Positions 1 through 64,000 of a stretch of DNA of 64,000 nt are shown here, in pieces. The notes below the pieces were generated by a model. It worked only from the letters and a program-made list of their open reading frames with translations, was not told the DNA's origin and made no database searches. The DNA is from Armatimonadota bacterium (GTDB lineage Bacteria; Vulcanimicrobiota; JACPDS01; JBDRKI01). The translations under genes were made by a program, and so were the position numbers. The DNA lies in contig JBDRKI010000023.1 of NCBI GenBank assembly GCA_043814095.1, positions 10,392 through 74,391 of the forward strand, written 5' to 3'. Every line of letters starts with the position of its first letter. Within the stretch, counting starts at the first letter, position 1.

Positions 1-7
1 TTATTAC

Positions 8-83
8 GCGCCCGTAGCTCAACGGATAGAGCGCCGGCCTCCGGAGCCGTAGGTTGGAGGTTCAAATCCTCTCGGGCGCACCA
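8..83 (+). tRNA. tRNA-Arg (anticodon CCG)
   Basis: Acceptor stem GCGCCCG/CGGGCGC, D-arm TAGCTCAACGGATAGAGC, anticodon loop CT-CCG-GA, T-loop GGTTCAAATCC, encoded 3' CCA; 76 nt. Confidence 0.97.
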
Positions 84-183
84 TATTTTTTAAAGGACAA
101 ATTGCGCAGGAAAAGAAAGATGAAACATATATAAATAAGGCAACATATTTATAAACAAAACAAATAATTTTAAGGATGAAAAT

Positions 184-1347
184 ATGACTAAACGTATTAC
201 TGCTGTATTAATTGTTCTTTTTTTTGCATGCGGGCTTGCGTACGGGGCGCCCGGACATAAAAAAATTCCCGAAATAGTGGGACTTATAAAACCCGCCGTT
301 GTAACGGTAATAATTTATGACAGCAAGGGCGAACAGGTGTCCCAGGCCAGCGGTTTTTTTGTGGCAAAAGATCAGATAGTTTCAAACAGGCATATTTTTG
401 AGGGAGGTTACAGCGCCGAGATAAAAGCGTTTAACGGCAAAACATATAAAGTTAAGGGCGTTATAGGCGATGACAGGGGATGGGACATTGTTCTTCTAAG
501 CGTGGATACTTCAGATATGGATGTTCAGCCCCTTGTTTTAGTAAATAAGTATCCCAAAGAAGGTCAGAAAATAGTTGTAATAGGAAGCCCGAGGGGGTTA
601 GAATACACAATATCAGACGGCATTATATCTTCCATAAGAAGGATTAAAGAATTCGGCAAAGTGCTTCAGATAACAGCCCCTCTTTCACCTGGTTCCAGCG
701 GAAGTCCGGTGGTGAACTTAAACGGTGAAGTTGTGGGGGTAGCCTCATCCCAGGTTCATCACGCCCAGAATCTTAATTTTGCCGTGCCGAGCGAGAGAGT
801 GCTGGGTCTTGCTCCTTTCGCTAACCTGAAGACGGTATACGCGTGGGTTTCGGGTAGTGCCGATTTAAACAACAAAATATTTCAGGATAAGCGTCTCGGC
901 TACAGAATAATGTATCCCCTGGACTGGGTATGCACGCAGTTATCCGCTTACCAGGTTGTTTTTAACGGGGAAAAAGGCACTAATGCATATTATGCCATAA
1001 TTGATATCCAGGTTGTTTCCCCTGATGAGATAGGCGAAGAAACCGATGATCTGGAATTAATAGTTAAAAGCTTCAAGAGACAGTTTATTAAAGAAGCCCC
1101 TGATGCCAAGATTTACAATGAGAAGCCGTTTATATGCAGAACAGATGAGGGGGACCTTCTTCGCGGTCAGGAATTTACAATAGAATACCAAAGAAAAGGA
1201 AAGCATTTTAAGCAGTGGCAGATTTTTCTGCCAAGGCCGGAAGGCAAGCTTTTTTATACATGGACATATGTAACTCCTGCCGATCAGTATGACAGGTTCT
1301 TGAATACGGCAAAAGCCATGCTTGGCTCGTGGGAGATAGCGAGGTAG
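184..1347 (+). CDS. Secreted trypsin-like (S1C/HtrA-type, PDZ-less) serine protease with C-terminal PsbP/DUF1795-like domain
   Basis: Signal peptide; triad motifs SNRH, DIVLL, SPGSSGSP; NLNFAVP; C-terminal YRIMYPLDW...MLGSW pattern. Confidence 0.85.
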   Translation: MTKRITAVLIVLFFACGLAYGAPGHKKIPEIVGLIKPAVVTVIIYDSKGEQVSQASGFFVAKDQIVSNRHIFEGGYSAEIKAFNGKTYKVKGVIGDDRGWDIVLLSVDTSDMDVQPLVLVNKYPKEGQKIVVIGSPRGLEYTISDGIISSIRRIKEFGKVLQITAPLSPGSSGSPVVNLNGEVVGVASSQVHHAQNLNFAVPSERVLGLAPFANLKTVYAWVSGSADLNNKIFQDKRLGYRIMYPLDWVCTQLSAYQVVFNGEKGTNAYYAIIDIQVVSPDEIGEETDDLELIVKSFKRQFIKEAPDAKIYNEKPFICRTDEGDLLRGQEFTIEYQRKGKHFKQWQIFLPRPEGKLFYTWTYVTPADQYDRFLNTAKAMLGSWEIAR

Positions 1348-1374
1348 AATAAGTAAAATAAATTAAGTTAAATA

Positions 1375-1411
1375 AAAAAGCCGTCCTGATATAATATCAA
1401 GACGGCTTTTT
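1375..1411. terminator. Bidirectional intrinsic terminator
   Basis: AAAAAGCCGTC...GACGGCTTTTT between convergent genes. Confidence 0.85.
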
Positions 1412-1419
1412 GTATTACA

Positions 1420-2226
1420 TTACTGTTTAACAAGTACTACATTATATTCAACTTCAGCTTCATTATTACCGTTAACATTATCATTGCCAATATTTATTTT
1501 TACCTTAAATTTATTATTGACAATAAACTGGGACTGTAAAGGTATATTGAACATAAATACTCTCTGGGTCTGGTTTGGTCCCGGATAAGTTCTCGGTGCG
1601 TTCCAGTAAGGGCTGTTATTTATATATATCTGCGGGCTGCCTTGTTTGCTTGGAGCGTTACCGTTATTTCTGATCATAGCTGATACATATATGCTTTGAC
1701 CGGGTGTTATTTGAGCAAGCGCCTGACCATCCTGTGAACCAGAGATTATTAATTCTGTCACCTGCCAGTCTTGGTTAGCTGCCTGCTGTACCGGCACTGT
1801 AGCTTCGGCTTGGTTATTGCCGTTATTGCCGTCATTGGGTATAACTACCCTTACCTTAAACTGGTTATTTGCCGTATATTGAGCATTTACGGGCAACAGG
1901 AAGAGGAATACTCTCTGGGTCTGTCCCGGTCCCGGGAAAGTTCTGGGTGCGTTCCAGAAAACGTTATTGCTGTTATTGAGGAAAACATTGGGTGTTTTAG
2001 TTCCCTGCGGTCCGTCCCCGTTATTTTTAACCATGACGGACACATAGACACTGTCACCCATTTCAAGCTGTTGAACCGCGGGCCCGTTCTGTAAAGTTGA
2101 GAGTATGACCTGCTGTATCTCCCAGTCAGGTTTGGCTTGTTTTCTGGATTGAGAATAAACCGAACCTGAAGTCAGAAAAAAACTAATTAGGATAAGAAGG
2201 GTTAAAAGAAAAAATCTTTTTTTCAT
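1420..2226 (-). CDS. Secreted protein with two tandem Ig-like (CARDB-like) repeats
   Basis: Signal peptide; two ~117-aa repeats (DWxI..., V/IxNxG, WNAPRTxPGPxQTQRV, NNxAE); RBS GGAGG. Confidence 0.75.
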   Translation of the reverse strand: MKKRFFLLTLLILISFFLTSGSVYSQSRKQAKPDWEIQQVILSTLQNGPAVQQLEMGDSVYVSVMVKNNGDGPQGTKTPNVFLNNSNNVFWNAPRTFPGPGQTQRVFLFLLPVNAQYTANNQFKVRVVIPNDGNNGNNQAEATVPVQQAANQDWQVTELIISGSQDGQALAQITPGQSIYVSAMIRNNGNAPSKQGSPQIYINNSPYWNAPRTYPGPNQTQRVFMFNIPLQSQFIVNNKFKVKINIGNDNVNGNNEAEVEYNVVLVKQ

Positions 2227-2295
2227 TGATTTCCTCCCCTGATAGATTATTTTATCTACAACCTTCTGTTTTTTTAATATTTCTCCTTTGAAAAT

Positions 2296-2327
2296 AAAAA
2301 AGACCGTGTGTGTTTACACGGTCTTTT
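2296..2327. terminator. Intrinsic terminator closing the catabolic cluster
   Basis: AAAAGACCGTGT...ACACGGTCTTTT hairpin with A/T tails. Confidence 0.85.
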
Positions 2328-2343
2328 AATAGAAGTTTAATTT

Positions 2344-3201
2344 TTAACTGAGCGATAAAGCAGGTTTTAACAGTTCATCGGTGTATGAATCAAGATTTCT
2401 GTCTTTTATGTGATCAAATTTTCTTTTTGCGTTTATCCCGTAAGATACTGTTTTATCTTTGTCGGGCTTTAATTCCGCGAATACTATCTCTTCACTGCCT
2501 CTTGCAAGTGCCAGTTTATGGGCATTAGGGTCTACAATCATGGAATGGCCGAAATAGTAGTTTGCATCACCGTCAGGCCCCACCGTGTTTACCGCAACAA
2601 CATGAACATGGTTGTCATATGCTCTTGCCTTGTTTGTAAGATCCCAGATGTCAAAGCTTCTGAGTAAAGCCGAAGGTCTTACTATTATCTCCGCTCCTCT
2701 TAATGCCAGTATCCTTGCAAGTTCGGGGAAATCGCCGTCATAACATATCATAAGCCCGACTTTTCCGAAATCGGTATCTACTATGACGATATCTTTGCCG
2801 GGATGCGCCCATCCGCCTTCTGCATGTCTTTCAGTGGGGAATAAGTGTATTTTTCTGTAGATACCTTTTATCTCGCCCTTTTTATTTATATATACCGCGA
2901 CATTGTAGATTTTGTCTTTCTGGCGTTCATACATAGGAAGAACTATATCTACATTAAGCTCCTTGCATAAACCGCTTATAAATTCCGTGGAGCGTCCCGG
3001 TATCTGTTCTGTGTATTTTAAAAAGTTTTTCGCGGGTATGCCCGGCGCGAATGTTGTTGTTATGCTTTCCGGGAATACAATTAAATGCGGCTTGAATTCT
3101 TTAACCGCTTTTCTGGTCCATACGCCCATCTTAGTTAAGTTTTCTTCCACGGCAAGCGGTTTTGCCGCAATTTGTATCCCGCAGACTCTGCATTTTTTCA
3201 T
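2344..3201 (-). CDS. Carbon-nitrogen hydrolase (nitrilase superfamily amidase/carbamoylase)
   Basis: Catalytic E-K-C motifs FPES, YRKIHLF, ICYDGDFPE; GHSMIVDP. Confidence 0.92.
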   Translation of the reverse strand: MKKCRVCGIQIAAKPLAVEENLTKMGVWTRKAVKEFKPHLIVFPESITTTFAPGIPAKNFLKYTEQIPGRSTEFISGLCKELNVDIVLPMYERQKDKIYNVAVYINKKGEIKGIYRKIHLFPTERHAEGGWAHPGKDIVIVDTDFGKVGLMICYDGDFPELARILALRGAEIIVRPSALLRSFDIWDLTNKARAYDNHVHVVAVNTVGPDGDANYYFGHSMIVDPNAHKLALARGSEEIVFAELKPDKDKTVSYGINAKRKFDHIKDRNLDSYTDELLKPALSLS

Positions 3202-3212
3202 GTTATCTCCGT

Positions 3213-3965
3213 TTATTCCTCATGGAAGGCGACTACTCTGGCGAACGCGCTTTCCCCGCCTAAAAACTTCCAGGGGAATATGCCGATATTTGTTCTTTTA
3301 TTTAAGAGTTTATCTATTTCCCCGCCTAAATTTTCCGCATGTATAATATTGTGCGGGAATAATACTATATGCATTAACTGGTAATGATCTTTAGGAAAAA
3401 GCTGATCAAGTGTTTTACCATGTTTTTCCGCACATTCCTGGGCGAGGTCGGGTCTCCATTCCCTTATTTTGGTGTTAAACGGATGGTCCGCGCTTCCGCA
3501 GTCAACGCCTATCCATTTGATTTTTTTCTTTATGCACCACTGGGCGAATTCCATGGAGGGCCCCGGGTGTTTAATCATATATCTTACTTCATCCGCATCG
3601 GGCTGGTCCCATGCGTAATGATGGTATCCCGTATGTATAATTAGGATGTCTCTTTCTTTTACTTCAACTCTGTCTTCAATATCCTTAGAGGTATAGAAGC
3701 CGTAATCTTCCGCTATATCGCTTAGGTCAACCACCGCAGCCGGACCGTATAAATCTTCCAGGGGGACAGAGGCAATATCTCTCCCGTTTGTGCAGAAATG
3801 AAGAGATCCGTCAAGATGGGTTCCCACATGGTTGCTTGTTGTTATAAGCTGGCCGTTAGCTCCGTTGGTTGAGAGGCGTTTGAAAAATTTAACCTGCAGG
3901 GGCTCGTAAGTCGGCCATGCAGGGGTATTCGCGCCCGTATTTTGAGTTAAATCGTATAATTTCAT
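3213..3965 (-). CDS. Cyclase-family metal-dependent hydrolase (kynurenine formamidase-like)
   Basis: HVGTHLDGSLH motif (HxGTHxDxxxH), IIHTG, GVDCGSAD, HAENL. Confidence 0.9.
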   Translation of the reverse strand: MKLYDLTQNTGANTPAWPTYEPLQVKFFKRLSTNGANGQLITTSNHVGTHLDGSLHFCTNGRDIASVPLEDLYGPAAVVDLSDIAEDYGFYTSKDIEDRVEVKERDILIIHTGYHHYAWDQPDADEVRYMIKHPGPSMEFAQWCIKKKIKWIGVDCGSADHPFNTKIREWRPDLAQECAEKHGKTLDQLFPKDHYQLMHIVLFPHNIIHAENLGGEIDKLLNKRTNIGIFPWKFLGGESAFARVVAFHEE

Positions 3966-5149
3966 ATTACACCGTCCTTCTTTAATTTTTCTATCTCATT
4001 ATAATCATATTCCAGGAATTCTTCAAGTATGGAGAATGTATGCTCCCCAAGTTCCGGCGCTTTGCCTCTTTTATCGGAATCTTCGGATGAGCTCATTTTG
4101 ACTGGATTTCCCGCAAGAGTCATTCTCCCTATAACGGGATCTTCTGTTTCAACGAACATTTTTCTTATCTTTAACTGTGGATTTTTTGCTACCTCTTCCA
4201 TTTTAGCTATGCGGGTAGAGGGGATATGGTGTGTATGGAGTATTTCTTCCCATTCGGAAGCTGTTTTCTTTGAGAATAATTCTTCCAGTATCTGTGATAT
4301 TTCAATGTAGTTTTCACACCTTAGCTTATTTGTCTTAAACTTAGGGTTTTCTTTAAGTTCTATAAGCTCTAATGCATTACAGAAAGTTTCCCATATTTTA
4401 TCGTTCCCGATGGCCACTATAAGCCACGCGTCTTTTGTCTTAAATGCCTGGAAAGGGGTTATTGTCGGGTGGCGCGTGCCTAAAGGGGCAGGGGAGGACC
4501 CGTCCACAAGATACCTTATAAGGGCGTTCTCAAGTATCGCAAGCTGGCAGTCAAGCATTGATATATCAAGTTTCTGTCCCTTACCCGTTATTGTTCTCTG
4601 GTAGATAGCGGCATTTATACCTATAGCCGCGAAGAGCGCCACTACTATATCGCCGACCGACATACCCACCCTTACCGGCGGGCCTTCAGGCCAGCCGGTT
4701 ATACTCATCATGCCGCCGAGCGCCTGGACTATCATATCATAAGCAGGCTTATTAGCCCAGGGTCCGGTATGGCCGAACCCCGATAAAGATGCGTATATTA
4801 ATTTAGGATTTAATTCTTTTAATGTTTCATACCCGAGCCCTAATTTCTCCATAGTTCCCGGACGGAAGTTTTCTACCAGAACATCCGCTTTTTTTACAAA
4901 CCTTTTTATTATTTCAATACCTTCTTCTTTTTTAAGATCAACGGTTATGCTTTCTTTCTCCCTGTTAATGCTTAAAAAATAGACGCTTTTCTCGTTTTTA
5001 AACGGCCCGTAATGGCGGGAATCATCTCCTTTTACGGGGTGTTCTATTTTAACAACACGGGCTCCCATCTCACGAAGGAGCATGGTGCAGTATGGTCCGG
5101 CAAGTACCCGGGACATATCAAGTACTACTATATTTTCCAGAGGTTTCAT
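3962..5149 (-). CDS. Class III CoA-transferase (CaiB/BaiF/Frc family)
   Basis: VLDMSRVLAGPYC, VENFRPG, SGFGHTGP, catalytic Asp in SVGDIV, APELGEHT. Confidence 0.95.
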   Translation of the reverse strand: MKPLENIVVLDMSRVLAGPYCTMLLREMGARVVKIEHPVKGDDSRHYGPFKNEKSVYFLSINREKESITVDLKKEEGIEIIKRFVKKADVLVENFRPGTMEKLGLGYETLKELNPKLIYASLSGFGHTGPWANKPAYDMIVQALGGMMSITGWPEGPPVRVGMSVGDIVVALFAAIGINAAIYQRTITGKGQKLDISMLDCQLAILENALIRYLVDGSSPAPLGTRHPTITPFQAFKTKDAWLIVAIGNDKIWETFCNALELIELKENPKFKTNKLRCENYIEISQILEELFSKKTASEWEEILHTHHIPSTRIAKMEEVAKNPQLKIRKMFVETEDPVIGRMTLAGNPVKMSSSEDSDKRGKAPELGEHTFSILEEFLEYDYNEIEKLKKDGVI

Positions 5150-5165
5150 GTTTTTCTCCTGGTTT

Positions 5166-5388
5166 TTAATGTTTGTTTATGTGTAAAATTTGTTTTGTTT
5201 TTTGCAGAAAATCAGCAGCAGATTCAATACATGAAGAAGCCCCTTCTTTGGAGAATTCTCCATGATAGTCGGCGCTTTCCCTAAGTATCATAGCAGAATG
5301 TAGATTCTTTAATAATACTTCCTTTAAAGGGTATGATTTTTTGCCTTTCAATTGCTTTTTGAAATTCTAAGTCCTCTTTTCTTCCCAT
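5166..5388 (-). pseudogene. Internally deleted, frameshifted HEPN-domain toxin
   Basis: N-terminus MGRKEDLEFQKAIERQKIIPFK (ATG 5388, overlapping the MNT stop) is out of frame with the HEPN C-terminus AMILRESADY...AADFL; too short for a HEPN domain. Confidence 0.7.
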
Positions 5389-5903
5389 AATAGAATACCT
5401 CTTTCTAATTCTTCGTAAAAGACAGGATTGTTTTTTTTGGTTTTTATAAGCTCATTGGGTGTTTTAATAACATATTGAATCTTTTCTCTCAAGCTGTCTT
5501 TAAAAATTATTTTTTCGGCTTTGTCCGGGTATTGTGTAATAATAAAAATATCTATATCGCTTTGAGAGTGATTTTTTCCCGTTGCGCAGCTTCCGTAAAG
5601 AATTATTTTTATGGATATTTCTTTCAGTTTGTCAATTAACGGTTGTAAAAAAGTAGCGGTTTGCAATATTTTTAAATGCTTTATAATTATACTGTCCGTA
5701 GGTGCTTTATAGAAAGACATTCTGCCGCGTTTTTCTCTTAAAATTAATCCCTTTTCAGCCAAATTTCTCAATGCGAAATTTGTTCCTGCTCTGCTTACTC
5801 CTGTTAATTTTGAAATTTCACGGTCGAAATATTCATTGCCCGGATTTTGAATAAGGAAAGAGAGTATCTTTTGCGCATTAGTAAAAAACAAGAGATTTTG
5901 CAT
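5367..5903 (-). CDS. wHTH + minimal nucleotidyltransferase (MNT) antitoxin-like protein
   Basis: N-terminal HTH (REISKLTGVSRAG); GSx10DxD motif GSCATGKNHSQSDID. Confidence 0.88.
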   Translation of the reverse strand: MQNLLFFTNAQKILSFLIQNPGNEYFDREISKLTGVSRAGTNFALRNLAEKGLILREKRGRMSFYKAPTDSIIIKHLKILQTATFLQPLIDKLKEISIKIILYGSCATGKNHSQSDIDIFIITQYPDKAEKIIFKDSLREKIQYVIKTPNELIKTKKNNPVFYEELERGILLWEEKRT

Positions 5904-5915
5904 TACAAACGCCCC

Positions 5916-5969
5916 AATCTATTATATTAGATTTAAATCTATTATAATAGATTTAAAGTTTTAAGTCAA
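5916..5969 (-). promoter_or_regulatory. Sigma70 promoter with overlapping tandem palindromic operator
   Basis: Minus strand TTGACT-17nt-TATAAT; perfect 26-bp palindrome TTTAAATCTATTATAATAGATTTAAA (5932-5957) plus a near copy 20 bp away. Confidence 0.8.
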
Positions 5970-5982
5970 GTATTACATATTG

Positions 5983-7236
5983 TTATACTTTTATTTTTTC
6001 CATATCTTCAACATACGCCTCAAAGGCTTCTTCAAAGCAGTTTCCGGGAGGTTTAACGAGCCCTGCTCCCACCTGTCCTATACCTGCTTCTTTATGGGCT
6101 ATGCCGGTATTTATAGCGGGAAGTATCCCCGTTTCAATTATTTTTGCAAGATTAAATCCTGTAGGCGTGCCCCTGAAGTTGACTGCCGGTATCTTATAGG
6201 TTGTGTTTTCCGCGTCGGTAATCTGGTACATGTCGAGCGTTGTTTTTACGGCGTCACGCGGCGTGCCGCCCACAAACTGGACTATAGCAGGCGCGCCTGC
6301 CATTGCTACACCGCCTATGCCGGAGGTCTCGGTAATAACACTGTCCCCTATATCCGGGTTAGCATCGTCTTTTGTAAATCCGGGGAAGTATAATCCATCC
6401 ACATCCTGCGCGGGTCCTGTGAACCACTTATCCGGGAAATGGCTTATCTTTATCCCGAATTCGGTCCCGTTTCTTGCCATTGTTGTAATTATACAGCTCC
6501 CGTTTATGCCTTCAGCGGGCATAAGGGCGCATTTTGCGGCCGGCATTGTGAGATTAAGGAAGAAATGGTCATTGCTGTGTATAAATTCTAAAACTTTTGA
6601 AATTGTTTCTTTATCAAAGTTTGTTTTAACTATTGAAGGGGCAATTTCCCTTATAAACAGGGATGTGCCGGCTTTGTTTCTGTTATGGCCTTCGTCTCCC
6701 ATAAGGAGCGCCTGGGCTATAAGGTTTTTAAGATTAAGCTCGCCGCCATAGATTTTAAGAGCTTCAGACAATACGGGATAAAGCACATCTTCCATCCATT
6801 TTAATCTTGTTATTACTTCTTCAGAATACGCGCCGTATCTTAAGACTTTGCCTAATCCCTCATTAAGTGTGCAGTATGCCTTGTTTCCGTAAGTTTTATT
6901 TTCTACTATAAATACTGGCATGCTCGGTGTTATAACTCCCGCCATAGGGCCTACGGAACTGTGATGGTGGCAGGGTGCGAATTTTATTTCCCCGCTTTTG
7001 GCTAAAATTTCAGCTTCTTGAGGAGTTTTGGCCATCCCTTCATATATAATGCCGCCTATGATAGCGCCGCGGAGCGGCCCTGACATCTTTTCCCATGTTA
7101 TGGGAGGGCCTGCATGCAGGAAGAGATTTTTTTCCATGTTAGGTATAACATCTATGGCTTTCCCGAAACCCGTAAGGGTGGGTTGTGCCTGCATAATGGT
7201 ATCAATGACTTTTTTATTAGATTGATCAATATTCAT
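5983..7236 (-). CDS. ylbE: YlbE/YahG (DUF1116) protein, AllG-like oxamate carbamoyltransferase subunit
   Basis: LHAGPP, PCHHHSSVGPMAG, LNEGLGKVLRYGA, MGDEGHNRN, DIGDSVITET, INTGIAHKEAGIGQVGAG. Confidence 0.93.
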   Translation of the reverse strand: MNIDQSNKKVIDTIMQAQPTLTGFGKAIDVIPNMEKNLFLHAGPPITWEKMSGPLRGAIIGGIIYEGMAKTPQEAEILAKSGEIKFAPCHHHSSVGPMAGVITPSMPVFIVENKTYGNKAYCTLNEGLGKVLRYGAYSEEVITRLKWMEDVLYPVLSEALKIYGGELNLKNLIAQALLMGDEGHNRNKAGTSLFIREIAPSIVKTNFDKETISKVLEFIHSNDHFFLNLTMPAAKCALMPAEGINGSCIITTMARNGTEFGIKISHFPDKWFTGPAQDVDGLYFPGFTKDDANPDIGDSVITETSGIGGVAMAGAPAIVQFVGGTPRDAVKTTLDMYQITDAENTTYKIPAVNFRGTPTGFNLAKIIETGILPAINTGIAHKEAGIGQVGAGLVKPPGNCFEEAFEAYVEDMEKIKV

Positions 7237-7308
7237 AATTTACCTCTCAATAATTAATATAATTATAGCAAGTAAATTATAACATTGTGGAATTAGTGGA
7301 GCAAGTAC

Positions 7309-8157
7309 TTAAATCCCGATGATTCTTTTTAAGCCGCGGGGGAGCCGGTACCATTTTCTGCCCTGCACTTTTCTTATTTTCTCAGGTACGGTTCTTGTGG
7401 ATGGTTTTAACGGGCTTTTTGCTCTTGCGCCTGTAGGGAGGTCCGGTTTTGGGGCGGCAATCTGTTTTTTTCCGAGTTTTACAAAATCATCAAATCTTTC
7501 AAGAGAGCCGTTAATTCCCGGTTGGTAATATTTTTTAATGGCTGCTTCAAGTTTAAACTTCATAGCCAGATATCCGGTTTTTTTGTCTGTACATATCTTT
7601 TTAAGAGAGCTGTCTAGAATTCTGTTTAGCCGTTTTGAGATTCGATACCCTATATTATCCTTGCTTACATAAGCGGCCTGGCGTATCTCGTATTGAAATA
7701 TCCAGTTAATGTCTTTAACGCCGCTTATCCCGTAATCTACCAGAAGGGATGTAAATTGTCTCATTAGGTTTCTAAAGGCTCTTTCCTCATGGCTAAGTTC
7801 TGTAATATAGATGGTTTTAGTTCTTTCTGTCAGATTTTTACAAAGCTGGAAAAATTTATCTGAGCATTTATTATATCTGTTTTTACAAAGCCGGTATTTT
7901 TTAAATTTTTTGATGCTTCTGAATCCCTGCAGTCTTGTTAATTCTTTATCCAGGTCGCCCATTAAATTCCTTGTCTTGTGAATCTGGTCAAGGATTTTTA
8001 CACATTCCGGGTCTTTTTCAATTTTTTGCGCGAACCGGTTTATAAAATCAGATACTTGTTTGCGGGGAAATGTCTTTAGAAGTTCATCCCCGTTTTTTGC
8101 GGGTGATGAATTAAAATCTGAATTTTGTCCTGTTATTTTAATTATTGATGCATTCAT
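7309..8157 (-). CDS. Hypothetical basic protein
   Basis: 282-aa ORF with RBS GAGG; no recognised motif. Confidence 0.6.
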   Translation of the reverse strand: MNASIIKITGQNSDFNSSPAKNGDELLKTFPRKQVSDFINRFAQKIEKDPECVKILDQIHKTRNLMGDLDKELTRLQGFRSIKKFKKYRLCKNRYNKCSDKFFQLCKNLTERTKTIYITELSHEERAFRNLMRQFTSLLVDYGISGVKDINWIFQYEIRQAAYVSKDNIGYRISKRLNRILDSSLKKICTDKKTGYLAMKFKLEAAIKKYYQPGINGSLERFDDFVKLGKKQIAAPKPDLPTGARAKSPLKPSTRTVPEKIRKVQGRKWYRLPRGLKRIIGI

Positions 8158-8197
8158 TATCAGTCCTCTATTTATCTTAAGAAAGTATTATAATTAT

Positions 8198-9187
8198 TTA
8201 ACCGGATATGTCAATTACGCTGTCTACAAGCCCATAGAGCTCTTTATAGCTGTCCACTTTATATATATTATTCCTGAAAGCCGCGGCTCCTTTTATCCCT
8301 TTAAAATAATAAACAGCCATTTTACGGGCAAGGGGAACCGCTCTTTTCTCTCCGTAATATTCTCTTATGTATTCCGCGTGACGCAAGAAAACTTCTTTCT
8401 TTTCTGAAATATCGGGATAAGTTGTTACAGAATCAGTATCTGCCGCCGCTTCTATTTCTTTGAATATCCACGGGTTTCCGAATGCACCCCTTGCTATCAT
8501 AACACCGTCCACGCCTGTTTTCTCAACCATATTTTTTACATCTTCTGTGTTCATCAAGCCGCCGTTTCCCATAACAGGGATATGCATATCTTTTTTAATC
8601 TGCGCGATAGTTTCTATATCAACCGGCCCTGTATAGAATTCTTCCCTTGTTCTGCCGTGGATAGTGATTAAGTCTATGCCTTCATCCTCGGCTATTCTTG
8701 CAAGCTCCGGCGCTGTTTTATTATTCTTCGACCAGCCGGTTCTCATTTTGACCGATAATATGCCTTTATGCTCACTCCTTGCGGCCTTAATTATCTCTTT
8801 AGCATTATCAAGATTCTGCATTAGCGCTGCTCCGGCGCCTTCTTTTACTATTTTTCTTACAGGACACCCCATGTTTATGTCTATCCACCTGAAACCGTCT
8901 TTCTGGGAAAGGATATAAGCTGCTTTTTTTATCCAGTCAGGCTTACTTCCCACAATCTGGACCGCAAAGAATTCTTCTCCGGCATCCTTTAAGTATTCTT
9001 CTTGTGTTTTTTTATTGCCGTATATAAGAAGGCCGGTATGCACCATCTCGGAGAATAATACTTTGCCTCCTACCTCCGCCAGGATTTTCCTGAAAGGATA
9101 ATCAGAATACCCGCTCATAGGCGACATTACTATGCGGTTTGGGATTTCTATATCACGGATTGTTAGGGGTTGTATTAGGTGTTTCAT
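8198..9187 (-). CDS. dusB: tRNA-dihydrouridine synthase (DusB-like)
   Basis: SPMSGYSDYPFR, DINMGCP, HGRT, GNGG, MIARGAFGNPW. Confidence 0.92.
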   Translation of the reverse strand: MKHLIQPLTIRDIEIPNRIVMSPMSGYSDYPFRKILAEVGGKVLFSEMVHTGLLIYGNKKTQEEYLKDAGEEFFAVQIVGSKPDWIKKAAYILSQKDGFRWIDINMGCPVRKIVKEGAGAALMQNLDNAKEIIKAARSEHKGILSVKMRTGWSKNNKTAPELARIAEDEGIDLITIHGRTREEFYTGPVDIETIAQIKKDMHIPVMGNGGLMNTEDVKNMVEKTGVDGVMIARGAFGNPWIFKEIEAAADTDSVTTYPDISEKKEVFLRHAEYIREYYGEKRAVPLARKMAVYYFKGIKGAAAFRNNIYKVDSYKELYGLVDSVIDISG

Positions 9188-9197
9188 AATATTACTG

Positions 9198-9380
9198 TTA
9201 TTTTCTCAATTTATTATAACGTTCCAGCAGGTCCAGCATTTTTTTGTTTCCGCCTGCCGGAGGGCGCCACTGGACAGACACAACTTTTGTATTTTCTTTT
9301 TTAAGATTTTCCGCAAAAGAGGAAAGACCGATATTTAGGACTTTTAATTCTTTATTTATTAGGTTTGTGTTGTTTTTCAT
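9198..9380 (-). CDS. Small FdrA-associated protein (split-off FdrA C-terminal segment)
   Basis: KVLNIGLSSFAENL...VQWRPPAGGN motif typical of the FdrA tail; RBS AGGTG; directly follows fdrA. Confidence 0.8.
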   Translation of the reverse strand: MKNNTNLINKELKVLNIGLSSFAENLKKENTKVVSVQWRPPAGGNKKMLDLLERYNKLRK

Positions 9381-9389
9381 AAAATCACC

Positions 9390-10922
9390 TTAATTCAGTA
9401 ATATTTTTGCCAGTTTAACCATTTCCGCGTTTGTCGGCATGACAATAATACCCGCATCTTCAAGAATTTTCTTTTGATCTGAATACTTCTGCGGGTCGTC
9501 TTCCGTGCCGCATACTTCAGCTAAGAAAGTTATGTGAATATTTTTTTTATTTGCTTCATCGCGTATCGTAGTTACCGCTTTTACAAGTTCGCCCGCAGGG
9601 TCCGGATGTGAGCCGTATCCAAGCATTACATCAAGAATAATAATGCGTATGTTATCCAAATCTTTATCAGCAAGCATTCTTTCATTTCTTGATACGGGAT
9701 CAATCATCGGGTGGGGTCGGCCTTGAGTGAATTCATCTTCCCCGAGATCAAGTACTGTATTTTCTATGGATTTTCCGCTGTCGGATAATTTGTATTTTTT
9801 ATCAAGCGGGATGTTTGAATAAATAGGGGAGAACCCGCTCAGCATAAGTATTGCTTCCTTGCAGACCGTACCTCCGGTATAAAAACCGCGCACATATTTC
9901 TGGCCTGATTTGTATTTCTCTTTTTCCTGTTTTATGATTTTTTCTGTATCAGTGTCAAAAGCTTTCTCCTGTATCCCGGATGATATGACACCGCATGCTT
10001 TTACGGCGGAATCGGCGAGAGTTTGTGCGTATATTGCGCCGGACGAGGCTATCTCGCCTTCGGGAGCGCCTATAAAATGAACAACAACCGGTTTAGAAGC
10101 GTTTTTTATCCTGTTTAATATTTTTCCGGCAACTTCTTTTTCCGGCGGTTTTGATATGAGGATTATTACGGAAGTATTATTATCGTTAAGAAGCATCTCA
10201 AGTCCGGCAAGCATTGTTATCCCGCCTACTTCGTTTGACAGGTCGCGCCCGCCCGTCCCTATTGCCTGTGATATGCCTTCTCCCAGTTTATGAACGCATA
10301 CTGATACTTCCTGGATCCCGGTGCCTGCTGCCCCGACTATGCCTACTTTCCCGCGCCTTACGAGGTTGGCAAATGCTAGGGGCTTTCCGTCTATTATGGC
10401 CGTACCGCAGTCGGGTCCCATAACCAGAAGTCTCTTTTCATCCGCGTACTGTTTTAAATTCTTTTCGTCTTCAATAGATACATTGTCGCTGAATATCATT
10501 ACATTTATGTTATTATCAAGGCATTTTCTGGCTTCCCTTGCCGCGTATTCACCGGGTATTGATATAAGGGCGAGGTTTGTATCCGGCTGGGACTTTAAAG
10601 CGCCCTCAAAAGTCGCGGGATTATATTCTTCGTCTTCCTCATCATCCGCGGATGATGTGAAGTGGTTGTTTATTACATCAAGCGCGGTTTTTATTAACGC
10701 TTCATTTTCAACACAGATTGCTATTACAAGGTCATTAACGCCGGCTCCTTCTATTTTTTTGTCTTTAAATCCCATATCTGCAAGGATTGATTTATTATGG
10801 TCTGTGCCCATGGAGACGCTCGCGCTTTTTACGCCTTTTGTATCAGTGAGCTTTCTTGATAAAAGCATTAAAGTAACCGAATCAAAATATGAGTTTTTCT
10901 TTATATCTATATAGGTATTCAT
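9390..10922 (-). CDS. fdrA: FdrA (SucD-like acyl-CoA synthetase fold), AllF-like subunit
   Basis: YFDSVTLM, FSDNVS, MGPDCGT, GTGGRDL, DLGEDEFTQGRPHPMIDP, GYGSHPDPA; start moved to ATG 10922 with RBS AAGGAG. Confidence 0.95.
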   Translation of the reverse strand: MNTYIDIKKNSYFDSVTLMLLSRKLTDTKGVKSASVSMGTDHNKSILADMGFKDKKIEGAGVNDLVIAICVENEALIKTALDVINNHFTSSADDEEDEEYNPATFEGALKSQPDTNLALISIPGEYAAREARKCLDNNINVMIFSDNVSIEDEKNLKQYADEKRLLVMGPDCGTAIIDGKPLAFANLVRRGKVGIVGAAGTGIQEVSVCVHKLGEGISQAIGTGGRDLSNEVGGITMLAGLEMLLNDNNTSVIILISKPPEKEVAGKILNRIKNASKPVVVHFIGAPEGEIASSGAIYAQTLADSAVKACGVISSGIQEKAFDTDTEKIIKQEKEKYKSGQKYVRGFYTGGTVCKEAILMLSGFSPIYSNIPLDKKYKLSDSGKSIENTVLDLGEDEFTQGRPHPMIDPVSRNERMLADKDLDNIRIIILDVMLGYGSHPDPAGELVKAVTTIRDEANKKNIHITFLAEVCGTEDDPQKYSDQKKILEDAGIIVMPTNAEMVKLAKILLN

Positions 10923-10992
10923 AAGAATTCTCCTTAAGTCATTATGCCGTAAAAAGATTATAACCTTATTCTTTGACTGTTTCAAGGCAGGA

Positions 10993-11033
10993 ATAATAAA
11001 AGACCTTTTTTATCAATAAAGGTCTTTTATTAT
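10993..11033. terminator. Hairpin/terminator between membrane-protein gene and fdrA
   Basis: ATAATAAAAGACCTTT...AAAGGTCTTTTATTAT inverted repeat. Confidence 0.6.
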
Positions 11034-11064
11034 ACATTTGATATAATTTATGACAATGATTTAA

Positions 11065-11670
11065 TTATGATTCTTTTATAACAGAAACTTCTTCTTCCTT
11101 CACATTAACCGCTTTAGGAGCTTTTACATCTTCATACATAAGCACTATGGCCGTTATTGCTATCGGCATTGTCACAAGCATGCCTATCCCGAAAAACAAT
11201 GCGCCGGCCGTTAAGATTATTCCCGCAAGAAGGGCAAATACGATATATTTCAGCCAGTCAGTCGCGGCAATATCCTTGCTCTTCATCATTGCTTCCCAGA
11301 AGTCTTTCTCCCCGTCAAGGATTATAAGGTAGGTAAAGAGGAAAGCACCGATAACTATAAGCCCCGGGATTACAAGAAGAAGAAGCCCCAGCGCGGTTAA
11401 TAAGGTTATAACTATGCCCGCAAGCAGGGAAGGTATTATTAATTCGGTTTTCTTAAATACAATAAACAGGTCGCCGACTTCCGCAGTGCCTTCGGTAATT
11501 TTTCTTTTTACGAAGTAATAATAACCTATCAGGAAAAGTCCCGATACAAAACCGCCGATCCATATAATGCTGAGAAGGGCGGTTACAGCAAGGTAAACCA
11601 GAGTGGCCAGTATATATCCTCCCCAGTCTTTCCCGACCTCGGTTAAAGCTTCTCCGAAATATTTTGTCAT
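11065..11670 (-). CDS. Integral membrane protein (DUF975-like)
   Basis: Several TM helices; GLLLLVIPG and EAMMKSK patterns. Confidence 0.7.
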   Translation of the reverse strand: MTKYFGEALTEVGKDWGGYILATLVYLAVTALLSIIWIGGFVSGLFLIGYYYFVKRKITEGTAEVGDLFIVFKKTELIIPSLLAGIVITLLTALGLLLLVIPGLIVIGAFLFTYLIILDGEKDFWEAMMKSKDIAATDWLKYIVFALLAGIILTAGALFFGIGMLVTMPIAITAIVLMYEDVKAPKAVNVKEEEVSVIKES

Positions 11671-11777
11671 AATAACCTCCGTATTGTTTATCCGTAAAAA
11701 GCCGCATTTTCTCCGGATTTTAATTTATTCTACAATAGTATACGATTTGCCTTTATAAAAGTTTCAAATTATAAATT

Positions 11778-12206
11778 TTATTTCATGCCTATAAGAATAA
11801 CTCCCAAGGAAGTAAAAATAAGGCCGGTTATGTTAACTAATGTAACCGGTTCTTTTAATAGTATGGTTCCTAGCACATATCCGAGTACAGGTGTTAATCC
11901 GAACGCTATGGGGATTACCCGGCTTAAGTGGCCCGTGCTTATACCCATGTAAAAGCAGAGCATCCCGAAAGATCCGGCTATTACCCCGCCTCCTATTATG
12001 ATATAAAGAAGGGGTTTTATGCCGCAGCTTGACACAGATCCCCATTTTGTGAAGCTGAACAAGCTTAATACGATAAGGGCTATAAATGTACGCATTGTAA
12101 TACCTGCCACAGGCGGGATACCCCCCATATTAAGCCCCTTCTTTTCAAAAAAGCCGCCCACACTCCAGAGGACGGCCGTAAGAATTGCCAGAGTTACTGC
12201 TTTCAT
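11778..12206 (-). CDS. EamA/DMT family small transporter
   Basis: 142 aa, ~5 TM, LLKEPVT motif. Confidence 0.85.
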   Translation of the reverse strand: MKAVTLAILTAVLWSVGGFFEKKGLNMGGIPPVAGITMRTFIALIVLSLFSFTKWGSVSSCGIKPLLYIIIGGGVIAGSFGMLCFYMGISTGHLSRVIPIAFGLTPVLGYVLGTILLKEPVTLVNITGLIFTSLGVILIGMK

Positions 12207-12208
12207 TT

Positions 12209-13042
12209 TTATTCTCCCGAAAATAAGTTAAACATAAAATCCACGCCGCATAGAAAATCTTTGCTTGATGTGTGGCCGTAATTTATGTTTTCAAGTTCTT
12301 CTTCTTTTAACGGTATATCGCTTGCCAGTTTTTCAAAAAGGATAAACTGCCAGTCGCTTACATATCCCATCATCGCCAGGACAATATAATACCACGATAT
12401 CCTGCCGGTTTTTTTGTAAATAACCCGCGCTGTTTTTAAAAACGGCGGGTTCCATATTTTTTCTGTCCTGCCGGCTTCAATAAGAAGCTTCATCACAAGT
12501 ATCGTCCCGCATATAAAATCATCAGTTGAAGGGGTAAGGCCTTCCCCGAGGCCGGCTATATCTGTCAGATTTTCATAGAATTTGCCGGGGTTATTTTTTT
12601 TCCACGCTTTTTCCATTTTTTCTATATTTATTTTTATAAGGTCAAGATACGCAAAATCGGTTTTTTTAACATAAGAGTTAAGCGCGGAAATATTTTGTTT
12701 GTTTAAAGGGTCAAATTTAATATCATTAATTTTTTTTGAAGAATGGTCAATTGGATTAAGGTAAATCATTTTGTCGTCGGAGTAACATCTCCCGCGCTGT
12801 ATATGAAAATATTTTTTTTCTTTAAAAAAATCCGGCATCCTGTAAGGGAATACGGCTGTTACCGGGTTGCACTGTTCGTTTGTTCCGGCAAGCAGGGTAA
12901 CTATTTTAGAATTATTTAAGGAAACATAAGCGGTCCTGTGCGAACGCGATATGATTTCACAGCTGTACCTGCGCGGATCAAAGAAAAGTTTTCTAATGTG
13001 TCTGTCTACAACTATATCAACCGGTTGATGCATAGTACACAA
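12209..13042 (-). CDS. ylbF: DUF2877/YlbF protein, AllH-like subunit
   Basis: GLGEGLTPSTDDFICG and YGHTSSKDFLCG motifs. Confidence 0.85.
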   Translation of the reverse strand: MCTMHQPVDIVVDRHIRKLFFDPRRYSCEIISRSHRTAYVSLNNSKIVTLLAGTNEQCNPVTAVFPYRMPDFFKEKKYFHIQRGRCYSDDKMIYLNPIDHSSKKINDIKFDPLNKQNISALNSYVKKTDFAYLDLIKINIEKMEKAWKKNNPGKFYENLTDIAGLGEGLTPSTDDFICGTILVMKLLIEAGRTEKIWNPPFLKTARVIYKKTGRISWYYIVLAMMGYVSDWQFILFEKLASDIPLKEEELENINYGHTSSKDFLCGVDFMFNLFSGE

Positions 13043-13045
13043 TCC

Positions 13046-15436
13046 TTATTTATTTTTTTTTAATGCTTCAAGTCCTTTGAGTATTTTTTCCGCCGTAACG
13101 GGGAGATCTTTTATCCTTACCCCCGTCGCATTATATACCGCGTTGGCTATTGCGGCAGGTGTCGGTATCATTGTATGTTCGCCGACGCCTCTTGCGCCGT
13201 AGGGCCCGTCGAGCTGCGCGGTCTCCACGAAGGTTGCTATCATCTCTTCAGGCATATCTTTGGATGTGGGTATCTTGTAATCAACAAAGGACTGATTTAA
13301 GACCCTGCCTGTTTTCTCATCCAGATGGAGCTGCTCCATAATGCCCGCGCCCATGCCCTGCACGATGCCTCCGTATGCCTGACCGAGCGCTCCCTGCGGG
13401 TTTATTACCTTGCCTATATCATATGTGCAGGCAACTTTAAAAATTGTAATCCTGCCGGTATCCGGGTCTACGGAAAGATCCACTGCCTGGCCTCCGAAAG
13501 TCCAGTTTGCGACCGGTTTAGGGGACTGTCCTGTTTCCGGATCGCAGTTTATGCACCCTTGAGCCGTAAAGTATCCTCTGCCGGCAACAGCCCCGCCTAT
13601 TGTATGGCCGTCAGGGTACTGGTATCCCATGCAGATATCCTTAATGTCTATCTTTTTGGACTTATCTGTTTTTGAAATTATATATCCGTCCTTTATTTCT
13701 AAATCAGAAAGTGATCTCTGCAGGGCCTCTTTGGCTATAGTGAATAATTGTTTTTTTGCATCTTCACAGGCCTTCTTCACTGCATTCCCGCAGGAGAATG
13801 TCAATCTGCTTGCGACTGTCTGCCATTCATATGGCGAGTAATCCGTATCAGGCAGTGCTATGACAGCGACTTTTTCAACAGGGATGCCCAGTTCTTCTGC
13901 GGCAATCTGAGCCATCGCGGTCATAACGCCCTGGCCGATCTCCATGCCGCTGAACATAAGCTCTATCCCCCCGTCTTCGTTGAATTTTAACATGGCGGCC
14001 GAAGTTGCATTATTAGGCATGGCAGGGGCTTTCTGCGCCAGAGCAAATCCTACCGCCCTGTATTTTGGTCTTTCCTTATAGTAGTCTATATTTTTTGTAA
14101 CTTCATTGATACATTTTTCTATATCACCGGTATTTTTTGTTACATACTGGCCTGTTGCCGTATGGGATCCTTCTCTTAATATATTTTTCTTTCTGAATTC
14201 TACCGGATCAAATCCTAAATCCCGGGCCATCATATCCATATGCTGTTCAATGCCCCAGTGGATTTCGCTCATCCCGAACCCGCGGAAAGCGCTCCCGACA
14301 GGTCTGTTGGTGTATACTCCTATTGAATCTCCCTTAAGGTTGTCTATATTATAGGGGCCGCATAATGAATAGCCGGCCGCCCTTACTATATTAACACCGT
14401 ATCCGGCGTATGCGCCGCAGTCCCAGATATACTCGTTTTCCTGCGCTATGATTCTTCCGTCTTTTGTAATGCCGGATTTTATCCTTATGTGGCATGCCTG
14501 TCTTACTACAACAGCGTGCATCTCTTCTTCTCTTGTGAGTATGAGTTTTACAGGGAGCCCCGTGCATTTCATGGAGAGAGCCACGGCTATGGGTTCTATG
14601 TTAATACCTGCCTTACATCCGAACCCCCCGCCTACGAAGGGAGCTATTACTCTGAAATCGTTTATTTTTTTACCGAAACAGTGTGAGAGAAGATATCTTA
14701 CGGTAAAAGGCGACTGGCATGAAGACCATACGGTTGTTTTCCCCGCGTGGTCTGTTACCGCTATAGACCCGTGAGTCTCCATGGGTACATGCTGTATCTG
14801 CGGAACATAGAATCTGTTTTCAATTATATGGTCAGCTTCTTTAAACGCTTTTTTAGGATCGCCCTTCCTTATTTTAAAGTGATTCGCGATATTGGTATGG
14901 GGAACGGGGTTTATTGCGCTTACGTGAAAATATTTATGAAGCTCGGGATGAACAAGCGGCGCGCCTTTTTTCATTCCCTGTATGGGATCAAAGTTCGGTT
15001 TAAGTTTTTTGTATTTCACTTTTATAAGGGAGAGGGCTCGCTCCGCTATCTCTTCGGTTTCGGCCGCGACTGCCGCGACCGGCTCGCCCACATAACGCAC
15101 TTTTTCCATGGCGAATATGTACTGGTCAACATGGTATATGCCCACATTATACGGGTAATCTTTTCCTGTTATAACTGCCTTTACCCCGGGAAGCTTTTCC
15201 GCTTCGGTTGTGTCTATTTCTATCATAGCGTGGGGTTCAGCGCTTCTTAAAACTTTCGCTATTAATGTGCCTGAAAGCTGGATATCATCAACATATTTTG
15301 CGGCGCCAGTTACTTTCGCGAGGGCGTCTACACGCGCGGTTTTTTTGCCTATAACATTATATTCTTCTTTTTCTATGTCCATAGATTCTATCTGGTTGAA
15401 TATTTCGGTCTGTGTCATAACTTCAGCGTTTTTCAT
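13046..15436 (-). CDS. Xanthine dehydrogenase-family Mo-hydroxylase, molybdopterin-binding large subunit
   Basis: KVTGAAKY, QHVPMETH, VGGGFGCK, AFRGFG, EIGQG, GPYGARGVGE, PAAIANAV. Confidence 0.95.
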   Translation of the reverse strand: MKNAEVMTQTEIFNQIESMDIEKEEYNVIGKKTARVDALAKVTGAAKYVDDIQLSGTLIAKVLRSAEPHAMIEIDTTEAEKLPGVKAVITGKDYPYNVGIYHVDQYIFAMEKVRYVGEPVAAVAAETEEIAERALSLIKVKYKKLKPNFDPIQGMKKGAPLVHPELHKYFHVSAINPVPHTNIANHFKIRKGDPKKAFKEADHIIENRFYVPQIQHVPMETHGSIAVTDHAGKTTVWSSCQSPFTVRYLLSHCFGKKINDFRVIAPFVGGGFGCKAGINIEPIAVALSMKCTGLPVKLILTREEEMHAVVVRQACHIRIKSGITKDGRIIAQENEYIWDCGAYAGYGVNIVRAAGYSLCGPYNIDNLKGDSIGVYTNRPVGSAFRGFGMSEIHWGIEQHMDMMARDLGFDPVEFRKKNILREGSHTATGQYVTKNTGDIEKCINEVTKNIDYYKERPKYRAVGFALAQKAPAMPNNATSAAMLKFNEDGGIELMFSGMEIGQGVMTAMAQIAAEELGIPVEKVAVIALPDTDYSPYEWQTVASRLTFSCGNAVKKACEDAKKQLFTIAKEALQRSLSDLEIKDGYIISKTDKSKKIDIKDICMGYQYPDGHTIGGAVAGRGYFTAQGCINCDPETGQSPKPVANWTFGGQAVDLSVDPDTGRITIFKVACTYDIGKVINPQGALGQAYGGIVQGMGAGIMEQLHLDEKTGRVLNQSFVDYKIPTSKDMPEEMIATFVETAQLDGPYGARGVGEHTMIPTPAAIANAVYNATGVRIKDLPVTAEKILKGLEALKKNK

Positions 15437-15451
15437 ATTTACCTCCGCGTA

Positions 15452-15919
15452 TTACACATTCACGTTTATACTGTCTCTTATGGCTTCAATAATTTGTTTG
15501 TAACCTGTGCACCTGCATAAATTACCAGCAATAGCTTCTTTTATATCTTCATCTGACGCTTCCGGGTTTTTCATTAAGAGTGCTTTCGCGCTCATAAGCA
15601 TCCCGGGGGTGCAGAACCCGCACTGTATGGCGTTATGTTCTATGAATTTTTTCTGTAAGGGGTCAAGCTCCCCGTCTTTCGGGAGCCCCTCAACGGTTAT
15701 GATATCCGCACCGTCTGCTTCAACTGCCAGCATTAAACAGGAATTAACGGCTTTCCCGTTTACTATGACGGTGCATGCTCCGCATTCGCCTTCACCGCAT
15801 CCTTCTTTTGTGCCTGTGAGATAGAGTACTTCCCTTAAGAATTTTAATAAGGTCATGGAGTTGTCAGAAATCTGTTTTGTTTCCTTTTTACCGTTTATCG
15901 TAAAGGTTATGGTTTTCAT
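15452..15919 (-). CDS. Mo-hydroxylase 2Fe-2S small subunit (CoxS/XdhC-like)
   Basis: GCGEGECGACTV, QCGFCTPG, NLCRCTGY. Confidence 0.96.
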   Translation of the reverse strand: MKTITFTINGKKETKQISDNSMTLLKFLREVLYLTGTKEGCGEGECGACTVIVNGKAVNSCLMLAVEADGADIITVEGLPKDGELDPLQKKFIEHNAIQCGFCTPGMLMSAKALLMKNPEASDEDIKEAIAGNLCRCTGYKQIIEAIRDSINVNV

Positions 15920-15930
15920 AATCCACCTCG

Positions 15931-16167
15931 TTAATTTTTTAAAAGCCGTTCCAGTGTCTCTGGTGTAATATCGATATCTCTTAGAATTTTTCTGAGAAGG
16001 CCCCGGCCTATGGTTTTTCCTTTGTGAACGGGTATGGTTGTTATTCTTCCGTCGGGATGATGGTATCTCCAGTGACTTCCTCTGGATTTTCTTGTATTTT
16101 TAAAACCGAGTTTTTCAATAATAACTATTAATTTCTCAGGTTTTAAAACAGGTAATTTTTTACTCAT
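15931..16167 (-). CDS. hicA: HicA family mRNA interferase toxin
   Basis: GF...RGSHW..HPDGR.TTIPVH...GLLRKILR. Confidence 0.93.
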   Translation of the reverse strand: MSKKLPVLKPEKLIVIIEKLGFKNTRKSRGSHWRYHHPDGRITTIPVHKGKTIGRGLLRKILRDIDITPETLERLLKN

Positions 16168-16397
16168 ACGGCTATCTCCAGATATTTAACTCCTATAATT
16201 TCGGGATACCGCAAATTAATAACCTTTTTAGATTGTTCGACTTCTTCCAAACAAATTTTAATCACATCTTTTATATTTTTCATAGCTTCTTCAAAAGTAT
16301 CGCCTTGAGAATAACAACCTTCCAAACTCGGACAGGAAACTATATATTTCCCGTCTTCATCCATTTCCACCAAAACCGGTACATTGTATTTTTTCAT
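16164..16397 (-). CDS. hicB: HicB family antitoxin (short form, no DNA-binding domain)
   Basis: EDGKYIVSCPSLEGCYSQGDTFEEAMKNIKD; ATGA overlap with hicA. Confidence 0.93.
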   Translation of the reverse strand: MKKYNVPVLVEMDEDGKYIVSCPSLEGCYSQGDTFEEAMKNIKDVIKICLEEVEQSKKVINLRYPEIIGVKYLEIAV

Positions 16398-16408
16398 AAT
16401 CCACCTCG

Positions 16409-17245
16409 TTAATTTTTTAGCTCATTTACCGCTTTTATAAATAGTTCTTTGGCAATTTTACATCTGAAATCAGCCGAGCCTCTTAAATCCGATATGGGTT
16501 TAAGAGGGAGGAGTTCCGCCGCTTTTGTAATTGATTTTAGATCCAGGCCGTGTTTTGCAAGGTGTTTCTCGCTGTTTTTGGCCCTTGCGGTTATGGCCGC
16601 GCATGCTCCCACTGCAGCTCTTATACCGGGTTTTGATTTGTGGCTTACAAATGCCACAGCAATATTTACCGTTGAAAGATCAACTGCTTTTCTTCTTGAG
16701 AATTTATAGAATATGCTTTTAACGCCTTCCGGCTTAGGTATTGTTACCGATTCTACAAATTCATCCGGCTTAAGTACGGTCTGTCCGGGGCCTTTAAAGA
16801 ATTTATGTATAGATATGCTCTTTTTTCTGCCGCCTGATATTATATTAAGCTTAGCGTCATAAATTAGGAGTGCAGGGAGGGTATCTGCCGCGGGGGACGC
16901 GTTGCAGATATTTCCCGCAAGAGTTGCCCTGTTTCTTATCTGGTATGAACCGACCTCCCTTGCGCCCTGTGTAAGGGAAGGATAATATTCATTTATAATA
17001 TTATTTTCAGCCAGCTGGTTTAAGCTGACTCCTGCGCCTATTGTAATATCTTTTTTGGATTCAACAATAGAATTTATACCTTTAATATTCTTAATATCTA
17101 TTACGCATGAGGGTTTTATTGTTTTATGGCGCAGTTTAACGAAAAGATCTGTGCCGCCCCCCAAAAGATATGTATCTTTTTTATTTTTCTTGAGGAGTTT
17201 TTTAAGTTCGGCCGTGCTTGAAGGTCTATAGTATTCAAAATTCAT
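16409..17245 (-). CDS. Mo-hydroxylase FAD-binding medium subunit (CoxM/XdhB-like)
   Basis: GGGTDL, QIRNRATLAGNICNASPAADT, PISDLRGSADFR. Confidence 0.95.
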   Translation of the reverse strand: MNFEYYRPSSTAELKKLLKKNKKDTYLLGGGTDLFVKLRHKTIKPSCVIDIKNIKGINSIVESKKDITIGAGVSLNQLAENNIINEYYPSLTQGAREVGSYQIRNRATLAGNICNASPAADTLPALLIYDAKLNIISGGRKKSISIHKFFKGPGQTVLKPDEFVESVTIPKPEGVKSIFYKFSRRKAVDLSTVNIAVAFVSHKSKPGIRAAVGACAAITARAKNSEKHLAKHGLDLKSITKAAELLPLKPISDLRGSADFRCKIAKELFIKAVNELKN

Positions 17246-17288
17246 AATAACCTCCGGATTATGGACTAATTACCTATATAATAAGCAA

Positions 17289-17317
17289 ATTCTAACAAAA
17301 TTAATAATAAAAGTCAA
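17289..17317 (-). promoter_or_regulatory. Sigma70-type promoter of the Mo-hydroxylase operon
   Basis: Minus strand TTGACT-17nt-TAGAAT. Confidence 0.65.
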
Positions 17318-17357
17318 AGCAAGTTAAGTTATATAAATTCAAATAAATTGATAAGAA

Positions 17358-18683
17358 TTAAACCGTATTTGCTTTAACTGTCTTACTTTTCAATATATTC
17401 TTGCTTACCGTAAACCATATTAATATTCCTATAAGGAATATGGATAAGAATAAGTGTAGATACTTAAAGTTATATTTATATAATCCAACTCCCAGCACTG
17501 TAAAGGGAAGAATAGAAGCTATTATTGCACCTGTCCAGCCTCCTGGTACTTTTACAAGTCTTTCTTTATCAGGGTGTGTTACCCGCAGCTTTAAAAATGT
17601 TATTACTTCAAAAAGAAGCATGACTGCATATAGGAATATATCAATCTCGATAAGGCCCGCGAAGGGAAATATACAGAAAACACATACCATACCGCTGCAT
17701 ATAAGAAGGGAGAGCCAGGGTACCCTGTTTTTTCTTATCCTGAAAGCAAAGAATTTAGGCAGAAACCTGTGAAATGCAAGTGAATAAGGGATTCTTGATG
17801 TATATAATAATATGGTGGAGATCTGGTTTACAATCCCGAAAAGGATTGCCACCAGTATAATAAGGCCGAGTCCGGGCCCTCCTATTGATTTTGCTATAAG
17901 GGGGAAATAACCGCTTGTCCAGCTCTGCCAGCTGCTTGTCGCGCAGAGGCAGGCGTAAACGGTAACGGTATATATTAATGCTATGAGAGGTATATTTATT
18001 AATATAGCTCTGGGGAAATTTTTAGCTGGATTTACAACTTCGGGCATACACGGAGAAAAATCCTCCCACCCGTTGTAATTCCACATTATTATGAAAACCC
18101 CGATCCCCAGGCATCCCGCTAATTCCTTGCCCGGGATAATAAAGGGCGTAAAAGGAAGAAGTGTTTTTGCTTTTAAAAACGCCATGATTATAAGTACGAT
18201 GAAGGGTACCAAAGTAATTATTGTCATTGTAAGGGCGCCGAACCCCACAGCTTTGATGCCCAGCATATTTAAAACCGTAAAAACAGCGACTATAGCTATG
18301 CATATAAGGATACGCTGTTTAGAAGTCATGTCCGGCATGAAATACATAAGGTAATCCGCGAATAAAACTGGATAAAGCGCTGTATCAACAATATTTCTTA
18401 TCCATGAAAGCCATCCTACCTGGAAAGACCAGAATGACCCGCAGGAATGTTTTATCCATGTGATATACCCGCCTTTTTGCGGGAAGGCGGAAGAAATCTC
18501 AGCTGTTATGAAAGAAATGGGCAGGCTCCATAAAAGAGGTATAAGCAGGAGCAGCAGGATTACAAGTCCGGGTCCTGTCGTGGATACGGCCTGTTCAAGC
18601 CCGTATGGGCCGCCTGCTACTATTGAGAAAACGACGACAACGAGCGTGAACAGACCTATTTTTTTTCTAAAAGCTTCTTTCAA
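17358..18683 (-). CDS. APC-superfamily amino acid/polyamine permease
   Basis: GGPYGLE, AEISSAFP..GG, WNYNGWE; ~12 TM. Confidence 0.88.
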   Translation of the reverse strand: MKEAFRKKIGLFTLVVVVFSIVAGGPYGLEQAVSTTGPGLVILLLLLIPLLWSLPISFITAEISSAFPQKGGYITWIKHSCGSFWSFQVGWLSWIRNIVDTALYPVLFADYLMYFMPDMTSKQRILICIAIVAVFTVLNMLGIKAVGFGALTMTIITLVPFIVLIIMAFLKAKTLLPFTPFIIPGKELAGCLGIGVFIIMWNYNGWEDFSPCMPEVVNPAKNFPRAILINIPLIALIYTVTVYACLCATSSWQSWTSGYFPLIAKSIGGPGLGLIILVAILFGIVNQISTILLYTSRIPYSLAFHRFLPKFFAFRIRKNRVPWLSLLICSGMVCVFCIFPFAGLIEIDIFLYAVMLLFEVITFLKLRVTHPDKERLVKVPGGWTGAIIASILPFTVLGVGLYKYNFKYLHLFLSIFLIGILIWFTVSKNILKSKTVKANTV

Positions 18684-18699
18684 TAAGGTTTCCTAAAAA

Positions 18700-19716
18700 T
18701 TATTTTGTCGCTTTTATTTTTTCTTCTATTCCCGGAGGCAGTTTATCGGCCTTTATTCCGGGAGGAAGTTTTATCATTCCCGGAACTTTTTGTGCTTTTC
18801 CGGGCGGGGTAAATTTTTTAGTAAATTCCGCTATTATCTTTTCAAGGTCTATGCTTTCAGCCGGGGGTTGTATATCTACTTTTTTCCCGAAGTTTGAATA
18901 AAGCGCTATGGCGAGAACATTAATTTTTTCATCCTGTCCGGGCGGGGTAATCTGGGTGCTTGCTGTCAGCTTGTGAGGCATAAAATCTCTTTTTCCTATC
19001 CACATTTCAAGCTGTATATCGCTTAACGCATCCATCTGTTTGCTTAACTTATCAGGATCTTGTTTGGGTGAATCGGCTGGCGCGAATTTCTGCATTCTCT
19101 CTATAAGATCCATTATTGCTGTTTTATCCAGTGTCAGGCCGTAATGGAAGCAGTTTATTCCTTCTACTTTCTCGGCAGGTAGTTTTTCCACTTTTCTTTC
19201 CTTCATCCATGCTTTTAATTCGGCTTCCATCTCTTTCTGCTTCGCTTCATCTAGAGGCATTTCCGTATTCGCGTTTTTATATTTATCCAGATTTATCTTT
19301 ATCCAGGTGTCTTTGAATTTACTGACGGCAATAGGCGATTTCATTTTTTCAAGAAGCTGGGGAATTTTAGTAAGTTTCAGGTAAAAGTTTTTATCGGCCA
19401 TTGTTATATCCGCTTCACCTGATACTTGCACTCCCTGAAAATCAACGGCCATTTTTAATGTGCCGGCAAGTCCGGGAGATTTTTTATCCGTAATATCAAC
19501 ATCACTGTCAATTTTGAGTTTCATGGATCCTTCGGTTTTATTTATGGTCCCGGTTACATCTACATCTGCGGTGTAGTGGTAATATTTTACATCCATTAGC
19601 TTAGAGGTCATTTTCTCCATTACTTTTGCGGGTGTTAATGAGATACTCTGATACGCTAAGACTGCAAGCGCGCCTATTACCAGAATAATCAGGATTACCG
19701 AAATGCTTTTATTCAT
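18700..19716 (-). CDS. Membrane-anchored/exported protein, LppX/LolA-like fold possible
   Basis: N-terminal hydrophobic anchor; EKVEGINCFHY, WIGKRDFMPHK, YSNFGKKVDIQPP patterns. Confidence 0.6.
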   Translation of the reverse strand: MNKSISVILIILVIGALAVLAYQSISLTPAKVMEKMTSKLMDVKYYHYTADVDVTGTINKTEGSMKLKIDSDVDITDKKSPGLAGTLKMAVDFQGVQVSGEADITMADKNFYLKLTKIPQLLEKMKSPIAVSKFKDTWIKINLDKYKNANTEMPLDEAKQKEMEAELKAWMKERKVEKLPAEKVEGINCFHYGLTLDKTAIMDLIERMQKFAPADSPKQDPDKLSKQMDALSDIQLEMWIGKRDFMPHKLTASTQITPPGQDEKINVLAIALYSNFGKKVDIQPPAESIDLEKIIAEFTKKFTPPGKAQKVPGMIKLPPGIKADKLPPGIEEKIKATK

Positions 19717-19904
19717 ATTATTATTACCTCCGTTTTAAAGTGTAAAAAGCTTCTATTTAAATAAAAACTATTCCTTTATTTTTGAATATATTGCTTACCG
19801 ATAATTATATAAAGGATATAAGGTATAAAAGGAGAAAAAAATATAAAATTCATTCTTTTTATTACTGCAACCCATTATATTATTACTTTAATAAGGTGAG
19901 AATT

Positions 19905-22900
19905 ATGCGCAGAAATTTCCAAACTTTACTTATATCAGCATTGTTTTGTTTAATACTGGCAGGCATAACTTATACATCTGCTGTTTCCGGCACATGGAAT
20001 GTTGTTTTTGTAATAAGTAAACTTCCTGCAGAAGCGGTATCGGGTACAATTTTAGATGTAAAAATAGGGGATACCTCTTTTGCTCTTCCTGCTCAGGCCG
20101 GCGCAAAGAAGGTGGTTCAGGTTACTTATAAAGGCGCTGATGACAGCCAGCTTAAAGCCAAAACTAACAGACATATAAAAAACCTTCCTTTTTCCGTTAA
20201 ATTAAAGAAAGGAAACAGTGTGCTTGCGGAAAGATCTGAAAGTTATCTGCCTTGTTATGCTTTAAACTTCGGCACTGGCGGTCAGATCGGTTTTTTAGTG
20301 GTCCCGGTTTATAAAAGAGGCGGATCTTCCGCGCCTTCGGTTTCGAAATCCGGCACGGAAGCGCCCGGTGCGGGAGTACCCGGTGCGGGAGTACCCGGTG
20401 CGGGTTCGGCTTCCGGTATATCGGAAGGTATAGGTGAAGGCAGCGGCAATGTAGATGTTTCTACTCTTCCTCCGGCAGGAGGTGCTGAATTAACCGGTAT
20501 ATGGAAGCCCGAAGTTGGTTACCACTGGATTTATCAAAGAGCAGGCGGCAGAAAAGAATCTTTATGGAAGCCTGCAGACTGGCACATGAACCAGCTTGCC
20601 GTTGCGTATGATCTTCCGGGTATTTTTGAAAATAAAGTTTTAAGAACCGAAAATCTAAATGGAAAATTATGTTGGGTAATAGAATCAAAACAGACAGAAG
20701 AGCAGATACTTGTAAAAGACGGTGTTGAGTATCCCTGCAGGAAGCAGACCCTTACATTTTTAAACTGGATTGATTGTAAAACAAATAAAATATTAAAAAG
20801 TTGTTTTGAAGAGAAGACCCTTTATTCTCCTGTTCCTTCATGGTTAAAGGATTATTTTAAACCTCTTAACAGCAGAAGAGAAACAGTATCTACCAATATG
20901 AATTATATGGCGGGAACAATGACAGAGCGTGAAATTGTTTATAACGAGGATTTAACGACAAAGAAAAAAGATACAGCTAAAACTGTTAATATCCGCCAGT
21001 TCGGATATCCCGATGCGGATTTTACGAATGCTCTTAATTCGCCTTTAGCCGTGGGCGGCAGTTATAAAATGTTTAATGTCTCGGGCACGGCGAACGCGTC
21101 TACTCCGGCGGGCCTTTACCCTTGCTATGTTTTGCAGTCCGGTCCGGCTTCTATATATGCGACACAGGCTAACCATTTTATAGTAAAATTTGTTATTCCG
21201 TACCGGCAGGGTCAGACTGAAGAAAGGGAACTTATTTACGCTAACTTTAATATAGGGCAGCCCCCGGCGCAGGTTGCGGCAATGGAGGTTATTGAACTTA
21301 AGCGCTGCAGGGAATATTATGAATTAGAAGATGCCGGCAGGTGGGTAAATCTTACCTATAAGATAAAGAACAGGGGCAATAAATACGGGTTTGTATCCTA
21401 TGACGTTAAACTTTATAAAAAGGATGAGCCCAACAGTACCATGCAGGTTGATTCAGGTGAGATTAAAACTCTTTCTGCCAGTAAAACTGTTGAGAAGAAG
21501 AGCAAGTTCTGGCTGGACGGCGATAATAAAAAGCCGCCGGGCATATATGTAGCTAAAGTTATCCTTTATGATGAGAACAAAAATGTTCTTGATACGGAAC
21601 TTGTTGAATTTCAGGTTTACACAAAACCGGAGCTGAGCATTCTGGAAGTAAAGCTTTTTAAGGATAAGTTTTTTCAACCCGAAGATCAAGTTTCGGTAGT
21701 ATGCGGGGTGGAAAATCTGGGATATGACGGCGATATGAAAGTCAAATCTCAGATTGAAGATAAAGACGGAAAAATTTACGCGGAAGGTTTTGCCGGGAAA
21801 AAGAATTTTTACGGCAAGCAAAACAAAGAGTATGTCAGCCAGTATGAAAGTTACGAGCATATTAAGATTGACCTGCCGGAAGATATCCCTCCGGGAGAGT
21901 ACAGGATAAAGACAGCCGCTTACTGGGTAAAGCCGAATGCAAGGGGCGAGGAGAAGCAGGATGAGGAGATGTTCTTCCCCGTTGTTGTCGGTGAAATTCT
22001 AGTTTCGGATATAATCCCTTTGCGGGGTTCACAGAGATTCCCGTTTAAGTTAAAGGCTGTTTATACCAATAAGAACGATATGCCGGCTAAGGGAGTTACC
22101 GGATATGTCGGGAACACGCCGTTTACGCTTGATGCGGCTGATAACGCGGATAAAAATCTTTTAGACGGCAAAGAATACATTTATAAATTCATTCCCGCAG
22201 ATGCCGGCCGTACTTTTAAATGGGGAAAGCATGAATATAAGGCAAATGCGGAGGTTAAGGATAAAAGTTATACGTCGCCTTCAAAGAAGTTTGAGATAGG
22301 TCCTTATGAGTATATAGAAGAAGATGAAACTTATATTAAAAATACTTACTGGTATAAAGAATCCGGCAAAAGGGATAAAAAATACGATTTTTCCGGAGGG
22401 GTAAATTATAAGGGTAAAAAATATTACCCTGTCTGTATAACGCGGGGAGGTTCTCCCAACGGACATCTCTGGATTGATGAAAACGAGCTTGTGCTTGAAG
22501 ATGAGAACATAATAAAGGCATTGTTCGTTTATGTTGTTGTATGCGGCGACGGAAGCAAGATTCCGGAAGAGATAGCCGATTATAACGCGAAAGTTGATGA
22601 AGACGCGGAAGCAATGAATGATATGATAGACGAAGCAAAGTTCGGTAAAGTGGCGGAGCTTTCTTCAAATATTATAGGCGTTGTTTTTTCCGTTGAAACC
22701 CTTGCGACCGGCGGCGCCGGGGCGGTTGCGAAAATAGGCAGCGTTCTGGCGGTAATTGATATTGTGGCGCAGACAAAATCAAGCAAAGATATTTTAACTG
22801 ACTTATGCGCCATGGACGAGAACAGTTTAGGCAACGCGGCTGATGTTGAAAACTTCCAGCAGATAGAAAAGCTTCAGGTTAAGTCTCCGGTTAATGAACC

Positions 22901-23597
22901 GTTTAAAACAGGGTACGGGGAAGTGTCGCTTACAGCCGGCACCATTAAAGAAGCGGCGGAAGTTATACAGATGTATAACGCAAGACAGACACAGCTCAAG
23001 AGTTTCGCGAGCGCGTTTGCCGCAAGTCAGAGCAAGGCGCTTATTAACAAGGCGATGTTGAAATCAAAAATGGCGTCAGCGGGTTTTTCTATGGGAACGG
23101 CAATCGCGGCATGGATAGAAAGCCCTGGTGATATTGCTCCTGACGCGTTATACCTTGCGCTGTGCTATCAGAAAAGGTGCATCTTAGATAAAAAGATAGT
23201 AGAAATTTATAAAAATGCCCGGGACGGGATATCAAGGGATGAAGAAGTAAATGATCTTATACTTCTTCCGATAAACAAGGCGCTTTCGGCGTCTATGGCC
23301 GCCGTTATTCTGGAAGAAGGCGCGTCCATACTTGATAAGCGCGGGAAAACCATATCGGGCGCGCTTATAAGAGGGTCGCTCTGGGCGGCTAAAAAAGCGG
23401 GCATTACCGACAAAGACTACGGCGACAGGATAGAGGAGATAAGGGAAGAAGGCGCCTCTATGGCAAGAAGTCTGTCAAATATGTATATGGATGAATATGA
23501 ACATAACGATAAAGTAATTTCGTACCAGCTAAGCAATGCAATGACGCGGATTAATCTCGGTGAGCAGTTAAGAAATACGTTTGACAGAAAGATATAG
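19905..23597 (+). CDS. Large secreted multidomain hypothetical protein
   Basis: Start at ATG 19905 (RBS AAGGTG) gives a signal peptide; G/P/S linker, beta-rich Ig-like domains, helical C-terminus. Confidence 0.75.
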   Translation: MRRNFQTLLISALFCLILAGITYTSAVSGTWNVVFVISKLPAEAVSGTILDVKIGDTSFALPAQAGAKKVVQVTYKGADDSQLKAKTNRHIKNLPFSVKLKKGNSVLAERSESYLPCYALNFGTGGQIGFLVVPVYKRGGSSAPSVSKSGTEAPGAGVPGAGVPGAGSASGISEGIGEGSGNVDVSTLPPAGGAELTGIWKPEVGYHWIYQRAGGRKESLWKPADWHMNQLAVAYDLPGIFENKVLRTENLNGKLCWVIESKQTEEQILVKDGVEYPCRKQTLTFLNWIDCKTNKILKSCFEEKTLYSPVPSWLKDYFKPLNSRRETVSTNMNYMAGTMTEREIVYNEDLTTKKKDTAKTVNIRQFGYPDADFTNALNSPLAVGGSYKMFNVSGTANASTPAGLYPCYVLQSGPASIYATQANHFIVKFVIPYRQGQTEERELIYANFNIGQPPAQVAAMEVIELKRCREYYELEDAGRWVNLTYKIKNRGNKYGFVSYDVKLYKKDEPNSTMQVDSGEIKTLSASKTVEKKSKFWLDGDNKKPPGIYVAKVILYDENKNVLDTELVEFQVYTKPELSILEVKLFKDKFFQPEDQVSVVCGVENLGYDGDMKVKSQIEDKDGKIYAEGFAGKKNFYGKQNKEYVSQYESYEHIKIDLPEDIPPGEYRIKTAAYWVKPNARGEEKQDEEMFFPVVVGEILVSDIIPLRGSQRFPFKLKAVYTNKNDMPAKGVTGYVGNTPFTLDAADNADKNLLDGKEYIYKFIPADAGRTFKWGKHEYKANAEVKDKSYTSPSKKFEIGPYEYIEEDETYIKNTYWYKESGKRDKKYDFSGGVNYKGKKYYPVCITRGGSPNGHLWIDENELVLEDENIIKALFVYVVVCGDGSKIPEEIADYNAKVDEDAEAMNDMIDEAKFGKVAELSSNIIGVVFSVETLATGGAGAVAKIGSVLAVIDIVAQTKSSKDILTDLCAMDENSLGNAADVENFQQIEKLQVKSPVNEPFKTGYGEVSLTAGTIKEAAEVIQMYNARQTQLKSFASAFAASQSKALINKAMLKSKMASAGFSMGTAIAAWIESPGDIAPDALYLALCYQKRCILDKKIVEIYKNARDGISRDEEVNDLILLPINKALSASMAAVILEEGASILDKRGKTISGALIRGSLWAAKKAGITDKDYGDRIEEIREEGASMARSLSNMYMDEYEHNDKVISYQLSNAMTRINLGEQLRNTFDRKI
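20364..20404 (+). repeat. 15-bp in-frame tandem repeat (PGAGV)
   Basis: CCCGGTGCGGGAGTA twice plus partial CCCGGTGCGGG. Confidence 0.9.
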
Positions 23598-23614
23598 AAG
23601 AAAGGTGTGATTTT

Positions 23615-24940
23615 ATGAAGATATTAATTTGTAATACTGCGGCTGTTACTCTTGACGGCGAGAGGAGCATACTGCCCGAAGTTGATATAGCTATAGAAGA
23701 CGGCAGGATTTTATCCGTAGGAAATACACCTGGTGATTTTAAAGCCGAGAGGGTTATAGACGGTTCGGGTTATGCGGCATCTCCAGGCTTTTTTAATACC
23801 CATACCCATTCTGCGATGACGCTTGAGAGGGGCTGGGCAGAGGACCTTCCCTTTGACAGGTGGCTTAATGAGAAGATATGGGTTGCGGAAGGAGCCCTGG
23901 AGAAAGAAGATGTTTACTGGGGCGCGGCTTTAGCTTGCTGCGAGATGATAAGATCCGGTACGGTCGGGTTTGCTGATCATTATTTCTGGATGGATGAGAC
24001 AGCCCGGGCTGTCTCTGAATCAGGGATGAAGGCTTTACTTGCCTGGTGCCAGTTCGGGATAGGGAAAGACAAAGAGGTAGGCGGTATAACCCTGGAAGAT
24101 ACAGTGGATTTTATAAAAAAGTATCATAATTCAGAAGAGGGTAGGATAAAATGTTTTTTAGGTCCCCATTCCCCTTATATGTGTCCCCCGGATTTTCTAA
24201 AAAAGATTGTTAAAGCGGCTGGGGATTTAAATGTGGGGATCCACCTTCACCTGTCGGAATCCGATGATCAGGTTAAAAACTCCTTAAAGGCATATAATAA
24301 AACTCCGGTAGAGCATCTTAAATCCCTGGGTGTTTTTGATCATAACTGCATAGCGGCTCACTGCATATCGGTAAGTGATAATGATATCTCTATTCTGGCT
24401 GAGAAAAAAGTTAATATAGCGCATACTCCGAAAACATATATGAAGCTTGCGATGGGCATGGCGCCTCTGGATAAATTTATTAATGCAGGAATTAATGTAG
24501 GGCTTGGAACGGACGGGCCGGCCTCAAATAGCGACCTTAATATGCTTGAAGTCTTGAGGATTACGGGTCTTGTTCACAAAAACCGGCTTTTAGATCCTTC
24601 AGCGTTCCCGATAAATGAACTTTTAAAAATGGCAGCTCAAGCAGGGGCAAAAGCCATGGGATTTGAGGATACAGGGGTGTTAAAGCCCGGCGCTTCTGCC
24701 GATATTGTTTTATTTAATACTCAAAAAACCCACTGGGCACCGCGTCATGATATATCTGCGAATATAGTTTATTCATCACATCCTTCAGATATAGAGTATG
24801 TTATCTGTAACGGAAGAATAATTCTTGATAAAGGTCAGATTATGACTTTTGACGAAGAGAAGGTAAAATATGAAGCGGAAAGAAGAGCGTTCCGCATGAC
24901 CGCCCGTCCGATGCATCTTGTGCGGTCATATAAAGCGTAA
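23615..24940 (+). CDS. Amidohydrolase, MtaD/DadD-like (methylthioadenosine/SAH deaminase family)
   Basis: NTHTHSAM, GPHSPY, HLHLSE, AAHC, GTDGPASN. Confidence 0.85.
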   Translation: MKILICNTAAVTLDGERSILPEVDIAIEDGRILSVGNTPGDFKAERVIDGSGYAASPGFFNTHTHSAMTLERGWAEDLPFDRWLNEKIWVAEGALEKEDVYWGAALACCEMIRSGTVGFADHYFWMDETARAVSESGMKALLAWCQFGIGKDKEVGGITLEDTVDFIKKYHNSEEGRIKCFLGPHSPYMCPPDFLKKIVKAAGDLNVGIHLHLSESDDQVKNSLKAYNKTPVEHLKSLGVFDHNCIAAHCISVSDNDISILAEKKVNIAHTPKTYMKLAMGMAPLDKFINAGINVGLGTDGPASNSDLNMLEVLRITGLVHKNRLLDPSAFPINELLKMAAQAGAKAMGFEDTGVLKPGASADIVLFNTQKTHWAPRHDISANIVYSSHPSDIEYVICNGRIILDKGQIMTFDEEKVKYEAERRAFRMTARPMHLVRSYKA

Positions 24941-24965
24941 AAATATAAATATCCGGGAGGCAGCC

Positions 24966-26411
24966 ATGAGAAACAAGAAGGTATTATTTGTCCTGATTTC
25001 GGGTATAGTCTTAGTATCCTTAATATTACTATCGTTCCAGGCATTTTCATGTGAGAAAAAATCGCTTATTGCAAAATCAGTTAAACAGCTGTGTCCGGCG
25101 GGTTATGAGTATTATAAAAACGATGCCGCTGGTATATCGTTTAATAAGCCGGCTGGCTGGGATGTATTTATTGATAACGGTGTTGTCATGATAAAGCCTT
25201 CTTATGAGGGTGCGACCTGTATCTTTTTGTATCCCATATGGCATGTAAATAAAAAAATGGACGCGGTTTCATTTTTAAGTTTTATGTACTATACGGCAAA
25301 AAAAGAAATGCCCGGTCTTGAAATAATTGATAAAAGGGCAAATGCGAATAAAACAATGGCTGAAGTAACGACTACGGTTACGGACTGCGGTGTTCCCGCT
25401 AAAGGTTTTTATATGGTGAGTTTAGCGGAAGGAAGGGGGCTTTACTGCGGGTATGAAGCGCCTTCGGGTGAATATGATTCCAAGCAGACTACACTGCGCG
25501 AGGTTTTAAAAAGCTTAAGCATTGTCCCCATGACATTCTATAATGCGTCAAAGAGCGGCAAATATTATGCAAGCACTCCGGCTTCGCAGAGCATCGCCCC
25601 CACGATAAATACAAACAATTTTGTCACAAAATCCTCCAGTGACGGCACGATGTATGTAGCGTGCCCGCCGGACTGGCAGGCTAACGGCGGTAATTACTTT
25701 TTTATAGCGCATTCTCCCGACGGCAAGCTGGGTGTGTTTACATCCGATAACCATCAGCCAAAAACTTTTGACCCCCAGCAGTATCTTCTTTATCAGCTTA
25801 TGCCTTTTATGAAGTGCTCAAATACGGTTATTGCCGGAAGCGAGCCTAACAATGATTATATGAAAATGCTTCAGTCGCAGGGCATTCCGTCAAATGCCGT
25901 AAATTTTTACGGCGAGACAACCAACGGTGAGGGATTGCGATTAAAATTCGCGATCATGGTAAGCGCGACAAACCTGCAGGGGTACGGGGCTCCGGGCGGT
26001 TATGTTTCCGTAATAGGAGCTTTCGGAGCGCCTGAGCTGTTTGACAGAAATTTTAATGTTCTTCTTGCCATGGCATTATCCGTAACCGCGGACAGCGGCA
26101 AGATAATGGGCAATTTAAGAGCGAATCTTGACCGCCTGGGACAGGCTTCAAAAACAATGTCTCAGACCGGCGATGTTGTTATACAGGGTCTGCGCCAGGG
26201 TTCGGCAAACACGGATAGGGCATTTGATAAATATAACTATTATTCAGCCGGCGAAGAAGCAAGATATTCTCCGGGTGAAAACAAGATTTATGTTGTGGAT
26301 TCAAGTCTTGAGAAATACGCTGAAAACCCCAATTATTCGGGTGAGATGCTTACGGAAGTACCGGATCATCTCTGGAACCAGCTGCCCCATGACAGGCAGT
26401 ATGCGCCTTAA
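24966..26411 (+). CDS. Secreted hypothetical protein
   Basis: ATG 24966 with RBS GGAGG and signal peptide. Confidence 0.7.
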   Translation: MRNKKVLFVLISGIVLVSLILLSFQAFSCEKKSLIAKSVKQLCPAGYEYYKNDAAGISFNKPAGWDVFIDNGVVMIKPSYEGATCIFLYPIWHVNKKMDAVSFLSFMYYTAKKEMPGLEIIDKRANANKTMAEVTTTVTDCGVPAKGFYMVSLAEGRGLYCGYEAPSGEYDSKQTTLREVLKSLSIVPMTFYNASKSGKYYASTPASQSIAPTINTNNFVTKSSSDGTMYVACPPDWQANGGNYFFIAHSPDGKLGVFTSDNHQPKTFDPQQYLLYQLMPFMKCSNTVIAGSEPNNDYMKMLQSQGIPSNAVNFYGETTNGEGLRLKFAIMVSATNLQGYGAPGGYVSVIGAFGAPELFDRNFNVLLAMALSVTADSGKIMGNLRANLDRLGQASKTMSQTGDVVIQGLRQGSANTDRAFDKYNYYSAGEEARYSPGENKIYVVDSSLEKYAENPNYSGEMLTEVPDHLWNQLPHDRQYAP

Positions 26412-26437
26412 TTAACAGGAAATAAAGAGAGGTAGTT

Positions 26438-27481
26438 ATGAGAAAAGTGTTCTTAAGGGTTGTTTTAGTATTTATTTTTTCCGTTGCATTAATATTGTCT
26501 TCCGGCGCTTATGATATAGACTCAAGAGGTGATATAGCGGTAGGTTCCGGAGACAATAATTCAAAGATAGAGATAGCGGGCGGCAGGTTTGTTATTGTTG
26601 CCTTAAAATATACTTCGGGCACGGGTTATACCTGGAAAGCGGTAAAAGCTGATCCTTATTATGTCCAGCAGGTCGGAAAAGAAACAACAGAAATCCCGGA
26701 ATCGGCTATACCCGGTGCTCCCGGTTATCAGAAATTTAAGTTTAAAATGAAAAAAAAGGGTGAGACAACACTTCAGTTTCAGTACCTGCGGCCATGGGAG
26801 GAAGATCAAAAAGGTTCCGAGACATTCACAGTGAATCTTGTGATAACATCAGATGATTTTAACGTAAAATACCGCACATTGAATAAGAGAATATTCCAGC
26901 AGAGCGAAGAATGCTCAATATCCGTGTATTACCCTCAGATAGACGGATTTTCTGATAAGGATTCCCAGGATAAATTAAACGGGATTATAAGCGGGTATAT
27001 TAACGGGCTCCTCGGCCAGTTTAAGAAAGATATGAAAGACAGGAACAGAGAAGTTTTATGGACCCTGTATGTTGATTATGAAGTTAAATTTGAATCCAAT
27101 AAGCTTATAAGCATGATATTTACAGGTGACTGCTATGAAGGCGGAGCTCATCCGGACCAGATTACTTATACTTTAAATTATGACCTCCAGAACGAAAAGA
27201 TCCTTTCTTTAGGGGACTTTTTTGAAGAGGGCACCTCTTACCTGGATCCTATATCTTCTTACTGCATAAAATATCTAAATGAAAAACAGGTTTCTAATCC
27301 GGACTGGATAAATAAAGGAGCAACTCCGGTAGAAGAAAATTACAAGTCTTTTTATGTAGTTGAAGATAATTTAGTTATAGTTTTTCCACACTACCAGGTT
27401 GCCCCTTATTATGAAGGCATACAGGAAGTCCCGGTACCTTTTAAAGATTTAAACGGTGTTAAAAATGAATTAATGAAGTAG
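26438..27481 (+). CDS. Secreted chagasin (I42 protease inhibitor) + DUF4163/DUF3298 (RsiV/PdaC-like) fusion
   Basis: GTGYTW, PGAPG, YLRPWE (I42); YPQI, GGAHP, NYDL, FPHYQVAPYYEG (RsiV-like). Confidence 0.85.
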   Translation: MRKVFLRVVLVFIFSVALILSSGAYDIDSRGDIAVGSGDNNSKIEIAGGRFVIVALKYTSGTGYTWKAVKADPYYVQQVGKETTEIPESAIPGAPGYQKFKFKMKKKGETTLQFQYLRPWEEDQKGSETFTVNLVITSDDFNVKYRTLNKRIFQQSEECSISVYYPQIDGFSDKDSQDKLNGIISGYINGLLGQFKKDMKDRNREVLWTLYVDYEVKFESNKLISMIFTGDCYEGGAHPDQITYTLNYDLQNEKILSLGDFFEEGTSYLDPISSYCIKYLNEKQVSNPDWINKGATPVEENYKSFYVVEDNLVIVFPHYQVAPYYEGIQEVPVPFKDLNGVKNELMK

Positions 27482-27510
27482 AAAAGATATATAAAAAGCA
27501 ATGATAAAAA

Positions 27511-27789
27511 GGCCGGCATGGGCGCTTGCTTGCCGGTGAAAGTCCGATACGGAGGTTGATAGCGCCAACAGTTAGCCAAAGACAAGGGTGTCCGTTGTGA
27601 GGCGGAATTTCAAGGAAGTCGGAGGCAAAGCTTCGGTCTGAGGAACACGAACCGCATAAAAGGCATAGCTCTGCGGGCGAGTTTGCACAACAAAACGAAG
27701 CCCCAAACTATCCGAAGCAGGCAGTGTAAATGCGGCAGATATATGAAGCGAAAGTAAGGGCTAACAAAGGAAGTCACGGTATAGACGGG
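27511..27789 (+). mobile_element. Group IIC intron 5' remnant (domain I plus RT0 fragment)
   Basis: CCGGCATGGG, GGTGAAAGTCC, CAAGGGTGTCCG, CTTCGGTCTGAGGAACACGAAC, GAGTTTGCACAACAAAAC resemble class C intron domain I; 27751-27789 encodes KVRANKGSHGIDG (RT0-like). Confidence 0.88.
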
Positions 27790-27954
27790 CGGTATTTGAA
27801 TCCTTTCATCTTCATAATTGTTATTTTCTATATATATCAAGGAATTCCTCTGTTTGCCGGCTTTTCTAAACAGGGTAATACAACTTTTGCTGTATTTTGC
27901 TCAGAAACATAAAATCAAAGTTCTAAATTGGCTTGACACTTAGCAATTCTAATA

Positions 27955-27991
27955 TTGACATTTATTCCATAATAGAGTAATCTATTATGGA
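27955..27991 (+). promoter_or_regulatory. Promoter with palindromic operator for the AAA-ATPase gene
   Basis: TTGACA-17nt-TAATCT; inverted repeat TCCATAATAGA-GTAA-TCTATTATGGA. Confidence 0.6.
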
Positions 27992-27994
27992 GAT

Positions 27995-29272
27995 ATGATT
28001 AAAGAAAGAAAAATATTCGCCAAATTGCTGAAAGAAGCTTCCGTGCCGAAAGTGTCTATAATTTTGGGCTCGAGGCAGGTGGGAAAAACCACCGCTTTGG
28101 AATACGTGTTTGAAACCATCTGCGGGAAAGGAAAGCATAAGGGCATATTTTTAGATTTAGATATTTATTCTAACTTTGAAAAAATTTCTTCCTACGAAAA
28201 TGCCGTTAATACTTTTAAATTGGCGGGGTATAACCCTGAAAGCAGGGAAAGGTTCTATGTTTTTCTTGATGAGTTTCAGAGGTATAAAGATTTAACGGTC
28301 ATAATAAAAAATATATATGATCATCATAAAAACATAAAAATATATGCTACCGGTTCTTCTTCCATAACGATAAAATGCAATGTTCAGGAGAGTTTGTCGG
28401 GAAGAAAAATAATTACATATTTATTTCCCTTGAATTTTGAGGAATTCCTTATTTTTAAAAATAAAAAAGACTTACTGGCGGCGCTTAAAAATGTTTCATC
28501 GCTTAGAGGGGAAGACCTTTTCGCCCCCTCCAAAGAACTTTTTGAAAATTTGGAAGAATTTATAAGGTTTGGGGCATACCCCGAAGTGGTATTGGCGGGG
28601 AATAAAAAAGACAAGACGGAAATTTTGAGGAGCATTTTTGATTTATATGTAAAAAAAGAGCTGGTGGAATATTTAAAAATAGAAAAAATATACGAAACCA
28701 AACGGCTGATTCAATATCTCGCGGTAAATAATGCGCAAAAAATCAAATATCAGAATATTTCACAGTTTGTGGGTTTTTCCCAAAAAACGGTTAAGCATTA
28801 TATAGAAATCATAAAAGAAACCTTTTTGCTTGTCGAAATAAAGCCGTTTTTCGCGAATAAAAACAAAGAATTGGTAAAAATACCAAAAATATATTTTGTA
28901 GACACGGGTGTTGCGAATTTCTTTACCAATAATTTTAATAAATTGGAATTAAGAAACGATTCGCCGTTTTTATTTGAAAACTTTGTTTTATCCGAATTTC
29001 TAAAAAACGGTTTCATCGAGGACAATATTAAATTTTGGCAGGATAAAAATAAAAACGAAGTGGATTTTATATTGGAAAAGAGCTCAAAGGTCACGGCAGT
29101 GGAAGTTAAATTTAAGAAAAATCTTAAGGCCTCGGATTTTTCTTCGCTTAATTTGTTTAAGAAGGACTACCCCGGCACGGACTGTGTTTTGATTAACCTG
29201 TCTTCGCAGAAAAAACACAAAAACATAAAAACGATGCTGCCGTATAAAGCGGCATATGCGGCAGAGATATAG
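27995..29272 (+). CDS. AAA+ ATPase (AAA_14 + DUF4143, C-terminal PD-(D/E)xK-like domain)
   Basis: Walker A GSRQVGKT, Walker B FLDEFQ, TGSSS, ESLSGR, PKIYFVDTG, EVDF...EVK. Confidence 0.92.
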   Translation: MIKERKIFAKLLKEASVPKVSIILGSRQVGKTTALEYVFETICGKGKHKGIFLDLDIYSNFEKISSYENAVNTFKLAGYNPESRERFYVFLDEFQRYKDLTVIIKNIYDHHKNIKIYATGSSSITIKCNVQESLSGRKIITYLFPLNFEEFLIFKNKKDLLAALKNVSSLRGEDLFAPSKELFENLEEFIRFGAYPEVVLAGNKKDKTEILRSIFDLYVKKELVEYLKIEKIYETKRLIQYLAVNNAQKIKYQNISQFVGFSQKTVKHYIEIIKETFLLVEIKPFFANKNKELVKIPKIYFVDTGVANFFTNNFNKLELRNDSPFLFENFVLSEFLKNGFIEDNIKFWQDKNKNEVDFILEKSSKVTAVEVKFKKNLKASDFSSLNLFKKDYPGTDCVLINLSSQKKHKNIKTMLPYKAAYAAEI

Positions 29273-29364
29273 TAAGAAAGGGACGTTCCTTTCTTTGTTT
29301 TTTTATCTCTTGTTTTTCAGTTCATAATACTTTGCCCAGAATCATTTGGCGAAAAAAAACTCTA

Positions 29365-30091
29365 TGTTCTTGCCTCGTTCGGCAATAGCGCATCGCAAAT
29401 TTGTAGTATTGATGTATGTGAAAAAATTGGTTGTATCGAAAAACAGGCTGTCGCTTTTTAATCCATATATTTTAAAAACTTTTTTAATAAATCTCGCTCT
29501 ATTTTTTCAATTGCCTCTACAGAAACCGCATCCATTAAATTCCAAAAATGCCGGCTATCAATTTTATTCAAACTACACCTGAGCAAATATTCGCAAGAAG
29601 TTGTTTTTACCCAGCTCCACCATCCATTCTTGCTCGTTGGCATGCAGGCTCGTCCCATGTCTGCAAGCAAAAGAGTAATCCCGGCTGTTAAATTATTTCT
29701 AACCGGCTTTTCGGCCGTGTAAGATCTGGATGACTTAATATATTGATTAATCGTTAAGGGAACTTCTAATTTATCAGCCACATTAAGCAATGCGGCCACG
29801 GCGCCATAGGTATATGATTTTAAGCGCAATCCATCGGTAAGCCCCCGCATGCGCCTTAATAAATCTTCAGCCTTGCCAAGATAAGCAAGGACAATAGGCC
29901 TTGGCTTGCTCTGGATTCCACTATGTACCAGTATCTGTGTCCTCTTGAATTCTTGGGTTGGATTGTAGCCATATTCAGCACTTCCTCAGTGTATACGTAA
30001 ATTTTGAAAACAAAAAAACCGCAACCTTGGTTGTTGTAATAAATTGCGGCTCAAACTTTTATCGGAAAATTAATTTCGTAATAAACTCACG
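29365..30091 (-). mobile_element. IS1634-family transposase remnant (frameshifted, truncated) with left end
   Basis: ATG 29972 MATIQPKNSRGHRYWYIVESR, frameshift to KPRPIVLAYLGKAEDLL, later frame gives LFFDTTNFFTYI; putative end near TAAACTCACG 30082-30091. Confidence 0.8.
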
Positions 30092-30215
30092 CTAGGTTTC
30101 CTCTCAATCCTAGAAAGATACTCACTAACTCTTAATTCTTGTTGAACCGCCGTATGCCGAACGGCTTGTACGGTGGTGTGAGAGGACGGGGGCTAACCGC
30201 CTCCTCCTACTCGAT
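30092..30215 (+). mobile_element. Group IIC intron 3' remnant (end of RT/maturase ORF, domains V-VI)
   Basis: LGFLSILERYSLTLNSC* followed by GAACCGCCGTATGCCGAACGGCTTGTACGGTGGTGTGAGAGG (DV, CGC triad) and DVI ending CTACTCGAT. Confidence 0.93.
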
Positions 30216-30223
30216 TTATTTAT

Positions 30224-31138
30224 TTACGCCAGAGGCAGACGGAATGTAAATTTAGTCCCTTGCTCTATACCGCTTTCCAGTTTTATCTCTGAAGCGTGGC
30301 CTTCTAGATAAGTTTTCACTATATATAATCCGAGTCCCGTGCCTTCGCTTCTTTGTCCTTTTATCCGGGTAAATTTTTTAAATACATCCTGCTGTTTTTC
30401 CTGGGGGATCCCGCATCCTGTATCCGAGACTTCAAAAGCTGCTTTATCCTTATGCCTGCGGCACGAGATTTTTATTGTCCCTCCCATAGGGGTATATCTT
30501 AATGCATTATTTACAAGATTGTAGAAAATATGGCGCAGTTTATCATAGTCGGCATGAACGGTTGTGTCTTTGCCTCCGGAAAAAGTAAGATTAACCTGTT
30601 TGAAATCGGCATAAGGCTTAAAAATATAATTTAATTCCTGGAATAAGTTTTCCACTTCAAAATTTTCAAAGTGGTAATCTGATTTACCCGAATCTATTTT
30701 AGCCGCGCCGGTTACATTGTTTACCATATAAAGGAGCGCGTTTTCGGAAAATCTCATGCCTTCTATACATGAGAGTTTTTCGTTGCCTTCCAGCCGGGGC
30801 AGGAGATCTGTAGTGGCTATTATGGTGCTTAATGGGGTTTTAAGGTCGTGTATAAGCATTGACAGGAACTCTTCCCGGGCTTTCTGGAGTTCTTTGTCCG
30901 CTTCTTTTCTTTCTTTGATCTGTTTTTTAAAGGGAAGTATCATAAAAAAATAAAGAGCGGGGAAAAGAGTTATAACAAGGAGGCCTGAGTCAATTCCCAG
31001 CTCTATCCATACAGGATAGGGCAGGTAGCGTATAAAAAGCATTATAAGGATATCGCATATAATTATCGCAAGTATTATAATGCCGAGCAGAAGCCAGAGT
31101 TTAGGTTCCGTATATTTTTTTTCTGTTGTATCTATCAT
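30224..31138 (-). CDS. Membrane sensor histidine kinase (no adjacent response regulator)
   Basis: 2 TM; HDLKTPL, NLVNNALRY, DTGCGI, GTGLGL. Confidence 0.93.
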   Translation of the reverse strand: MIDTTEKKYTEPKLWLLLGIIILAIIICDILIMLFIRYLPYPVWIELGIDSGLLVITLFPALYFFMILPFKKQIKERKEADKELQKAREEFLSMLIHDLKTPLSTIIATTDLLPRLEGNEKLSCIEGMRFSENALLYMVNNVTGAAKIDSGKSDYHFENFEVENLFQELNYIFKPYADFKQVNLTFSGGKDTTVHADYDKLRHIFYNLVNNALRYTPMGGTIKISCRRHKDKAAFEVSDTGCGIPQEKQQDVFKKFTRIKGQRSEGTGLGLYIVKTYLEGHASEIKLESGIEQGTKFTFRLPLA

Positions 31139-31143
31139 GATAA

Positions 31144-33027
31144 TTACTGCTGGTCTACAAGCTTCTCGGCTTCACCGAGAAGCTTTTCAAATAATTTTAT
31201 CGCCGGAGTTATGGATTCGGGCTTTGTCATATCAAGTCCGGCATTCTTTAAAAGTTCTATCGGGAAATCAGATCCGCCTGATTTTAAAAGAGTGAAATAT
31301 TTTTCTCTTGCGGGGGCGCCTTCTGTCATTATTTTATCATAGAAGTATGTGGATGCGGCAAAACAGGTAGAGTACTGGTATACATAATATTTGTAAAGGT
31401 AGAAATGGCGCACTCTTGCCCATTCATACGCATTTATATCATCTATCTGAACATCGGGACCGTAGTATTTCCTGCAGAGTTTGAGATAATAGCTGTCTAC
31501 CAGGTCTTTGGTTAGGGGCTTTCCTTCTTCTGTCCATGTATGAATCTGCTTTTCAAATTCAGCGAACATTGTTTGTCTGTAGAGCGTGGATATTGTACGG
31601 TGCAGGTAGTTCATGACAAGGTAAAGTTTTTCGTTTCTGTCTTTGCTGTGTTCAAGGAGATAGTTTATCATCATATGTTCATTAAAAGTTGAAGCTACTT
31701 CGGCTATGAATACTGGATAATTGGAATATACGTATGGCTGGTTTTCGTTTGTCCAGTAAGTATGTACCGAGTGCCCCAGTTCGTGGGCCAGGGTAAAAAC
31801 TTCTGACAGGTTATTGGAATAGTTTAAGAGTATAAAGGGTTTTGTTCCGTAAGCTCCCCAGGAATAAGCGCCTGCGCGCTTTCCTTTTGTTTCGTAAACA
31901 TCTATCCAGCGGTCGTTAAAGCCTTTTTCTATTATTGCCGTGTATTCTTTACCCAGCGGCTTTAATGCTTCCATTATGATTTTCCGGGCTTCGGGATAAG
32001 TTATCGAAGTTGCCGGGGGTTTTATTATAGGGTAATAGTGATCATAAACATTATAGTCTTCTAATCCAGAGAGCTTTTTTCTTAATGCATAGTAGCGGTG
32101 GACAACATCCAGGTTTTCGTTTATGACCTTAATAAGGTTATCATAAACATTTACGGGGATATTATCTTTATCAAGCACGTATTCCAATGTGGTTTTGTAT
32201 TTTGCGTTATTTGCATAAAACCAGTCGCCCTGGAGTTTTGCCGCAAGGATGCTGGTAAAGGTATTCATATACTGGCCGTATGTGTTGTAAAATGCCTCGT
32301 AAAATCTTTTACGCACATTCCTGTCTGTGCTCTCAAGTCCGGCTAAAAATGTGCCGTAGCTTAACTGGATATCTTTACCTTCTTCATCTTTAACTTTAGG
32401 AAATTTTATATCGGCGAAAAATAGTAAATTATAAATATTGGGGATGCCTTCATACATATCACCGGTTGAAGCTACAATAGCTTCTTTGTCGGCCGATAAA
32501 ATATGAGCCCTTAAGTGTCTTAATTTTTCAAAGTAAAAATCATAGGTTTTTAGCCCGGGTTCCTGATTTATAAAATTTGAAAGTTTTTTATCGGGAAGAG
32601 CCAGTATCTCCGGATCTATAAAGGAAAGAGAGGTATTTGTTTTAGTTCTTAAGGAAGTTGCCCGGGACTGTAGCGCCTGGTATGCTTCATTTTTTGCGTC
32701 TTCATCCGAGCGCATTACGGCATAAGAGTAGATCCTGTCATTAAGCATATATATTTTATCTGTAAGTTTTAGCCCCGAAAGAAGTCTCTGCGCGGAATCA
32801 GTAAGGTTGCCTTCATAGCCTTCCGCCTCTTTTAAAAGTTTTTCGCACTCGGAAAATTCTTTCTCCCAGTCTGCATCGGTTGCGTACATTGATTCAAGAT
32901 CCCATTTATATTCTTCCTGTATCTGGGATCTTTCTTTTGCTTCCTCAATAGCGGAAAATCCGGGCACTGCAAGGATAAACGCTATAAGAAGCAGGACGGT
33001 GATTAGTTTTACAGATGTCTTTTTCAT
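31144..33027 (-). CDS. pepF: Oligoendopeptidase F (M3B) with signal peptide
   Basis: YKWDL, WIDVYE..GKRAGAYS, TLAHELGHSVH, AEVASTFNE, YVYQY. Confidence 0.95.
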   Translation of the reverse strand: MKKTSVKLITVLLLIAFILAVPGFSAIEEAKERSQIQEEYKWDLESMYATDADWEKEFSECEKLLKEAEGYEGNLTDSAQRLLSGLKLTDKIYMLNDRIYSYAVMRSDEDAKNEAYQALQSRATSLRTKTNTSLSFIDPEILALPDKKLSNFINQEPGLKTYDFYFEKLRHLRAHILSADKEAIVASTGDMYEGIPNIYNLLFFADIKFPKVKDEEGKDIQLSYGTFLAGLESTDRNVRKRFYEAFYNTYGQYMNTFTSILAAKLQGDWFYANNAKYKTTLEYVLDKDNIPVNVYDNLIKVINENLDVVHRYYALRKKLSGLEDYNVYDHYYPIIKPPATSITYPEARKIIMEALKPLGKEYTAIIEKGFNDRWIDVYETKGKRAGAYSWGAYGTKPFILLNYSNNLSEVFTLAHELGHSVHTYWTNENQPYVYSNYPVFIAEVASTFNEHMMINYLLEHSKDRNEKLYLVMNYLHRTISTLYRQTMFAEFEKQIHTWTEEGKPLTKDLVDSYYLKLCRKYYGPDVQIDDINAYEWARVRHFYLYKYYVYQYSTCFAASTYFYDKIMTEGAPAREKYFTLLKSGGSDFPIELLKNAGLDMTKPESITPAIKLFEKLLGEAEKLVDQQ

Positions 33028-33059
33028 AAACTTCCTCCCGTATTAAATATATACGTAAA

Positions 33060-34460
33060 TTACTGCCAGCCCGTTAAGACCGGCCATATTAAAAGCGCCA
33101 TGCTTAAAATGCAGTAGAAAATAAGAAGGGGCATCATCCATCTTACCCATCTGCCCCAGGGTATTACGGCTAATCCCAGAACTCCCATTGTTACGGCTGA
33201 TGTGGGGAGAACCGGGTTTACAAGCTCGCATAGCTGGAAGGCGAGCACCGAGGTCTGGCGGGTTATGCCTGTTAAATCGCTTAACGGCGCCATGATGGGT
33301 ATGGTTAACGCGGCCTGCCCGCTTCCAGAATGAACAAAGAAATTGATTATGCATTGGACGTAAAACATAAGCCATGCCGTTATAACAGGCGGGAATCTGG
33401 ATATGAAGTTTGATAAAAAGTAAAGGATTGTATCAAGTATCTTTCCGTCAACGGCTATTATAAGGATTGCCTTTGCGCATGCTATTATAAGGATGGGGTT
33501 TATCATATCTTTAGCGCCGTTTGCATATGCCTTTGCTATTTTATCTGAATCAAGCCCTCCCGCGATACCGCATATAAGTCCGAGGGCCAGAAATAAAGCG
33601 GCAATCTCTTCAATATACCACTGCCATTTTAAAATACCGTATATAAGTACAACCATCCCCAGAACAAATATAGAGAGAACAAGTTTGTGCCGGAAGGTTA
33701 CTTCAGCTTCTATTGTCTGATCTTTTTCAATCTTATCTTTGCGCAGTTTGTCTAAGTCATGCACAGGGCTGAGGTTGGGATTTTTATAAATTTTGCCGGC
33801 ATAAAGCATGACAAATGTGATGGTTACTGTGGTAGTGATAATCCATATTATTATCCTGTACTCAAGTCCCGAATAAAGCGGTATGCCTGCGAAATTCTGC
33901 GCTATACCCACGGTGAAAGGATTAAAGAACGCTCCTCCGAATCCGGCGGCGGCTCCCAGAAACGGTATTGCCACACCAACAAGGGAATCGTAGCCCAGGG
34001 AAACCGCAAGCGGCACGAATATAAGGATGAAGGGGAGGGTTTCCTCGCACATCCCGAATACCGCGCCTCCCAGGGAAAATATTGTCATTATAACAGGGAT
34101 AAATAACACGCGCAGGTATTTATTTTTTCCGAGTATAAGGGCGGCTTTGTTGATAAATGAAGTCACCGCTCCTGTTTCCTGTATGACGCAGAATGCCCCG
34201 CCTATTACAAGCAGGAATACTATTATTCCTGCGCCTTCTTTAAATCCCTTGATGGGCGCTGTCAGGATCTGTATGCTCTGCGGGTTATGTTCGGTATATT
34301 TAAATGAGCCCGCTACCGTGATTTCTTTGCCGTTTTTCTCAACTCTTTCGTATTCCCCGCCCGGTATTATCCATGTGCACAGAGCCACAAGTACAATTGT
34401 AAAGAAGATAAGCGCCAGGGTATTGGGCATTTTAAAGCGGAATTTTTTCTTTTCTTCCAT
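33060..34460 (-). CDS. YfcC/ArcD-like (DcuC family) antiporter
   Basis: TWIIPGGEYER, NPFTVGIAQ, SGSGQAALTIPIMAPLSD. Confidence 0.9.
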   Translation of the reverse strand: MEEKKKFRFKMPNTLALIFFTIVLVALCTWIIPGGEYERVEKNGKEITVAGSFKYTEHNPQSIQILTAPIKGFKEGAGIIVFLLVIGGAFCVIQETGAVTSFINKAALILGKNKYLRVLFIPVIMTIFSLGGAVFGMCEETLPFILIFVPLAVSLGYDSLVGVAIPFLGAAAGFGGAFFNPFTVGIAQNFAGIPLYSGLEYRIIIWIITTTVTITFVMLYAGKIYKNPNLSPVHDLDKLRKDKIEKDQTIEAEVTFRHKLVLSIFVLGMVVLIYGILKWQWYIEEIAALFLALGLICGIAGGLDSDKIAKAYANGAKDMINPILIIACAKAILIIAVDGKILDTILYFLSNFISRFPPVITAWLMFYVQCIINFFVHSGSGQAALTIPIMAPLSDLTGITRQTSVLAFQLCELVNPVLPTSAVTMGVLGLAVIPWGRWVRWMMPLLIFYCILSMALLIWPVLTGWQ

Positions 34461-34562
34461 GGCCCCTTCCTTAATAAAAGAGATATTTTTAAAAGGAGAA
34501 AAAGAAGGTTTTGGGAATTTATTTTCTCAAAAGAAACTTTATTCCTGCAAGGGGGATATTTC

Positions 34563-35156
34563 ATGAAACAGGATTTAATATCAAGCCCGGACACGGAAAG
34601 GGAAAACAGGATACCTCCCGGACAGCATCTTACGGGGGACTGGCCGGTTCTCCATGCGGGGGATATACCGGAAGTAGATATATCATTATGGAGATTTAAA
34701 ATAACGGGGCTTGTTGATAAAGAAAAGGAATTGACTTTTGAAGAATTTGATAAGCTTCCGAAAGTCAGGGTTTTTTCCGATATACACTGTGTTACCACCT
34801 GGTCGCGTCTTAATAATACATGGGAGGGTGTAAGCGCGAAAAAGACAAAAGATATAGTTAAAATTATGCCTGAAGCAAAATTTGTCATAGTGCATGCGGA
34901 GGGCGGTTTTACGACTAATCTTGAAATAGAAGATTTTTTCGCGGAAGATGTCCTCTTTGCCTTAAAGCACGATGATTCCCCGCTTGATTCCGGACACGGG
35001 GGCCCGGTTCGGCTTGTTGTGCCGCGTCTTTATTTCTGGAAGAGCGCTAAATGGGTTACGGGAATTGAATTTACGGATACTGACAGGCCCGGTTTTTGGG
35101 AGTCAAACGGGTATCATAATCACGGCGATCCGTGGAAAGAAGAAAGATACAGTTAA
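34563..35156 (+). CDS. Sulfite oxidase-like molybdopterin oxidoreductase (YuiH-like)
   Basis: DIHCVTTWS, HGGPVRLVVPRLYFWKSAKW, GFWE..GYH. Confidence 0.92.
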   Translation: MKQDLISSPDTERENRIPPGQHLTGDWPVLHAGDIPEVDISLWRFKITGLVDKEKELTFEEFDKLPKVRVFSDIHCVTTWSRLNNTWEGVSAKKTKDIVKIMPEAKFVIVHAEGGFTTNLEIEDFFAEDVLFALKHDDSPLDSGHGGPVRLVVPRLYFWKSAKWVTGIEFTDTDRPGFWESNGYHNHGDPWKEERYS

Positions 35157-35168
35157 AAAGAGGTGCGT

Positions 35169-36638
35169 ATGAATTTATTTAAAAGAAAATCAGCCTCTCT
35201 AATAATCAAGGAATCCGAAGGCGTTCACGAGCATACATTAAAGAAATCTTTAAATTATTTTGACTTGATCCTGCTCGGGATAGGCGCCGTTATAGGCGCC
35301 GGTATTTTTGCCACGGTAGGCACCGCGGCGGCCGGCGGGGCGAACCACGCAGGCGCGGGACCCGGCCTTATTTTATCTTTTGTGATAACCGCTGTTGCGT
35401 GTTCTTTCTGCGCGCTCTGCTACGCGGAGTTCGCCTCACTCCTGCCTATAGCGGGTAGCGCTTACACCTATACTTACGCCACGATGGGCGAGCTTCTAGC
35501 CTGGATTATCGGATGGGATCTTATCGTTGAATATGCCGTGGGAAATGTTGCCGTGGCTATCTCATGGTCGGGATATCTTCGCGAGTTTGTGCGGGGTTTC
35601 GGGATAAACATACCCTTGTGGCTCTGCACCGATTCCAGAACGGCTCTGGCTGCGCCAGAGATAATTAATAATGCCCCTCATGTTTTAGGTATTCCTATAG
35701 TAATTAATCTTCCGGCTGTTTTAATTGTTGCTTTTGTAACCTATATACTTGTTGTAGGGATAAAGGAAAGCTCCAATTTCAACGCTGTTATGGTAGCTGT
35801 TAAAATTCTGGTACTCTTTTTCTTTATAGCAATCGGAGCTTTTTATGTGAAACCGCAGAACTGGTCGCCTTTTATGCCCAACGGCTGGGCCGGGATACAG
35901 ACAGGCGCCGCCCTTATATTTTTTGCGTATATTGGTTTTGATGCCATATCAACAACCGCTGAAGAGGTTAAAAATCCTAAAAAGGATCTGCCTATAGGTA
36001 TTATAGGTTCACTGGTAATCTGTACTATTATTTATATCGCCGTAACCGTCGTTTTAACCGGCATTGTGCCTTACACAAAGCTGGGAACGGCCGAACCTCT
36101 AGCTACTGCGTTAAACGCGATAAACTTAAACTGGGCGGCCGGAATTGTTTCTTTCGGCGCGCTTATAGCCACAACCGCGGTTCTTCTTGTTTTCCAGATG
36201 GGCCAGCCCAGAATATTTTTTTCAATGTCAAGGGACGGGCTTCTTCCGAAAGTTTTCTCATCCATTCACAAAAAATTTAAGACCCCTCATGTTGTCACGA
36301 TTATAACGGGGGTGGCTGTTGCCGTTTTCGCGGCTTTCGCGAATATTGACGAGATGGTTGAGCTCTGCAATATAGGGACGCTTTTCGCGTTTATTCTTGT
36401 CTGCGCCGGGATTATAATTTTAAGGTATAAAGAACCCAATCTTATAAGAGCGTTTAAGACGCCTCTTGTGCCGCTTGTGCCTATACTGGGGATATTATCA
36501 TGCCTGTATCTGGCTTGGGGGCTCCCGGGAAAGACATGGCTCCGGTTCGGAGTATGGCTCGCTATAGGGCTTGTTATTTATTTTATCTACGGGTATAAGC
36601 ACAGCAGGCTTAGAAAATCAAATAATCAAGAGAAATAA
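35169..36638 (+). CDS. Amino acid permease (CAT/YfnA-like)
   Basis: GIGAVIGAGIF, CYAEFAS, GSAYTY, FFAYIGFDA, MSRDGLLP. Confidence 0.93.
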   Translation: MNLFKRKSASLIIKESEGVHEHTLKKSLNYFDLILLGIGAVIGAGIFATVGTAAAGGANHAGAGPGLILSFVITAVACSFCALCYAEFASLLPIAGSAYTYTYATMGELLAWIIGWDLIVEYAVGNVAVAISWSGYLREFVRGFGINIPLWLCTDSRTALAAPEIINNAPHVLGIPIVINLPAVLIVAFVTYILVVGIKESSNFNAVMVAVKILVLFFFIAIGAFYVKPQNWSPFMPNGWAGIQTGAALIFFAYIGFDAISTTAEEVKNPKKDLPIGIIGSLVICTIIYIAVTVVLTGIVPYTKLGTAEPLATALNAINLNWAAGIVSFGALIATTAVLLVFQMGQPRIFFSMSRDGLLPKVFSSIHKKFKTPHVVTIITGVAVAVFAAFANIDEMVELCNIGTLFAFILVCAGIIILRYKEPNLIRAFKTPLVPLVPILGILSCLYLAWGLPGKTWLRFGVWLAIGLVIYFIYGYKHSRLRKSNNQEK

Positions 36639-36741
36639 AGGTCATACTTTTGTCAATATTGTTTCACAGGCAGGAAAACTTACGTTATTATGTAAAATTA
36701 TATCTTTAACCTTGTTATTATTTTAATTAAAGGGTTGGGAT

Positions 36742-37392
36742 ATGATTGATTTTGTCAAAAACAAGTTAAAAGGTGATACAAGAGGCATAATTACAACGGC
36801 AAGGATAGAAACATTAAGCGACGGTATTTTTGCAATAGTTATGACACTGCTTGTTCTTGATATAAAGATTATCCCTCCGGGGACAAACGAGATGGAAAAC
36901 CTTATGCAGATTTTCAGGAGTCTTGCCCCGAAGATAGCAACTTATATACTGGCTTTTTTAATTCTCGGCTCTTTCTGGGTAGCGCATCATCTCCAGTTTT
37001 CATATATTAAGAGGTCAAATAAAATACTGCTCTGGATAAATATCGTGTTCCTGATGAGTATAGCTTTTATACCGTTTTCAACTTATATGATTCATGAATA
37101 CGGCGGCCATCATATAGTGGTTCTCCTGTTCGGTGCGAACCTGACCGTAGCAAGCATCCTGCTTTATTTTAACTGGTTTTACGCGGCAAGGATAGGCGGT
37201 CTTGTTGACAAGGATTTGGATCCCAAGCGTATAGAAGCTATCTCTTGGAAATCAATAGCCGTTATGCTGGTGTATGTAGCGGCTCTTCTGGTTTCGTTAT
37301 ATAAAATAGACTTGAGTTATTATGTGTATTTTCTTATACCGGTACTGCAGTCTGTAGTGGGCAGAAAATTTGACAATGCACAGTCCGGTTAA
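36742..37392 (+). CDS. TMEM175-family (DUF1211) potassium channel
   Basis: RIETLSDGIFAIVMTLLVLDI; FWVAHH. Confidence 0.9.
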   Translation: MIDFVKNKLKGDTRGIITTARIETLSDGIFAIVMTLLVLDIKIIPPGTNEMENLMQIFRSLAPKIATYILAFLILGSFWVAHHLQFSYIKRSNKILLWINIVFLMSIAFIPFSTYMIHEYGGHHIVVLLFGANLTVASILLYFNWFYAARIGGLVDKDLDPKRIEAISWKSIAVMLVYVAALLVSLYKIDLSYYVYFLIPVLQSVVGRKFDNAQSG

Positions 37393-37428
37393 AGGAAAAA
37401 AAATAAAGAAAAGGTATTAATTTAAATT

Positions 37429-38652
37429 ATGAGTAAAGAAAAAATTTCATTTGCGGTAATAGGATGCGGGACAGTCGGGAGCGAGGTCATCCGCCAGTTT
37501 CTTGCCAAAAAAGATTCAGAGCTTTTTTCTTCTTTTGAGCTTAAATATGTGTGTGAGAAATATCCTAAAAAAGAATATAATTTTCCATTCCCTTTTGATA
37601 TTTTATGCGAAGATGCTCAAACAGCAATAAATGATCCGGAAATAAAATTTATTATAGAGCTTATAGGGGGCATAAATCCGGCAAAAGAGATCATTATAGA
37701 CGCATTAAAGAAAGGCAAACACGTGATAACGGCTAACAAGGCTCTTCTCGCGGAAGAAGGGAATGAGGTTTTTGCCGAGGCCCATAAAGCAAAGAGGATG
37801 ATAAGGTATGAAGCCGCGGTAGGCGGGGGGATGCCTGTAATAAGGGCGCTTCAGGAGAATCTTTCTGCGGATGAAGTAGTTTCTTTTGAGGGGATACTTA
37901 ACGCCACCACAAATTATATTCTAACAAGAGTCAATAATTTCCACGAAACGATTAAGGACAGTATTAAAGAAGCCCAGAAGCTGGGTCTTGCCGAACAGGA
38001 TCCTTCAAAAGACGTTGAAGGCATAGATGCCGCTCATAAACTTGCTCTTCTTGCAACCACAATAGACGGATGCGTGCCTCCGTTTTGGTCCATTAAATAC
38101 AAAGGAATTATGGATATTACCGAGCTTGATTTCCAGGTTGCCGAGAAGCTAGGGTTTACTATTAAGCTTATAGCTAAATACGTAAAAAATGAGATTTTGA
38201 GAGTAGAACCCCTAATGATACCTGCCTCAAATCCTCTATATAGCGTAGATTATGAATTAAACGGGATTAATTTTAACTGCGAAAATTTAGGTAATATATT
38301 TATCTCCGGCGCAGGCGGGGGAGGCAAACCTACCGCTGTATCGGTTCTTTCCGATATACTCCAGATTGAGAAAGATATACAGCTCGGCAGTTATATCCCG
38401 GCGCTTAAGAGCTGTAAGCTTATGGATAATATTAATTTCCCGAATAACTACTGTATTTATAAAGCGGGGAAAGATATATCTTTTGCAACCTCTCTGCCTC
38501 TAAAGCAGAAAGGTGTATTTAAAATTGAAAATAAAGAATACGCAGTAGCTATAACAGAAAAAATTTCCGATAATGAACTAAGCAAGTTCTCGGAGGTGCA
38601 TACGGATTTAAAGGTAATTTCTATTGAACTTGAAAAAGGAGATATATCCTGA
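37429..38652 (+). CDS. hom: Homoserine dehydrogenase
   Basis: GCGTVG, VITANKA, YEAAVGGG, GILNATTNYIL, DVEGIDAAHK. Confidence 0.93.
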   Translation: MSKEKISFAVIGCGTVGSEVIRQFLAKKDSELFSSFELKYVCEKYPKKEYNFPFPFDILCEDAQTAINDPEIKFIIELIGGINPAKEIIIDALKKGKHVITANKALLAEEGNEVFAEAHKAKRMIRYEAAVGGGMPVIRALQENLSADEVVSFEGILNATTNYILTRVNNFHETIKDSIKEAQKLGLAEQDPSKDVEGIDAAHKLALLATTIDGCVPPFWSIKYKGIMDITELDFQVAEKLGFTIKLIAKYVKNEILRVEPLMIPASNPLYSVDYELNGINFNCENLGNIFISGAGGGGKPTAVSVLSDILQIEKDIQLGSYIPALKSCKLMDNINFPNNYCIYKAGKDISFATSLPLKQKGVFKIENKEYAVAITEKISDNELSKFSEVHTDLKVISIELEKGDIS

Positions 38653-39689
38653 TGTATATATTTGAAAAATATAAGGAGTATCTGCCTATAACTTCCAGTA
38701 CTCCGCTTATATCTTTAGAAGAATGCAACACCCCCCTTATACCTTCTAAATTTTTTAAAGACCATAAAGTTTATTATAAATTTGAAGGGATGAACCCCAC
38801 AGGTTCTTTTAAAGACAGGGGTATGTGTATAACTGTTTCCAAGGCGCTGGAAGAAGGAGCCAAAGCCGTTATATGCGCGTCAACAGGGAATACTTCCGCA
38901 TCCGCAGCCGCGTACGCAGCGCGCGCGGGAATAAAATGCATCGTCCTTATACCGCATAACTCAATTGCCCTCGGCAAGCTTTCACAGGCGATGATAGTAG
39001 GAGCGAAAGTTATAGCGGTAAAAGCCAATTTTGATAAAGCGTTGGAACTTGTGCGCAGTATATCAAAAAATTATCCCGTTACACTTGTTAATTCAGTGAA
39101 CCCCTACCGAATTTCCGGCCAGAAAACAGCTTCTTTTGAAATATGCGATAAACTGGGATCTGCTCCGGATTATCTTTTCATTCCCGTTGGCAATGCCGGG
39201 AATATAACCGCGTACTGGAAAGGTTTTAAGGAATATAAAGACAGCGGGAAGATAGACAGTCTTCCTAAAATGATGGGATTCCAGGCAGAAGGCGCCTCTC
39301 CCATAGTTAACGGGAAGGTTGTTGAGAACCCGCAGACTCTCGCAACAGCTATAAAGATTGGCAACCCCGCAAGCTGGAAAGGCGCAGTTGATGCAAGGGA
39401 TTCCTCGGGCGGGCTCATAGAGAGTGTTACCGATAACGAGATAATAAAAGCGCATCATATACTGGCGGTAGAAGAAGGAATCTTCACCGAACCCGCCTCT
39501 GCCGCATCTGTTGCCGGGCTTATAAAACTTATTGAGAGCGGCTATTTTAAAGAAAAAAATAGAAATATAGTATGTGTCTTAACAGGCCACGGTTTAAAAG
39601 ACCCGGATTTTGCGGTTAAACATTCGCCGCAGGTGGAAGTTACAGAGCCCGATGAGGATAAAATATTAGAAAAGGCAGGATTATTATAA
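38652..39689 (+). CDS. thrC: Threonine synthase
   Basis: NPTGSFKDRG, CASTGNTSAS, VGNAGN, TGHGLKDP. Confidence 0.96.
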   Translation: MYIFEKYKEYLPITSSTPLISLEECNTPLIPSKFFKDHKVYYKFEGMNPTGSFKDRGMCITVSKALEEGAKAVICASTGNTSASAAAYAARAGIKCIVLIPHNSIALGKLSQAMIVGAKVIAVKANFDKALELVRSISKNYPVTLVNSVNPYRISGQKTASFEICDKLGSAPDYLFIPVGNAGNITAYWKGFKEYKDSGKIDSLPKMMGFQAEGASPIVNGKVVENPQTLATAIKIGNPASWKGAVDARDSSGGLIESVTDNEIIKAHHILAVEEGIFTEPASAASVAGLIKLIESGYFKEKNRNIVCVLTGHGLKDPDFAVKHSPQVEVTEPDEDKILEKAGLL

Positions 39690-40592
39690 GTGAAAAGCTA
39701 CCAAATTAAACTTCCGGCCACATCAGCCAATATGGGCGCAGGATTTGACTGCTTATCCGTTGCTCTTTCAAAATATTTAAAATTAAAAGCGTCTTTGTCC
39801 GATAGCTTGAATATTACGGTTGCAGGCAAATACGCAAGAGGCATAGTTAACAGTGAACATAATCTTATATTTAAGGTTTTCAAATCAGTTTACAATAAAT
39901 TAAATCCCGATAAAGATATTCCCAGCCTTACTCTTGTTACGGATAATGATATTCCCGTTGAAAAAGGATTGGGTTCTTCCGCAGCCGCGATAACGGGCGG
40001 GATTATCCTTGCTTATCTTTTTTCCGGGATAAATCCTGAAAAAGATAAAATATTTGCCGAAGCCGTTAATATTGAGGGGCATGCAGATAATGTAGGAGCG
40101 TGCGTCTACGGCGGGATGCGGGTAAACAAAAAAATAAGGGATGACGAATATGTGAGTGTGCCGTTTGGGATTCCGTATAAAATGAGCGCGCATCTTGTAA
40201 TACCGGATTTTTCCATAAACACGAAAAAAGCAAGGAATATACTGCCTTCAAGCTACGGGAGAGAAGAGACTGTAGAGAGTTTAAGTTCATTGGCTTTTGT
40301 CCTTGCATCCCTTAAGGAAGGCAGATGGCATAATTTAAAATACTGCAGGGATTTTATACATGAACCCTACAGACTTGGACTTAATGAAACACTGCACAAT
40401 CTGTTTGATAATTTAAAACAGATAGATAACAGCTGGGTGTTTTTAAGCGGATCGGGCTCAACGATAGTTGTGATGGAAAAAGAATCAGAGCCTCTTAATG
40501 CTGAAAAGATAAAACAGATTATTTCCTCACAGGATCTTTCCTGCGAGTATGAAAAGATAGAAATTGCCACGGAAGGTGCCGTATGGAGTTAA
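39690..40592 (+). CDS. thrB: Homoserine kinase
   Basis: PATSANMGAGFD, GLGSSAA, EGHADN, SGSGST. Confidence 0.94.
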   Translation: MKSYQIKLPATSANMGAGFDCLSVALSKYLKLKASLSDSLNITVAGKYARGIVNSEHNLIFKVFKSVYNKLNPDKDIPSLTLVTDNDIPVEKGLGSSAAAITGGIILAYLFSGINPEKDKIFAEAVNIEGHADNVGACVYGGMRVNKKIRDDEYVSVPFGIPYKMSAHLVIPDFSINTKKARNILPSSYGREETVESLSSLAFVLASLKEGRWHNLKYCRDFIHEPYRLGLNETLHNLFDNLKQIDNSWVFLSGSGSTIVVMEKESEPLNAEKIKQIISSQDLSCEYEKIEIATEGAVWS

Positions 40593-41806
40593 TAGTCCAG
40601 AAATACGGCGGCACATCTGTCGCTACCGCCGACCTTATAATGAGTGTCGCAAAGCGCATAAAAAAGATAAAGAAAGAAAAGAAAGCCGATATAGCCGTTG
40701 TTGTCTCAGCCATGGGAAAGACAACCGATGAGCTTGTCTCCCGCGCGAAAAAGATAAATGAAAATCCGAGCATGCGCGAGATGGATATGCTTCTCTCCTG
40801 CGGTGAGACAATGTCAATTGCCCTTCTTACAATGGCGCTTCATAAAATCGGGGTGGATGCCATATCCCTTACGGGCGCGCAGGTCGGGATAGTTACCGAC
40901 ACACGTCATACCGAAGCAAAGATTATACATATAGACACAAGCAGAATAAAGAAGCATCTTAAAGAGGGAAAGGTTGTTATAGTAGCGGGCTTTCAGGGTG
41001 TAAGCCAGGAGAATGAGATAACAACGCTTGGCAGGGGCGGTTCGGATACTTCCGCAGTTGCTCTGGCCGCGGCGCTTTCTGCTGATGTATGCGAGATACT
41101 TACCGATGTTGACGGGGTTTATTCCGCTGATCCCAATACGGTTACAGAGGCAAGAAAGATTAAAAGATGCAGTTATGACGCTGTTCTTGAGATGGCATTT
41201 ATGGGGGCGAAAGTACTTCATCCGCGCTCTGTTGAGATCGCCAGAAAGCATAAACTGCCGCTCCATGTAAGGTCAAGTTTTAACGATGAAGAAGGAACAA
41301 TTATTGAGGAGATAAAGGATATGGATATTGAGAAAAACATAGTAAGAGGAATCGCTCACAATAAAAATATCGTGAAAGTTTCAATTGTAGGGGTGCCGGA
41401 CCAGCCCGGTGTGGCCGCAAAAATATTTAAAGGGCTTGACGAAAAAAATATACGCATAGGCCTTATAGTACAGGCGCCCAGCCATGACAATAGAACGGAT
41501 ATAACATTTGTCGCCAATTCCAAGGACATTGATATTGTTAAAGAAACGGTTGATTTAATAGTGGAAAAAATAGGGGCAAAGGAAGCCGTATATAATGAAG
41601 ATGTAGCGACAATATCAATAGTATGGGAAGGAATTTCCGGTTCCAGCCAGATATCAGCGAAAATATTTGAAGTCCTGGCAAAAAAGAAAATAAATATAGA
41701 TGTTATAAGCACATCTACTATAACAATAACATGCATAATTGAAAAAGATAAGCTAAAAGAAGCGGTAAAAGCGCTTCATGAAGAATTAATAGAGAAAGAA
41801 CTGTAA
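40583..41806 (+). CDS. lysC: Aspartate kinase (alpha/beta type)
   Basis: VQKYGGTSV, VVSAMG, TTLGRGGSD, TDVDGVY; two ACT domains. Confidence 0.95.
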   Translation: MELIVQKYGGTSVATADLIMSVAKRIKKIKKEKKADIAVVVSAMGKTTDELVSRAKKINENPSMREMDMLLSCGETMSIALLTMALHKIGVDAISLTGAQVGIVTDTRHTEAKIIHIDTSRIKKHLKEGKVVIVAGFQGVSQENEITTLGRGGSDTSAVALAAALSADVCEILTDVDGVYSADPNTVTEARKIKRCSYDAVLEMAFMGAKVLHPRSVEIARKHKLPLHVRSSFNDEEGTIIEEIKDMDIEKNIVRGIAHNKNIVKVSIVGVPDQPGVAAKIFKGLDEKNIRIGLIVQAPSHDNRTDITFVANSKDIDIVKETVDLIVEKIGAKEAVYNEDVATISIVWEGISGSSQISAKIFEVLAKKKINIDVISTSTITITCIIEKDKLKEAVKALHEELIEKEL

Positions 41807-41823
41807 TAATAAGGAGCTTTATT

Positions 41824-42864
41824 ATGTCAGACAAGATTTCAGTCGGTGTATTGGGAGCTACCGGTACAGTAGGGCAGATGTTTATAAATTTATTAAGAGA
41901 CCACCCGTGGTTTGAGGTAAAAGAGATTGCGGCATCAGACAGGTCAAGAGGTTCGGTTTACTCCGCCCTTATGAATGACCGATGGAAGATGACAAGTCTT
42001 ATTCCTGCGGGTATAGAAGGAATGATTGTAAAGGGATGTGATGATGACCTCTCCTCAAAGATTCTTTTTTCAGGGCTTGATTCATCGGTTGCCGGCGAGA
42101 TTGAGGAGTTTTACGCGCAGAAAGGGCATATTGTTATAAGCAACTCAAGAAACCACAGGATGGGGGAACATGTTCCGCTTCTTGTGCCGGAAGTAAACCA
42201 TGACCATACCGGACTTTTAAAATACCAGAACCGCAGGGGAAAGATAGTTACAAACCCCAACTGTTCCACAGTGGGTATGGTGCTTGCTCTTGCCCCAATA
42301 GAGAAGAAATTCGGGATTGATAAGATAATCGTTACAACAATGCAGGCATTAAGCGGGGCGGGTTACCCGGGCGTGCCTTCAATGGATATATTAGATAACC
42401 TTATCCCTTATATATCTGGTGAAGAGCCGAAGATGGAGACCGAAACATTGAAGCTTTTCGGCAAACTGGAAGACGGTAAAATTAAATTCGCGGATATTAA
42501 GATAAGCGCTTCATGCAACAGGGTTGCCATTACGGACGGCCATACCGAGTGTATATCTTTTTCACTGAAAAATAAGGCGTCTATAGAGGATTTGAAAAAT
42601 GAGATAAAACAGTTTAATCCTTTAAAAGACATGAAGCTTCCGTCTGCGCCCAATCCACCTGTTATAATAACGGAACAGGAGAACAGGCCCCAGCCCAGGT
42701 ATGACAGGAACCGCTCAAACGGCATGTCAGCTGTTATGGGCAGGTTAAGGGAATGTCCTGTTCTTGGTTATAAAATGACGATACTTTCACATAATACGAT
42801 AAGGGGAGCGGCAGGTTGCGCGATACTGAACGCCGAGCTTTTAAAAGCAAAAGGATTGATATAA
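41824..42864 (+). CDS. asd: Aspartate-semialdehyde dehydrogenase (archaeal/eukaryote-like subtype)
   Basis: GATGTVGQ, HPWFE, NPNCST, QALSGAGYPG, HNTIRGAAG. Confidence 0.95.
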   Translation: MSDKISVGVLGATGTVGQMFINLLRDHPWFEVKEIAASDRSRGSVYSALMNDRWKMTSLIPAGIEGMIVKGCDDDLSSKILFSGLDSSVAGEIEEFYAQKGHIVISNSRNHRMGEHVPLLVPEVNHDHTGLLKYQNRRGKIVTNPNCSTVGMVLALAPIEKKFGIDKIIVTTMQALSGAGYPGVPSMDILDNLIPYISGEEPKMETETLKLFGKLEDGKIKFADIKISASCNRVAITDGHTECISFSLKNKASIEDLKNEIKQFNPLKDMKLPSAPNPPVIITEQENRPQPRYDRNRSNGMSAVMGRLRECPVLGYKMTILSHNTIRGAAGCAILNAELLKAKGLI

Positions 42865-42925
42865 ATATACATTTTTTTAAAAATACGCTATAATATAAAT
42901 ATCCAACTTTTTTAATGAGGTGTTT

Positions 42926-43378
42926 ATGAGTATAAGATATGTAGCTTATGACCTTCCGTTTTCAAAAACCGAGAGCTTGTATAAAGAAAAATCCATTATT
43001 TTTAACCATAAGGAAGGCTTTAATTCTGAAGGGGTTAAAATATTTTATAAAAACGGGGAGCCTGACAAGATAGTATACTGGAGCGAAAGAATAATGGAAG
43101 GCGATTATGAAGCCATTAAATATAAATTCAGGTATTATCCTAAAAAGTCCGATGAGAAGTGTCTTGAAGAAGATATAATCTCTCTCGGCGGTGAATATAA
43201 ATATAAAGGCAGTATCCCCATGACAGAGCATAATAAAGAAGGATTTATAGAGCATCTTAAAACAGCCCGTAAGCGGCTGGTTGATAAAAACGGGAAACAC
43301 CTGCATATGAAAGCATTAAAGGATGCCATTGAAAGAATAACTTCAGTAAAATGCGCCGAGTACGCTGACAGGAATTAG
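42926..43378 (+). CDS. Hypothetical protein
   Basis: ORF with RBS GAGGTG; no recognised motif. Confidence 0.55.
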   Translation: MSIRYVAYDLPFSKTESLYKEKSIIFNHKEGFNSEGVKIFYKNGEPDKIVYWSERIMEGDYEAIKYKFRYYPKKSDEKCLEEDIISLGGEYKYKGSIPMTEHNKEGFIEHLKTARKRLVDKNGKHLHMKALKDAIERITSVKCAEYADRN

Positions 43379-43428
43379 GGAATTTTAAATTAAAATGACC
43401 TATACCAGAGTATAATTATTAAAGCAGG

Positions 43429-44050
43429 TTGACACTCTCCTGAATAAATTCAAGGAGATTCTCAGGCTACGCTTGCGGCAGTCCGCTGCGTTAGCGCCCG
43501 AAGGTTCTGCCCGAACCTAAGAATATTTATTGCGGCATTTAAGTCTCTGTCTAATTCTATTCCGCAGAAAGAACAATGATGCACGCGCACTGACAAGTCC
43601 TTGGATACATTCTTTCCGCAATTTGAGCATTTTTGACTTGTACCATGAGGATTTACTTTAATTACTATTCTACCAGCCTCTTCCGCTTTATAGCATAGCA
43701 AATTAAAAAACATACCCCATGAGCAATCAGCAATAGACTTACTCAAATGCCTGTTTCTAACCATACCTTTGATATTCAGATTTTCTATAGCAAGAATTTC
43801 CACATCAATTTCTTTGGCTTTTTCTTCCACAATCTGTCTTAATCTGTTTTTAACTTTGCCGGTTAAAACAGGCTTTCTCCTTTTAGGACACCATATCAAA
43901 TGATAGTTGAGAAGATAGATATGGTGGCCGAGCCTGTTTGTATTTCATGTTGACATTATATCATATATCAACGAATTAATCTATCGAATAGAAAAACAAG
44001 GGAGCCATTCATCCCCTGTTTAAAAACAGAAGCTTTCTGGCTAGTATTTT
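43429..44050 (-). mobile_element. Internally deleted IS200/IS605 element with in-frame tnpA::tnpB fusion
   Basis: Left end AGCCAGAAAGCTTCTGTTTTTAAACAGGGGATGAATGGC; TnpA N-terminus YHLIWCPKRRK fused at AIE to TnpB C-terminus (TSQKCSNCG, CSFCG, DRDLNAAINI); right-end hairpin ending TGTCAA. Confidence 0.88.
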
Positions 44051-44087
44051 GTAAAAAGCTCACCTCTCGGCGGCAGATGAGGTTATC

Positions 44088-44432
44088 TTATTTTTCCAGA
44101 TCCATTAATATTTTTTCGAAAATAGATTTTAATCGCGGGATTTCTTTTTTGATTGTTTCCCATACAATGTTTAATTTAACCCCAAAATATTCATGAATAA
44201 GCTTGTCTCTCATGCCTGTCATATCTTTCCATGGTACTTCGGGATATTTTTTCTTTATATCTTCTGGAATTTTTTTTACAGCTTCACCTATAATCTCAAG
44301 TGCTCTTACGGCGGCAAATGAAGTTTTATCATCTTTTGCAAACTGTTCGTCGGTCATGCCCTCGGTAAAATTTACTGCATTATCAATGGCATTGATAATA
44401 TCCTCAATATAATCCCCTACTTCTCTTTTCAT
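44088..44432 (-). CDS. HepT-like HEPN RNase toxin (DUF86)
   Basis: RALEIIGEA, PEVPW, RDKLIHEY (Rx4HxY). Confidence 0.92.
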   Translation of the reverse strand: MKREVGDYIEDIINAIDNAVNFTEGMTDEQFAKDDKTSFAAVRALEIIGEAVKKIPEDIKKKYPEVPWKDMTGMRDKLIHEYFGVKLNIVWETIKKEIPRLKSIFEKILMDLEK

Positions 44433-44728
44433 AACGGCACAACCTCATTTAATATATGTCTGCCTATTCTTGGCTTTAATGATGATTTTTCCACAAGATC
44501 AACTTTTACACCCAAAAGTTCGCTTAAATAATTTTCCATATTTACAAATTTTAAAAGTCCTATTAAAGCATTCTTTTCAAATTCCACAAGTATGTCCAAA
44601 TCGCTTTTTATATTGTTTTCCCCTCTTAAATATGAGCCAAAAATACCGATTTCTTTTATGCCGTACTTTTTTTTCAATTTTTCCTTATGATTGTTCAATA
44701 TCCGTTTTATTTCGTCCAGAGTTTTCAT
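44429..44728 (-). CDS. MntA-like minimal nucleotidyltransferase antitoxin
   Basis: IFGSYLRGENNIKSDLD, KVDLV; ATGA overlap with the HEPN gene. Confidence 0.92.
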   Translation of the reverse strand: MKTLDEIKRILNNHKEKLKKKYGIKEIGIFGSYLRGENNIKSDLDILVEFEKNALIGLLKFVNMENYLSELLGVKVDLVEKSSLKPRIGRHILNEVVPL

Positions 44729-44757
44729 CTCAAATTATGCCCTCCACTAGATCAAAG

Positions 44758-44805
44758 AATCGCTTTAATTAAAGCGATTATATCAAAAATATACTGCTAA
44801 GTCAA
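44758..44805 (-). promoter_or_regulatory. Sigma70 promoter with perfect 22-bp palindrome
   Basis: Minus strand TTGACT-17nt-TATAAT; AATCGCTTTAATTAAAGCGATT at 44758-44779. Confidence 0.75.
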
Positions 44806-44826
44806 AATAATATATATTTTTGTTAA

Positions 44827-44919
44827 ATACGAAAATCAGGAAGCGGCAATATAGGCGCCATTAATGCCGTGAGAGCCTTAGGATTTGTCCCGGGGGTAAC
44901 TGTCCTTATGGCAGATATT
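44827..44919 (+). pseudogene. plsY: Fragment of glycerol-3-phosphate acyltransferase PlsY
   Basis: Translates to IRKSGSGNIGAINAVRALGFVPGVTVLMADI, matching PlsY motif 1 (GSGNxGxxN..R.LG). Confidence 0.7.
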
Positions 44920-45027
44920 GTGACATACTCACGGGGTTAAAACTCCATGCATCTTTGGTTTTCAGATGCTAGAGCTTCCTGCTTCAACGATACTTGACTC
45001 GTAGACCATTACCCCTCAAGGGGGTAA
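44920..45027 (-). mobile_element. Orphan IS605/TnpB right end (omegaRNA 3' scaffold remnant)
   Basis: Minus strand TCGTTGAAGCAGGAAGC...GATGCATGGAGTTTTAACCCCGTGAGTATGTCAC resembles tnpB 3'/right-end sequences. Confidence 0.65.
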
Positions 45028-45029
45028 AA

Positions 45030-45069
45030 TGTTAACAAATTGTTAACATATTTGTAACATTTTTGTAAC
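45030..45069. promoter_or_regulatory. Four TGTWAH direct repeats (OmpR/PhoB/WalR-type boxes)
   Basis: TGTTAA-N5-TGTTAA-N6-TGTAAC-N5-TGTAAC. Confidence 0.55.
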
Positions 45070-45169
45070 ATTTTTATATTTACTTATAGTCATATATCCC
45101 CTATAATGATTATAGATATGAAATAGGCGTTTTTTTCCTATTTGTATTGATTTCTTTACAGAGGTTATT

Positions 45170-45718
45170 ATGCGCGGACCTGATTTAACAAACTTAAGAT
45201 CAACATTAAACAGAATAAACCAGATCCAGAGCATGTTTGACGCGGAAAAAAGCACCCAGTCAAATGATGTTTCATTTGACGCTATGCTCCAGGGCGCATT
45301 AAACAAAAGCACGGGTGGAAGCTTCGCGGCGAACCAGCTGCTTAATAATCTGTCATATATAAACCACTTAAATAACCAGACCCTTGTAGACTTATCGGAT
45401 CCCAAGAAAATGATTAAATACAAAAATTATGAGATGCAGGCAAAAACAGCAGCAAGATTCCAGAAGCTTGAATACCTTGTATCAAAACATTTCCCAGGAA
45501 AAGAAGTTATAATAACTTCAACAACTGACGGTATGCATCTTGATCAGAATCACTACACCGGCGAAGCTGTTGACTTTGTGGTTGACGGCATAACAAGAGA
45601 AGAATCAAGACAGCTTGAGGAATTATGCAGACAAGCCGGTTTTAAGCCGTACAACGAATACCTGTACGGTTCAAGATACAAGCCGGGCGATCATATGCAT
45701 ATAGATTATGTAGATTAA
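45170..45718 (+). CDS. Putative Zn peptidase (M15/Hedgehog-like fold)
   Basis: ITSTTDG, HYTGEAVD (Hx6D), DHMHID (HxH); RBS GAGGT. Confidence 0.65.
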   Translation: MRGPDLTNLRSTLNRINQIQSMFDAEKSTQSNDVSFDAMLQGALNKSTGGSFAANQLLNNLSYINHLNNQTLVDLSDPKKMIKYKNYEMQAKTAARFQKLEYLVSKHFPGKEVIITSTTDGMHLDQNHYTGEAVDFVVDGITREESRQLEELCRQAGFKPYNEYLYGSRYKPGDHMHIDYVD

Positions 45719-45742
45719 GAAAAACAAATATATTTAAAAATT

Positions 45743-45780
45743 AAAAAAAGACTGTTCGTTTTGAACAGTCTTTTTTTTTT
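45743..45780. terminator. Intrinsic terminator, target of group IIC intron insertion
   Basis: AAAAAAAGACTGTTC-loop-GAACAGTCTTTTTTTTTT. Confidence 0.92.
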
Positions 45781-45783
45781 ACA

Positions 45784-46137
45784 GTGCGCCCGGCAGGGCG
45801 CAATTACCTGAAGGTGAGAGTCCTTTTCAGGCCAGATGCGGGGAACTGCTAGTTAAACGTCAAGGGTGTCCACAGACAAAGCGCTGGCCTGACGAACAGA
45901 AATCACAAAATAGGCGTACATGCTGGATGAGAAGGCTGTTATCTTTAAAGTCCGATACCCATACGAAAAGCATGTGCGTAGATGTGGCGGGCATAAGCGT
46001 GAAGGTGATTGCGCATTACCTGGGGAGGTCCATGAATTTGCCGTAGTGCTATTGCCGTCGAGAGACGGCGAGATGAGTTCAGAGAAGTCAGCAGAGGTCA
46101 TAGTAGGTTGTTCGACCGCAACCGAAGGACTAAATTC
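45784..46137 (+). mobile_element. Group IIC intron 5' fragment (domains I-III, no ORF, no DV/DVI)
   Basis: Starts GTGCGCCCGGC 3 nt after the terminator; GGTGAGAGTCC, CAAGGGTGTCC, TTACCTGGGGAGGTC, GAAGTCAGCAGAGGTCATAGTAG, ACCGAAGGACTAAA. Confidence 0.9.
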
Positions 46138-46366
46138 ATCACGGCTTACCTCCTTTCTTTTTGTTTTATTTAATGGCTTTTTATGCCTTTAAATCTTGAT
46201 TGAGGGAAGTCTCTTTCTCCCTTCCCACCTATATTATACCCCCCCCCCCCCGCGTATACGGATATAGGTCAAAGGGAGTATTTTTGCGCATAAAAAGATA
46301 ATTTTTGAGTGATTTTGCTAAATGACTTTACAAGCGGATGAAACGACAAAAAACAGCTATTTTACA

Positions 46367-48664
46367 TTACGCCAGAGTAACCCTGTTTTTGCCTTCATGC
46401 TTTGACTTATATGTTGAAAGATCAGCTTTGAAAATAAGGTCTACTTTTGAAGAGGCATCATCCGGATATGTTGAGACACCTATGCTGCCGGTAATCTGTA
46501 CCGGGTATTTATTAACATGCTGGAAAAAGCCTTCCCTTATCCTTTCGGCGATCATAGCGGCTTCTTCCTTGCTCTGACCCACAAGCACAAGCGAAAATTC
46601 ATCCCCGCCGTAACGGCAGACAAAATCGCTCTCCCTTGTATAGGTTCTTAACATGACGGCTATCTCAGAAAGAACCTTATCCCCTGCGGGGTGGCCCAGC
46701 GTATCATTAAACTGTTTAAAGTGATCTAAATCAATAAATATTAAAGATACCGGCTTATTATATCTCTGTGACCATTTAAGCGATTCCTCAAGGCGCTCCT
46801 GGAAATACCTGTGGGTATAAAGGCCGGTAATGCCGTCGGTAATCGCTAATGCGGCGATCTTTTCATAAAATTCCGCGTTCTGTATGGCCATTGCCGCCTG
46901 ATATGCAACCGATACAACCAAACCCAGCTGGTCGCCGTTAAATGAATACGGAAGCGTGGCCCCGAAATAAACCGCCCCTATAATCTGATTCTCAACAATT
47001 AAAGGAGCCGCTATTATAGACTGCTCTTCTTCGGTCAGATTTTCAAGAATAGATTCTTTCGCGTCTTCAAGCAGCAGTACTTTTCTGTTTGTATAAATCC
47101 AGCCGAGCAGACCTTTTTTGGGATCTAATTTTGTATCTTTAAAATAATCTTCATGCGGAGATATTATATGTTCGGGGACAAACTTTGCTTGATCTGCTTC
47201 GCCTTCAAGCTTAAATATAACGCAGGTCTGGTAATTAAGCATGCTTTTTGTCGCGTCACCTATAATCTTTAAGGTTTCCTTAAGATGTAATGTCGTGCCC
47301 AGCGTTTTACCGAAATCCGATATCATTGATATTTCCTTAACTTTGATATCCAGCTGTTCATTTATTCTCTGCTGGACTTTAAGGGCTTCTTCCTGGGCTT
47401 CAAATAAAAGCGCTGATTTAATAGCGATAGCCGAAGCTGTCGCAAGATTTGAAACGGATTCCAAATGCTCTGTTGTAAAACTGTTGGGATTTTTAGCTCC
47501 TATGTAAATCACGCCTATAAGCTTGTTCTGGATTATAAGGGGGATGCCCATTATGGATGCTTCGTCTTTAAATATCCTATGTTCTGAAGAGGTATCCATG
47601 TTGCCAACCAGAACCGGTTTGTTTTTATCCGCTACAACTTCCACGACTTTCTCTTCAAGCTTCAAAAGATTGGAAGCCTCAAGCACCTCTTTATAGGGAG
47701 TGGAATATTTATATGGGATGAGCTCCTTTTCTTTATTATACAAATATATAACACAGCTCTGGCAGAATATGAGCCTTCTTATCATATATATAACATTATT
47801 AAGAACGCTTTCCAAGGTGAGGTTGGCGCCCAGAACGTGGCCCAGTTCAAAGAAAATAGAGAGTTCATCTATTTTCTTCTGCAGGGTATTATCAAGACTT
47901 ATATTTGATTCTTTTATCTTATGAAGCTCTGCCTCAAGATAGTTCATTCTTCCCTCAGCCGCTTCCTGACTCTTAACCTCGGCCACATGAACCGATATCC
48001 CCTGCATATACCTTACCGCCAACAGCACGGGTATAATAAACGCGGTAAAATAGGGTCCCTTCATATAAAGCATTGTTGTGGCTACAGCCAGGGGAATAAC
48101 GGCTATGCTTACAAAACCTGCTTTGTTTTTGGCTAAGTTCCAGATCTTCTGCTTGTCGGGAAAATACATTCCTATAAAAATAGCGGGAAGAAGATAATCC
48201 ATCAGCATATACACAACGGCTATCACAATAAGTGAAATTATATTGCCTAAAGACAGAAACGCGGCGCTTGCGTTAGTTATATAATAAATCGTGCCGGTAA
48301 AAATAATTATTAAAAAAGTGTCGGAAAAATCAGCCAGCCTGAACCACGAATTAGAATAATTAACTATTAATGCCCTGAACACCGAATTAATAAGCACGGC
48401 AAGGATGGCCATCTGCGGCCCGAATACAATTAGTACCGTAAAATAAATTACAAAAGCCGGATTAATGCTCCCGAAAAAACCTACGCGGAATGAAGTAATT
48501 TCAAAGGCCAGGGCTATGATAAGTAAAAAAATAAACGATCCCAGCCCGCTTGACGGCGGAGATACGGAACCCAGTATTTTATAAAAAAGCAATACCCCGA
48601 GAATAAGGGCGATAAGAAACTTGATTATTATAAATTTTTTCGCGCCGCCGGAAATTTCTTCCAT
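46367..48664 (-). CDS. Membrane-bound diguanylate cyclase (TM region, two GAF domains, GGDEF)
   Basis: DGITGLY, DLDHFKQFNDTLGHPAGD, I-site RESD, RYGGDEF. Confidence 0.93.
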   Translation of the reverse strand: MEEISGGAKKFIIIKFLIALILGVLLFYKILGSVSPPSSGLGSFIFLLIIALAFEITSFRVGFFGSINPAFVIYFTVLIVFGPQMAILAVLINSVFRALIVNYSNSWFRLADFSDTFLIIIFTGTIYYITNASAAFLSLGNIISLIVIAVVYMLMDYLLPAIFIGMYFPDKQKIWNLAKNKAGFVSIAVIPLAVATTMLYMKGPYFTAFIIPVLLAVRYMQGISVHVAEVKSQEAAEGRMNYLEAELHKIKESNISLDNTLQKKIDELSIFFELGHVLGANLTLESVLNNVIYMIRRLIFCQSCVIYLYNKEKELIPYKYSTPYKEVLEASNLLKLEEKVVEVVADKNKPVLVGNMDTSSEHRIFKDEASIMGIPLIIQNKLIGVIYIGAKNPNSFTTEHLESVSNLATASAIAIKSALLFEAQEEALKVQQRINEQLDIKVKEISMISDFGKTLGTTLHLKETLKIIGDATKSMLNYQTCVIFKLEGEADQAKFVPEHIISPHEDYFKDTKLDPKKGLLGWIYTNRKVLLLEDAKESILENLTEEEQSIIAAPLIVENQIIGAVYFGATLPYSFNGDQLGLVVSVAYQAAMAIQNAEFYEKIAALAITDGITGLYTHRYFQERLEESLKWSQRYNKPVSLIFIDLDHFKQFNDTLGHPAGDKVLSEIAVMLRTYTRESDFVCRYGGDEFSLVLVGQSKEEAAMIAERIREGFFQHVNKYPVQITGSIGVSTYPDDASSKVDLIFKADLSTYKSKHEGKNRVTLA

Positions 48665-48665
48665 A

Positions 48666-49898
48666 TTACTGCACCGTCCTGAAAATGATTCTGATAGGAT
48701 AATAAGAGGCGCCTTCCGGCAGTGTCTTTATATTCACCGTGCGCGCCTCCCACGGTCCTAGCTTATAAGACCAGATTTTATGCTCTATGTAAGCCCTTGT
48801 GCAGGGAACTTCCAGAAGACGTCCGTCCAGAATAAAGGTCCCGCTGGCAACTCCGCCCCTTGGCTGGAATATTATCTCAACTTTACACGGCTTGCCGGTA
48901 GTTTCTTTAATATCTAAATCAATGTTATATATTGTCCCGTAATCTCCCGCCAGGTGTTTGCCCGGAAAAAGATTGCGTAGCGGTGTATCGCCGAAAAGTA
49001 TATATTCTTCTTTACTGCCCGTATCAAATCTAACGTCATAAGTAAGATCCGATATCATATAAACACCGCGCGCGTGAGTATCAACTTCGGAACTTACCGG
49101 CGGATACTTGGGTTCTTCATCGCGGGTCCGAGTTGAAAAAAGATAAAACCATACAGGCGGACCGTCCAGAAGATACATCTCAAGTATGCCCGAAAAAAGC
49201 TCTTTATGGGGCATCTCATAATTAAATAATATAAGTTCTTCGCCAGGTTTAATATTATAAATCACACCGCGCCTGTTATTCTTACTCTCAAGAAAACCGA
49301 TATTATTCGTATGACCGACCTTCATATAATTTTTACTGGGCCCTTTCATATCCCCTGATATGTACAATCTGGCCGTTTTGTCTTTATCGGGGTTATAAAA
49401 CCTGAGGGACATATAAGGATTTTCGTTTTCTAGGTCGGAAAGATGGTAATACTGGAACCTTACTTTTTTCCTGTAAATGCAGGAGGCGTTAAAAAGCACG
49501 CCGTAAGACGCAACCTTCTCCGGGTGGTTGCTGAACATTAAAAACGAGGGCTCTACATCAGGCAGATCATAATTTTTTATTTTCAGCTTCATCTTTTTAG
49601 ATGTTTTTTTATTCTCCGCGCCAACAAAAGCAAAAGAATTTATTTTCAATACCTCCGGAATATTTTTAAGCTCAATATCTTCAACCGCATCCGCCTGGCC
49701 GGTCTGAACCAGGTAATCCTTAACAATGTTTTCTAAAAGACTTGCTTGTGTATTTTCTCCCGCAAGCTCAATAACAATATAATCAACAGGGGGCTTCTCA
49801 TCGGAAAAAGAAGGAACAGCTAAAATAAGCACGGCAATAAAGCAAAACAAAATTGATATTCTTAGCTTTTTATTCCACACCACTGCCTCTTTATACAA
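48666..49898 (-). CDS. Exported hypothetical protein
   Basis: Signal-peptide-like N-terminus; LMFSNHPE, HARG, GDYG, PRGG patterns; start uncertain. Confidence 0.65.
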   Translation of the reverse strand: MYKEAVVWNKKLRISILFCFIAVLILAVPSFSDEKPPVDYIVIELAGENTQASLLENIVKDYLVQTGQADAVEDIELKNIPEVLKINSFAFVGAENKKTSKKMKLKIKNYDLPDVEPSFLMFSNHPEKVASYGVLFNASCIYRKKVRFQYYHLSDLENENPYMSLRFYNPDKDKTARLYISGDMKGPSKNYMKVGHTNNIGFLESKNNRRGVIYNIKPGEELILFNYEMPHKELFSGILEMYLLDGPPVWFYLFSTRTRDEEPKYPPVSSEVDTHARGVYMISDLTYDVRFDTGSKEEYILFGDTPLRNLFPGKHLAGDYGTIYNIDLDIKETTGKPCKVEIIFQPRGGVASGTFILDGRLLEVPCTRAYIEHKIWSYKLGPWEARTVNIKTLPEGASYYPIRIIFRTVQ

Positions 49899-52341
49899 CT
49901 ATATTTACCAGTTTTCTGCCTACAACTATAACTTTTCCCGGGTCATTCCCGTTAAGCACCGCTTTCACCTTATCTGAAGAAAGAGCTGTTTTTTTAAGGG
50001 ATTCTTCATCTATGTTTGACGGTACAAATATTTTATCTTTAACCTTGCCATTTATCTGAACAACTACCAGAACTTCATCATGAACCAAAAATTTATCATT
50101 ATACACGGGCCACGGAGAATTAAATATACCGCCTTTATACCCCAGCGTCTCCCAGAGTTCTTCGGCAACATGCGGGGCGTAAACAGAGAGAAGCTTTAAT
50201 AATTCTTTCGCTGATTTAAAACAAACTTCGTCTTTGTTTTTATACTCCTCCAGCGCGTTTAAAAACTCCATAAGAGATGAAACGCCGGTATTATATGACA
50301 TTCTCTCTATGTCTTCGGTTATTTTTTTAACAAACTGGTTCTGTTTTATATAAAGTTTCTTGCCTTCCGGTGTTAATTTATCAATGTCAATTTTATCAAC
50401 ATTTTTATATGAATTTTTAATTTCGCCGTAAAAATTGAGAACCCTGTTCATAAACCGCTTAAGCCCCATTATGCTCTGCGGGTTCCAGAGGACCTCTTTA
50501 TCCGGCGGAGCAAGGAAGAACATCGTAAGCCGGGCGACATCCACGCCGTGTTCGTTCATCACGTCTATAGGGGAAACCACATTGCCTTTTGATTTACTCA
50601 TAATCTGGCCTCCGGCATCCATTACCATGCCGTGATTAAAAAGCTTCTCTACCGGTTCTTTTGAGGGAAGAAGGCCCGCGTCATACAGGACCTTATGAAT
50701 AAACCTGAAATAAAGAAGATGCCCGCACGCGTGCTCTATGCCGCCTATATACATATCAACTGGCAGCCACCGGGAAGCATATTCTTTTTTAAAGGCCTCG
50801 TCCGGATTTTTTGCGTCAACATACCTTATATAATACCAGGAAGAGCAGACAAACGTATCCATTGTATCGGCATCACGCTTAGCCGGGGATTTACATTTGG
50901 GGCATTTCGTATTTATAAATTCAGGAACGTCTTCTAAAGGAGAGCGCCCTTTGGGTATAAAGTCAATCTTTCCTTCCGGCAGTTTCACGGGAAGCTCTTC
51001 TGCCGGAACGGGAATAACCCCGCACTTAGGACAGTGTATAACCGGGATAGGGGCTCCCCAGTACCTCTGGCGTGAAATAAGCCAGTCCCTGAGCTTATAA
51101 TTAACCTTTCTCCTGCCTAACTTTTTAGATTCTATATAATCGGATATCTTCTCTATCCCTTCATCTGAAGGCAGCCCCGTAAACTGATCTGAATTTACCA
51201 TTATGCCGGATTCTATATACGCGTCTTCCATTTTATCCGGAAGAAGAGCTTCGCCTTCGGGATTTATAACAACTTTAACCGGTATGTTGTATTTTTTGGC
51301 GAACAGAAAATCCCTGAAATCGTGTGCCGGGACACCCATAACAATACCGGTGCCGTATGAATGCAGAACATAATCCGCGACCCACAGCTGAACACGTTCG
51401 CCGTTAAGGGGATTTACGGCATACCTGCCGGTAAATACCCCGTCTTTCTCGCCGGACGCTGATCTTTCTATATCTTTTTTCATTACGGCTTTCTGCGCAT
51501 AATCCGAAACCGCGCATTCTTCAGCTTTACCCTCAACCAGCATCTTAACAAGCGGGTTCTCGGGAGCTATGGCCATAAAGGTCACTCCGAAAAGAGTATC
51601 AGGCCTTGTAGTGAAAACCGTTATTTTCTCATTACTTGCTTCTATGTTAAAATCTATTTCCAGCCCGTGGCTCTCCCCGATCCAGTTTCTCTGCATTGCC
51701 TTTACATTCTCCGGCCACCCGTCAAGCTCATCAATATCATAAAGCAGCCGATTAGCGTAATCGGTTATTTTGAAAAACCACTGCTTCATCTCTTTCTTTG
51801 TAACGGGGGTAGAACATCTCCAACATATACCTTCTTCCGCCTGTTCGTTTGCAAGAACGGTTTTACAGCCCCCGCACCAGTTAACCAGTGATGTGTCCTG
51901 GTATGCAAGACCGGCCTGAAACAGTTTGAGAAAAACCCACTGGGTCCATTTATAATAATCAGGAAGGCATGTCGCGACCTCCCTGTCCCAGTCATAACTT
52001 ACACCCATTTTTTTCAGCGTGGCTCTGGAAGTTTTTATATTATTAAGAGTCCAGTCTTTGGGATGAATGCCCCTTTTAATAGCCGCTTCCTCCGCAGGAA
52101 GCCCGAAAGCGTCCCATCCGAAAGGATGCAGTATATCATACCCCTTCATCTTTTTATATCTGAAAAGAAGATCGCCTATTATATAATTGCGGAAATGGCC
52201 CATATGAATATCGCCGGAAGGATACGCGAACATCTCCAGAAGATAATACTTTTTATCTTTCTCCGGGAGGTCTGCGGCCTTAAAAAGCCCTTCGGACTCC
52301 CATTTTTTCTGCCATTTCTCTTCTACAGATTTAAAATCCAT
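49891..52341 (-). CDS. leuS: Leucine--tRNA ligase
   Basis: MFAYPSGDIHMGH, GWDAFGLPAE, FTTRPDT, WLISRQRYWG, IMSKSKGN; start ATG 52341. Confidence 0.97.
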   Translation of the reverse strand: MDFKSVEEKWQKKWESEGLFKAADLPEKDKKYYLLEMFAYPSGDIHMGHFRNYIIGDLLFRYKKMKGYDILHPFGWDAFGLPAEEAAIKRGIHPKDWTLNNIKTSRATLKKMGVSYDWDREVATCLPDYYKWTQWVFLKLFQAGLAYQDTSLVNWCGGCKTVLANEQAEEGICWRCSTPVTKKEMKQWFFKITDYANRLLYDIDELDGWPENVKAMQRNWIGESHGLEIDFNIEASNEKITVFTTRPDTLFGVTFMAIAPENPLVKMLVEGKAEECAVSDYAQKAVMKKDIERSASGEKDGVFTGRYAVNPLNGERVQLWVADYVLHSYGTGIVMGVPAHDFRDFLFAKKYNIPVKVVINPEGEALLPDKMEDAYIESGIMVNSDQFTGLPSDEGIEKISDYIESKKLGRRKVNYKLRDWLISRQRYWGAPIPVIHCPKCGVIPVPAEELPVKLPEGKIDFIPKGRSPLEDVPEFINTKCPKCKSPAKRDADTMDTFVCSSWYYIRYVDAKNPDEAFKKEYASRWLPVDMYIGGIEHACGHLLYFRFIHKVLYDAGLLPSKEPVEKLFNHGMVMDAGGQIMSKSKGNVVSPIDVMNEHGVDVARLTMFFLAPPDKEVLWNPQSIMGLKRFMNRVLNFYGEIKNSYKNVDKIDIDKLTPEGKKLYIKQNQFVKKITEDIERMSYNTGVSSLMEFLNALEEYKNKDEVCFKSAKELLKLLSVYAPHVAEELWETLGYKGGIFNSPWPVYNDKFLVHDEVLVVVQINGKVKDKIFVPSNIDEESLKKTALSSDKVKAVLNGNDPGKVIVVGRKLVNIVV

Positions 52342-52386
52342 AACAAACTCCTTGAAAAACCATAACAATAAACGGAATATATTTAA

Positions 52387-53979
52387 TCACTTCTTGCTTT
52401 TGCCGGGAGAAGTTAATTTTATATCTATATCAAGATCAACTTCAAAAATCCTCGGCCACGGCAGTTTTGCATTTTTCAAAGTAATTTTAGCCATTTCGGG
52501 ATGTTTTTTAAAGGTTTCGCCAAACAGCTGCTGGGAAACTTTTTTCATGCTTTTCGCCACCATCTGCTGGGCCAGGGCGTGCTTGTTTTTTAAATCATGT
52601 ATGTCTATTTTTTTGGCCTGAAGTTTTTTTGAAATATGCGGCCTCACTATGGACTGATAAAGCCAGTCGTCAAGAAACCTGTTCATTAAAAACTTGTAAT
52701 GGGCTTTGCTTTTTCTTGATTCGGGATAAAGGAAATAAAGAACCGACTGTACGAGAGCCGTACCCATGGCGTTGCCCGCCGTATTCCATGCCGAATAAGC
52801 CGCCAGCGACATCACATCTACATTTTTTCTCAGGACTTCGGCCAGCCCTATATCCGCGCCGTTTGCATAGGCCACATCCGCTACCGCTACCAGTTTATTC
52901 TGCTCAAAATACTGGTTCAGTTTCAATAAAAATTCTTTATATATAAAGAGTCTGTTTTTGGCAAAGTTTTTGCCGTCCTGCTCCCCTGCCTCATACTGCT
53001 GGTTAACGGGGGCGTTAATCATTAAAATAATATCCGCCTGATCGGGAATCGCAACCTGCAGGGCTCCGATTGCCGAAATCTGATCCGCAATGATTTCTTT
53101 AATTGACGCGTCTTCGTAAATGGGAATAATCCTGGATCCGTATGAAGGAAAGAAATCTATGTATATCTTAGGCCTTACATCCTTCATTTTTATTAAGAAC
53201 CTGGCCAGGACCAGCTGTATCGACTCATCGGTGCCGGGATACATGCTTACCCTGTCCTTTAAATTCAAAGCCTTCATTTTTTTCCTTAAAATATCTCTTT
53301 CTATGGAATTCAGGCTCATGGTCTTAGTATCATCAAGGCATAAAATCATATATTCAAACAGTCCTTCTTTCGACCAGTCAAACATAAGAAGGTTTATCTT
53401 GTGATTTCTCAGCCTTATTTTTAAATATTCCTTAACCTTATTCCAGGGAATTCCGTATTTCTTGGCTTCATCTTCCAGCTTATATATATCCCACCAGTTT
53501 TCTTTGAAGATTACTTTTTTAAATTTTATTTTGTTGTATACCACAGTTAAAAATTCTTCCAGTTTCTGATTAAACTGCGCTTCCTTTTTATTTTTTGTCG
53601 TAGGCATTAACCGCGTCAAAATATTAAAAATATACACATTATCGCCTTTTTTCTGCTTGGCCGCTTTCCTCAGGAAGTTTAATCTTTTCATTACTTTAGT
53701 AAAACTTTTCGTGGAAATCCTGGAGCTTACCAGGTTTCCGAAAAGCAGGGCATCCACGGAAACCACCACCGCTTCGCATTTTTTACTTTGTTTTCTAAGC
53801 CAGGATTCCAGCCTGTCGGGATTGCCTGTCTTTAAAAATTTGCCGAGCAAAGTTTTCGGAGGAAGTTCCAGCTTGTAATCGGTATAATCTCCCAGCATTT
53901 TAATGAAATCATAACTGCAAGGCCTGTTGTCTATAGGCAGAACAGCTATTTTTTTTGCTTTTTCTTTTTTCTTTTTCAT
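52387..53979 (-). CDS. DUF4127 family protein
   Basis: LPIDNRPC, YPGTDE, ADVAYANGAD, AWNTAGNAMG, LPWPRIFEV. Confidence 0.8.
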   Translation of the reverse strand: MKKKKEKAKKIAVLPIDNRPCSYDFIKMLGDYTDYKLELPPKTLLGKFLKTGNPDRLESWLRKQSKKCEAVVVSVDALLFGNLVSSRISTKSFTKVMKRLNFLRKAAKQKKGDNVYIFNILTRLMPTTKNKKEAQFNQKLEEFLTVVYNKIKFKKVIFKENWWDIYKLEDEAKKYGIPWNKVKEYLKIRLRNHKINLLMFDWSKEGLFEYMILCLDDTKTMSLNSIERDILRKKMKALNLKDRVSMYPGTDESIQLVLARFLIKMKDVRPKIYIDFFPSYGSRIIPIYEDASIKEIIADQISAIGALQVAIPDQADIILMINAPVNQQYEAGEQDGKNFAKNRLFIYKEFLLKLNQYFEQNKLVAVADVAYANGADIGLAEVLRKNVDVMSLAAYSAWNTAGNAMGTALVQSVLYFLYPESRKSKAHYKFLMNRFLDDWLYQSIVRPHISKKLQAKKIDIHDLKNKHALAQQMVAKSMKKVSQQLFGETFKKHPEMAKITLKNAKLPWPRIFEVDLDIDIKLTSPGKSKK

Positions 53980-54016
53980 CTCACACCCCGCTTGTGAAGT
54001 TTTATATTGAATTAAT

Positions 54017-55474
54017 TTATACTTCCTGTTTTACAGAACGGTTTAACCTCAAAATAACTCTTTTTACTCCCAGAACCTTAAATACTTTAACCAGCTCCGG
54101 ACCATGCGGCGTTCCTATAAGCGCGGCCCTTACCGGCATATAAAGATTTTTGCCTTTAACACCGCAAAGCAGAGAGACTTTATTCATCAGATCCTTGTAA
54201 TTGGTCTCATCTACCTTATCATATTCCGAAAGAGCCTCAATCAAAGCCTTAAAAACTTTCCTGCCGGATTCGTCTTTTATAATTTCAAGAGATTCCGCGT
54301 CATACAGGACTTCCTCATCCCAGAAATTTTTAAAATTAGACGCGGCTTCTCCGAGATAATGAACATAATTTCTGATAACTTCCATAATATTCTTTATGCG
54401 TTCATGCTCTGATACCGCCTCTTCTTTGGTTATAATACCGGCCTCTGTAAGATACGGGACGGCTAATCCCGTAATTTCTTCCAAACTAAGATTTTTAATA
54501 TACTCAAAATTCATCCATGTAAGTTTCCCGGTATCATATATCGCCGGATTTTTCGCAACTCTTTCCAAAGAAAATTCGTCTATGAGCTCGGAAAGAGTGA
54601 AAAACTCCCTGTCATCTCTGGGCGACCATCCCAGCAGTGCCAGATAGTTAACAAGAGCTTCGGCAAGATACCCCTTTTCCCTGAATTCCCCGACAGATGT
54701 CGTGCCGTGGCGCTTGCTGAGTTTTGTGTGATCGGGAGCCAGTATCATGGGTATATGCGCGAATTGAGGTATGTTAAGGCCCAGCGCTTCATAAATCATT
54801 ATCTGCCTGGGAGTATTAATCAGGTGTTCGTCTCCTCTTATGACGTGAGAAATCTGCATCAACGAATCATCCACCGCTACGGCAAAATTATAGGTAGGTG
54901 TGTCATCGGATTTCATTATTATAAAATCATTCGGCTTTTCTTCCTTAAATTCAACCTGCCCTTTTATAAGGTCATCTACAATATAAGTTTTATGGGGAGT
55001 GCGGAACCGTACCGCGGGGAGCCTTCCTTCCGTTTTAAACTTTTCCTGTTCCTCGCTTTTTAAAGAAGCGCACCTGCCGGAATAACAGGGCGTCTGTTTT
55101 AAGGATATGGCTTTTTTCCTTTCCTGATCAAGTTCTTCGGGGGTACAGTAGCAGTAATACGCTTTATCTTCCTTGAGAAGTTTATCCGCGTATTCTTTGT
55201 ACATGGAAAGTCTCTGGGTCTGCCTGTAAGGTCCGAAAGAGCCGTTTATATCGGGACCTTCGTCCCACTTCATTCCCAGCCACTGCATATCTTCCAGTAT
55301 CTTGCCTTCGGAATCAATTAAAGACCTGTCTGTATCGGAATCTTCTATCCTTAAAACAAATGTGCCGTTATTCTGTCTGGCAAACAAGTAATTAAAGATC
55401 GCCGTCCTTGCCCCGCCTATATGAAGGTATCCCGTGGGGCTTGGCGCGAACCTTACCCTTACTTTTTTATCCAT
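54017..55474 (-). CDS. gltX: Glutamate--tRNA ligase
   Basis: RFAPSPTGYLHIGG, RGDEH, KLSKRHG; start ATG 55474. Confidence 0.97.
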   Translation of the reverse strand: MDKKVRVRFAPSPTGYLHIGGARTAIFNYLFARQNNGTFVLRIEDSDTDRSLIDSEGKILEDMQWLGMKWDEGPDINGSFGPYRQTQRLSMYKEYADKLLKEDKAYYCYCTPEELDQERKKAISLKQTPCYSGRCASLKSEEQEKFKTEGRLPAVRFRTPHKTYIVDDLIKGQVEFKEEKPNDFIIMKSDDTPTYNFAVAVDDSLMQISHVIRGDEHLINTPRQIMIYEALGLNIPQFAHIPMILAPDHTKLSKRHGTTSVGEFREKGYLAEALVNYLALLGWSPRDDREFFTLSELIDEFSLERVAKNPAIYDTGKLTWMNFEYIKNLSLEEITGLAVPYLTEAGIITKEEAVSEHERIKNIMEVIRNYVHYLGEAASNFKNFWDEEVLYDAESLEIIKDESGRKVFKALIEALSEYDKVDETNYKDLMNKVSLLCGVKGKNLYMPVRAALIGTPHGPELVKVFKVLGVKRVILRLNRSVKQEV

Positions 55475-55488
55475 AAAATGCTCCGTCC

Positions 55489-55992
55489 TTATTTCCAAAC
55501 CTGCCACCACTTCTTCTCCGGGAGGGGAGAGGCCACTTGCCTGTTTAGGTACCACCACCAGTGAAGTTTCGGCGGGTCATTTATAATCTGATACTGCTTA
55601 AAATTATTGTATCCCACTTCCCTCACAAATAAAGCCGCGTTGATCCTTAATATATTGTCCAGGTCAACCAGTTTTTTCCAGTAATCCTTAAGATCCAGGT
55701 GCTGGCGCAGGTAAGAAAGGGAATCCTGGACATCATCCCTGTAATAAAGAAGCATCGCGGCCGTAAATCCCAGCTTCCCTATATTTAAAACATATCTTTC
55801 ATACTCCTTAAAAACAGAGTCCAGATATTCCACTTCTTCTTTTAAATGTTCGCCTAATGCTACAGGGGTATCCGGCTTCCTCTCCTTATCTGAATCAGGA
55901 AAAGACGCATCTCCCTCAGTAGATTTTTCATATTCCATCCATATTTTATCAAATTTTTCTTTATCAAAACTTTCTTCCGGCATATTAAACAC
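55489..55992 (-). CDS. Hypothetical protein
   Basis: ORF tightly packed between ispF and gltX; PPKLHWWWYL motif. Confidence 0.65.
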   Translation of the reverse strand: MFNMPEESFDKEKFDKIWMEYEKSTEGDASFPDSDKERKPDTPVALGEHLKEEVEYLDSVFKEYERYVLNIGKLGFTAAMLLYYRDDVQDSLSYLRQHLDLKDYWKKLVDLDNILRINAALFVREVGYNNFKQYQIINDPPKLHWWWYLNRQVASPLPEKKWWQVWK

Positions 55993-56001
55993 CTTTAAAA
56001 C

Positions 56002-56496
56002 TTAATAACCCAGCCTGTTATCGGTCTCCCTTAAAAGCACAACGGCCTGAGCCATTATGCCCTCGCTTCTGCCTATAGAGCCGAGTTTCTCGCTGGTTGT
56101 AGCCTTTAAATTTATTTTATGAGGTTTGGTTTTAAGCATGGAAGACAGGTTTTCTTTCATCTGCGGAAAATAAGGCGCGACCTTGGGCATCTGCGCCACA
56201 ATCACGGTATCTAAATTGCTGATTTTATATCCCTTGTTTCTCATCATCTTCTCAACAAGGATAAGAAGCTTCAAGCTTGATATATCTTCATACATGGGAT
56301 CCGTATCGGGAAAATGCTGTCCTATATCACCCAGCGAAAGCGCGCCCAGTATGGCGTCCATAATAGCGTGCACAAGTACATCGGCATCTGAATAGCCCGC
56401 GAGCCCTTTATCTGCCGGGATCTCTACCCCCCCAAGAATAAGCTTTCTGTCTTTGGCAAAAGGATGTATATCTATGCCTATGCCTATTTTGTACAT
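56002..56496 (-). CDS. ispF: 2-C-methyl-D-erythritol 2,4-cyclodiphosphate synthase
   Basis: GIDIH, SDADV, GDIGQHFPD, KATTSEKLG. Confidence 0.96.
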   Translation of the reverse strand: MYKIGIGIDIHPFAKDRKLILGGVEIPADKGLAGYSDADVLVHAIMDAILGALSLGDIGQHFPDTDPMYEDISSLKLLILVEKMMRNKGYKISNLDTVIVAQMPKVAPYFPQMKENLSSMLKTKPHKINLKATTSEKLGSIGRSEGIMAQAVVLLRETDNRLGY

Positions 56497-57188
56497 AATA
56501 CACCTCTGTTTCTTAATATTGCTTCCGCTATTATCAAGTCTTCCGGGGTAGTTATTTTTATATTCTCATAGGAACCTTCAACTATTTTCACTTTTACGCC
56601 CAGAACTTCAGCTGTCCGGGCGTCATCCGTAATTCCTTTCCCTGCCCGCGGCGCTTTCCCGTATGCCTCCAGTATTAAACTTGTTTTAAACGCCTGCGGG
56701 GTCTGCGCGAGATATATTTTATCTCTATCAATAGTTTTGTTTATAAAAAGCTTGCCGTTTACTTCCTTTATGGTGTCTTTGGGCGCAACCCCAGCCATCA
56801 CGGCCTTATATTTCTTTAAAGCCAATATCGTTCTGTTTAATACTTCTTGAGATATCAGAGGGCGCGCGCCGTCATGTATTAAAACATAACCGGCACCGGA
56901 TGCTTCCTTAAGCGCGTTATATACCGATTTAAATCTTGTAGCGCCTCCCTGTATTATTTTTGTTACCTTGCTGAATTTATTTTTTTTAACAATTTCTTTA
57001 TATTTTTTAATGCTGTCTTTTGAAGATGTAATTATTATCTCATCAATATATTTATTTTTCTGAAAGCAGGCTATTGTATAAGCTAGCAAGGGAACCCCTT
57101 TAACCTTAATCAAGAGCTTGTTTACAGAACTTTTCATCCTGCGGCTCTGTCCCGCCGCGGTTATAATTGCCGTAATTTTGTTTTTCAC
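56484..57188 (-). CDS. ispD: 2-C-methyl-D-erythritol 4-phosphate cytidylyltransferase
   Basis: AAGQSRRM, IHDGARP, QTPQAF, NIKITTPEDL. Confidence 0.96.
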   Translation of the reverse strand: MKNKITAIITAAGQSRRMKSSVNKLLIKVKGVPLLAYTIACFQKNKYIDEIIITSSKDSIKKYKEIVKKNKFSKVTKIIQGGATRFKSVYNALKEASGAGYVLIHDGARPLISQEVLNRTILALKKYKAVMAGVAPKDTIKEVNGKLFINKTIDRDKIYLAQTPQAFKTSLILEAYGKAPRAGKGITDDARTAEVLGVKVKIVEGSYENIKITTPEDLIIAEAILRNRGVLCTK

Positions 57189-57202
57189 TTAACTTTTTCC
57201 CC

Positions 57203-58267
57203 TTAATTAACTCTGGGCTCCGCGAAAACCATCTTTCCCGCTGTTGTCTGTATAATGGAAGTCACTTCCGTTCTTACGATCTGTCCTATATACCGCTTCC
57301 CCCCCTCAACAACAATCATTGTACCGTCATCAAGATATGCGACTCCCTGATCGGGCTCCTTGCCTTCTTTTATAATCTTCACTTCTATAAACTCGCCCGG
57401 TATTATAATTGGCTTTACCGCATTTGCCAGCTCGTTTATGTTTAAAACCTTAAGCCCCTGTATCTGGGCGACTTTCACCAGGTTATAGTCAAGACTTACA
57501 AGGGTTGCTTTTAAATCCTGAGTAATCGCTACCAGTTTCTCGTCCACGGCAGCCTGCGGGTATTCTTTTTTTGTAATATCAAAACCGATCTCTTTTTTAA
57601 TCTTATTCAATAAATCCAGCGCACGGCGACCTTTTGCTCTTTTTAAAGAATCATCTGAATCCGATAAAGTTTGAATTTCTTTTAAAATAAATTCAGGTAT
57701 TAACAGGTTCCCTTCCAGAAATCCGGCCTTGCATACATCCAGAACCCTGCCGTCAATTACCGTGGAAGTATCCAGAATCTTATAATTCGTGCCGCCCAAA
57801 AAGGAAGTCTGCTTGGCGCCGAAAAGCTGGCTGAATCCCTGTATAAAACTGAACTTGGTCGTTAAAAGAATGCCTATATAGCACCAGAAAATAGTTAAAA
57901 CTATTATCAGGAAGGAATTAAAATAAGGGCCCACTACGGGTATCTCTTCTAAAGGCAGGGCTCTTAAAATAAAGTTCATTAATACGGCTATGACAAGGCC
58001 GAATATCATTCCTATAGAGCCGAGCACCAGTTCCTGCAATGATAATTTATTTAAGAACTTTACCGCATAATCTATAAACATTAAAAATAACTTTACGAAG
58101 GTGGGGGTAAGAATAAACCCGAGCAGTATCCCAAGCCCTATAAATGATCTTATGTTCTCGCTGATTATGGGATGCAGGTGGGCTGCGGAATGCGCCAGCT
58201 TCCACCCTATAAACCCTCCGAAAAGCGCGAGCAAAACATAAAATATTATTTTTAAAAACTTTTCCAT
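57203..58267 (-). CDS. PIN/TRAM domain membrane protein (YacL-like)
   Basis: LDTSTVIDGR, KGRRALD, YLDDGTMIVVE, QTTAGKMVFA. Confidence 0.92.
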   Translation of the reverse strand: MEKFLKIIFYVLLALFGGFIGWKLAHSAAHLHPIISENIRSFIGLGILLGFILTPTFVKLFLMFIDYAVKFLNKLSLQELVLGSIGMIFGLVIAVLMNFILRALPLEEIPVVGPYFNSFLIIVLTIFWCYIGILLTTKFSFIQGFSQLFGAKQTSFLGGTNYKILDTSTVIDGRVLDVCKAGFLEGNLLIPEFILKEIQTLSDSDDSLKRAKGRRALDLLNKIKKEIGFDITKKEYPQAAVDEKLVAITQDLKATLVSLDYNLVKVAQIQGLKVLNINELANAVKPIIIPGEFIEVKIIKEGKEPDQGVAYLDDGTMIVVEGGKRYIGQIVRTEVTSIIQTTAGKMVFAEPRVN

Positions 58268-58277
58268 AAAAACCCTC

Positions 58278-59648
58278 TCATCCGTTTTGCTGTATAATTT
58301 TCAAAGCTTCCTGCAGGTTTTCAACACCCATAAATTCCATGGGATATTTTGCAAGCTCCCCGGTAATATTTGCTTTGGGGAGGATGCATTTTTTAAAACC
58401 CATCTTTACCGCTTCCTTTACGCGGGATTCCGCGAAAGATGTGCTTCTTACTTCCCCGAGAAGTCCTAGCTCGCCGAAAGCAACCAAACTTTCGGGAATA
58501 ACTTTGTTTTTAACGCTTGAAAAAACCGCTATCGCCACGGCAAGATCAACAGCCGTTTCATTAACATAAACGCCGTTTACGACATTTATAAAAATATCGC
58601 TTGATGAAAGCGAAAGAGACGCTTTTTTCTCAAGCACGGCAATTATTAACGATAGTCTGTTTAAATCAACCCCCGCGGTTTTCCTAGCGGGCAGTCCGAA
58701 ATTCGTCCTGGTTGTAAGGGCCTGGAGCTCTATCAGAAAAGAACGCGTGCCTTCTATCACGGGAACAATAATGCTGCCGGGGCTGTGCTCCACCCTCTGG
58801 CTTATTAAAAATTTAGAAACTTCCGTTATCTCAGATAGCCCTGTGCCGGACATCCGGAAAACACCTACTTCATTTGTCGCGCCGAACCTGTTTTTAATAC
58901 ATCTGAGCATCCTTAAGTCCTGTATGTTTTCTCCTTCAAAATACAGCACCGCGTCAACCATATGCTCCAAAACCTTGGGGCCCGCTATAAAACCTTCTTT
59001 TGTCACATGGCCCACGAGCATAACGGTTATATTTAAAGTTTTGGCCAGCTTCATAAGCTCCAAGACGCTCTGGCGGACCTGGGAAACGCTTCCCGGAACG
59101 CTCTGGACTCTTGAATCAAACAGAGTCTGTACGGAATCTATTACAATAAGACAGGGATTAATTTCTTTTACTTTCTGCACAATGATTTCAAGATTTACTT
59201 CGCTTAAAAGAAGAAGCTCTTCCGACTTTACCCCTAGCCTGTCCGCCCTTAATTTTATCTGTGACAATGATTCTTCGCCGCTTACATAAATAACTTTCCC
59301 GTATCCTCGGCTTATGAGCTCGGAAATCTGGAGTATAAGAGTTGATTTGCCAATGCCCGGCACCCCGCCTATTAAAACAAGGGAGCCCCTGACAAGACCT
59401 GCGCCTATACACCTGTCAAACTCCCCTATTTTTGTAAGCATCCTTTCCTGAGCATCAGATATAACTTCGGAAAGTTTAGACACCGAAGAAGAAGCAAAGC
59501 CGTACACATCTTCCCGGGAACGGGATATCTCCGGTTCCTCGCAGAGAGTATTCCATGCGCCGCATTCCGAACACCTGCCCTGCCACTTAACGGTAAAAGC
59601 CCCGCATTCGGTGCATACGAATTTTGTTTTTGTTTTTACTTTATCCAT
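58278..59648 (-). CDS. radA: DNA repair protein RadA/Sms
   Basis: C4 zinc finger, GVPGIGKST, KNRFG, Lon-like C-terminus. Confidence 0.97.
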   Translation of the reverse strand: MDKVKTKTKFVCTECGAFTVKWQGRCSECGAWNTLCEEPEISRSREDVYGFASSSVSKLSEVISDAQERMLTKIGEFDRCIGAGLVRGSLVLIGGVPGIGKSTLILQISELISRGYGKVIYVSGEESLSQIKLRADRLGVKSEELLLLSEVNLEIIVQKVKEINPCLIVIDSVQTLFDSRVQSVPGSVSQVRQSVLELMKLAKTLNITVMLVGHVTKEGFIAGPKVLEHMVDAVLYFEGENIQDLRMLRCIKNRFGATNEVGVFRMSGTGLSEITEVSKFLISQRVEHSPGSIIVPVIEGTRSFLIELQALTTRTNFGLPARKTAGVDLNRLSLIIAVLEKKASLSLSSSDIFINVVNGVYVNETAVDLAVAIAVFSSVKNKVIPESLVAFGELGLLGEVRSTSFAESRVKEAVKMGFKKCILPKANITGELAKYPMEFMGVENLQEALKIIQQNG

Positions 59649-59704
59649 ACAAACCTGTTTTTTATTTTTATGTTTTATTTGTCTTGTTTTTTTACCGCTC
59701 TTTG

Positions 59705-59735
59705 AAAAAGCAAAGAGAGATTAACCACCTCTCTT
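59705..59735 (-). terminator. Probable terminator after clpC
   Basis: Minus strand AAGAGAGGT-GGTTA-ATCTCTCTT followed by a T-rich tail. Confidence 0.5.
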
Positions 59736-59769
59736 CACTCGTTCAGTACTGTAACGTTATTATTTTTAT

Positions 59770-62229
59770 TTATTTTTTCTTTACTGCCGCTTTTTTTTCT
59801 TTTTCGTGAAAAACAATTTTTTCGTCTTTAAGGTCAATGACAACTGTAGACCCTTCGGGGAATATATTTCTTATGAATTCTTCCGCCAGAGGATCTTCAA
59901 TATGCTTCTGTATCGCGCGCCGCAGAGGCCTTGCTCCGTAAATCGGATCAAAGCCTTCCTTGCACAGAAAAACTTTCGCGGGTTCGGTGACTTCCATATG
60001 TCTTTCCTGAGCTTCTATTTCTTTATCGACTTTTGCCAGCATAAGCTCTACTATATGTTTTATTTCTTCCATGGTAAGTTTATGGAATACCACTATCTGG
60101 TCCAGACGGTTTAAAAATTCCGGCTTAAATACCTTCTTAACCTCATCCATAACTTTCTTTTCCATCTTTTTATGTTTTATCTCATCATCGCCTTCTTCTT
60201 TTGTTGTCCTGAATCCTATATCAACAGGGGCGTCAATACCCGCGGTGCCTATGTTTGAAGTCATTACAATAACGGCGTTTTTGAAATCAACAACCCTGGC
60301 CTGTGAATCCGTAAGCCGTCCGTCTTCTAAAAGCTGGAGCAGTATGTTAAAGACATCCGGATGCGCTTTTTCTATTTCGTCAAGAAGTATAACCGAATAA
60401 GGCTTTCTTCTTACCGCTTCGGTAAGCTGGCCGCCTTCTTCATATCCCACATATCCGGGAGGCGCTCCGACCAGGCGTGATACGGCGAATTTTTCCATAT
60501 ATTCGCTCATGTCAATCCTGACCATCGCGTCTTCATCATCAAATAAAAATTCCGCAAGCGTCTTGGCAAGCTCGGTTTTTCCGACGCCGGTGGGACCTAA
60601 GAACAGGAATGAGCCTATGGGCCGCTTCGGGTCTTTTAATCCGGCCCTTGCTCTTCTTATGGCTTTCGTTACCAGACGCACCGCGTCATCCTGCCCTATA
60701 ACGCGTTTATGAAGCGTGTCTTCCATCTTTATAAGCTTGGCGCTTTCTTCTTCTTTAAGTTTTGATACGGGTATTTTTGTCCATGTCGCGACTATGTGCG
60801 CTATTTCTTCATCGCCAACCCTGTTCTGATCGCCCTTTGTTTCTTTTTCTTTCTGCCAGCTCTGGGTAAGTTCTTCAACTTTATTTTTCAGTTTTTCTTC
60901 CCTGTCTCTTATATCAGCGGCTTTCTCGTATTCCTGGTTTTTAATAACCGCTTCTTTTTCCTGTCTTACCTGCTTTAAAGCAGCCTGGGCTTCCCTTAAT
61001 TCAAGAGGAGGCAGTGTAGACTGGAGTCTCACGCGGGATGAGGCTTCATCCATCAAGTCAATCGCCTTATCGGGAAGGAACCTGTCTGAAATATAGCGGT
61101 CCGCGAGTTTAGCCGCCGCTTCTAATGCGCTGTCGGTTATCATAACTTTATGATGGGCTTCATAGCGGTCGCGCAGGCCCTTTAAAATAGCTATTGTTTC
61201 CTCTATATTCGGTTCATTTACAAGAACCGGCTGGAATCTTCTTTCTAACGCCGCGTCTTTCTCAATATGCTTCCTGTATTCATCAAGCGTGGTCGCGCCT
61301 ATGCACTGTACTTCGCCTCTTGCAAGCGAAGGTTTTAATATATTGGAAGCGTCTATCGCGCCTTCGGCGGCGCCGGCTCCGACTATTGTGTGCAGCTCGT
61401 CAACAAACAGAATCACTTCTCCTGCCGCGGCTCTTATTTCATCCATTATCCTTTTTAACCGTTCTTCAAATTCTCCCCTGTATTTTGTTCCGGCAACCAC
61501 ACCGGCCAGATCCAGCTGTATAACGCGCTTATCCTTCAAAAGCTCGGGCACGTCATTCCTTATAATCTTCTGCGCAAGCCCTTCAACAATCGCGGTTTTA
61601 CCGACACCCGGCTCTCCCAGAAGCGCCGGATTATTTTTCGTGCGCCTTACCAGAATCTGGATAACGCGCTCTATCTCTGAATGTCTTCCTATAACCGGAT
61701 CAAGCTTGTCTTCTATGGCGTACTTGGTAAGATCTCTCCCGTACTGGTCAAGGGTAGGAGTTTTTGTCTTCTCTTTAGTAGCCGCGGGAGTAGTCTCTAT
61801 GCCGAGAAGCTGGGATATCTGATCTCTTACCTTTACCGGATCAATCCCTAAATTTGACAGGACCCTGGCGGCAACACCCTCTCCTTCCCTTACAAGGCCG
61901 AGCAGAAGATGCTCGGTGCCGATATAATTATGGCCCAGGGACCTTGCTTCTTCAAAAGCAAGCTCTATAACTTTCTTAGCCCGGGGAGTAAATGCCATAT
62001 CCCCGCCGCCTTTATAAGTGCCTTTGCCGACGATAGACTCAACTTCTCCCCTGACATTGTCCAGATTAATGCCCAGGGCTTCCAGCACTTTCGCGGCGAC
62101 ACTCTCTCCTTCGCTTATTATGCCAAGCAGAAGATGCTCGGTGCCGACATAATTATTGCCTAGCTTCTGAGCTTCTTCCTGCGCCAAAATAATTGATCTT
62201 CTGGCTCTCTCCGTAAAAGGTTCCCACAT
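59770..62229 (-). CDS. clpC: ATP-dependent Clp protease ATP-binding subunit ClpC
   Basis: Two Clp-N repeats, [11 protein letters not shown] coiled coil, [11 protein letters not shown] loop. Confidence 0.97.
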
Positions 62230-62367
62230 TGTTCCTCCTATTTTTAATAAACAGTGAAAAGCAACCTAATATTACTATAATATATTATATATAAGTTCTA
62301 ATTCATGTCAGTTACTTCCTCTGTTATTTATAATTATTTCTTCATTAAGCCCAATTAAAATATTTAC

Positions 62368-63444
62368 TTAGTATTTTGAAACTCTTTTCCTTATAACATC
62401 CGCCCTTTTAAGCTCCAGGGCTTTTGGATCCAGAATCCGGCCTGTTGTCTTCTGCAAATATACCGGCCTGATAAGAAGAACCAGCTCGTTAAGCATGCTT
62501 ACGGGAATCTTTGGAAGAATTCCCATTCCCACTCCCAGACGTATCATGCTTAAAAGTTCCAGCGATTCTTCCATTGACAAAATTCTGGCGCTTTTTAAAA
62601 TGCCCCATGAACGCCAGACCCTGTCTTTAACCTGCCACGATAAATCTTTTAAAATGCTCTCCCTTGTTTTGTTCTCCTGTTCAATAATCTGCAGTGTAAT
62701 GCCTTTAATTTTTTCAATTATATCTTCTTCTTTAAGCCCCAGTGAAACCTGGTTTGAAATCTGATAAAAATGGCCCTGGGCTTCCGTTCCTTCGCCGTAA
62801 ATGCCGCGTATGGCAAGCCCGAGCTGAAAAATTCTGGGCGCAATTTTCGCGATCAAGTTCATCATAGTAATAGCCGGAAGATGCAGCATAACGGAGGCCC
62901 GCATGCCCGTCCCAAGGTTTGTGGGGCATGTGGAAAGATATCCCAGATTCTTACTGTACGCAAAATCAAGTTTTGCTTCCAGCGCGTCATCCAGCTTATT
63001 TACAAGACCCCACGCTTTATCAATCTGGAGCCCCGGGAGCAGAGCCTGCATACGCAGGTGATCCTCTTCATTTACCATAAAAGAAACGGAGGCGTCGGAA
63101 TTAAAATAAACACTGCGCGCGCCTTTCTCATTTATAAAGGCGGGGCTTGCTATATACTCTTCCGCCAGCAGAACCTTATCCATCTGGGAAAGCGAATCAA
63201 GTTCCAGCCTTACAAACCTGTTTTTATAAGAAGAACCTTTCCTGGCAAGAAAATAAGGGTGGGAGCTATATGCCGCGTCTACCTGTTTCTGGGATTTTTT
63301 AAGGTCATCGCGTCTGGCTCTCGGAGGAAAAGCGATATTTACAAGGTTTCTCGCAAGGCGTATCCTGCTTGTAAATACAATATCCGGATAAGGGCCGTCG
63401 CCCTTAATCCATTTTAAAGTTTTTTTATCCATAAATCTATTCAT
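62368..63444 (-). CDS. mcsB: Protein-arginine kinase McsB
   Basis: SRIRLARN, VNEEDHLR, CPTNLGTGMRAS, QISNQ. Confidence 0.95.
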   Translation of the reverse strand: MNRFMDKKTLKWIKGDGPYPDIVFTSRIRLARNLVNIAFPPRARRDDLKKSQKQVDAAYSSHPYFLARKGSSYKNRFVRLELDSLSQMDKVLLAEEYIASPAFINEKGARSVYFNSDASVSFMVNEEDHLRMQALLPGLQIDKAWGLVNKLDDALEAKLDFAYSKNLGYLSTCPTNLGTGMRASVMLHLPAITMMNLIAKIAPRIFQLGLAIRGIYGEGTEAQGHFYQISNQVSLGLKEEDIIEKIKGITLQIIEQENKTRESILKDLSWQVKDRVWRSWGILKSARILSMEESLELLSMIRLGVGMGILPKIPVSMLNELVLLIRPVYLQKTTGRILDPKALELKRADVIRKRVSKY

Positions 63445-63448
63445 AATT

Positions 63449-63979
63449 CTACTTCTTTGTTTCTTTTTTTTTCTGCGCGTTAATCTTATCCCTTATCCTG
63501 GCGGCTTTCTCATACTCTTCTTTTTTCACTGCTTCGGCAAGCTGCTTTTTTAAGTCTTCCACAGAGCGGTTTGTTTTCAACCCGCCGTGCCTTCTTTTCA
63601 GGATCTTGCCGGTATGCTCCGTGGATCCGTGTACTTTCCTTATGATATCCTTAAGCTCTGACGAAAAAATGGAATAACAGTTACTGCATCCCAGAAGGCC
63701 GGTATTTATAAAATCCGTAAAACTATACCCGCATACGGGACATTTATCCCTTGTATACTGAACCTGAGCCTGATTTGCCGCTGTCGCATTAATTAAGTTA
63801 GCTATAATATTCGGAAGATAGAACTGCGGTTGCAGCATATTCTCCGGAGGGCCGAATTTCTTATTCGCGCACAAAGAACACAGGTGCAGCTCGGCAACAT
63901 TATTATTAACTACTTTCGTAATATGTACAGTCGCAAATCTTTTTTTACAATCACTGCAAAACACCCGGAAATCCTCCAA
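63449..63979 (-). CDS. mcsA: McsA (CxxC and UVR domain protein)
   Basis: Four CxxC motifs, GLLGCSNCY, EEYEKAARIRD; exact start uncertain. Confidence 0.93.
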   Translation of the reverse strand: MEDFRVFCSDCKKRFATVHITKVVNNNVAELHLCSLCANKKFGPPENMLQPQFYLPNIIANLINATAANQAQVQYTRDKCPVCGYSFTDFINTGLLGCSNCYSIFSSELKDIIRKVHGSTEHTGKILKRRHGGLKTNRSVEDLKKQLAEAVKKEEYEKAARIRDKINAQKKKETKK

Positions 63980-64000
63980 AACACATAAATATTCTTTATA

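Follow-up and report, generated by a model that had tools for sequence, protein, structure and literature searches.

The gene cluster described here joins a xanthine dehydrogenase (XDH)-family molybdenum hydroxylase to homologs of the Escherichia coli AllF/AllG/AllH complex, raising the question of which compound it degrades. The window, i.e. the whole stretch of DNA analyzed, comprises 64,000 nucleotides of a contig from an Armatimonadota bacterium. An earlier note had read its co-oriented genes as an N-heterocycle catabolic pathway distinct from the allantoin pathway of E. coli, an interpretation that our analysis partly supports.

Organization of the gene cluster

Profile searches of the window recovered every family named in that note, all in one orientation on the minus strand between positions 2344 and 17245:

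17289..17317, minus: promoter-like site, TTGACT-17-TAGAAT with TG, 5' of the FAD-subunit gene (consensus match only)
16409..17245, minus: XDH-family FAD-binding subunit, 278 aa (Pfam FAD_binding_5, E 4.6e-52, and CO_deh_flav_C)
16164..16397, minus: hicB-like gene (Pfam HicB_lk_antitox, E 6e-12), outside the conserved cassette
15931..16167, minus: hicA-like gene (Pfam HicA_toxin, E 6e-17), outside the conserved cassette
15452..15919, minus: XDH-family 2Fe-2S subunit, 155 aa (Pfam Fer2_2, Fer2)
13046..15436, minus: molybdopterin (large, Mo) subunit, 796 aa (Pfam Ald_Xan_dh_C, MoCoBD_1, MoCoBD_2)
12209..13042, minus: AllH/DUF2877-like subunit, 277 aa (Pfam AllH, E 2.2e-15)
11778..12206, minus: single-domain EamA membrane protein, 142 aa (Pfam EamA, E 8e-15), window-specific
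11065..11670, minus: 201-aa membrane protein with weak UPF0259/DUF975 likeness, window-specific
9390..10985, minus: FdrA/AllF-like subunit, 531 aa as listed (NCBIfam NF004760, 530.9 against a cut-off of 433)
9198..9380, minus: free-standing FdrA tail, 60 aa (47% identity to E. coli FdrA residues 501-553, E 9e-14)
8198..9187, minus: dusB, tRNA dihydrouridine synthase (TIGR00737, 324.5 against a cut-off of 293.3)
7309..8157, minus: orphan ORF, 282 aa, without family match
5983..7236, minus: AllG/DUF1116-like subunit, 417 aa (Pfam AllG, E 6.8e-103)
5367..5903, minus: winged-helix (HTH) and nucleotidyltransferase protein, MntA-like (Pfam Polbeta, NTP_transf_2, HTH_24), window-specific
3962..5149, minus: class III CoA-transferase, 395 aa (Pfam CoA_transf_3, E 4e-129)
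3213..3965, minus: cyclase-family (kynurenine-formamidase fold) metal hydrolase, 250 aa (Pfam Cyclase PF04199, E 6.8e-36)
2344..3201, minus: nitrilase-superfamily amidase (CN-hydrolase), 285 aa (Pfam CN_hydrolase, E 9.7e-49)
2298..2327, minus: terminator-like hairpin, 12-bp stem then T run, directly after the CN-hydrolase gene (consensus match only)

The outermost two sites correspond to the promoter and terminator that the note had placed at about 17300 and 2310; promoter-like sites are barely more numerous in the region (62) than in shuffles (47.6 +/- 7.4). The split tail of FdrA that it had described is a real ORF.

We then examined 80 sister loci with an AllG alignment, in which genes were called by blastp; as the best-scoring 80 out of at least 592 matches, they are informative for this AllG subfamily alone. 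Among these best 80, FdrA is found in 72, the cyclase in 67, the Mo, FeS and FAD subunits in 51, 47 and 45, respectively, the AllH family in 48, the CoA-transferase in 14, and the CN-hydrolase in six, each time adjoining the cyclase or the CoA-transferase. In the 42 loci with at least 6 kb on both sides of AllG, the cyclase is invariably present (42/42), alongside FdrA (39/42) and the Mo subunit (35/42). The full gene set of the window is repeated in Alkaliphilus transvaalensis (L030) and in L016, and the record titles of the sister loci name more than 12 phyla. The families co-cluster in other genomes, as the reading in the earlier note requires, and do so far above chance; what the window contains is a single copy of a gene cassette with wide conservation, here broken up by inserted genes.

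The five insertions, namely hicBA, the EamA and membrane-protein pair, dusB with the orphan ORF, and the HTH-nucleotidyltransferase, are absent by blastp from all of the best 80 of the at least 592 loci. The pathway genes are all full length despite these insertions, which might have silenced the operon in this organism. Apart from EamA, the inserted genes (hicBA, the 201-aa membrane protein, dusB, the orphan ORF and the HTH-nucleotidyltransferase) had been omitted from the earlier note. Copies of a perfect 29-bp direct repeat, at 15913-15941 and 16391-16419, flank the hicB/hicA toxin-antitoxin pair (15931-16397). The dusB gene, the sole dus match in the genome, sits between the FdrA tail and AllG. 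The orphan ORF, preceded by a perfect TTGACA-16-TATAAT promoter-like site at 8214-8187, had no match in Pfam and NCBIfam searches, only itself among 5.8 billion clusters, and a single distant match, a repeat protein, among 1.84 billion representatives. The HTH-nucleotidyltransferase scores under the cut-off of the NCBIfam MntA_antitoxin model.

Predicted activities of the cassette proteins

The FdrA/AllF-like subunit, whose true start is probably an ATG 21 codons inside the listed ORF, displays 39% identity to E. coli FdrA. It retains the Pfam CoA_binding and Ligase_CoA domains but reads ASSGA where succinyl-CoA synthetase has the GHAGA histidine, i.e. the catalytic phosphohistidine is absent. 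In one sister locus (L084) the FdrA-tail module forms the N-terminus of a 468-aa AllG. The window AllG shares 46% identity with E. coli YlbE, 58-84% with its cassette homologues, and matches PDB 3clq (E 2.5e-135), while AllH has 27% identity to E. coli YlbF across 118 residues. For purified E. coli AllFGH, transcarbamylase activity has been measured with oxalurate and oxamate as substrates (PMC11326118).

Residues 269-276 of the Mo subunit read GGGFGCKA, as previously noted, and the alanine at 276 aligns with Glu803 of human XOR, the xanthine-binding glutamate; this alanine is found in 41/41 cassette Mo subunits, consistent with the earlier suggestion that the substrate may not be xanthine. 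Among NCBIfam models, XdhA scores highest for the Mo subunit (580.6 bits), although all XDH equivalog cut-offs are failed, and the FAD subunit likewise falls under every NCBIfam equivalog cut-off. The top PDB match of the Mo subunit is the alpha subunit of 4-hydroxybenzoyl-CoA reductase, an enzyme acting on a CoA thioester; however, the scores lie far under the equivalog cut-offs of HcrA and HcrB (560.8 against 994.55 and 111.9 against 404.55), and the FAD subunit is short.

The cyclase aligns with kynurenine formamidases in the PDB through an H-x-G-T-H-x-D motif, and we propose that it is a ring-opening amidohydrolase. The CN-hydrolase carries FPE, RKIHL and ICYD motifs and is omega-amidase-like, with yeast Nit3 and mouse Nit2 as its top PDB matches; we propose that it acts as a malonamate amidase. 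The top PDB matches of the CoA-transferase, YfdE and succinate-hydroxymethylglutarate CoA-transferase, are of the dicarboxylate type, and its best NCBIfam model is the oxalate CoA-transferase YfdE (386 bits against a cut-off of 522). It misses all equivalog cut-offs; we propose a dicarboxylate, specifically malonate, CoA-transferase.

Genomic context in sister loci and in the source genome

An NCS2 permease gene occurs in 23 of the best 80 of at least 592 loci. All 22 scorable linked permeases score higher as uracil permease or RutG than as xanthine permease, and four pass the UraA equivalog cut-off, which favors uracil as the transported base. In 14 loci the CoA-transferase is accompanied by an amidase-signature gene whose top PDB match is malonamidase E2 (E 5e-47), a likeness that had been predicted ahead of the PDB search. 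Genes for malonate decarboxylation are also linked: L049 codes for MdcA, MdcC, MdcD and MdcE above their equivalog cut-offs, L066 for MdcA (above cut-off) with biotin-type decarboxylase subunits, and L052 for MmdA-like and beta subunits; the carboxyltransferases of L052 and L066 score best, under cut-off, as methylmalonyl-CoA decarboxylase alpha. Carbamate kinase lies within four loci, passing the arcC cut-off in L034. PucR-type ("purine catabolism") regulators occur in six loci, and the maturation genes yqeC, xdhC and mobA lie near the cassette. In about 20 loci, the places of amidase and CoA-transferase are taken by a GNAT, thiolase and DUF35 trio, which the source genome also has on contig C42.

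The note had reported AllB, AllC, AllE, AllD and carbamate kinase as missing from the window, which holds, and had asked after them elsewhere in the genome. In the 99%-complete source genome allB, allC, allD and allE were likewise not found, the best allantoinase score being under its cut-off, whereas a single carbamate kinase is present on contig C36. Searches of the same genome found neither oxalyl-CoA decarboxylase nor a canonical alternative pathway that would explain AllFGH, which supports a route probably distinct from that of E. coli. The only NCS2 gene of the genome lies apart from the cassette, and the window holds no linked uracil permease.

A proposed route of oxidative uracil breakdown

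Based on family membership, context and chemistry, we are somewhat inclined to view the cassette as a system for anaerobic oxidative breakdown of uracil, and possibly of thymine too. The three-subunit Mo hydroxylase would oxidize uracil at C6 to barbiturate, passing electrons to a low-potential acceptor, and the cyclase-fold metal hydrolase would open the barbiturate ring to give ureidomalonate, an N-acylurea with one carbon more than oxalurate. AllF (with the 60-aa tail), AllG and AllH would then phosphorolyze ureidomalonate to carbamoyl phosphate and malonamate, a step modelled on the oxalurate reaction proven for E. coli AllFGH. Carbamate kinase from contig C36 would convert carbamoyl phosphate to ATP, NH3 and CO2, while the CN-hydrolase would deamidate malonamate to malonate, from which the class III CoA-transferase would form malonyl-CoA. 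This arrangement is consistent with the architecture that the note had put forward, in which a Mo hydroxylase and cyclase precede AllFGH acting on an N-carbamoyl amide, followed by an amidase and a CoA-transferase. Of its joint assignment of ring opening and deamidation to the cyclase and the CN-hydrolase, ring opening by the cyclase appears sound, but for the CN-hydrolase, deamidation of the AllFGH product is more likely than a part in opening the ring. Its choice of oxamate and oxalate as the acids disposed of fares less well: the malonamidase E2-like amidase and malonate decarboxylase of sister loci, together with the genome lacking oxalyl-CoA decarboxylase, make malonamate and malonate more likely. 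These same observations, with the uracil-type permeases, the alanine in place of the xanthine-binding glutamate and the want of allantoin genes in the genome, favor uracil or thymine over a xanthine or oxalurate route.

The version advanced in the earlier note, which we regard as improbable, would have an unspecified heterocycle, e.g. a parabanate-like ring, yield oxalurate or a close analog as the N-acylurea, with AllFGH giving oxamate, the CN-hydrolase oxalate and the CoA-transferase oxalyl-CoA. Although it gains from the known E. coli AllFGH substrates and from YfdE being the best NCBIfam and PDB match of the CoA-transferase, the YfdE score is below cut-off, AllC, AllD, AllE and oxalyl-CoA decarboxylase were not found in the genome, and AllG is closer to its cassette subfamily than to the E. 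coli protein; moreover, sister loci hold malonate rather than oxalate enzymes and uracil-type permeases. Modelled on the clostridial purine-fermentation pathway, the Mo enzyme could instead interconvert purines and xanthine, with the cyclase as xanthine amidohydrolase and AllFGH taking the ureido group of 4-ureidoimidazole-5-carboxylate off as carbamoyl phosphate. The XdhA match, the PucR regulators and the nearby maturation genes speak for such a scheme, but the invariant alanine, the failed XDH cut-offs and the permease scores render it doubtful, as do the lack of recurrent imidazole-handling genes in sister loci and the malonamidase-like and malonate decarboxylase genes, which have no role in it.

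The permease and malonate evidence cannot separate uracil from close analogs, and the same logic of hydroxylation, ring opening, N-acylurea phosphorolysis and malonyl-type product might serve another pyrimidine-like ring, such as a modified base, a 5-substituted uracil or thymine alone. The methylmalonyl-CoA decarboxylase-like scores in L052 and L066 would fit thymine; however, uracil is more abundant than any other candidate, the UraA cut-off is passed by four permeases and the malonate-specific MdcA is above cut-off in L049 and L066, leaving this a minor possibility. Least probable is that FdrA/AllG/AllH activate a heteroaromatic acid as an ADP-forming acyl-CoA synthetase, with an HcrA-like Mo enzyme working on the CoA ester and thiolase/DUF35, GNAT and CoA-transferase processing CoA intermediates. 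The CoA-related domains kept in FdrA, the nearest solved relative of the Mo subunit and the recurrent CoA-dependent families agree with this, but the catalytic histidine of succinyl-CoA synthetase is missing from FdrA, transcarbamylase activity is established for the E. coli homologue (PMC11326118), the HcrA/HcrB cut-offs are missed and the FAD subunit is short, and the scheme leaves the uracil permeases, the malonate enzymes and carbamate kinase unexplained. Certain of these features also weigh against uracil breakdown: the uracil-type permease is linked in only 23 of the best 80 of at least 592 loci and not in the window, PucR regulators recur, the Mo subunit's nearest solved relative works on a CoA thioester, FdrA is without the phosphohistidine of its succinyl-CoA-synthetase relatives, and the GNAT/thiolase/DUF35 trio has no place in the route. 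Our searches turned up neither an earlier example of barbiturate hydrolysis by a cyclase-fold enzyme nor a paper describing the proposed uracil route. If correct, the uracil route would constitute an undescribed way by which oxygen-free bacteria degrade uracil and gain ATP.

Architecture of the gene cluster

The genes spanning 2344-17245 all run in one direction on the minus strand, and searches with Pfam and NCBIfam models recovered there each of the families that the earlier note had named from the sequence. Despite insertions, every pathway gene is intact in length. A promoter-like site near 17300 and a terminator-like hairpin near 2310, both claimed at the outset, were also found, as consensus matches only.

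Genes of the cluster (window coordinates, strand, product)
16409-17245, -, FAD subunit of the xanthine dehydrogenase (XDH) family, 278 aa (Pfam/NCBIfam)
15452-15919, -, 2Fe-2S subunit (Pfam/NCBIfam)
13046-15436, -, molybdopterin subunit (Pfam/NCBIfam)
12209-13042, -, AllH/DUF2877 (Pfam/NCBIfam)
11778-12206, -, single-domain EamA protein (Pfam/NCBIfam)
11065-11670, -, 201-aa membrane protein
9390-10985, -, FdrA/AllF (NF004760, 530.9 bits against a cut-off of 433)
9198-9380, -, FdrA tail ORF, 60 aa (similarity to E. coli FdrA)
8198-9187, -, DusB (exceeds the equivalog cut-off)
7309-8157, -, 282-aa ORF without a family
5983-7236, -, AllG/DUF1116 (Pfam/NCBIfam)
5367-5903, -, HTH-nucleotidyltransferase (Pfam/NCBIfam)
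3962-5149, -, class III CoA-transferase (Pfam/NCBIfam)
3213-3965, -, cyclase-family hydrolase (Pfam/NCBIfam)
2344-3201, -, CN-hydrolase (Pfam/NCBIfam)

Phyletic spread and conserved gene neighborhoods

A 12-sequence AllG alignment was used to search contigs representing one genome per species. It gave at least 592 confirmed matches, of which the best 80 were retrieved as sister loci, so that the set describes only this AllG subfamily. Genes were counted by blastp with the window's proteins, both across all 80 loci and in the 42 having at least 6 kb on each side of AllG, and further families were defined by all-against-all clustering of the called genes. The gene-neighborhood survey proposed in the earlier note came out in favor of a conserved unit, with the cassette families co-occurring across the sister loci (the cyclase in 42/42 and the Mo subunit in 35/42 of the well-flanked loci, among the best 80 of at least 592).

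Occurrence of cassette families in the best 80 of at least 592 loci (blastp: all loci; loci with at least 6 kb flanks)
FdrA: 72/80; 39/42, the remaining three being FdrA-AllG fusions
Cyclase: 67/80; 42/42
Mo subunit: 51/80; 35/42
FeS subunit: 47/80; 32/42
FAD subunit: 45/80; 31/42
CoA-transferase: 14/80; 13/42
CN-hydrolase: 6/80; 4/42
By clustering: AllH, 48 loci; thiolase-like protein, 25; NCS2 permease, 23; 230-aa protein without a Pfam family, 22; DUF35, 19; amidase-signature protein, 14; PucR regulators, 6; decarboxylase beta subunit, 4; carbamate kinase, 4

Going by record titles, the carriers among the best 80 of at least 592 loci belong to Bacillota, Thermotogota, Spirochaetota, Chloroflexota, Verrucomicrobiota, Elusimicrobiota and Cloacimonadota, with additional representatives in Riflebacteria, Eisenbacteria, Caldiserica, Myxococcota, Acidobacteriota and others. 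The window's gene set is found complete in Alkaliphilus transvaalensis (locus L030) and in an Alkaliphilus MAG (L016). Very close homologues of AllG, at 67-84% identity, occur in many lineages: identity is 67-70% to Bacillota and Thermotogota homologues and 74% to Muiribacterium and Wallbacteria entries, and only 51-58% to 14 genomes of the window's own phylum. This pattern of sequence identity hints that the cassette may have been gained by horizontal transfer.

Insertions into the cassette and other features of the window

Homologues of dusB, the 282-aa ORF, the HTH-nucleotidyltransferase, EamA, the 201-aa membrane protein and an upstream APC permease were found in none of the 80 sister loci (the best 80 of at least 592), and we therefore regard these six genes as local additions to a conserved cassette. 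Moreover, a hicB/hicA pair fills the 490 bases separating the FAD and FeS subunit genes and has a perfect 29-bp direct repeat on both sides (15913-16419). The repeat duplicates a stop codon, a ribosome-binding site and the next start codon, and because of this duplicated stop region the hicA and FAD-subunit products share their terminal residues.

The region 7309-9187 holds the genome's sole dus gene, lying between the FdrA tail and AllG; the presence of a uridine-reducing flavoenzyme in what may be a uracil cluster is suggestive on chemical grounds. The gene recurs in 0/80 sister loci. The 282-aa ORF is preceded by a perfect TTGACA-16-TATAAT site (8214-8187) and behaves as an orphan: a word-index search matched only itself, the Atlas gave no usable match, and an exhaustive HMMER search returned one distant repeat-protein match. 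It was considered as the FdrA tail and rejected, having no similarity to E. coli FdrA. The MntA-like HTH-nucleotidyltransferase (5367-5903) is of the antitoxin type, and the mere 218 bases to the next gene leave no space for a HepT-type partner. Elsewhere, the window carries a plus-strand 1271-aa ORF without Pfam or NCBIfam matches (19782-23597), group II intron domain fragments detected with Rfam, and a 145-aa ORF with a Cas12f1-like TNB domain that is probably a TnpB remnant (27591-27762, 45842-46130 and 43462-43899).

The molybdenum hydroxylase

Pfam domains give the hydroxylase the FAD, 2Fe-2S and MoCo subunit architecture seen in XDH. Among NCBIfam models, those of 4-hydroxybenzoyl-CoA reductase (HcrABC) and E. 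coli-type XdhABC come closest to the three subunits, and all of their equivalog cut-offs are missed: the XdhA/PucD/XdhB models score 580.6 against 780, 555.8 against 916, 432.7 against 783.65 and 298.2 against 849.5, and the reductase models 560.8 against 994.55 (alpha) and 111.9 against 404.55 (beta), the latter with partial coverage by the FAD protein, which at 278 aa is short and matches HcrB only in part. HcrABC (PDB 1rm6) also provides the closest solved structure to the Mo subunit, a relationship that sits awkwardly with a uracil substrate, although the Hcr cut-offs are missed by a wide margin.

The unusual GGGFGCKA motif that had been read from the sequence is indeed present, at Mo-subunit residues 269-276. 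Its last residue, Ala276, falls at the position of Glu803 in human xanthine oxidoreductase, the residue after GGGFGGK that we take to be the substrate- or purine-binding one; in 2ckj this position is the E of 'GGKETR', and in the mutant entry 2e1q, which marks the site, it is V. The xanthine-binding Glu position is Ala in the window, and this Ala is invariant in 41/41 cassette Mo subunits. A 'GVGE' motif near the C-terminus may correspond to the catalytic Glu of XDH. Given the missing Glu and the failed cut-offs, the enzyme is not a canonical XDH.

The AllFGH-like complex and carbamate kinase

Three subunits homologous to FdrA, YlbE (DUF1116) and YlbF (DUF2877) are encoded together in the window, with BLASTP identities of 39%, 46% and 27%, respectively, to the E. 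coli proteins; given these low values we place them in a separate, highly conserved subfamily. The Pfam models for AllG and AllH are both matched, and FdrA exceeds its NCBIfam subfamily cut-off (530.9 against 433). FdrA has the succinyl-CoA-synthetase alpha fold with 'ASSGA' in place of the phosphohistidine motif 'GHAGA' of its relatives, and is therefore not an ordinary CoA ligase.

The split tail of FdrA noted earlier proved genuine, as the 60-aa ORF at 9198-9380 shows 47% identity to residues 501-553 of E. coli FdrA. In other loci this 50-60-aa module is joined to FdrA, joined to AllG or free-standing: in Clostridium rhizosphaerae it forms the N-terminus of a 468-aa AllG, and in three sister loci, L024, L034 and L041 (about 8084-11239), FdrA and AllG are fused in one frame of ~1050 aa.

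In E. coli, AllFGH (FdrA-YlbE-YlbF) is an oxamate carbamoyltransferase that acts on oxalurate, an activity measured with purified protein, and is paired with the carbamate kinase AllK (PMC11326118). The two systems are alike in their three co-encoded subunits and presumably in their chemistry, namely phosphorolysis of an N-acylurea to carbamoyl phosphate and an amide, followed by ATP formation by carbamate kinase. They differ in that the window has a gene of its own for the 60-aa FdrA tail, in that the partners there are a Mo hydroxylase and a cyclase-fold hydrolase rather than allB, allC, allD and allE, which are missing from the genome, and in that the likely substrate of the cassette complex is one carbon longer. 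Further, the E. coli allK gene is adjacent, whereas the window holds no carbamate kinase and that of the genome lies unlinked on another contig (C36); a carbamate kinase gene is present within 4/80 sister loci (best 80 of at least 592).

On C36 (locus L005, 9995-15311) the carbamate kinase gene stands in a row with genes for an OTC/YgeW-like carbamoyltransferase, a YgeY-family hydrolase (above cut-off), a 243-aa protein and serine hydroxymethyltransferase, which could be a second carbamoyl-phosphate-yielding catabolic unit. The genome also has a second, divergent pair on contig C5 (L006, 5830-8538), in which FdrA is short, at 432 aa, and AllG has 465 aa (38% identity to the window's); it is unaccompanied by XDH or cyclase genes and adjoins a gene weakly similar to a sigma-54 activator (PrdR).

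Hydrolases, downstream modules and the likely substrate

The cyclase has the fold and the H-x-G-x-H-x-D metal motif (here H-x-G-T-H-x-D) of kynurenine formamidase. Scoring 53.5 against a cut-off of 223.05 for the equivalog TIGR03035, it is by sequence a member of that fold family and not of the formamidase equivalog. A search for the AtzD-fold barbiturase (PF09663) gave no match in the genome, with control genomes equally blank and no positive control. An Amidohydro_1 gene at 23615-24940 was set aside as a counterpart of the cluster-embedded amidohydrolase of sister locus L025, since the two share only 28% identity.

The CN-hydrolase displays a CN_hydrolase domain with FPE, RKIHL and ICYD motifs, which we take to be the Glu-Lys-Cys catalytic triad; it misses all NCBIfam equivalogs (best 112 against 500), and its nearest structures are Nit3 and Nit2. 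The CoA-transferase resembles the dicarboxylate-type YfdE/SUGCT and falls under the oxalate/formyl-CoA transferase cut-offs (YfdE 386.1 against 522; Frc 291.4 against 504.2). These two genes occupy the cluster positions that in sister loci are held by malonamidase-like amidase or malonate decarboxylase (Mdc) genes. In 14 loci (best 80 of at least 592) the CoA-transferase gene is accompanied by one for an amidase-signature protein, whose top match among solved structures, over almost its whole length, is malonamidase E2 (E 5e-47), as had been predicted beforehand. Mdc subunits are encoded at L049, where MdcA, MdcC, MdcD and MdcE each exceed their equivalog cut-offs, and at L066, where MdcA above cut-off accompanies biotin-type decarboxylase subunits; at L052 an MmdA-like carboxyltransferase and a beta subunit lie within the cassette. 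Judged from these sequence relationships, the downstream genes point to malonate. Relative to the known malonamidase E2 and malonate decarboxylase (Mdc/Mad) systems, then, sister loci encode homologues, whereas the window has the non-homologous nitrilase-superfamily amidase and class III CoA-transferase. No homologue of the malonate decarboxylase beta subunit was found in the window's genome by tblastn.

In about 20 loci, among the best 80 of at least 592, a trio stands in place of the amidase and CoA-transferase: a thiolase-like protein, DUF35 and a 230-aa protein. For the last of these a GNAT fold is indicated by structure prediction (AlphaFold pLDDT 91; Foldseek probability 1.0, TM about 0.5), with which Atlas features agree, and a search without a positive control gave no match to it in five genomes with amidase and CoA-transferase loci. 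The trio fits the proposed route poorly; our guess is that it has a malonyl-handling role. The window's genome has both the amidase/CoA-transferase type of module and the trio, which lies at 204-4068 of a 6.2-kb contig (C42, locus L097) with HigB-like and HTH genes on one side and ParE-like genes on the other. Toxin-antitoxin genes lie around the pathway genes both here and in the window's cluster.

Transporter linkage bears on the choice between purine and pyrimidine substrates. Of 23 linked NCS2 permeases 22 could be scored, one fragment giving nothing, and all 22 are closer to the uracil permease or RutG than to the xanthine permease, with four passing the UraA equivalog cut-off. The window itself is without a linked uracil permease, the single NCS2 gene of the genome being unlinked, and the PucR regulators in six loci (among the best 80 of at least 592) do not fit a uracil substrate. 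A deaminase beside the permease at L078 was dropped as a cytosine deaminase, for it meets the TadA cut-off. A canonical allantoin pathway encoded elsewhere would offer another account of the AllFGH genes; searches of the 98.97% complete genome for its components found no tblastn match at E <= 1e-3 to E. coli AllC, AllD, AllE or GlxK, and the best family match for allantoinase reaches 278 bits against a cut-off of 357.85. We accordingly reject that pathway, and because its gene context is absent we place the cassette outside the allantoin system. Disposal of oxalate via oxalyl-CoA decarboxylase was likewise rejected, there being no match to this enzyme in the genome.

A proposed anaerobic route of oxidative pyrimidine breakdown

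The earlier note had envisaged ring hydroxylation by the Mo enzyme, ring opening and deamidation by the cyclase and CN-hydrolase, action of AllFGH on an oxalurate-like N-carbamoyl amide and CoA-dependent disposal of oxamate, oxalate or a similar acid. We retain this outline and revise both the substrate and the role of the CN-hydrolase. In the route we favor, the Mo enzyme would hydroxylate uracil at C6 to barbiturate, whose ring the cyclase-fold metal hydrolase would open to ureidomalonate. Ureidomalonate differs from oxalurate by one additional carbon, and by analogy with E. coli AllFGH the complex of AllF, its tail, AllG and AllH would cleave it phosphorolytically into carbamoyl phosphate and malonamate. 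The carbamate kinase encoded on C36 could then form ATP from carbamoyl phosphate, while malonamate would be deamidated and the resulting malonate activated or decarboxylated.

The cassette is probably a new, if putative, variant of pyrimidine catabolism. More broadly, and with confidence in the joint reading about evenly balanced, we propose that anaerobes of more than a dozen phyla possess an undescribed ATP-yielding oxidative pyrimidine pathway, in which a new clade of Mo hydroxylases would convert uracil to barbiturate, a kynurenine-formamidase-fold enzyme would take the place of barbiturase, and an AllFGH-type complex lacking the succinyl-CoA-synthetase phosphohistidine would convert ureidomalonate to carbamoyl phosphate and malonamate. 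The interchangeable downstream modules, which we hold with the same even confidence as part of that reading, would be an amidase with either a CoA-transferase or malonate decarboxylase, or the GNAT/thiolase/DUF35 trio.

In the aerobic oxidative pyrimidine pathway of Rhodococcus and others, uracil/thymine dehydrogenase, a first enzyme of the Mo-Fe-flavin type, is followed by barbiturase and ureidomalonase, and uracil passes through barbiturate and ureidomalonate to malonate. The proposed route shares these intermediates and the type of first enzyme. However, ring opening in the cassette would fall to a kynurenine-formamidase-fold enzyme rather than an AtzD-fold barbiturase, the proposed third step is phosphorolytic, ATP-yielding and directed to malonamate rather than hydrolytic with urea and malonate as products, and the carriers are anaerobes. 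By analogy, the cassette would work like a hybrid of the AllFGHK end of anaerobic allantoin use in E. coli and the aerobic oxidative pyrimidine pathway. We found no published account of the cassette, or of an anaerobic barbiturate/malonamate route, in the literature searched, which covers few of the subscription journals.

Pyrimidines are abundant in decaying biomass and guts, and anaerobic breakdown of uracil is known to proceed reductively. If correct, our proposal would assign functions to a large conserved set of proteins annotated 'DUF1116/DUF2877/FdrA', 'cyclase' and 'xanthine dehydrogenase', extend the AllFGH enzyme class, itself identified only recently, to further substrates and point to a Mo hydroxylase of new specificity. 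The route is open to direct testing because two carriers are in culture: Alkaliphilus transvaalensis ATCC 700919, of the full CN-hydrolase and CoA-transferase type, and Clostridium rhizosphaerae YIM B02515, of the GNAT and thiolase type and equipped with a UraA-type permease. For many uncultured anaerobes, it would add a class of fermentable substrates from which energy is conserved as carbamoyl phosphate.
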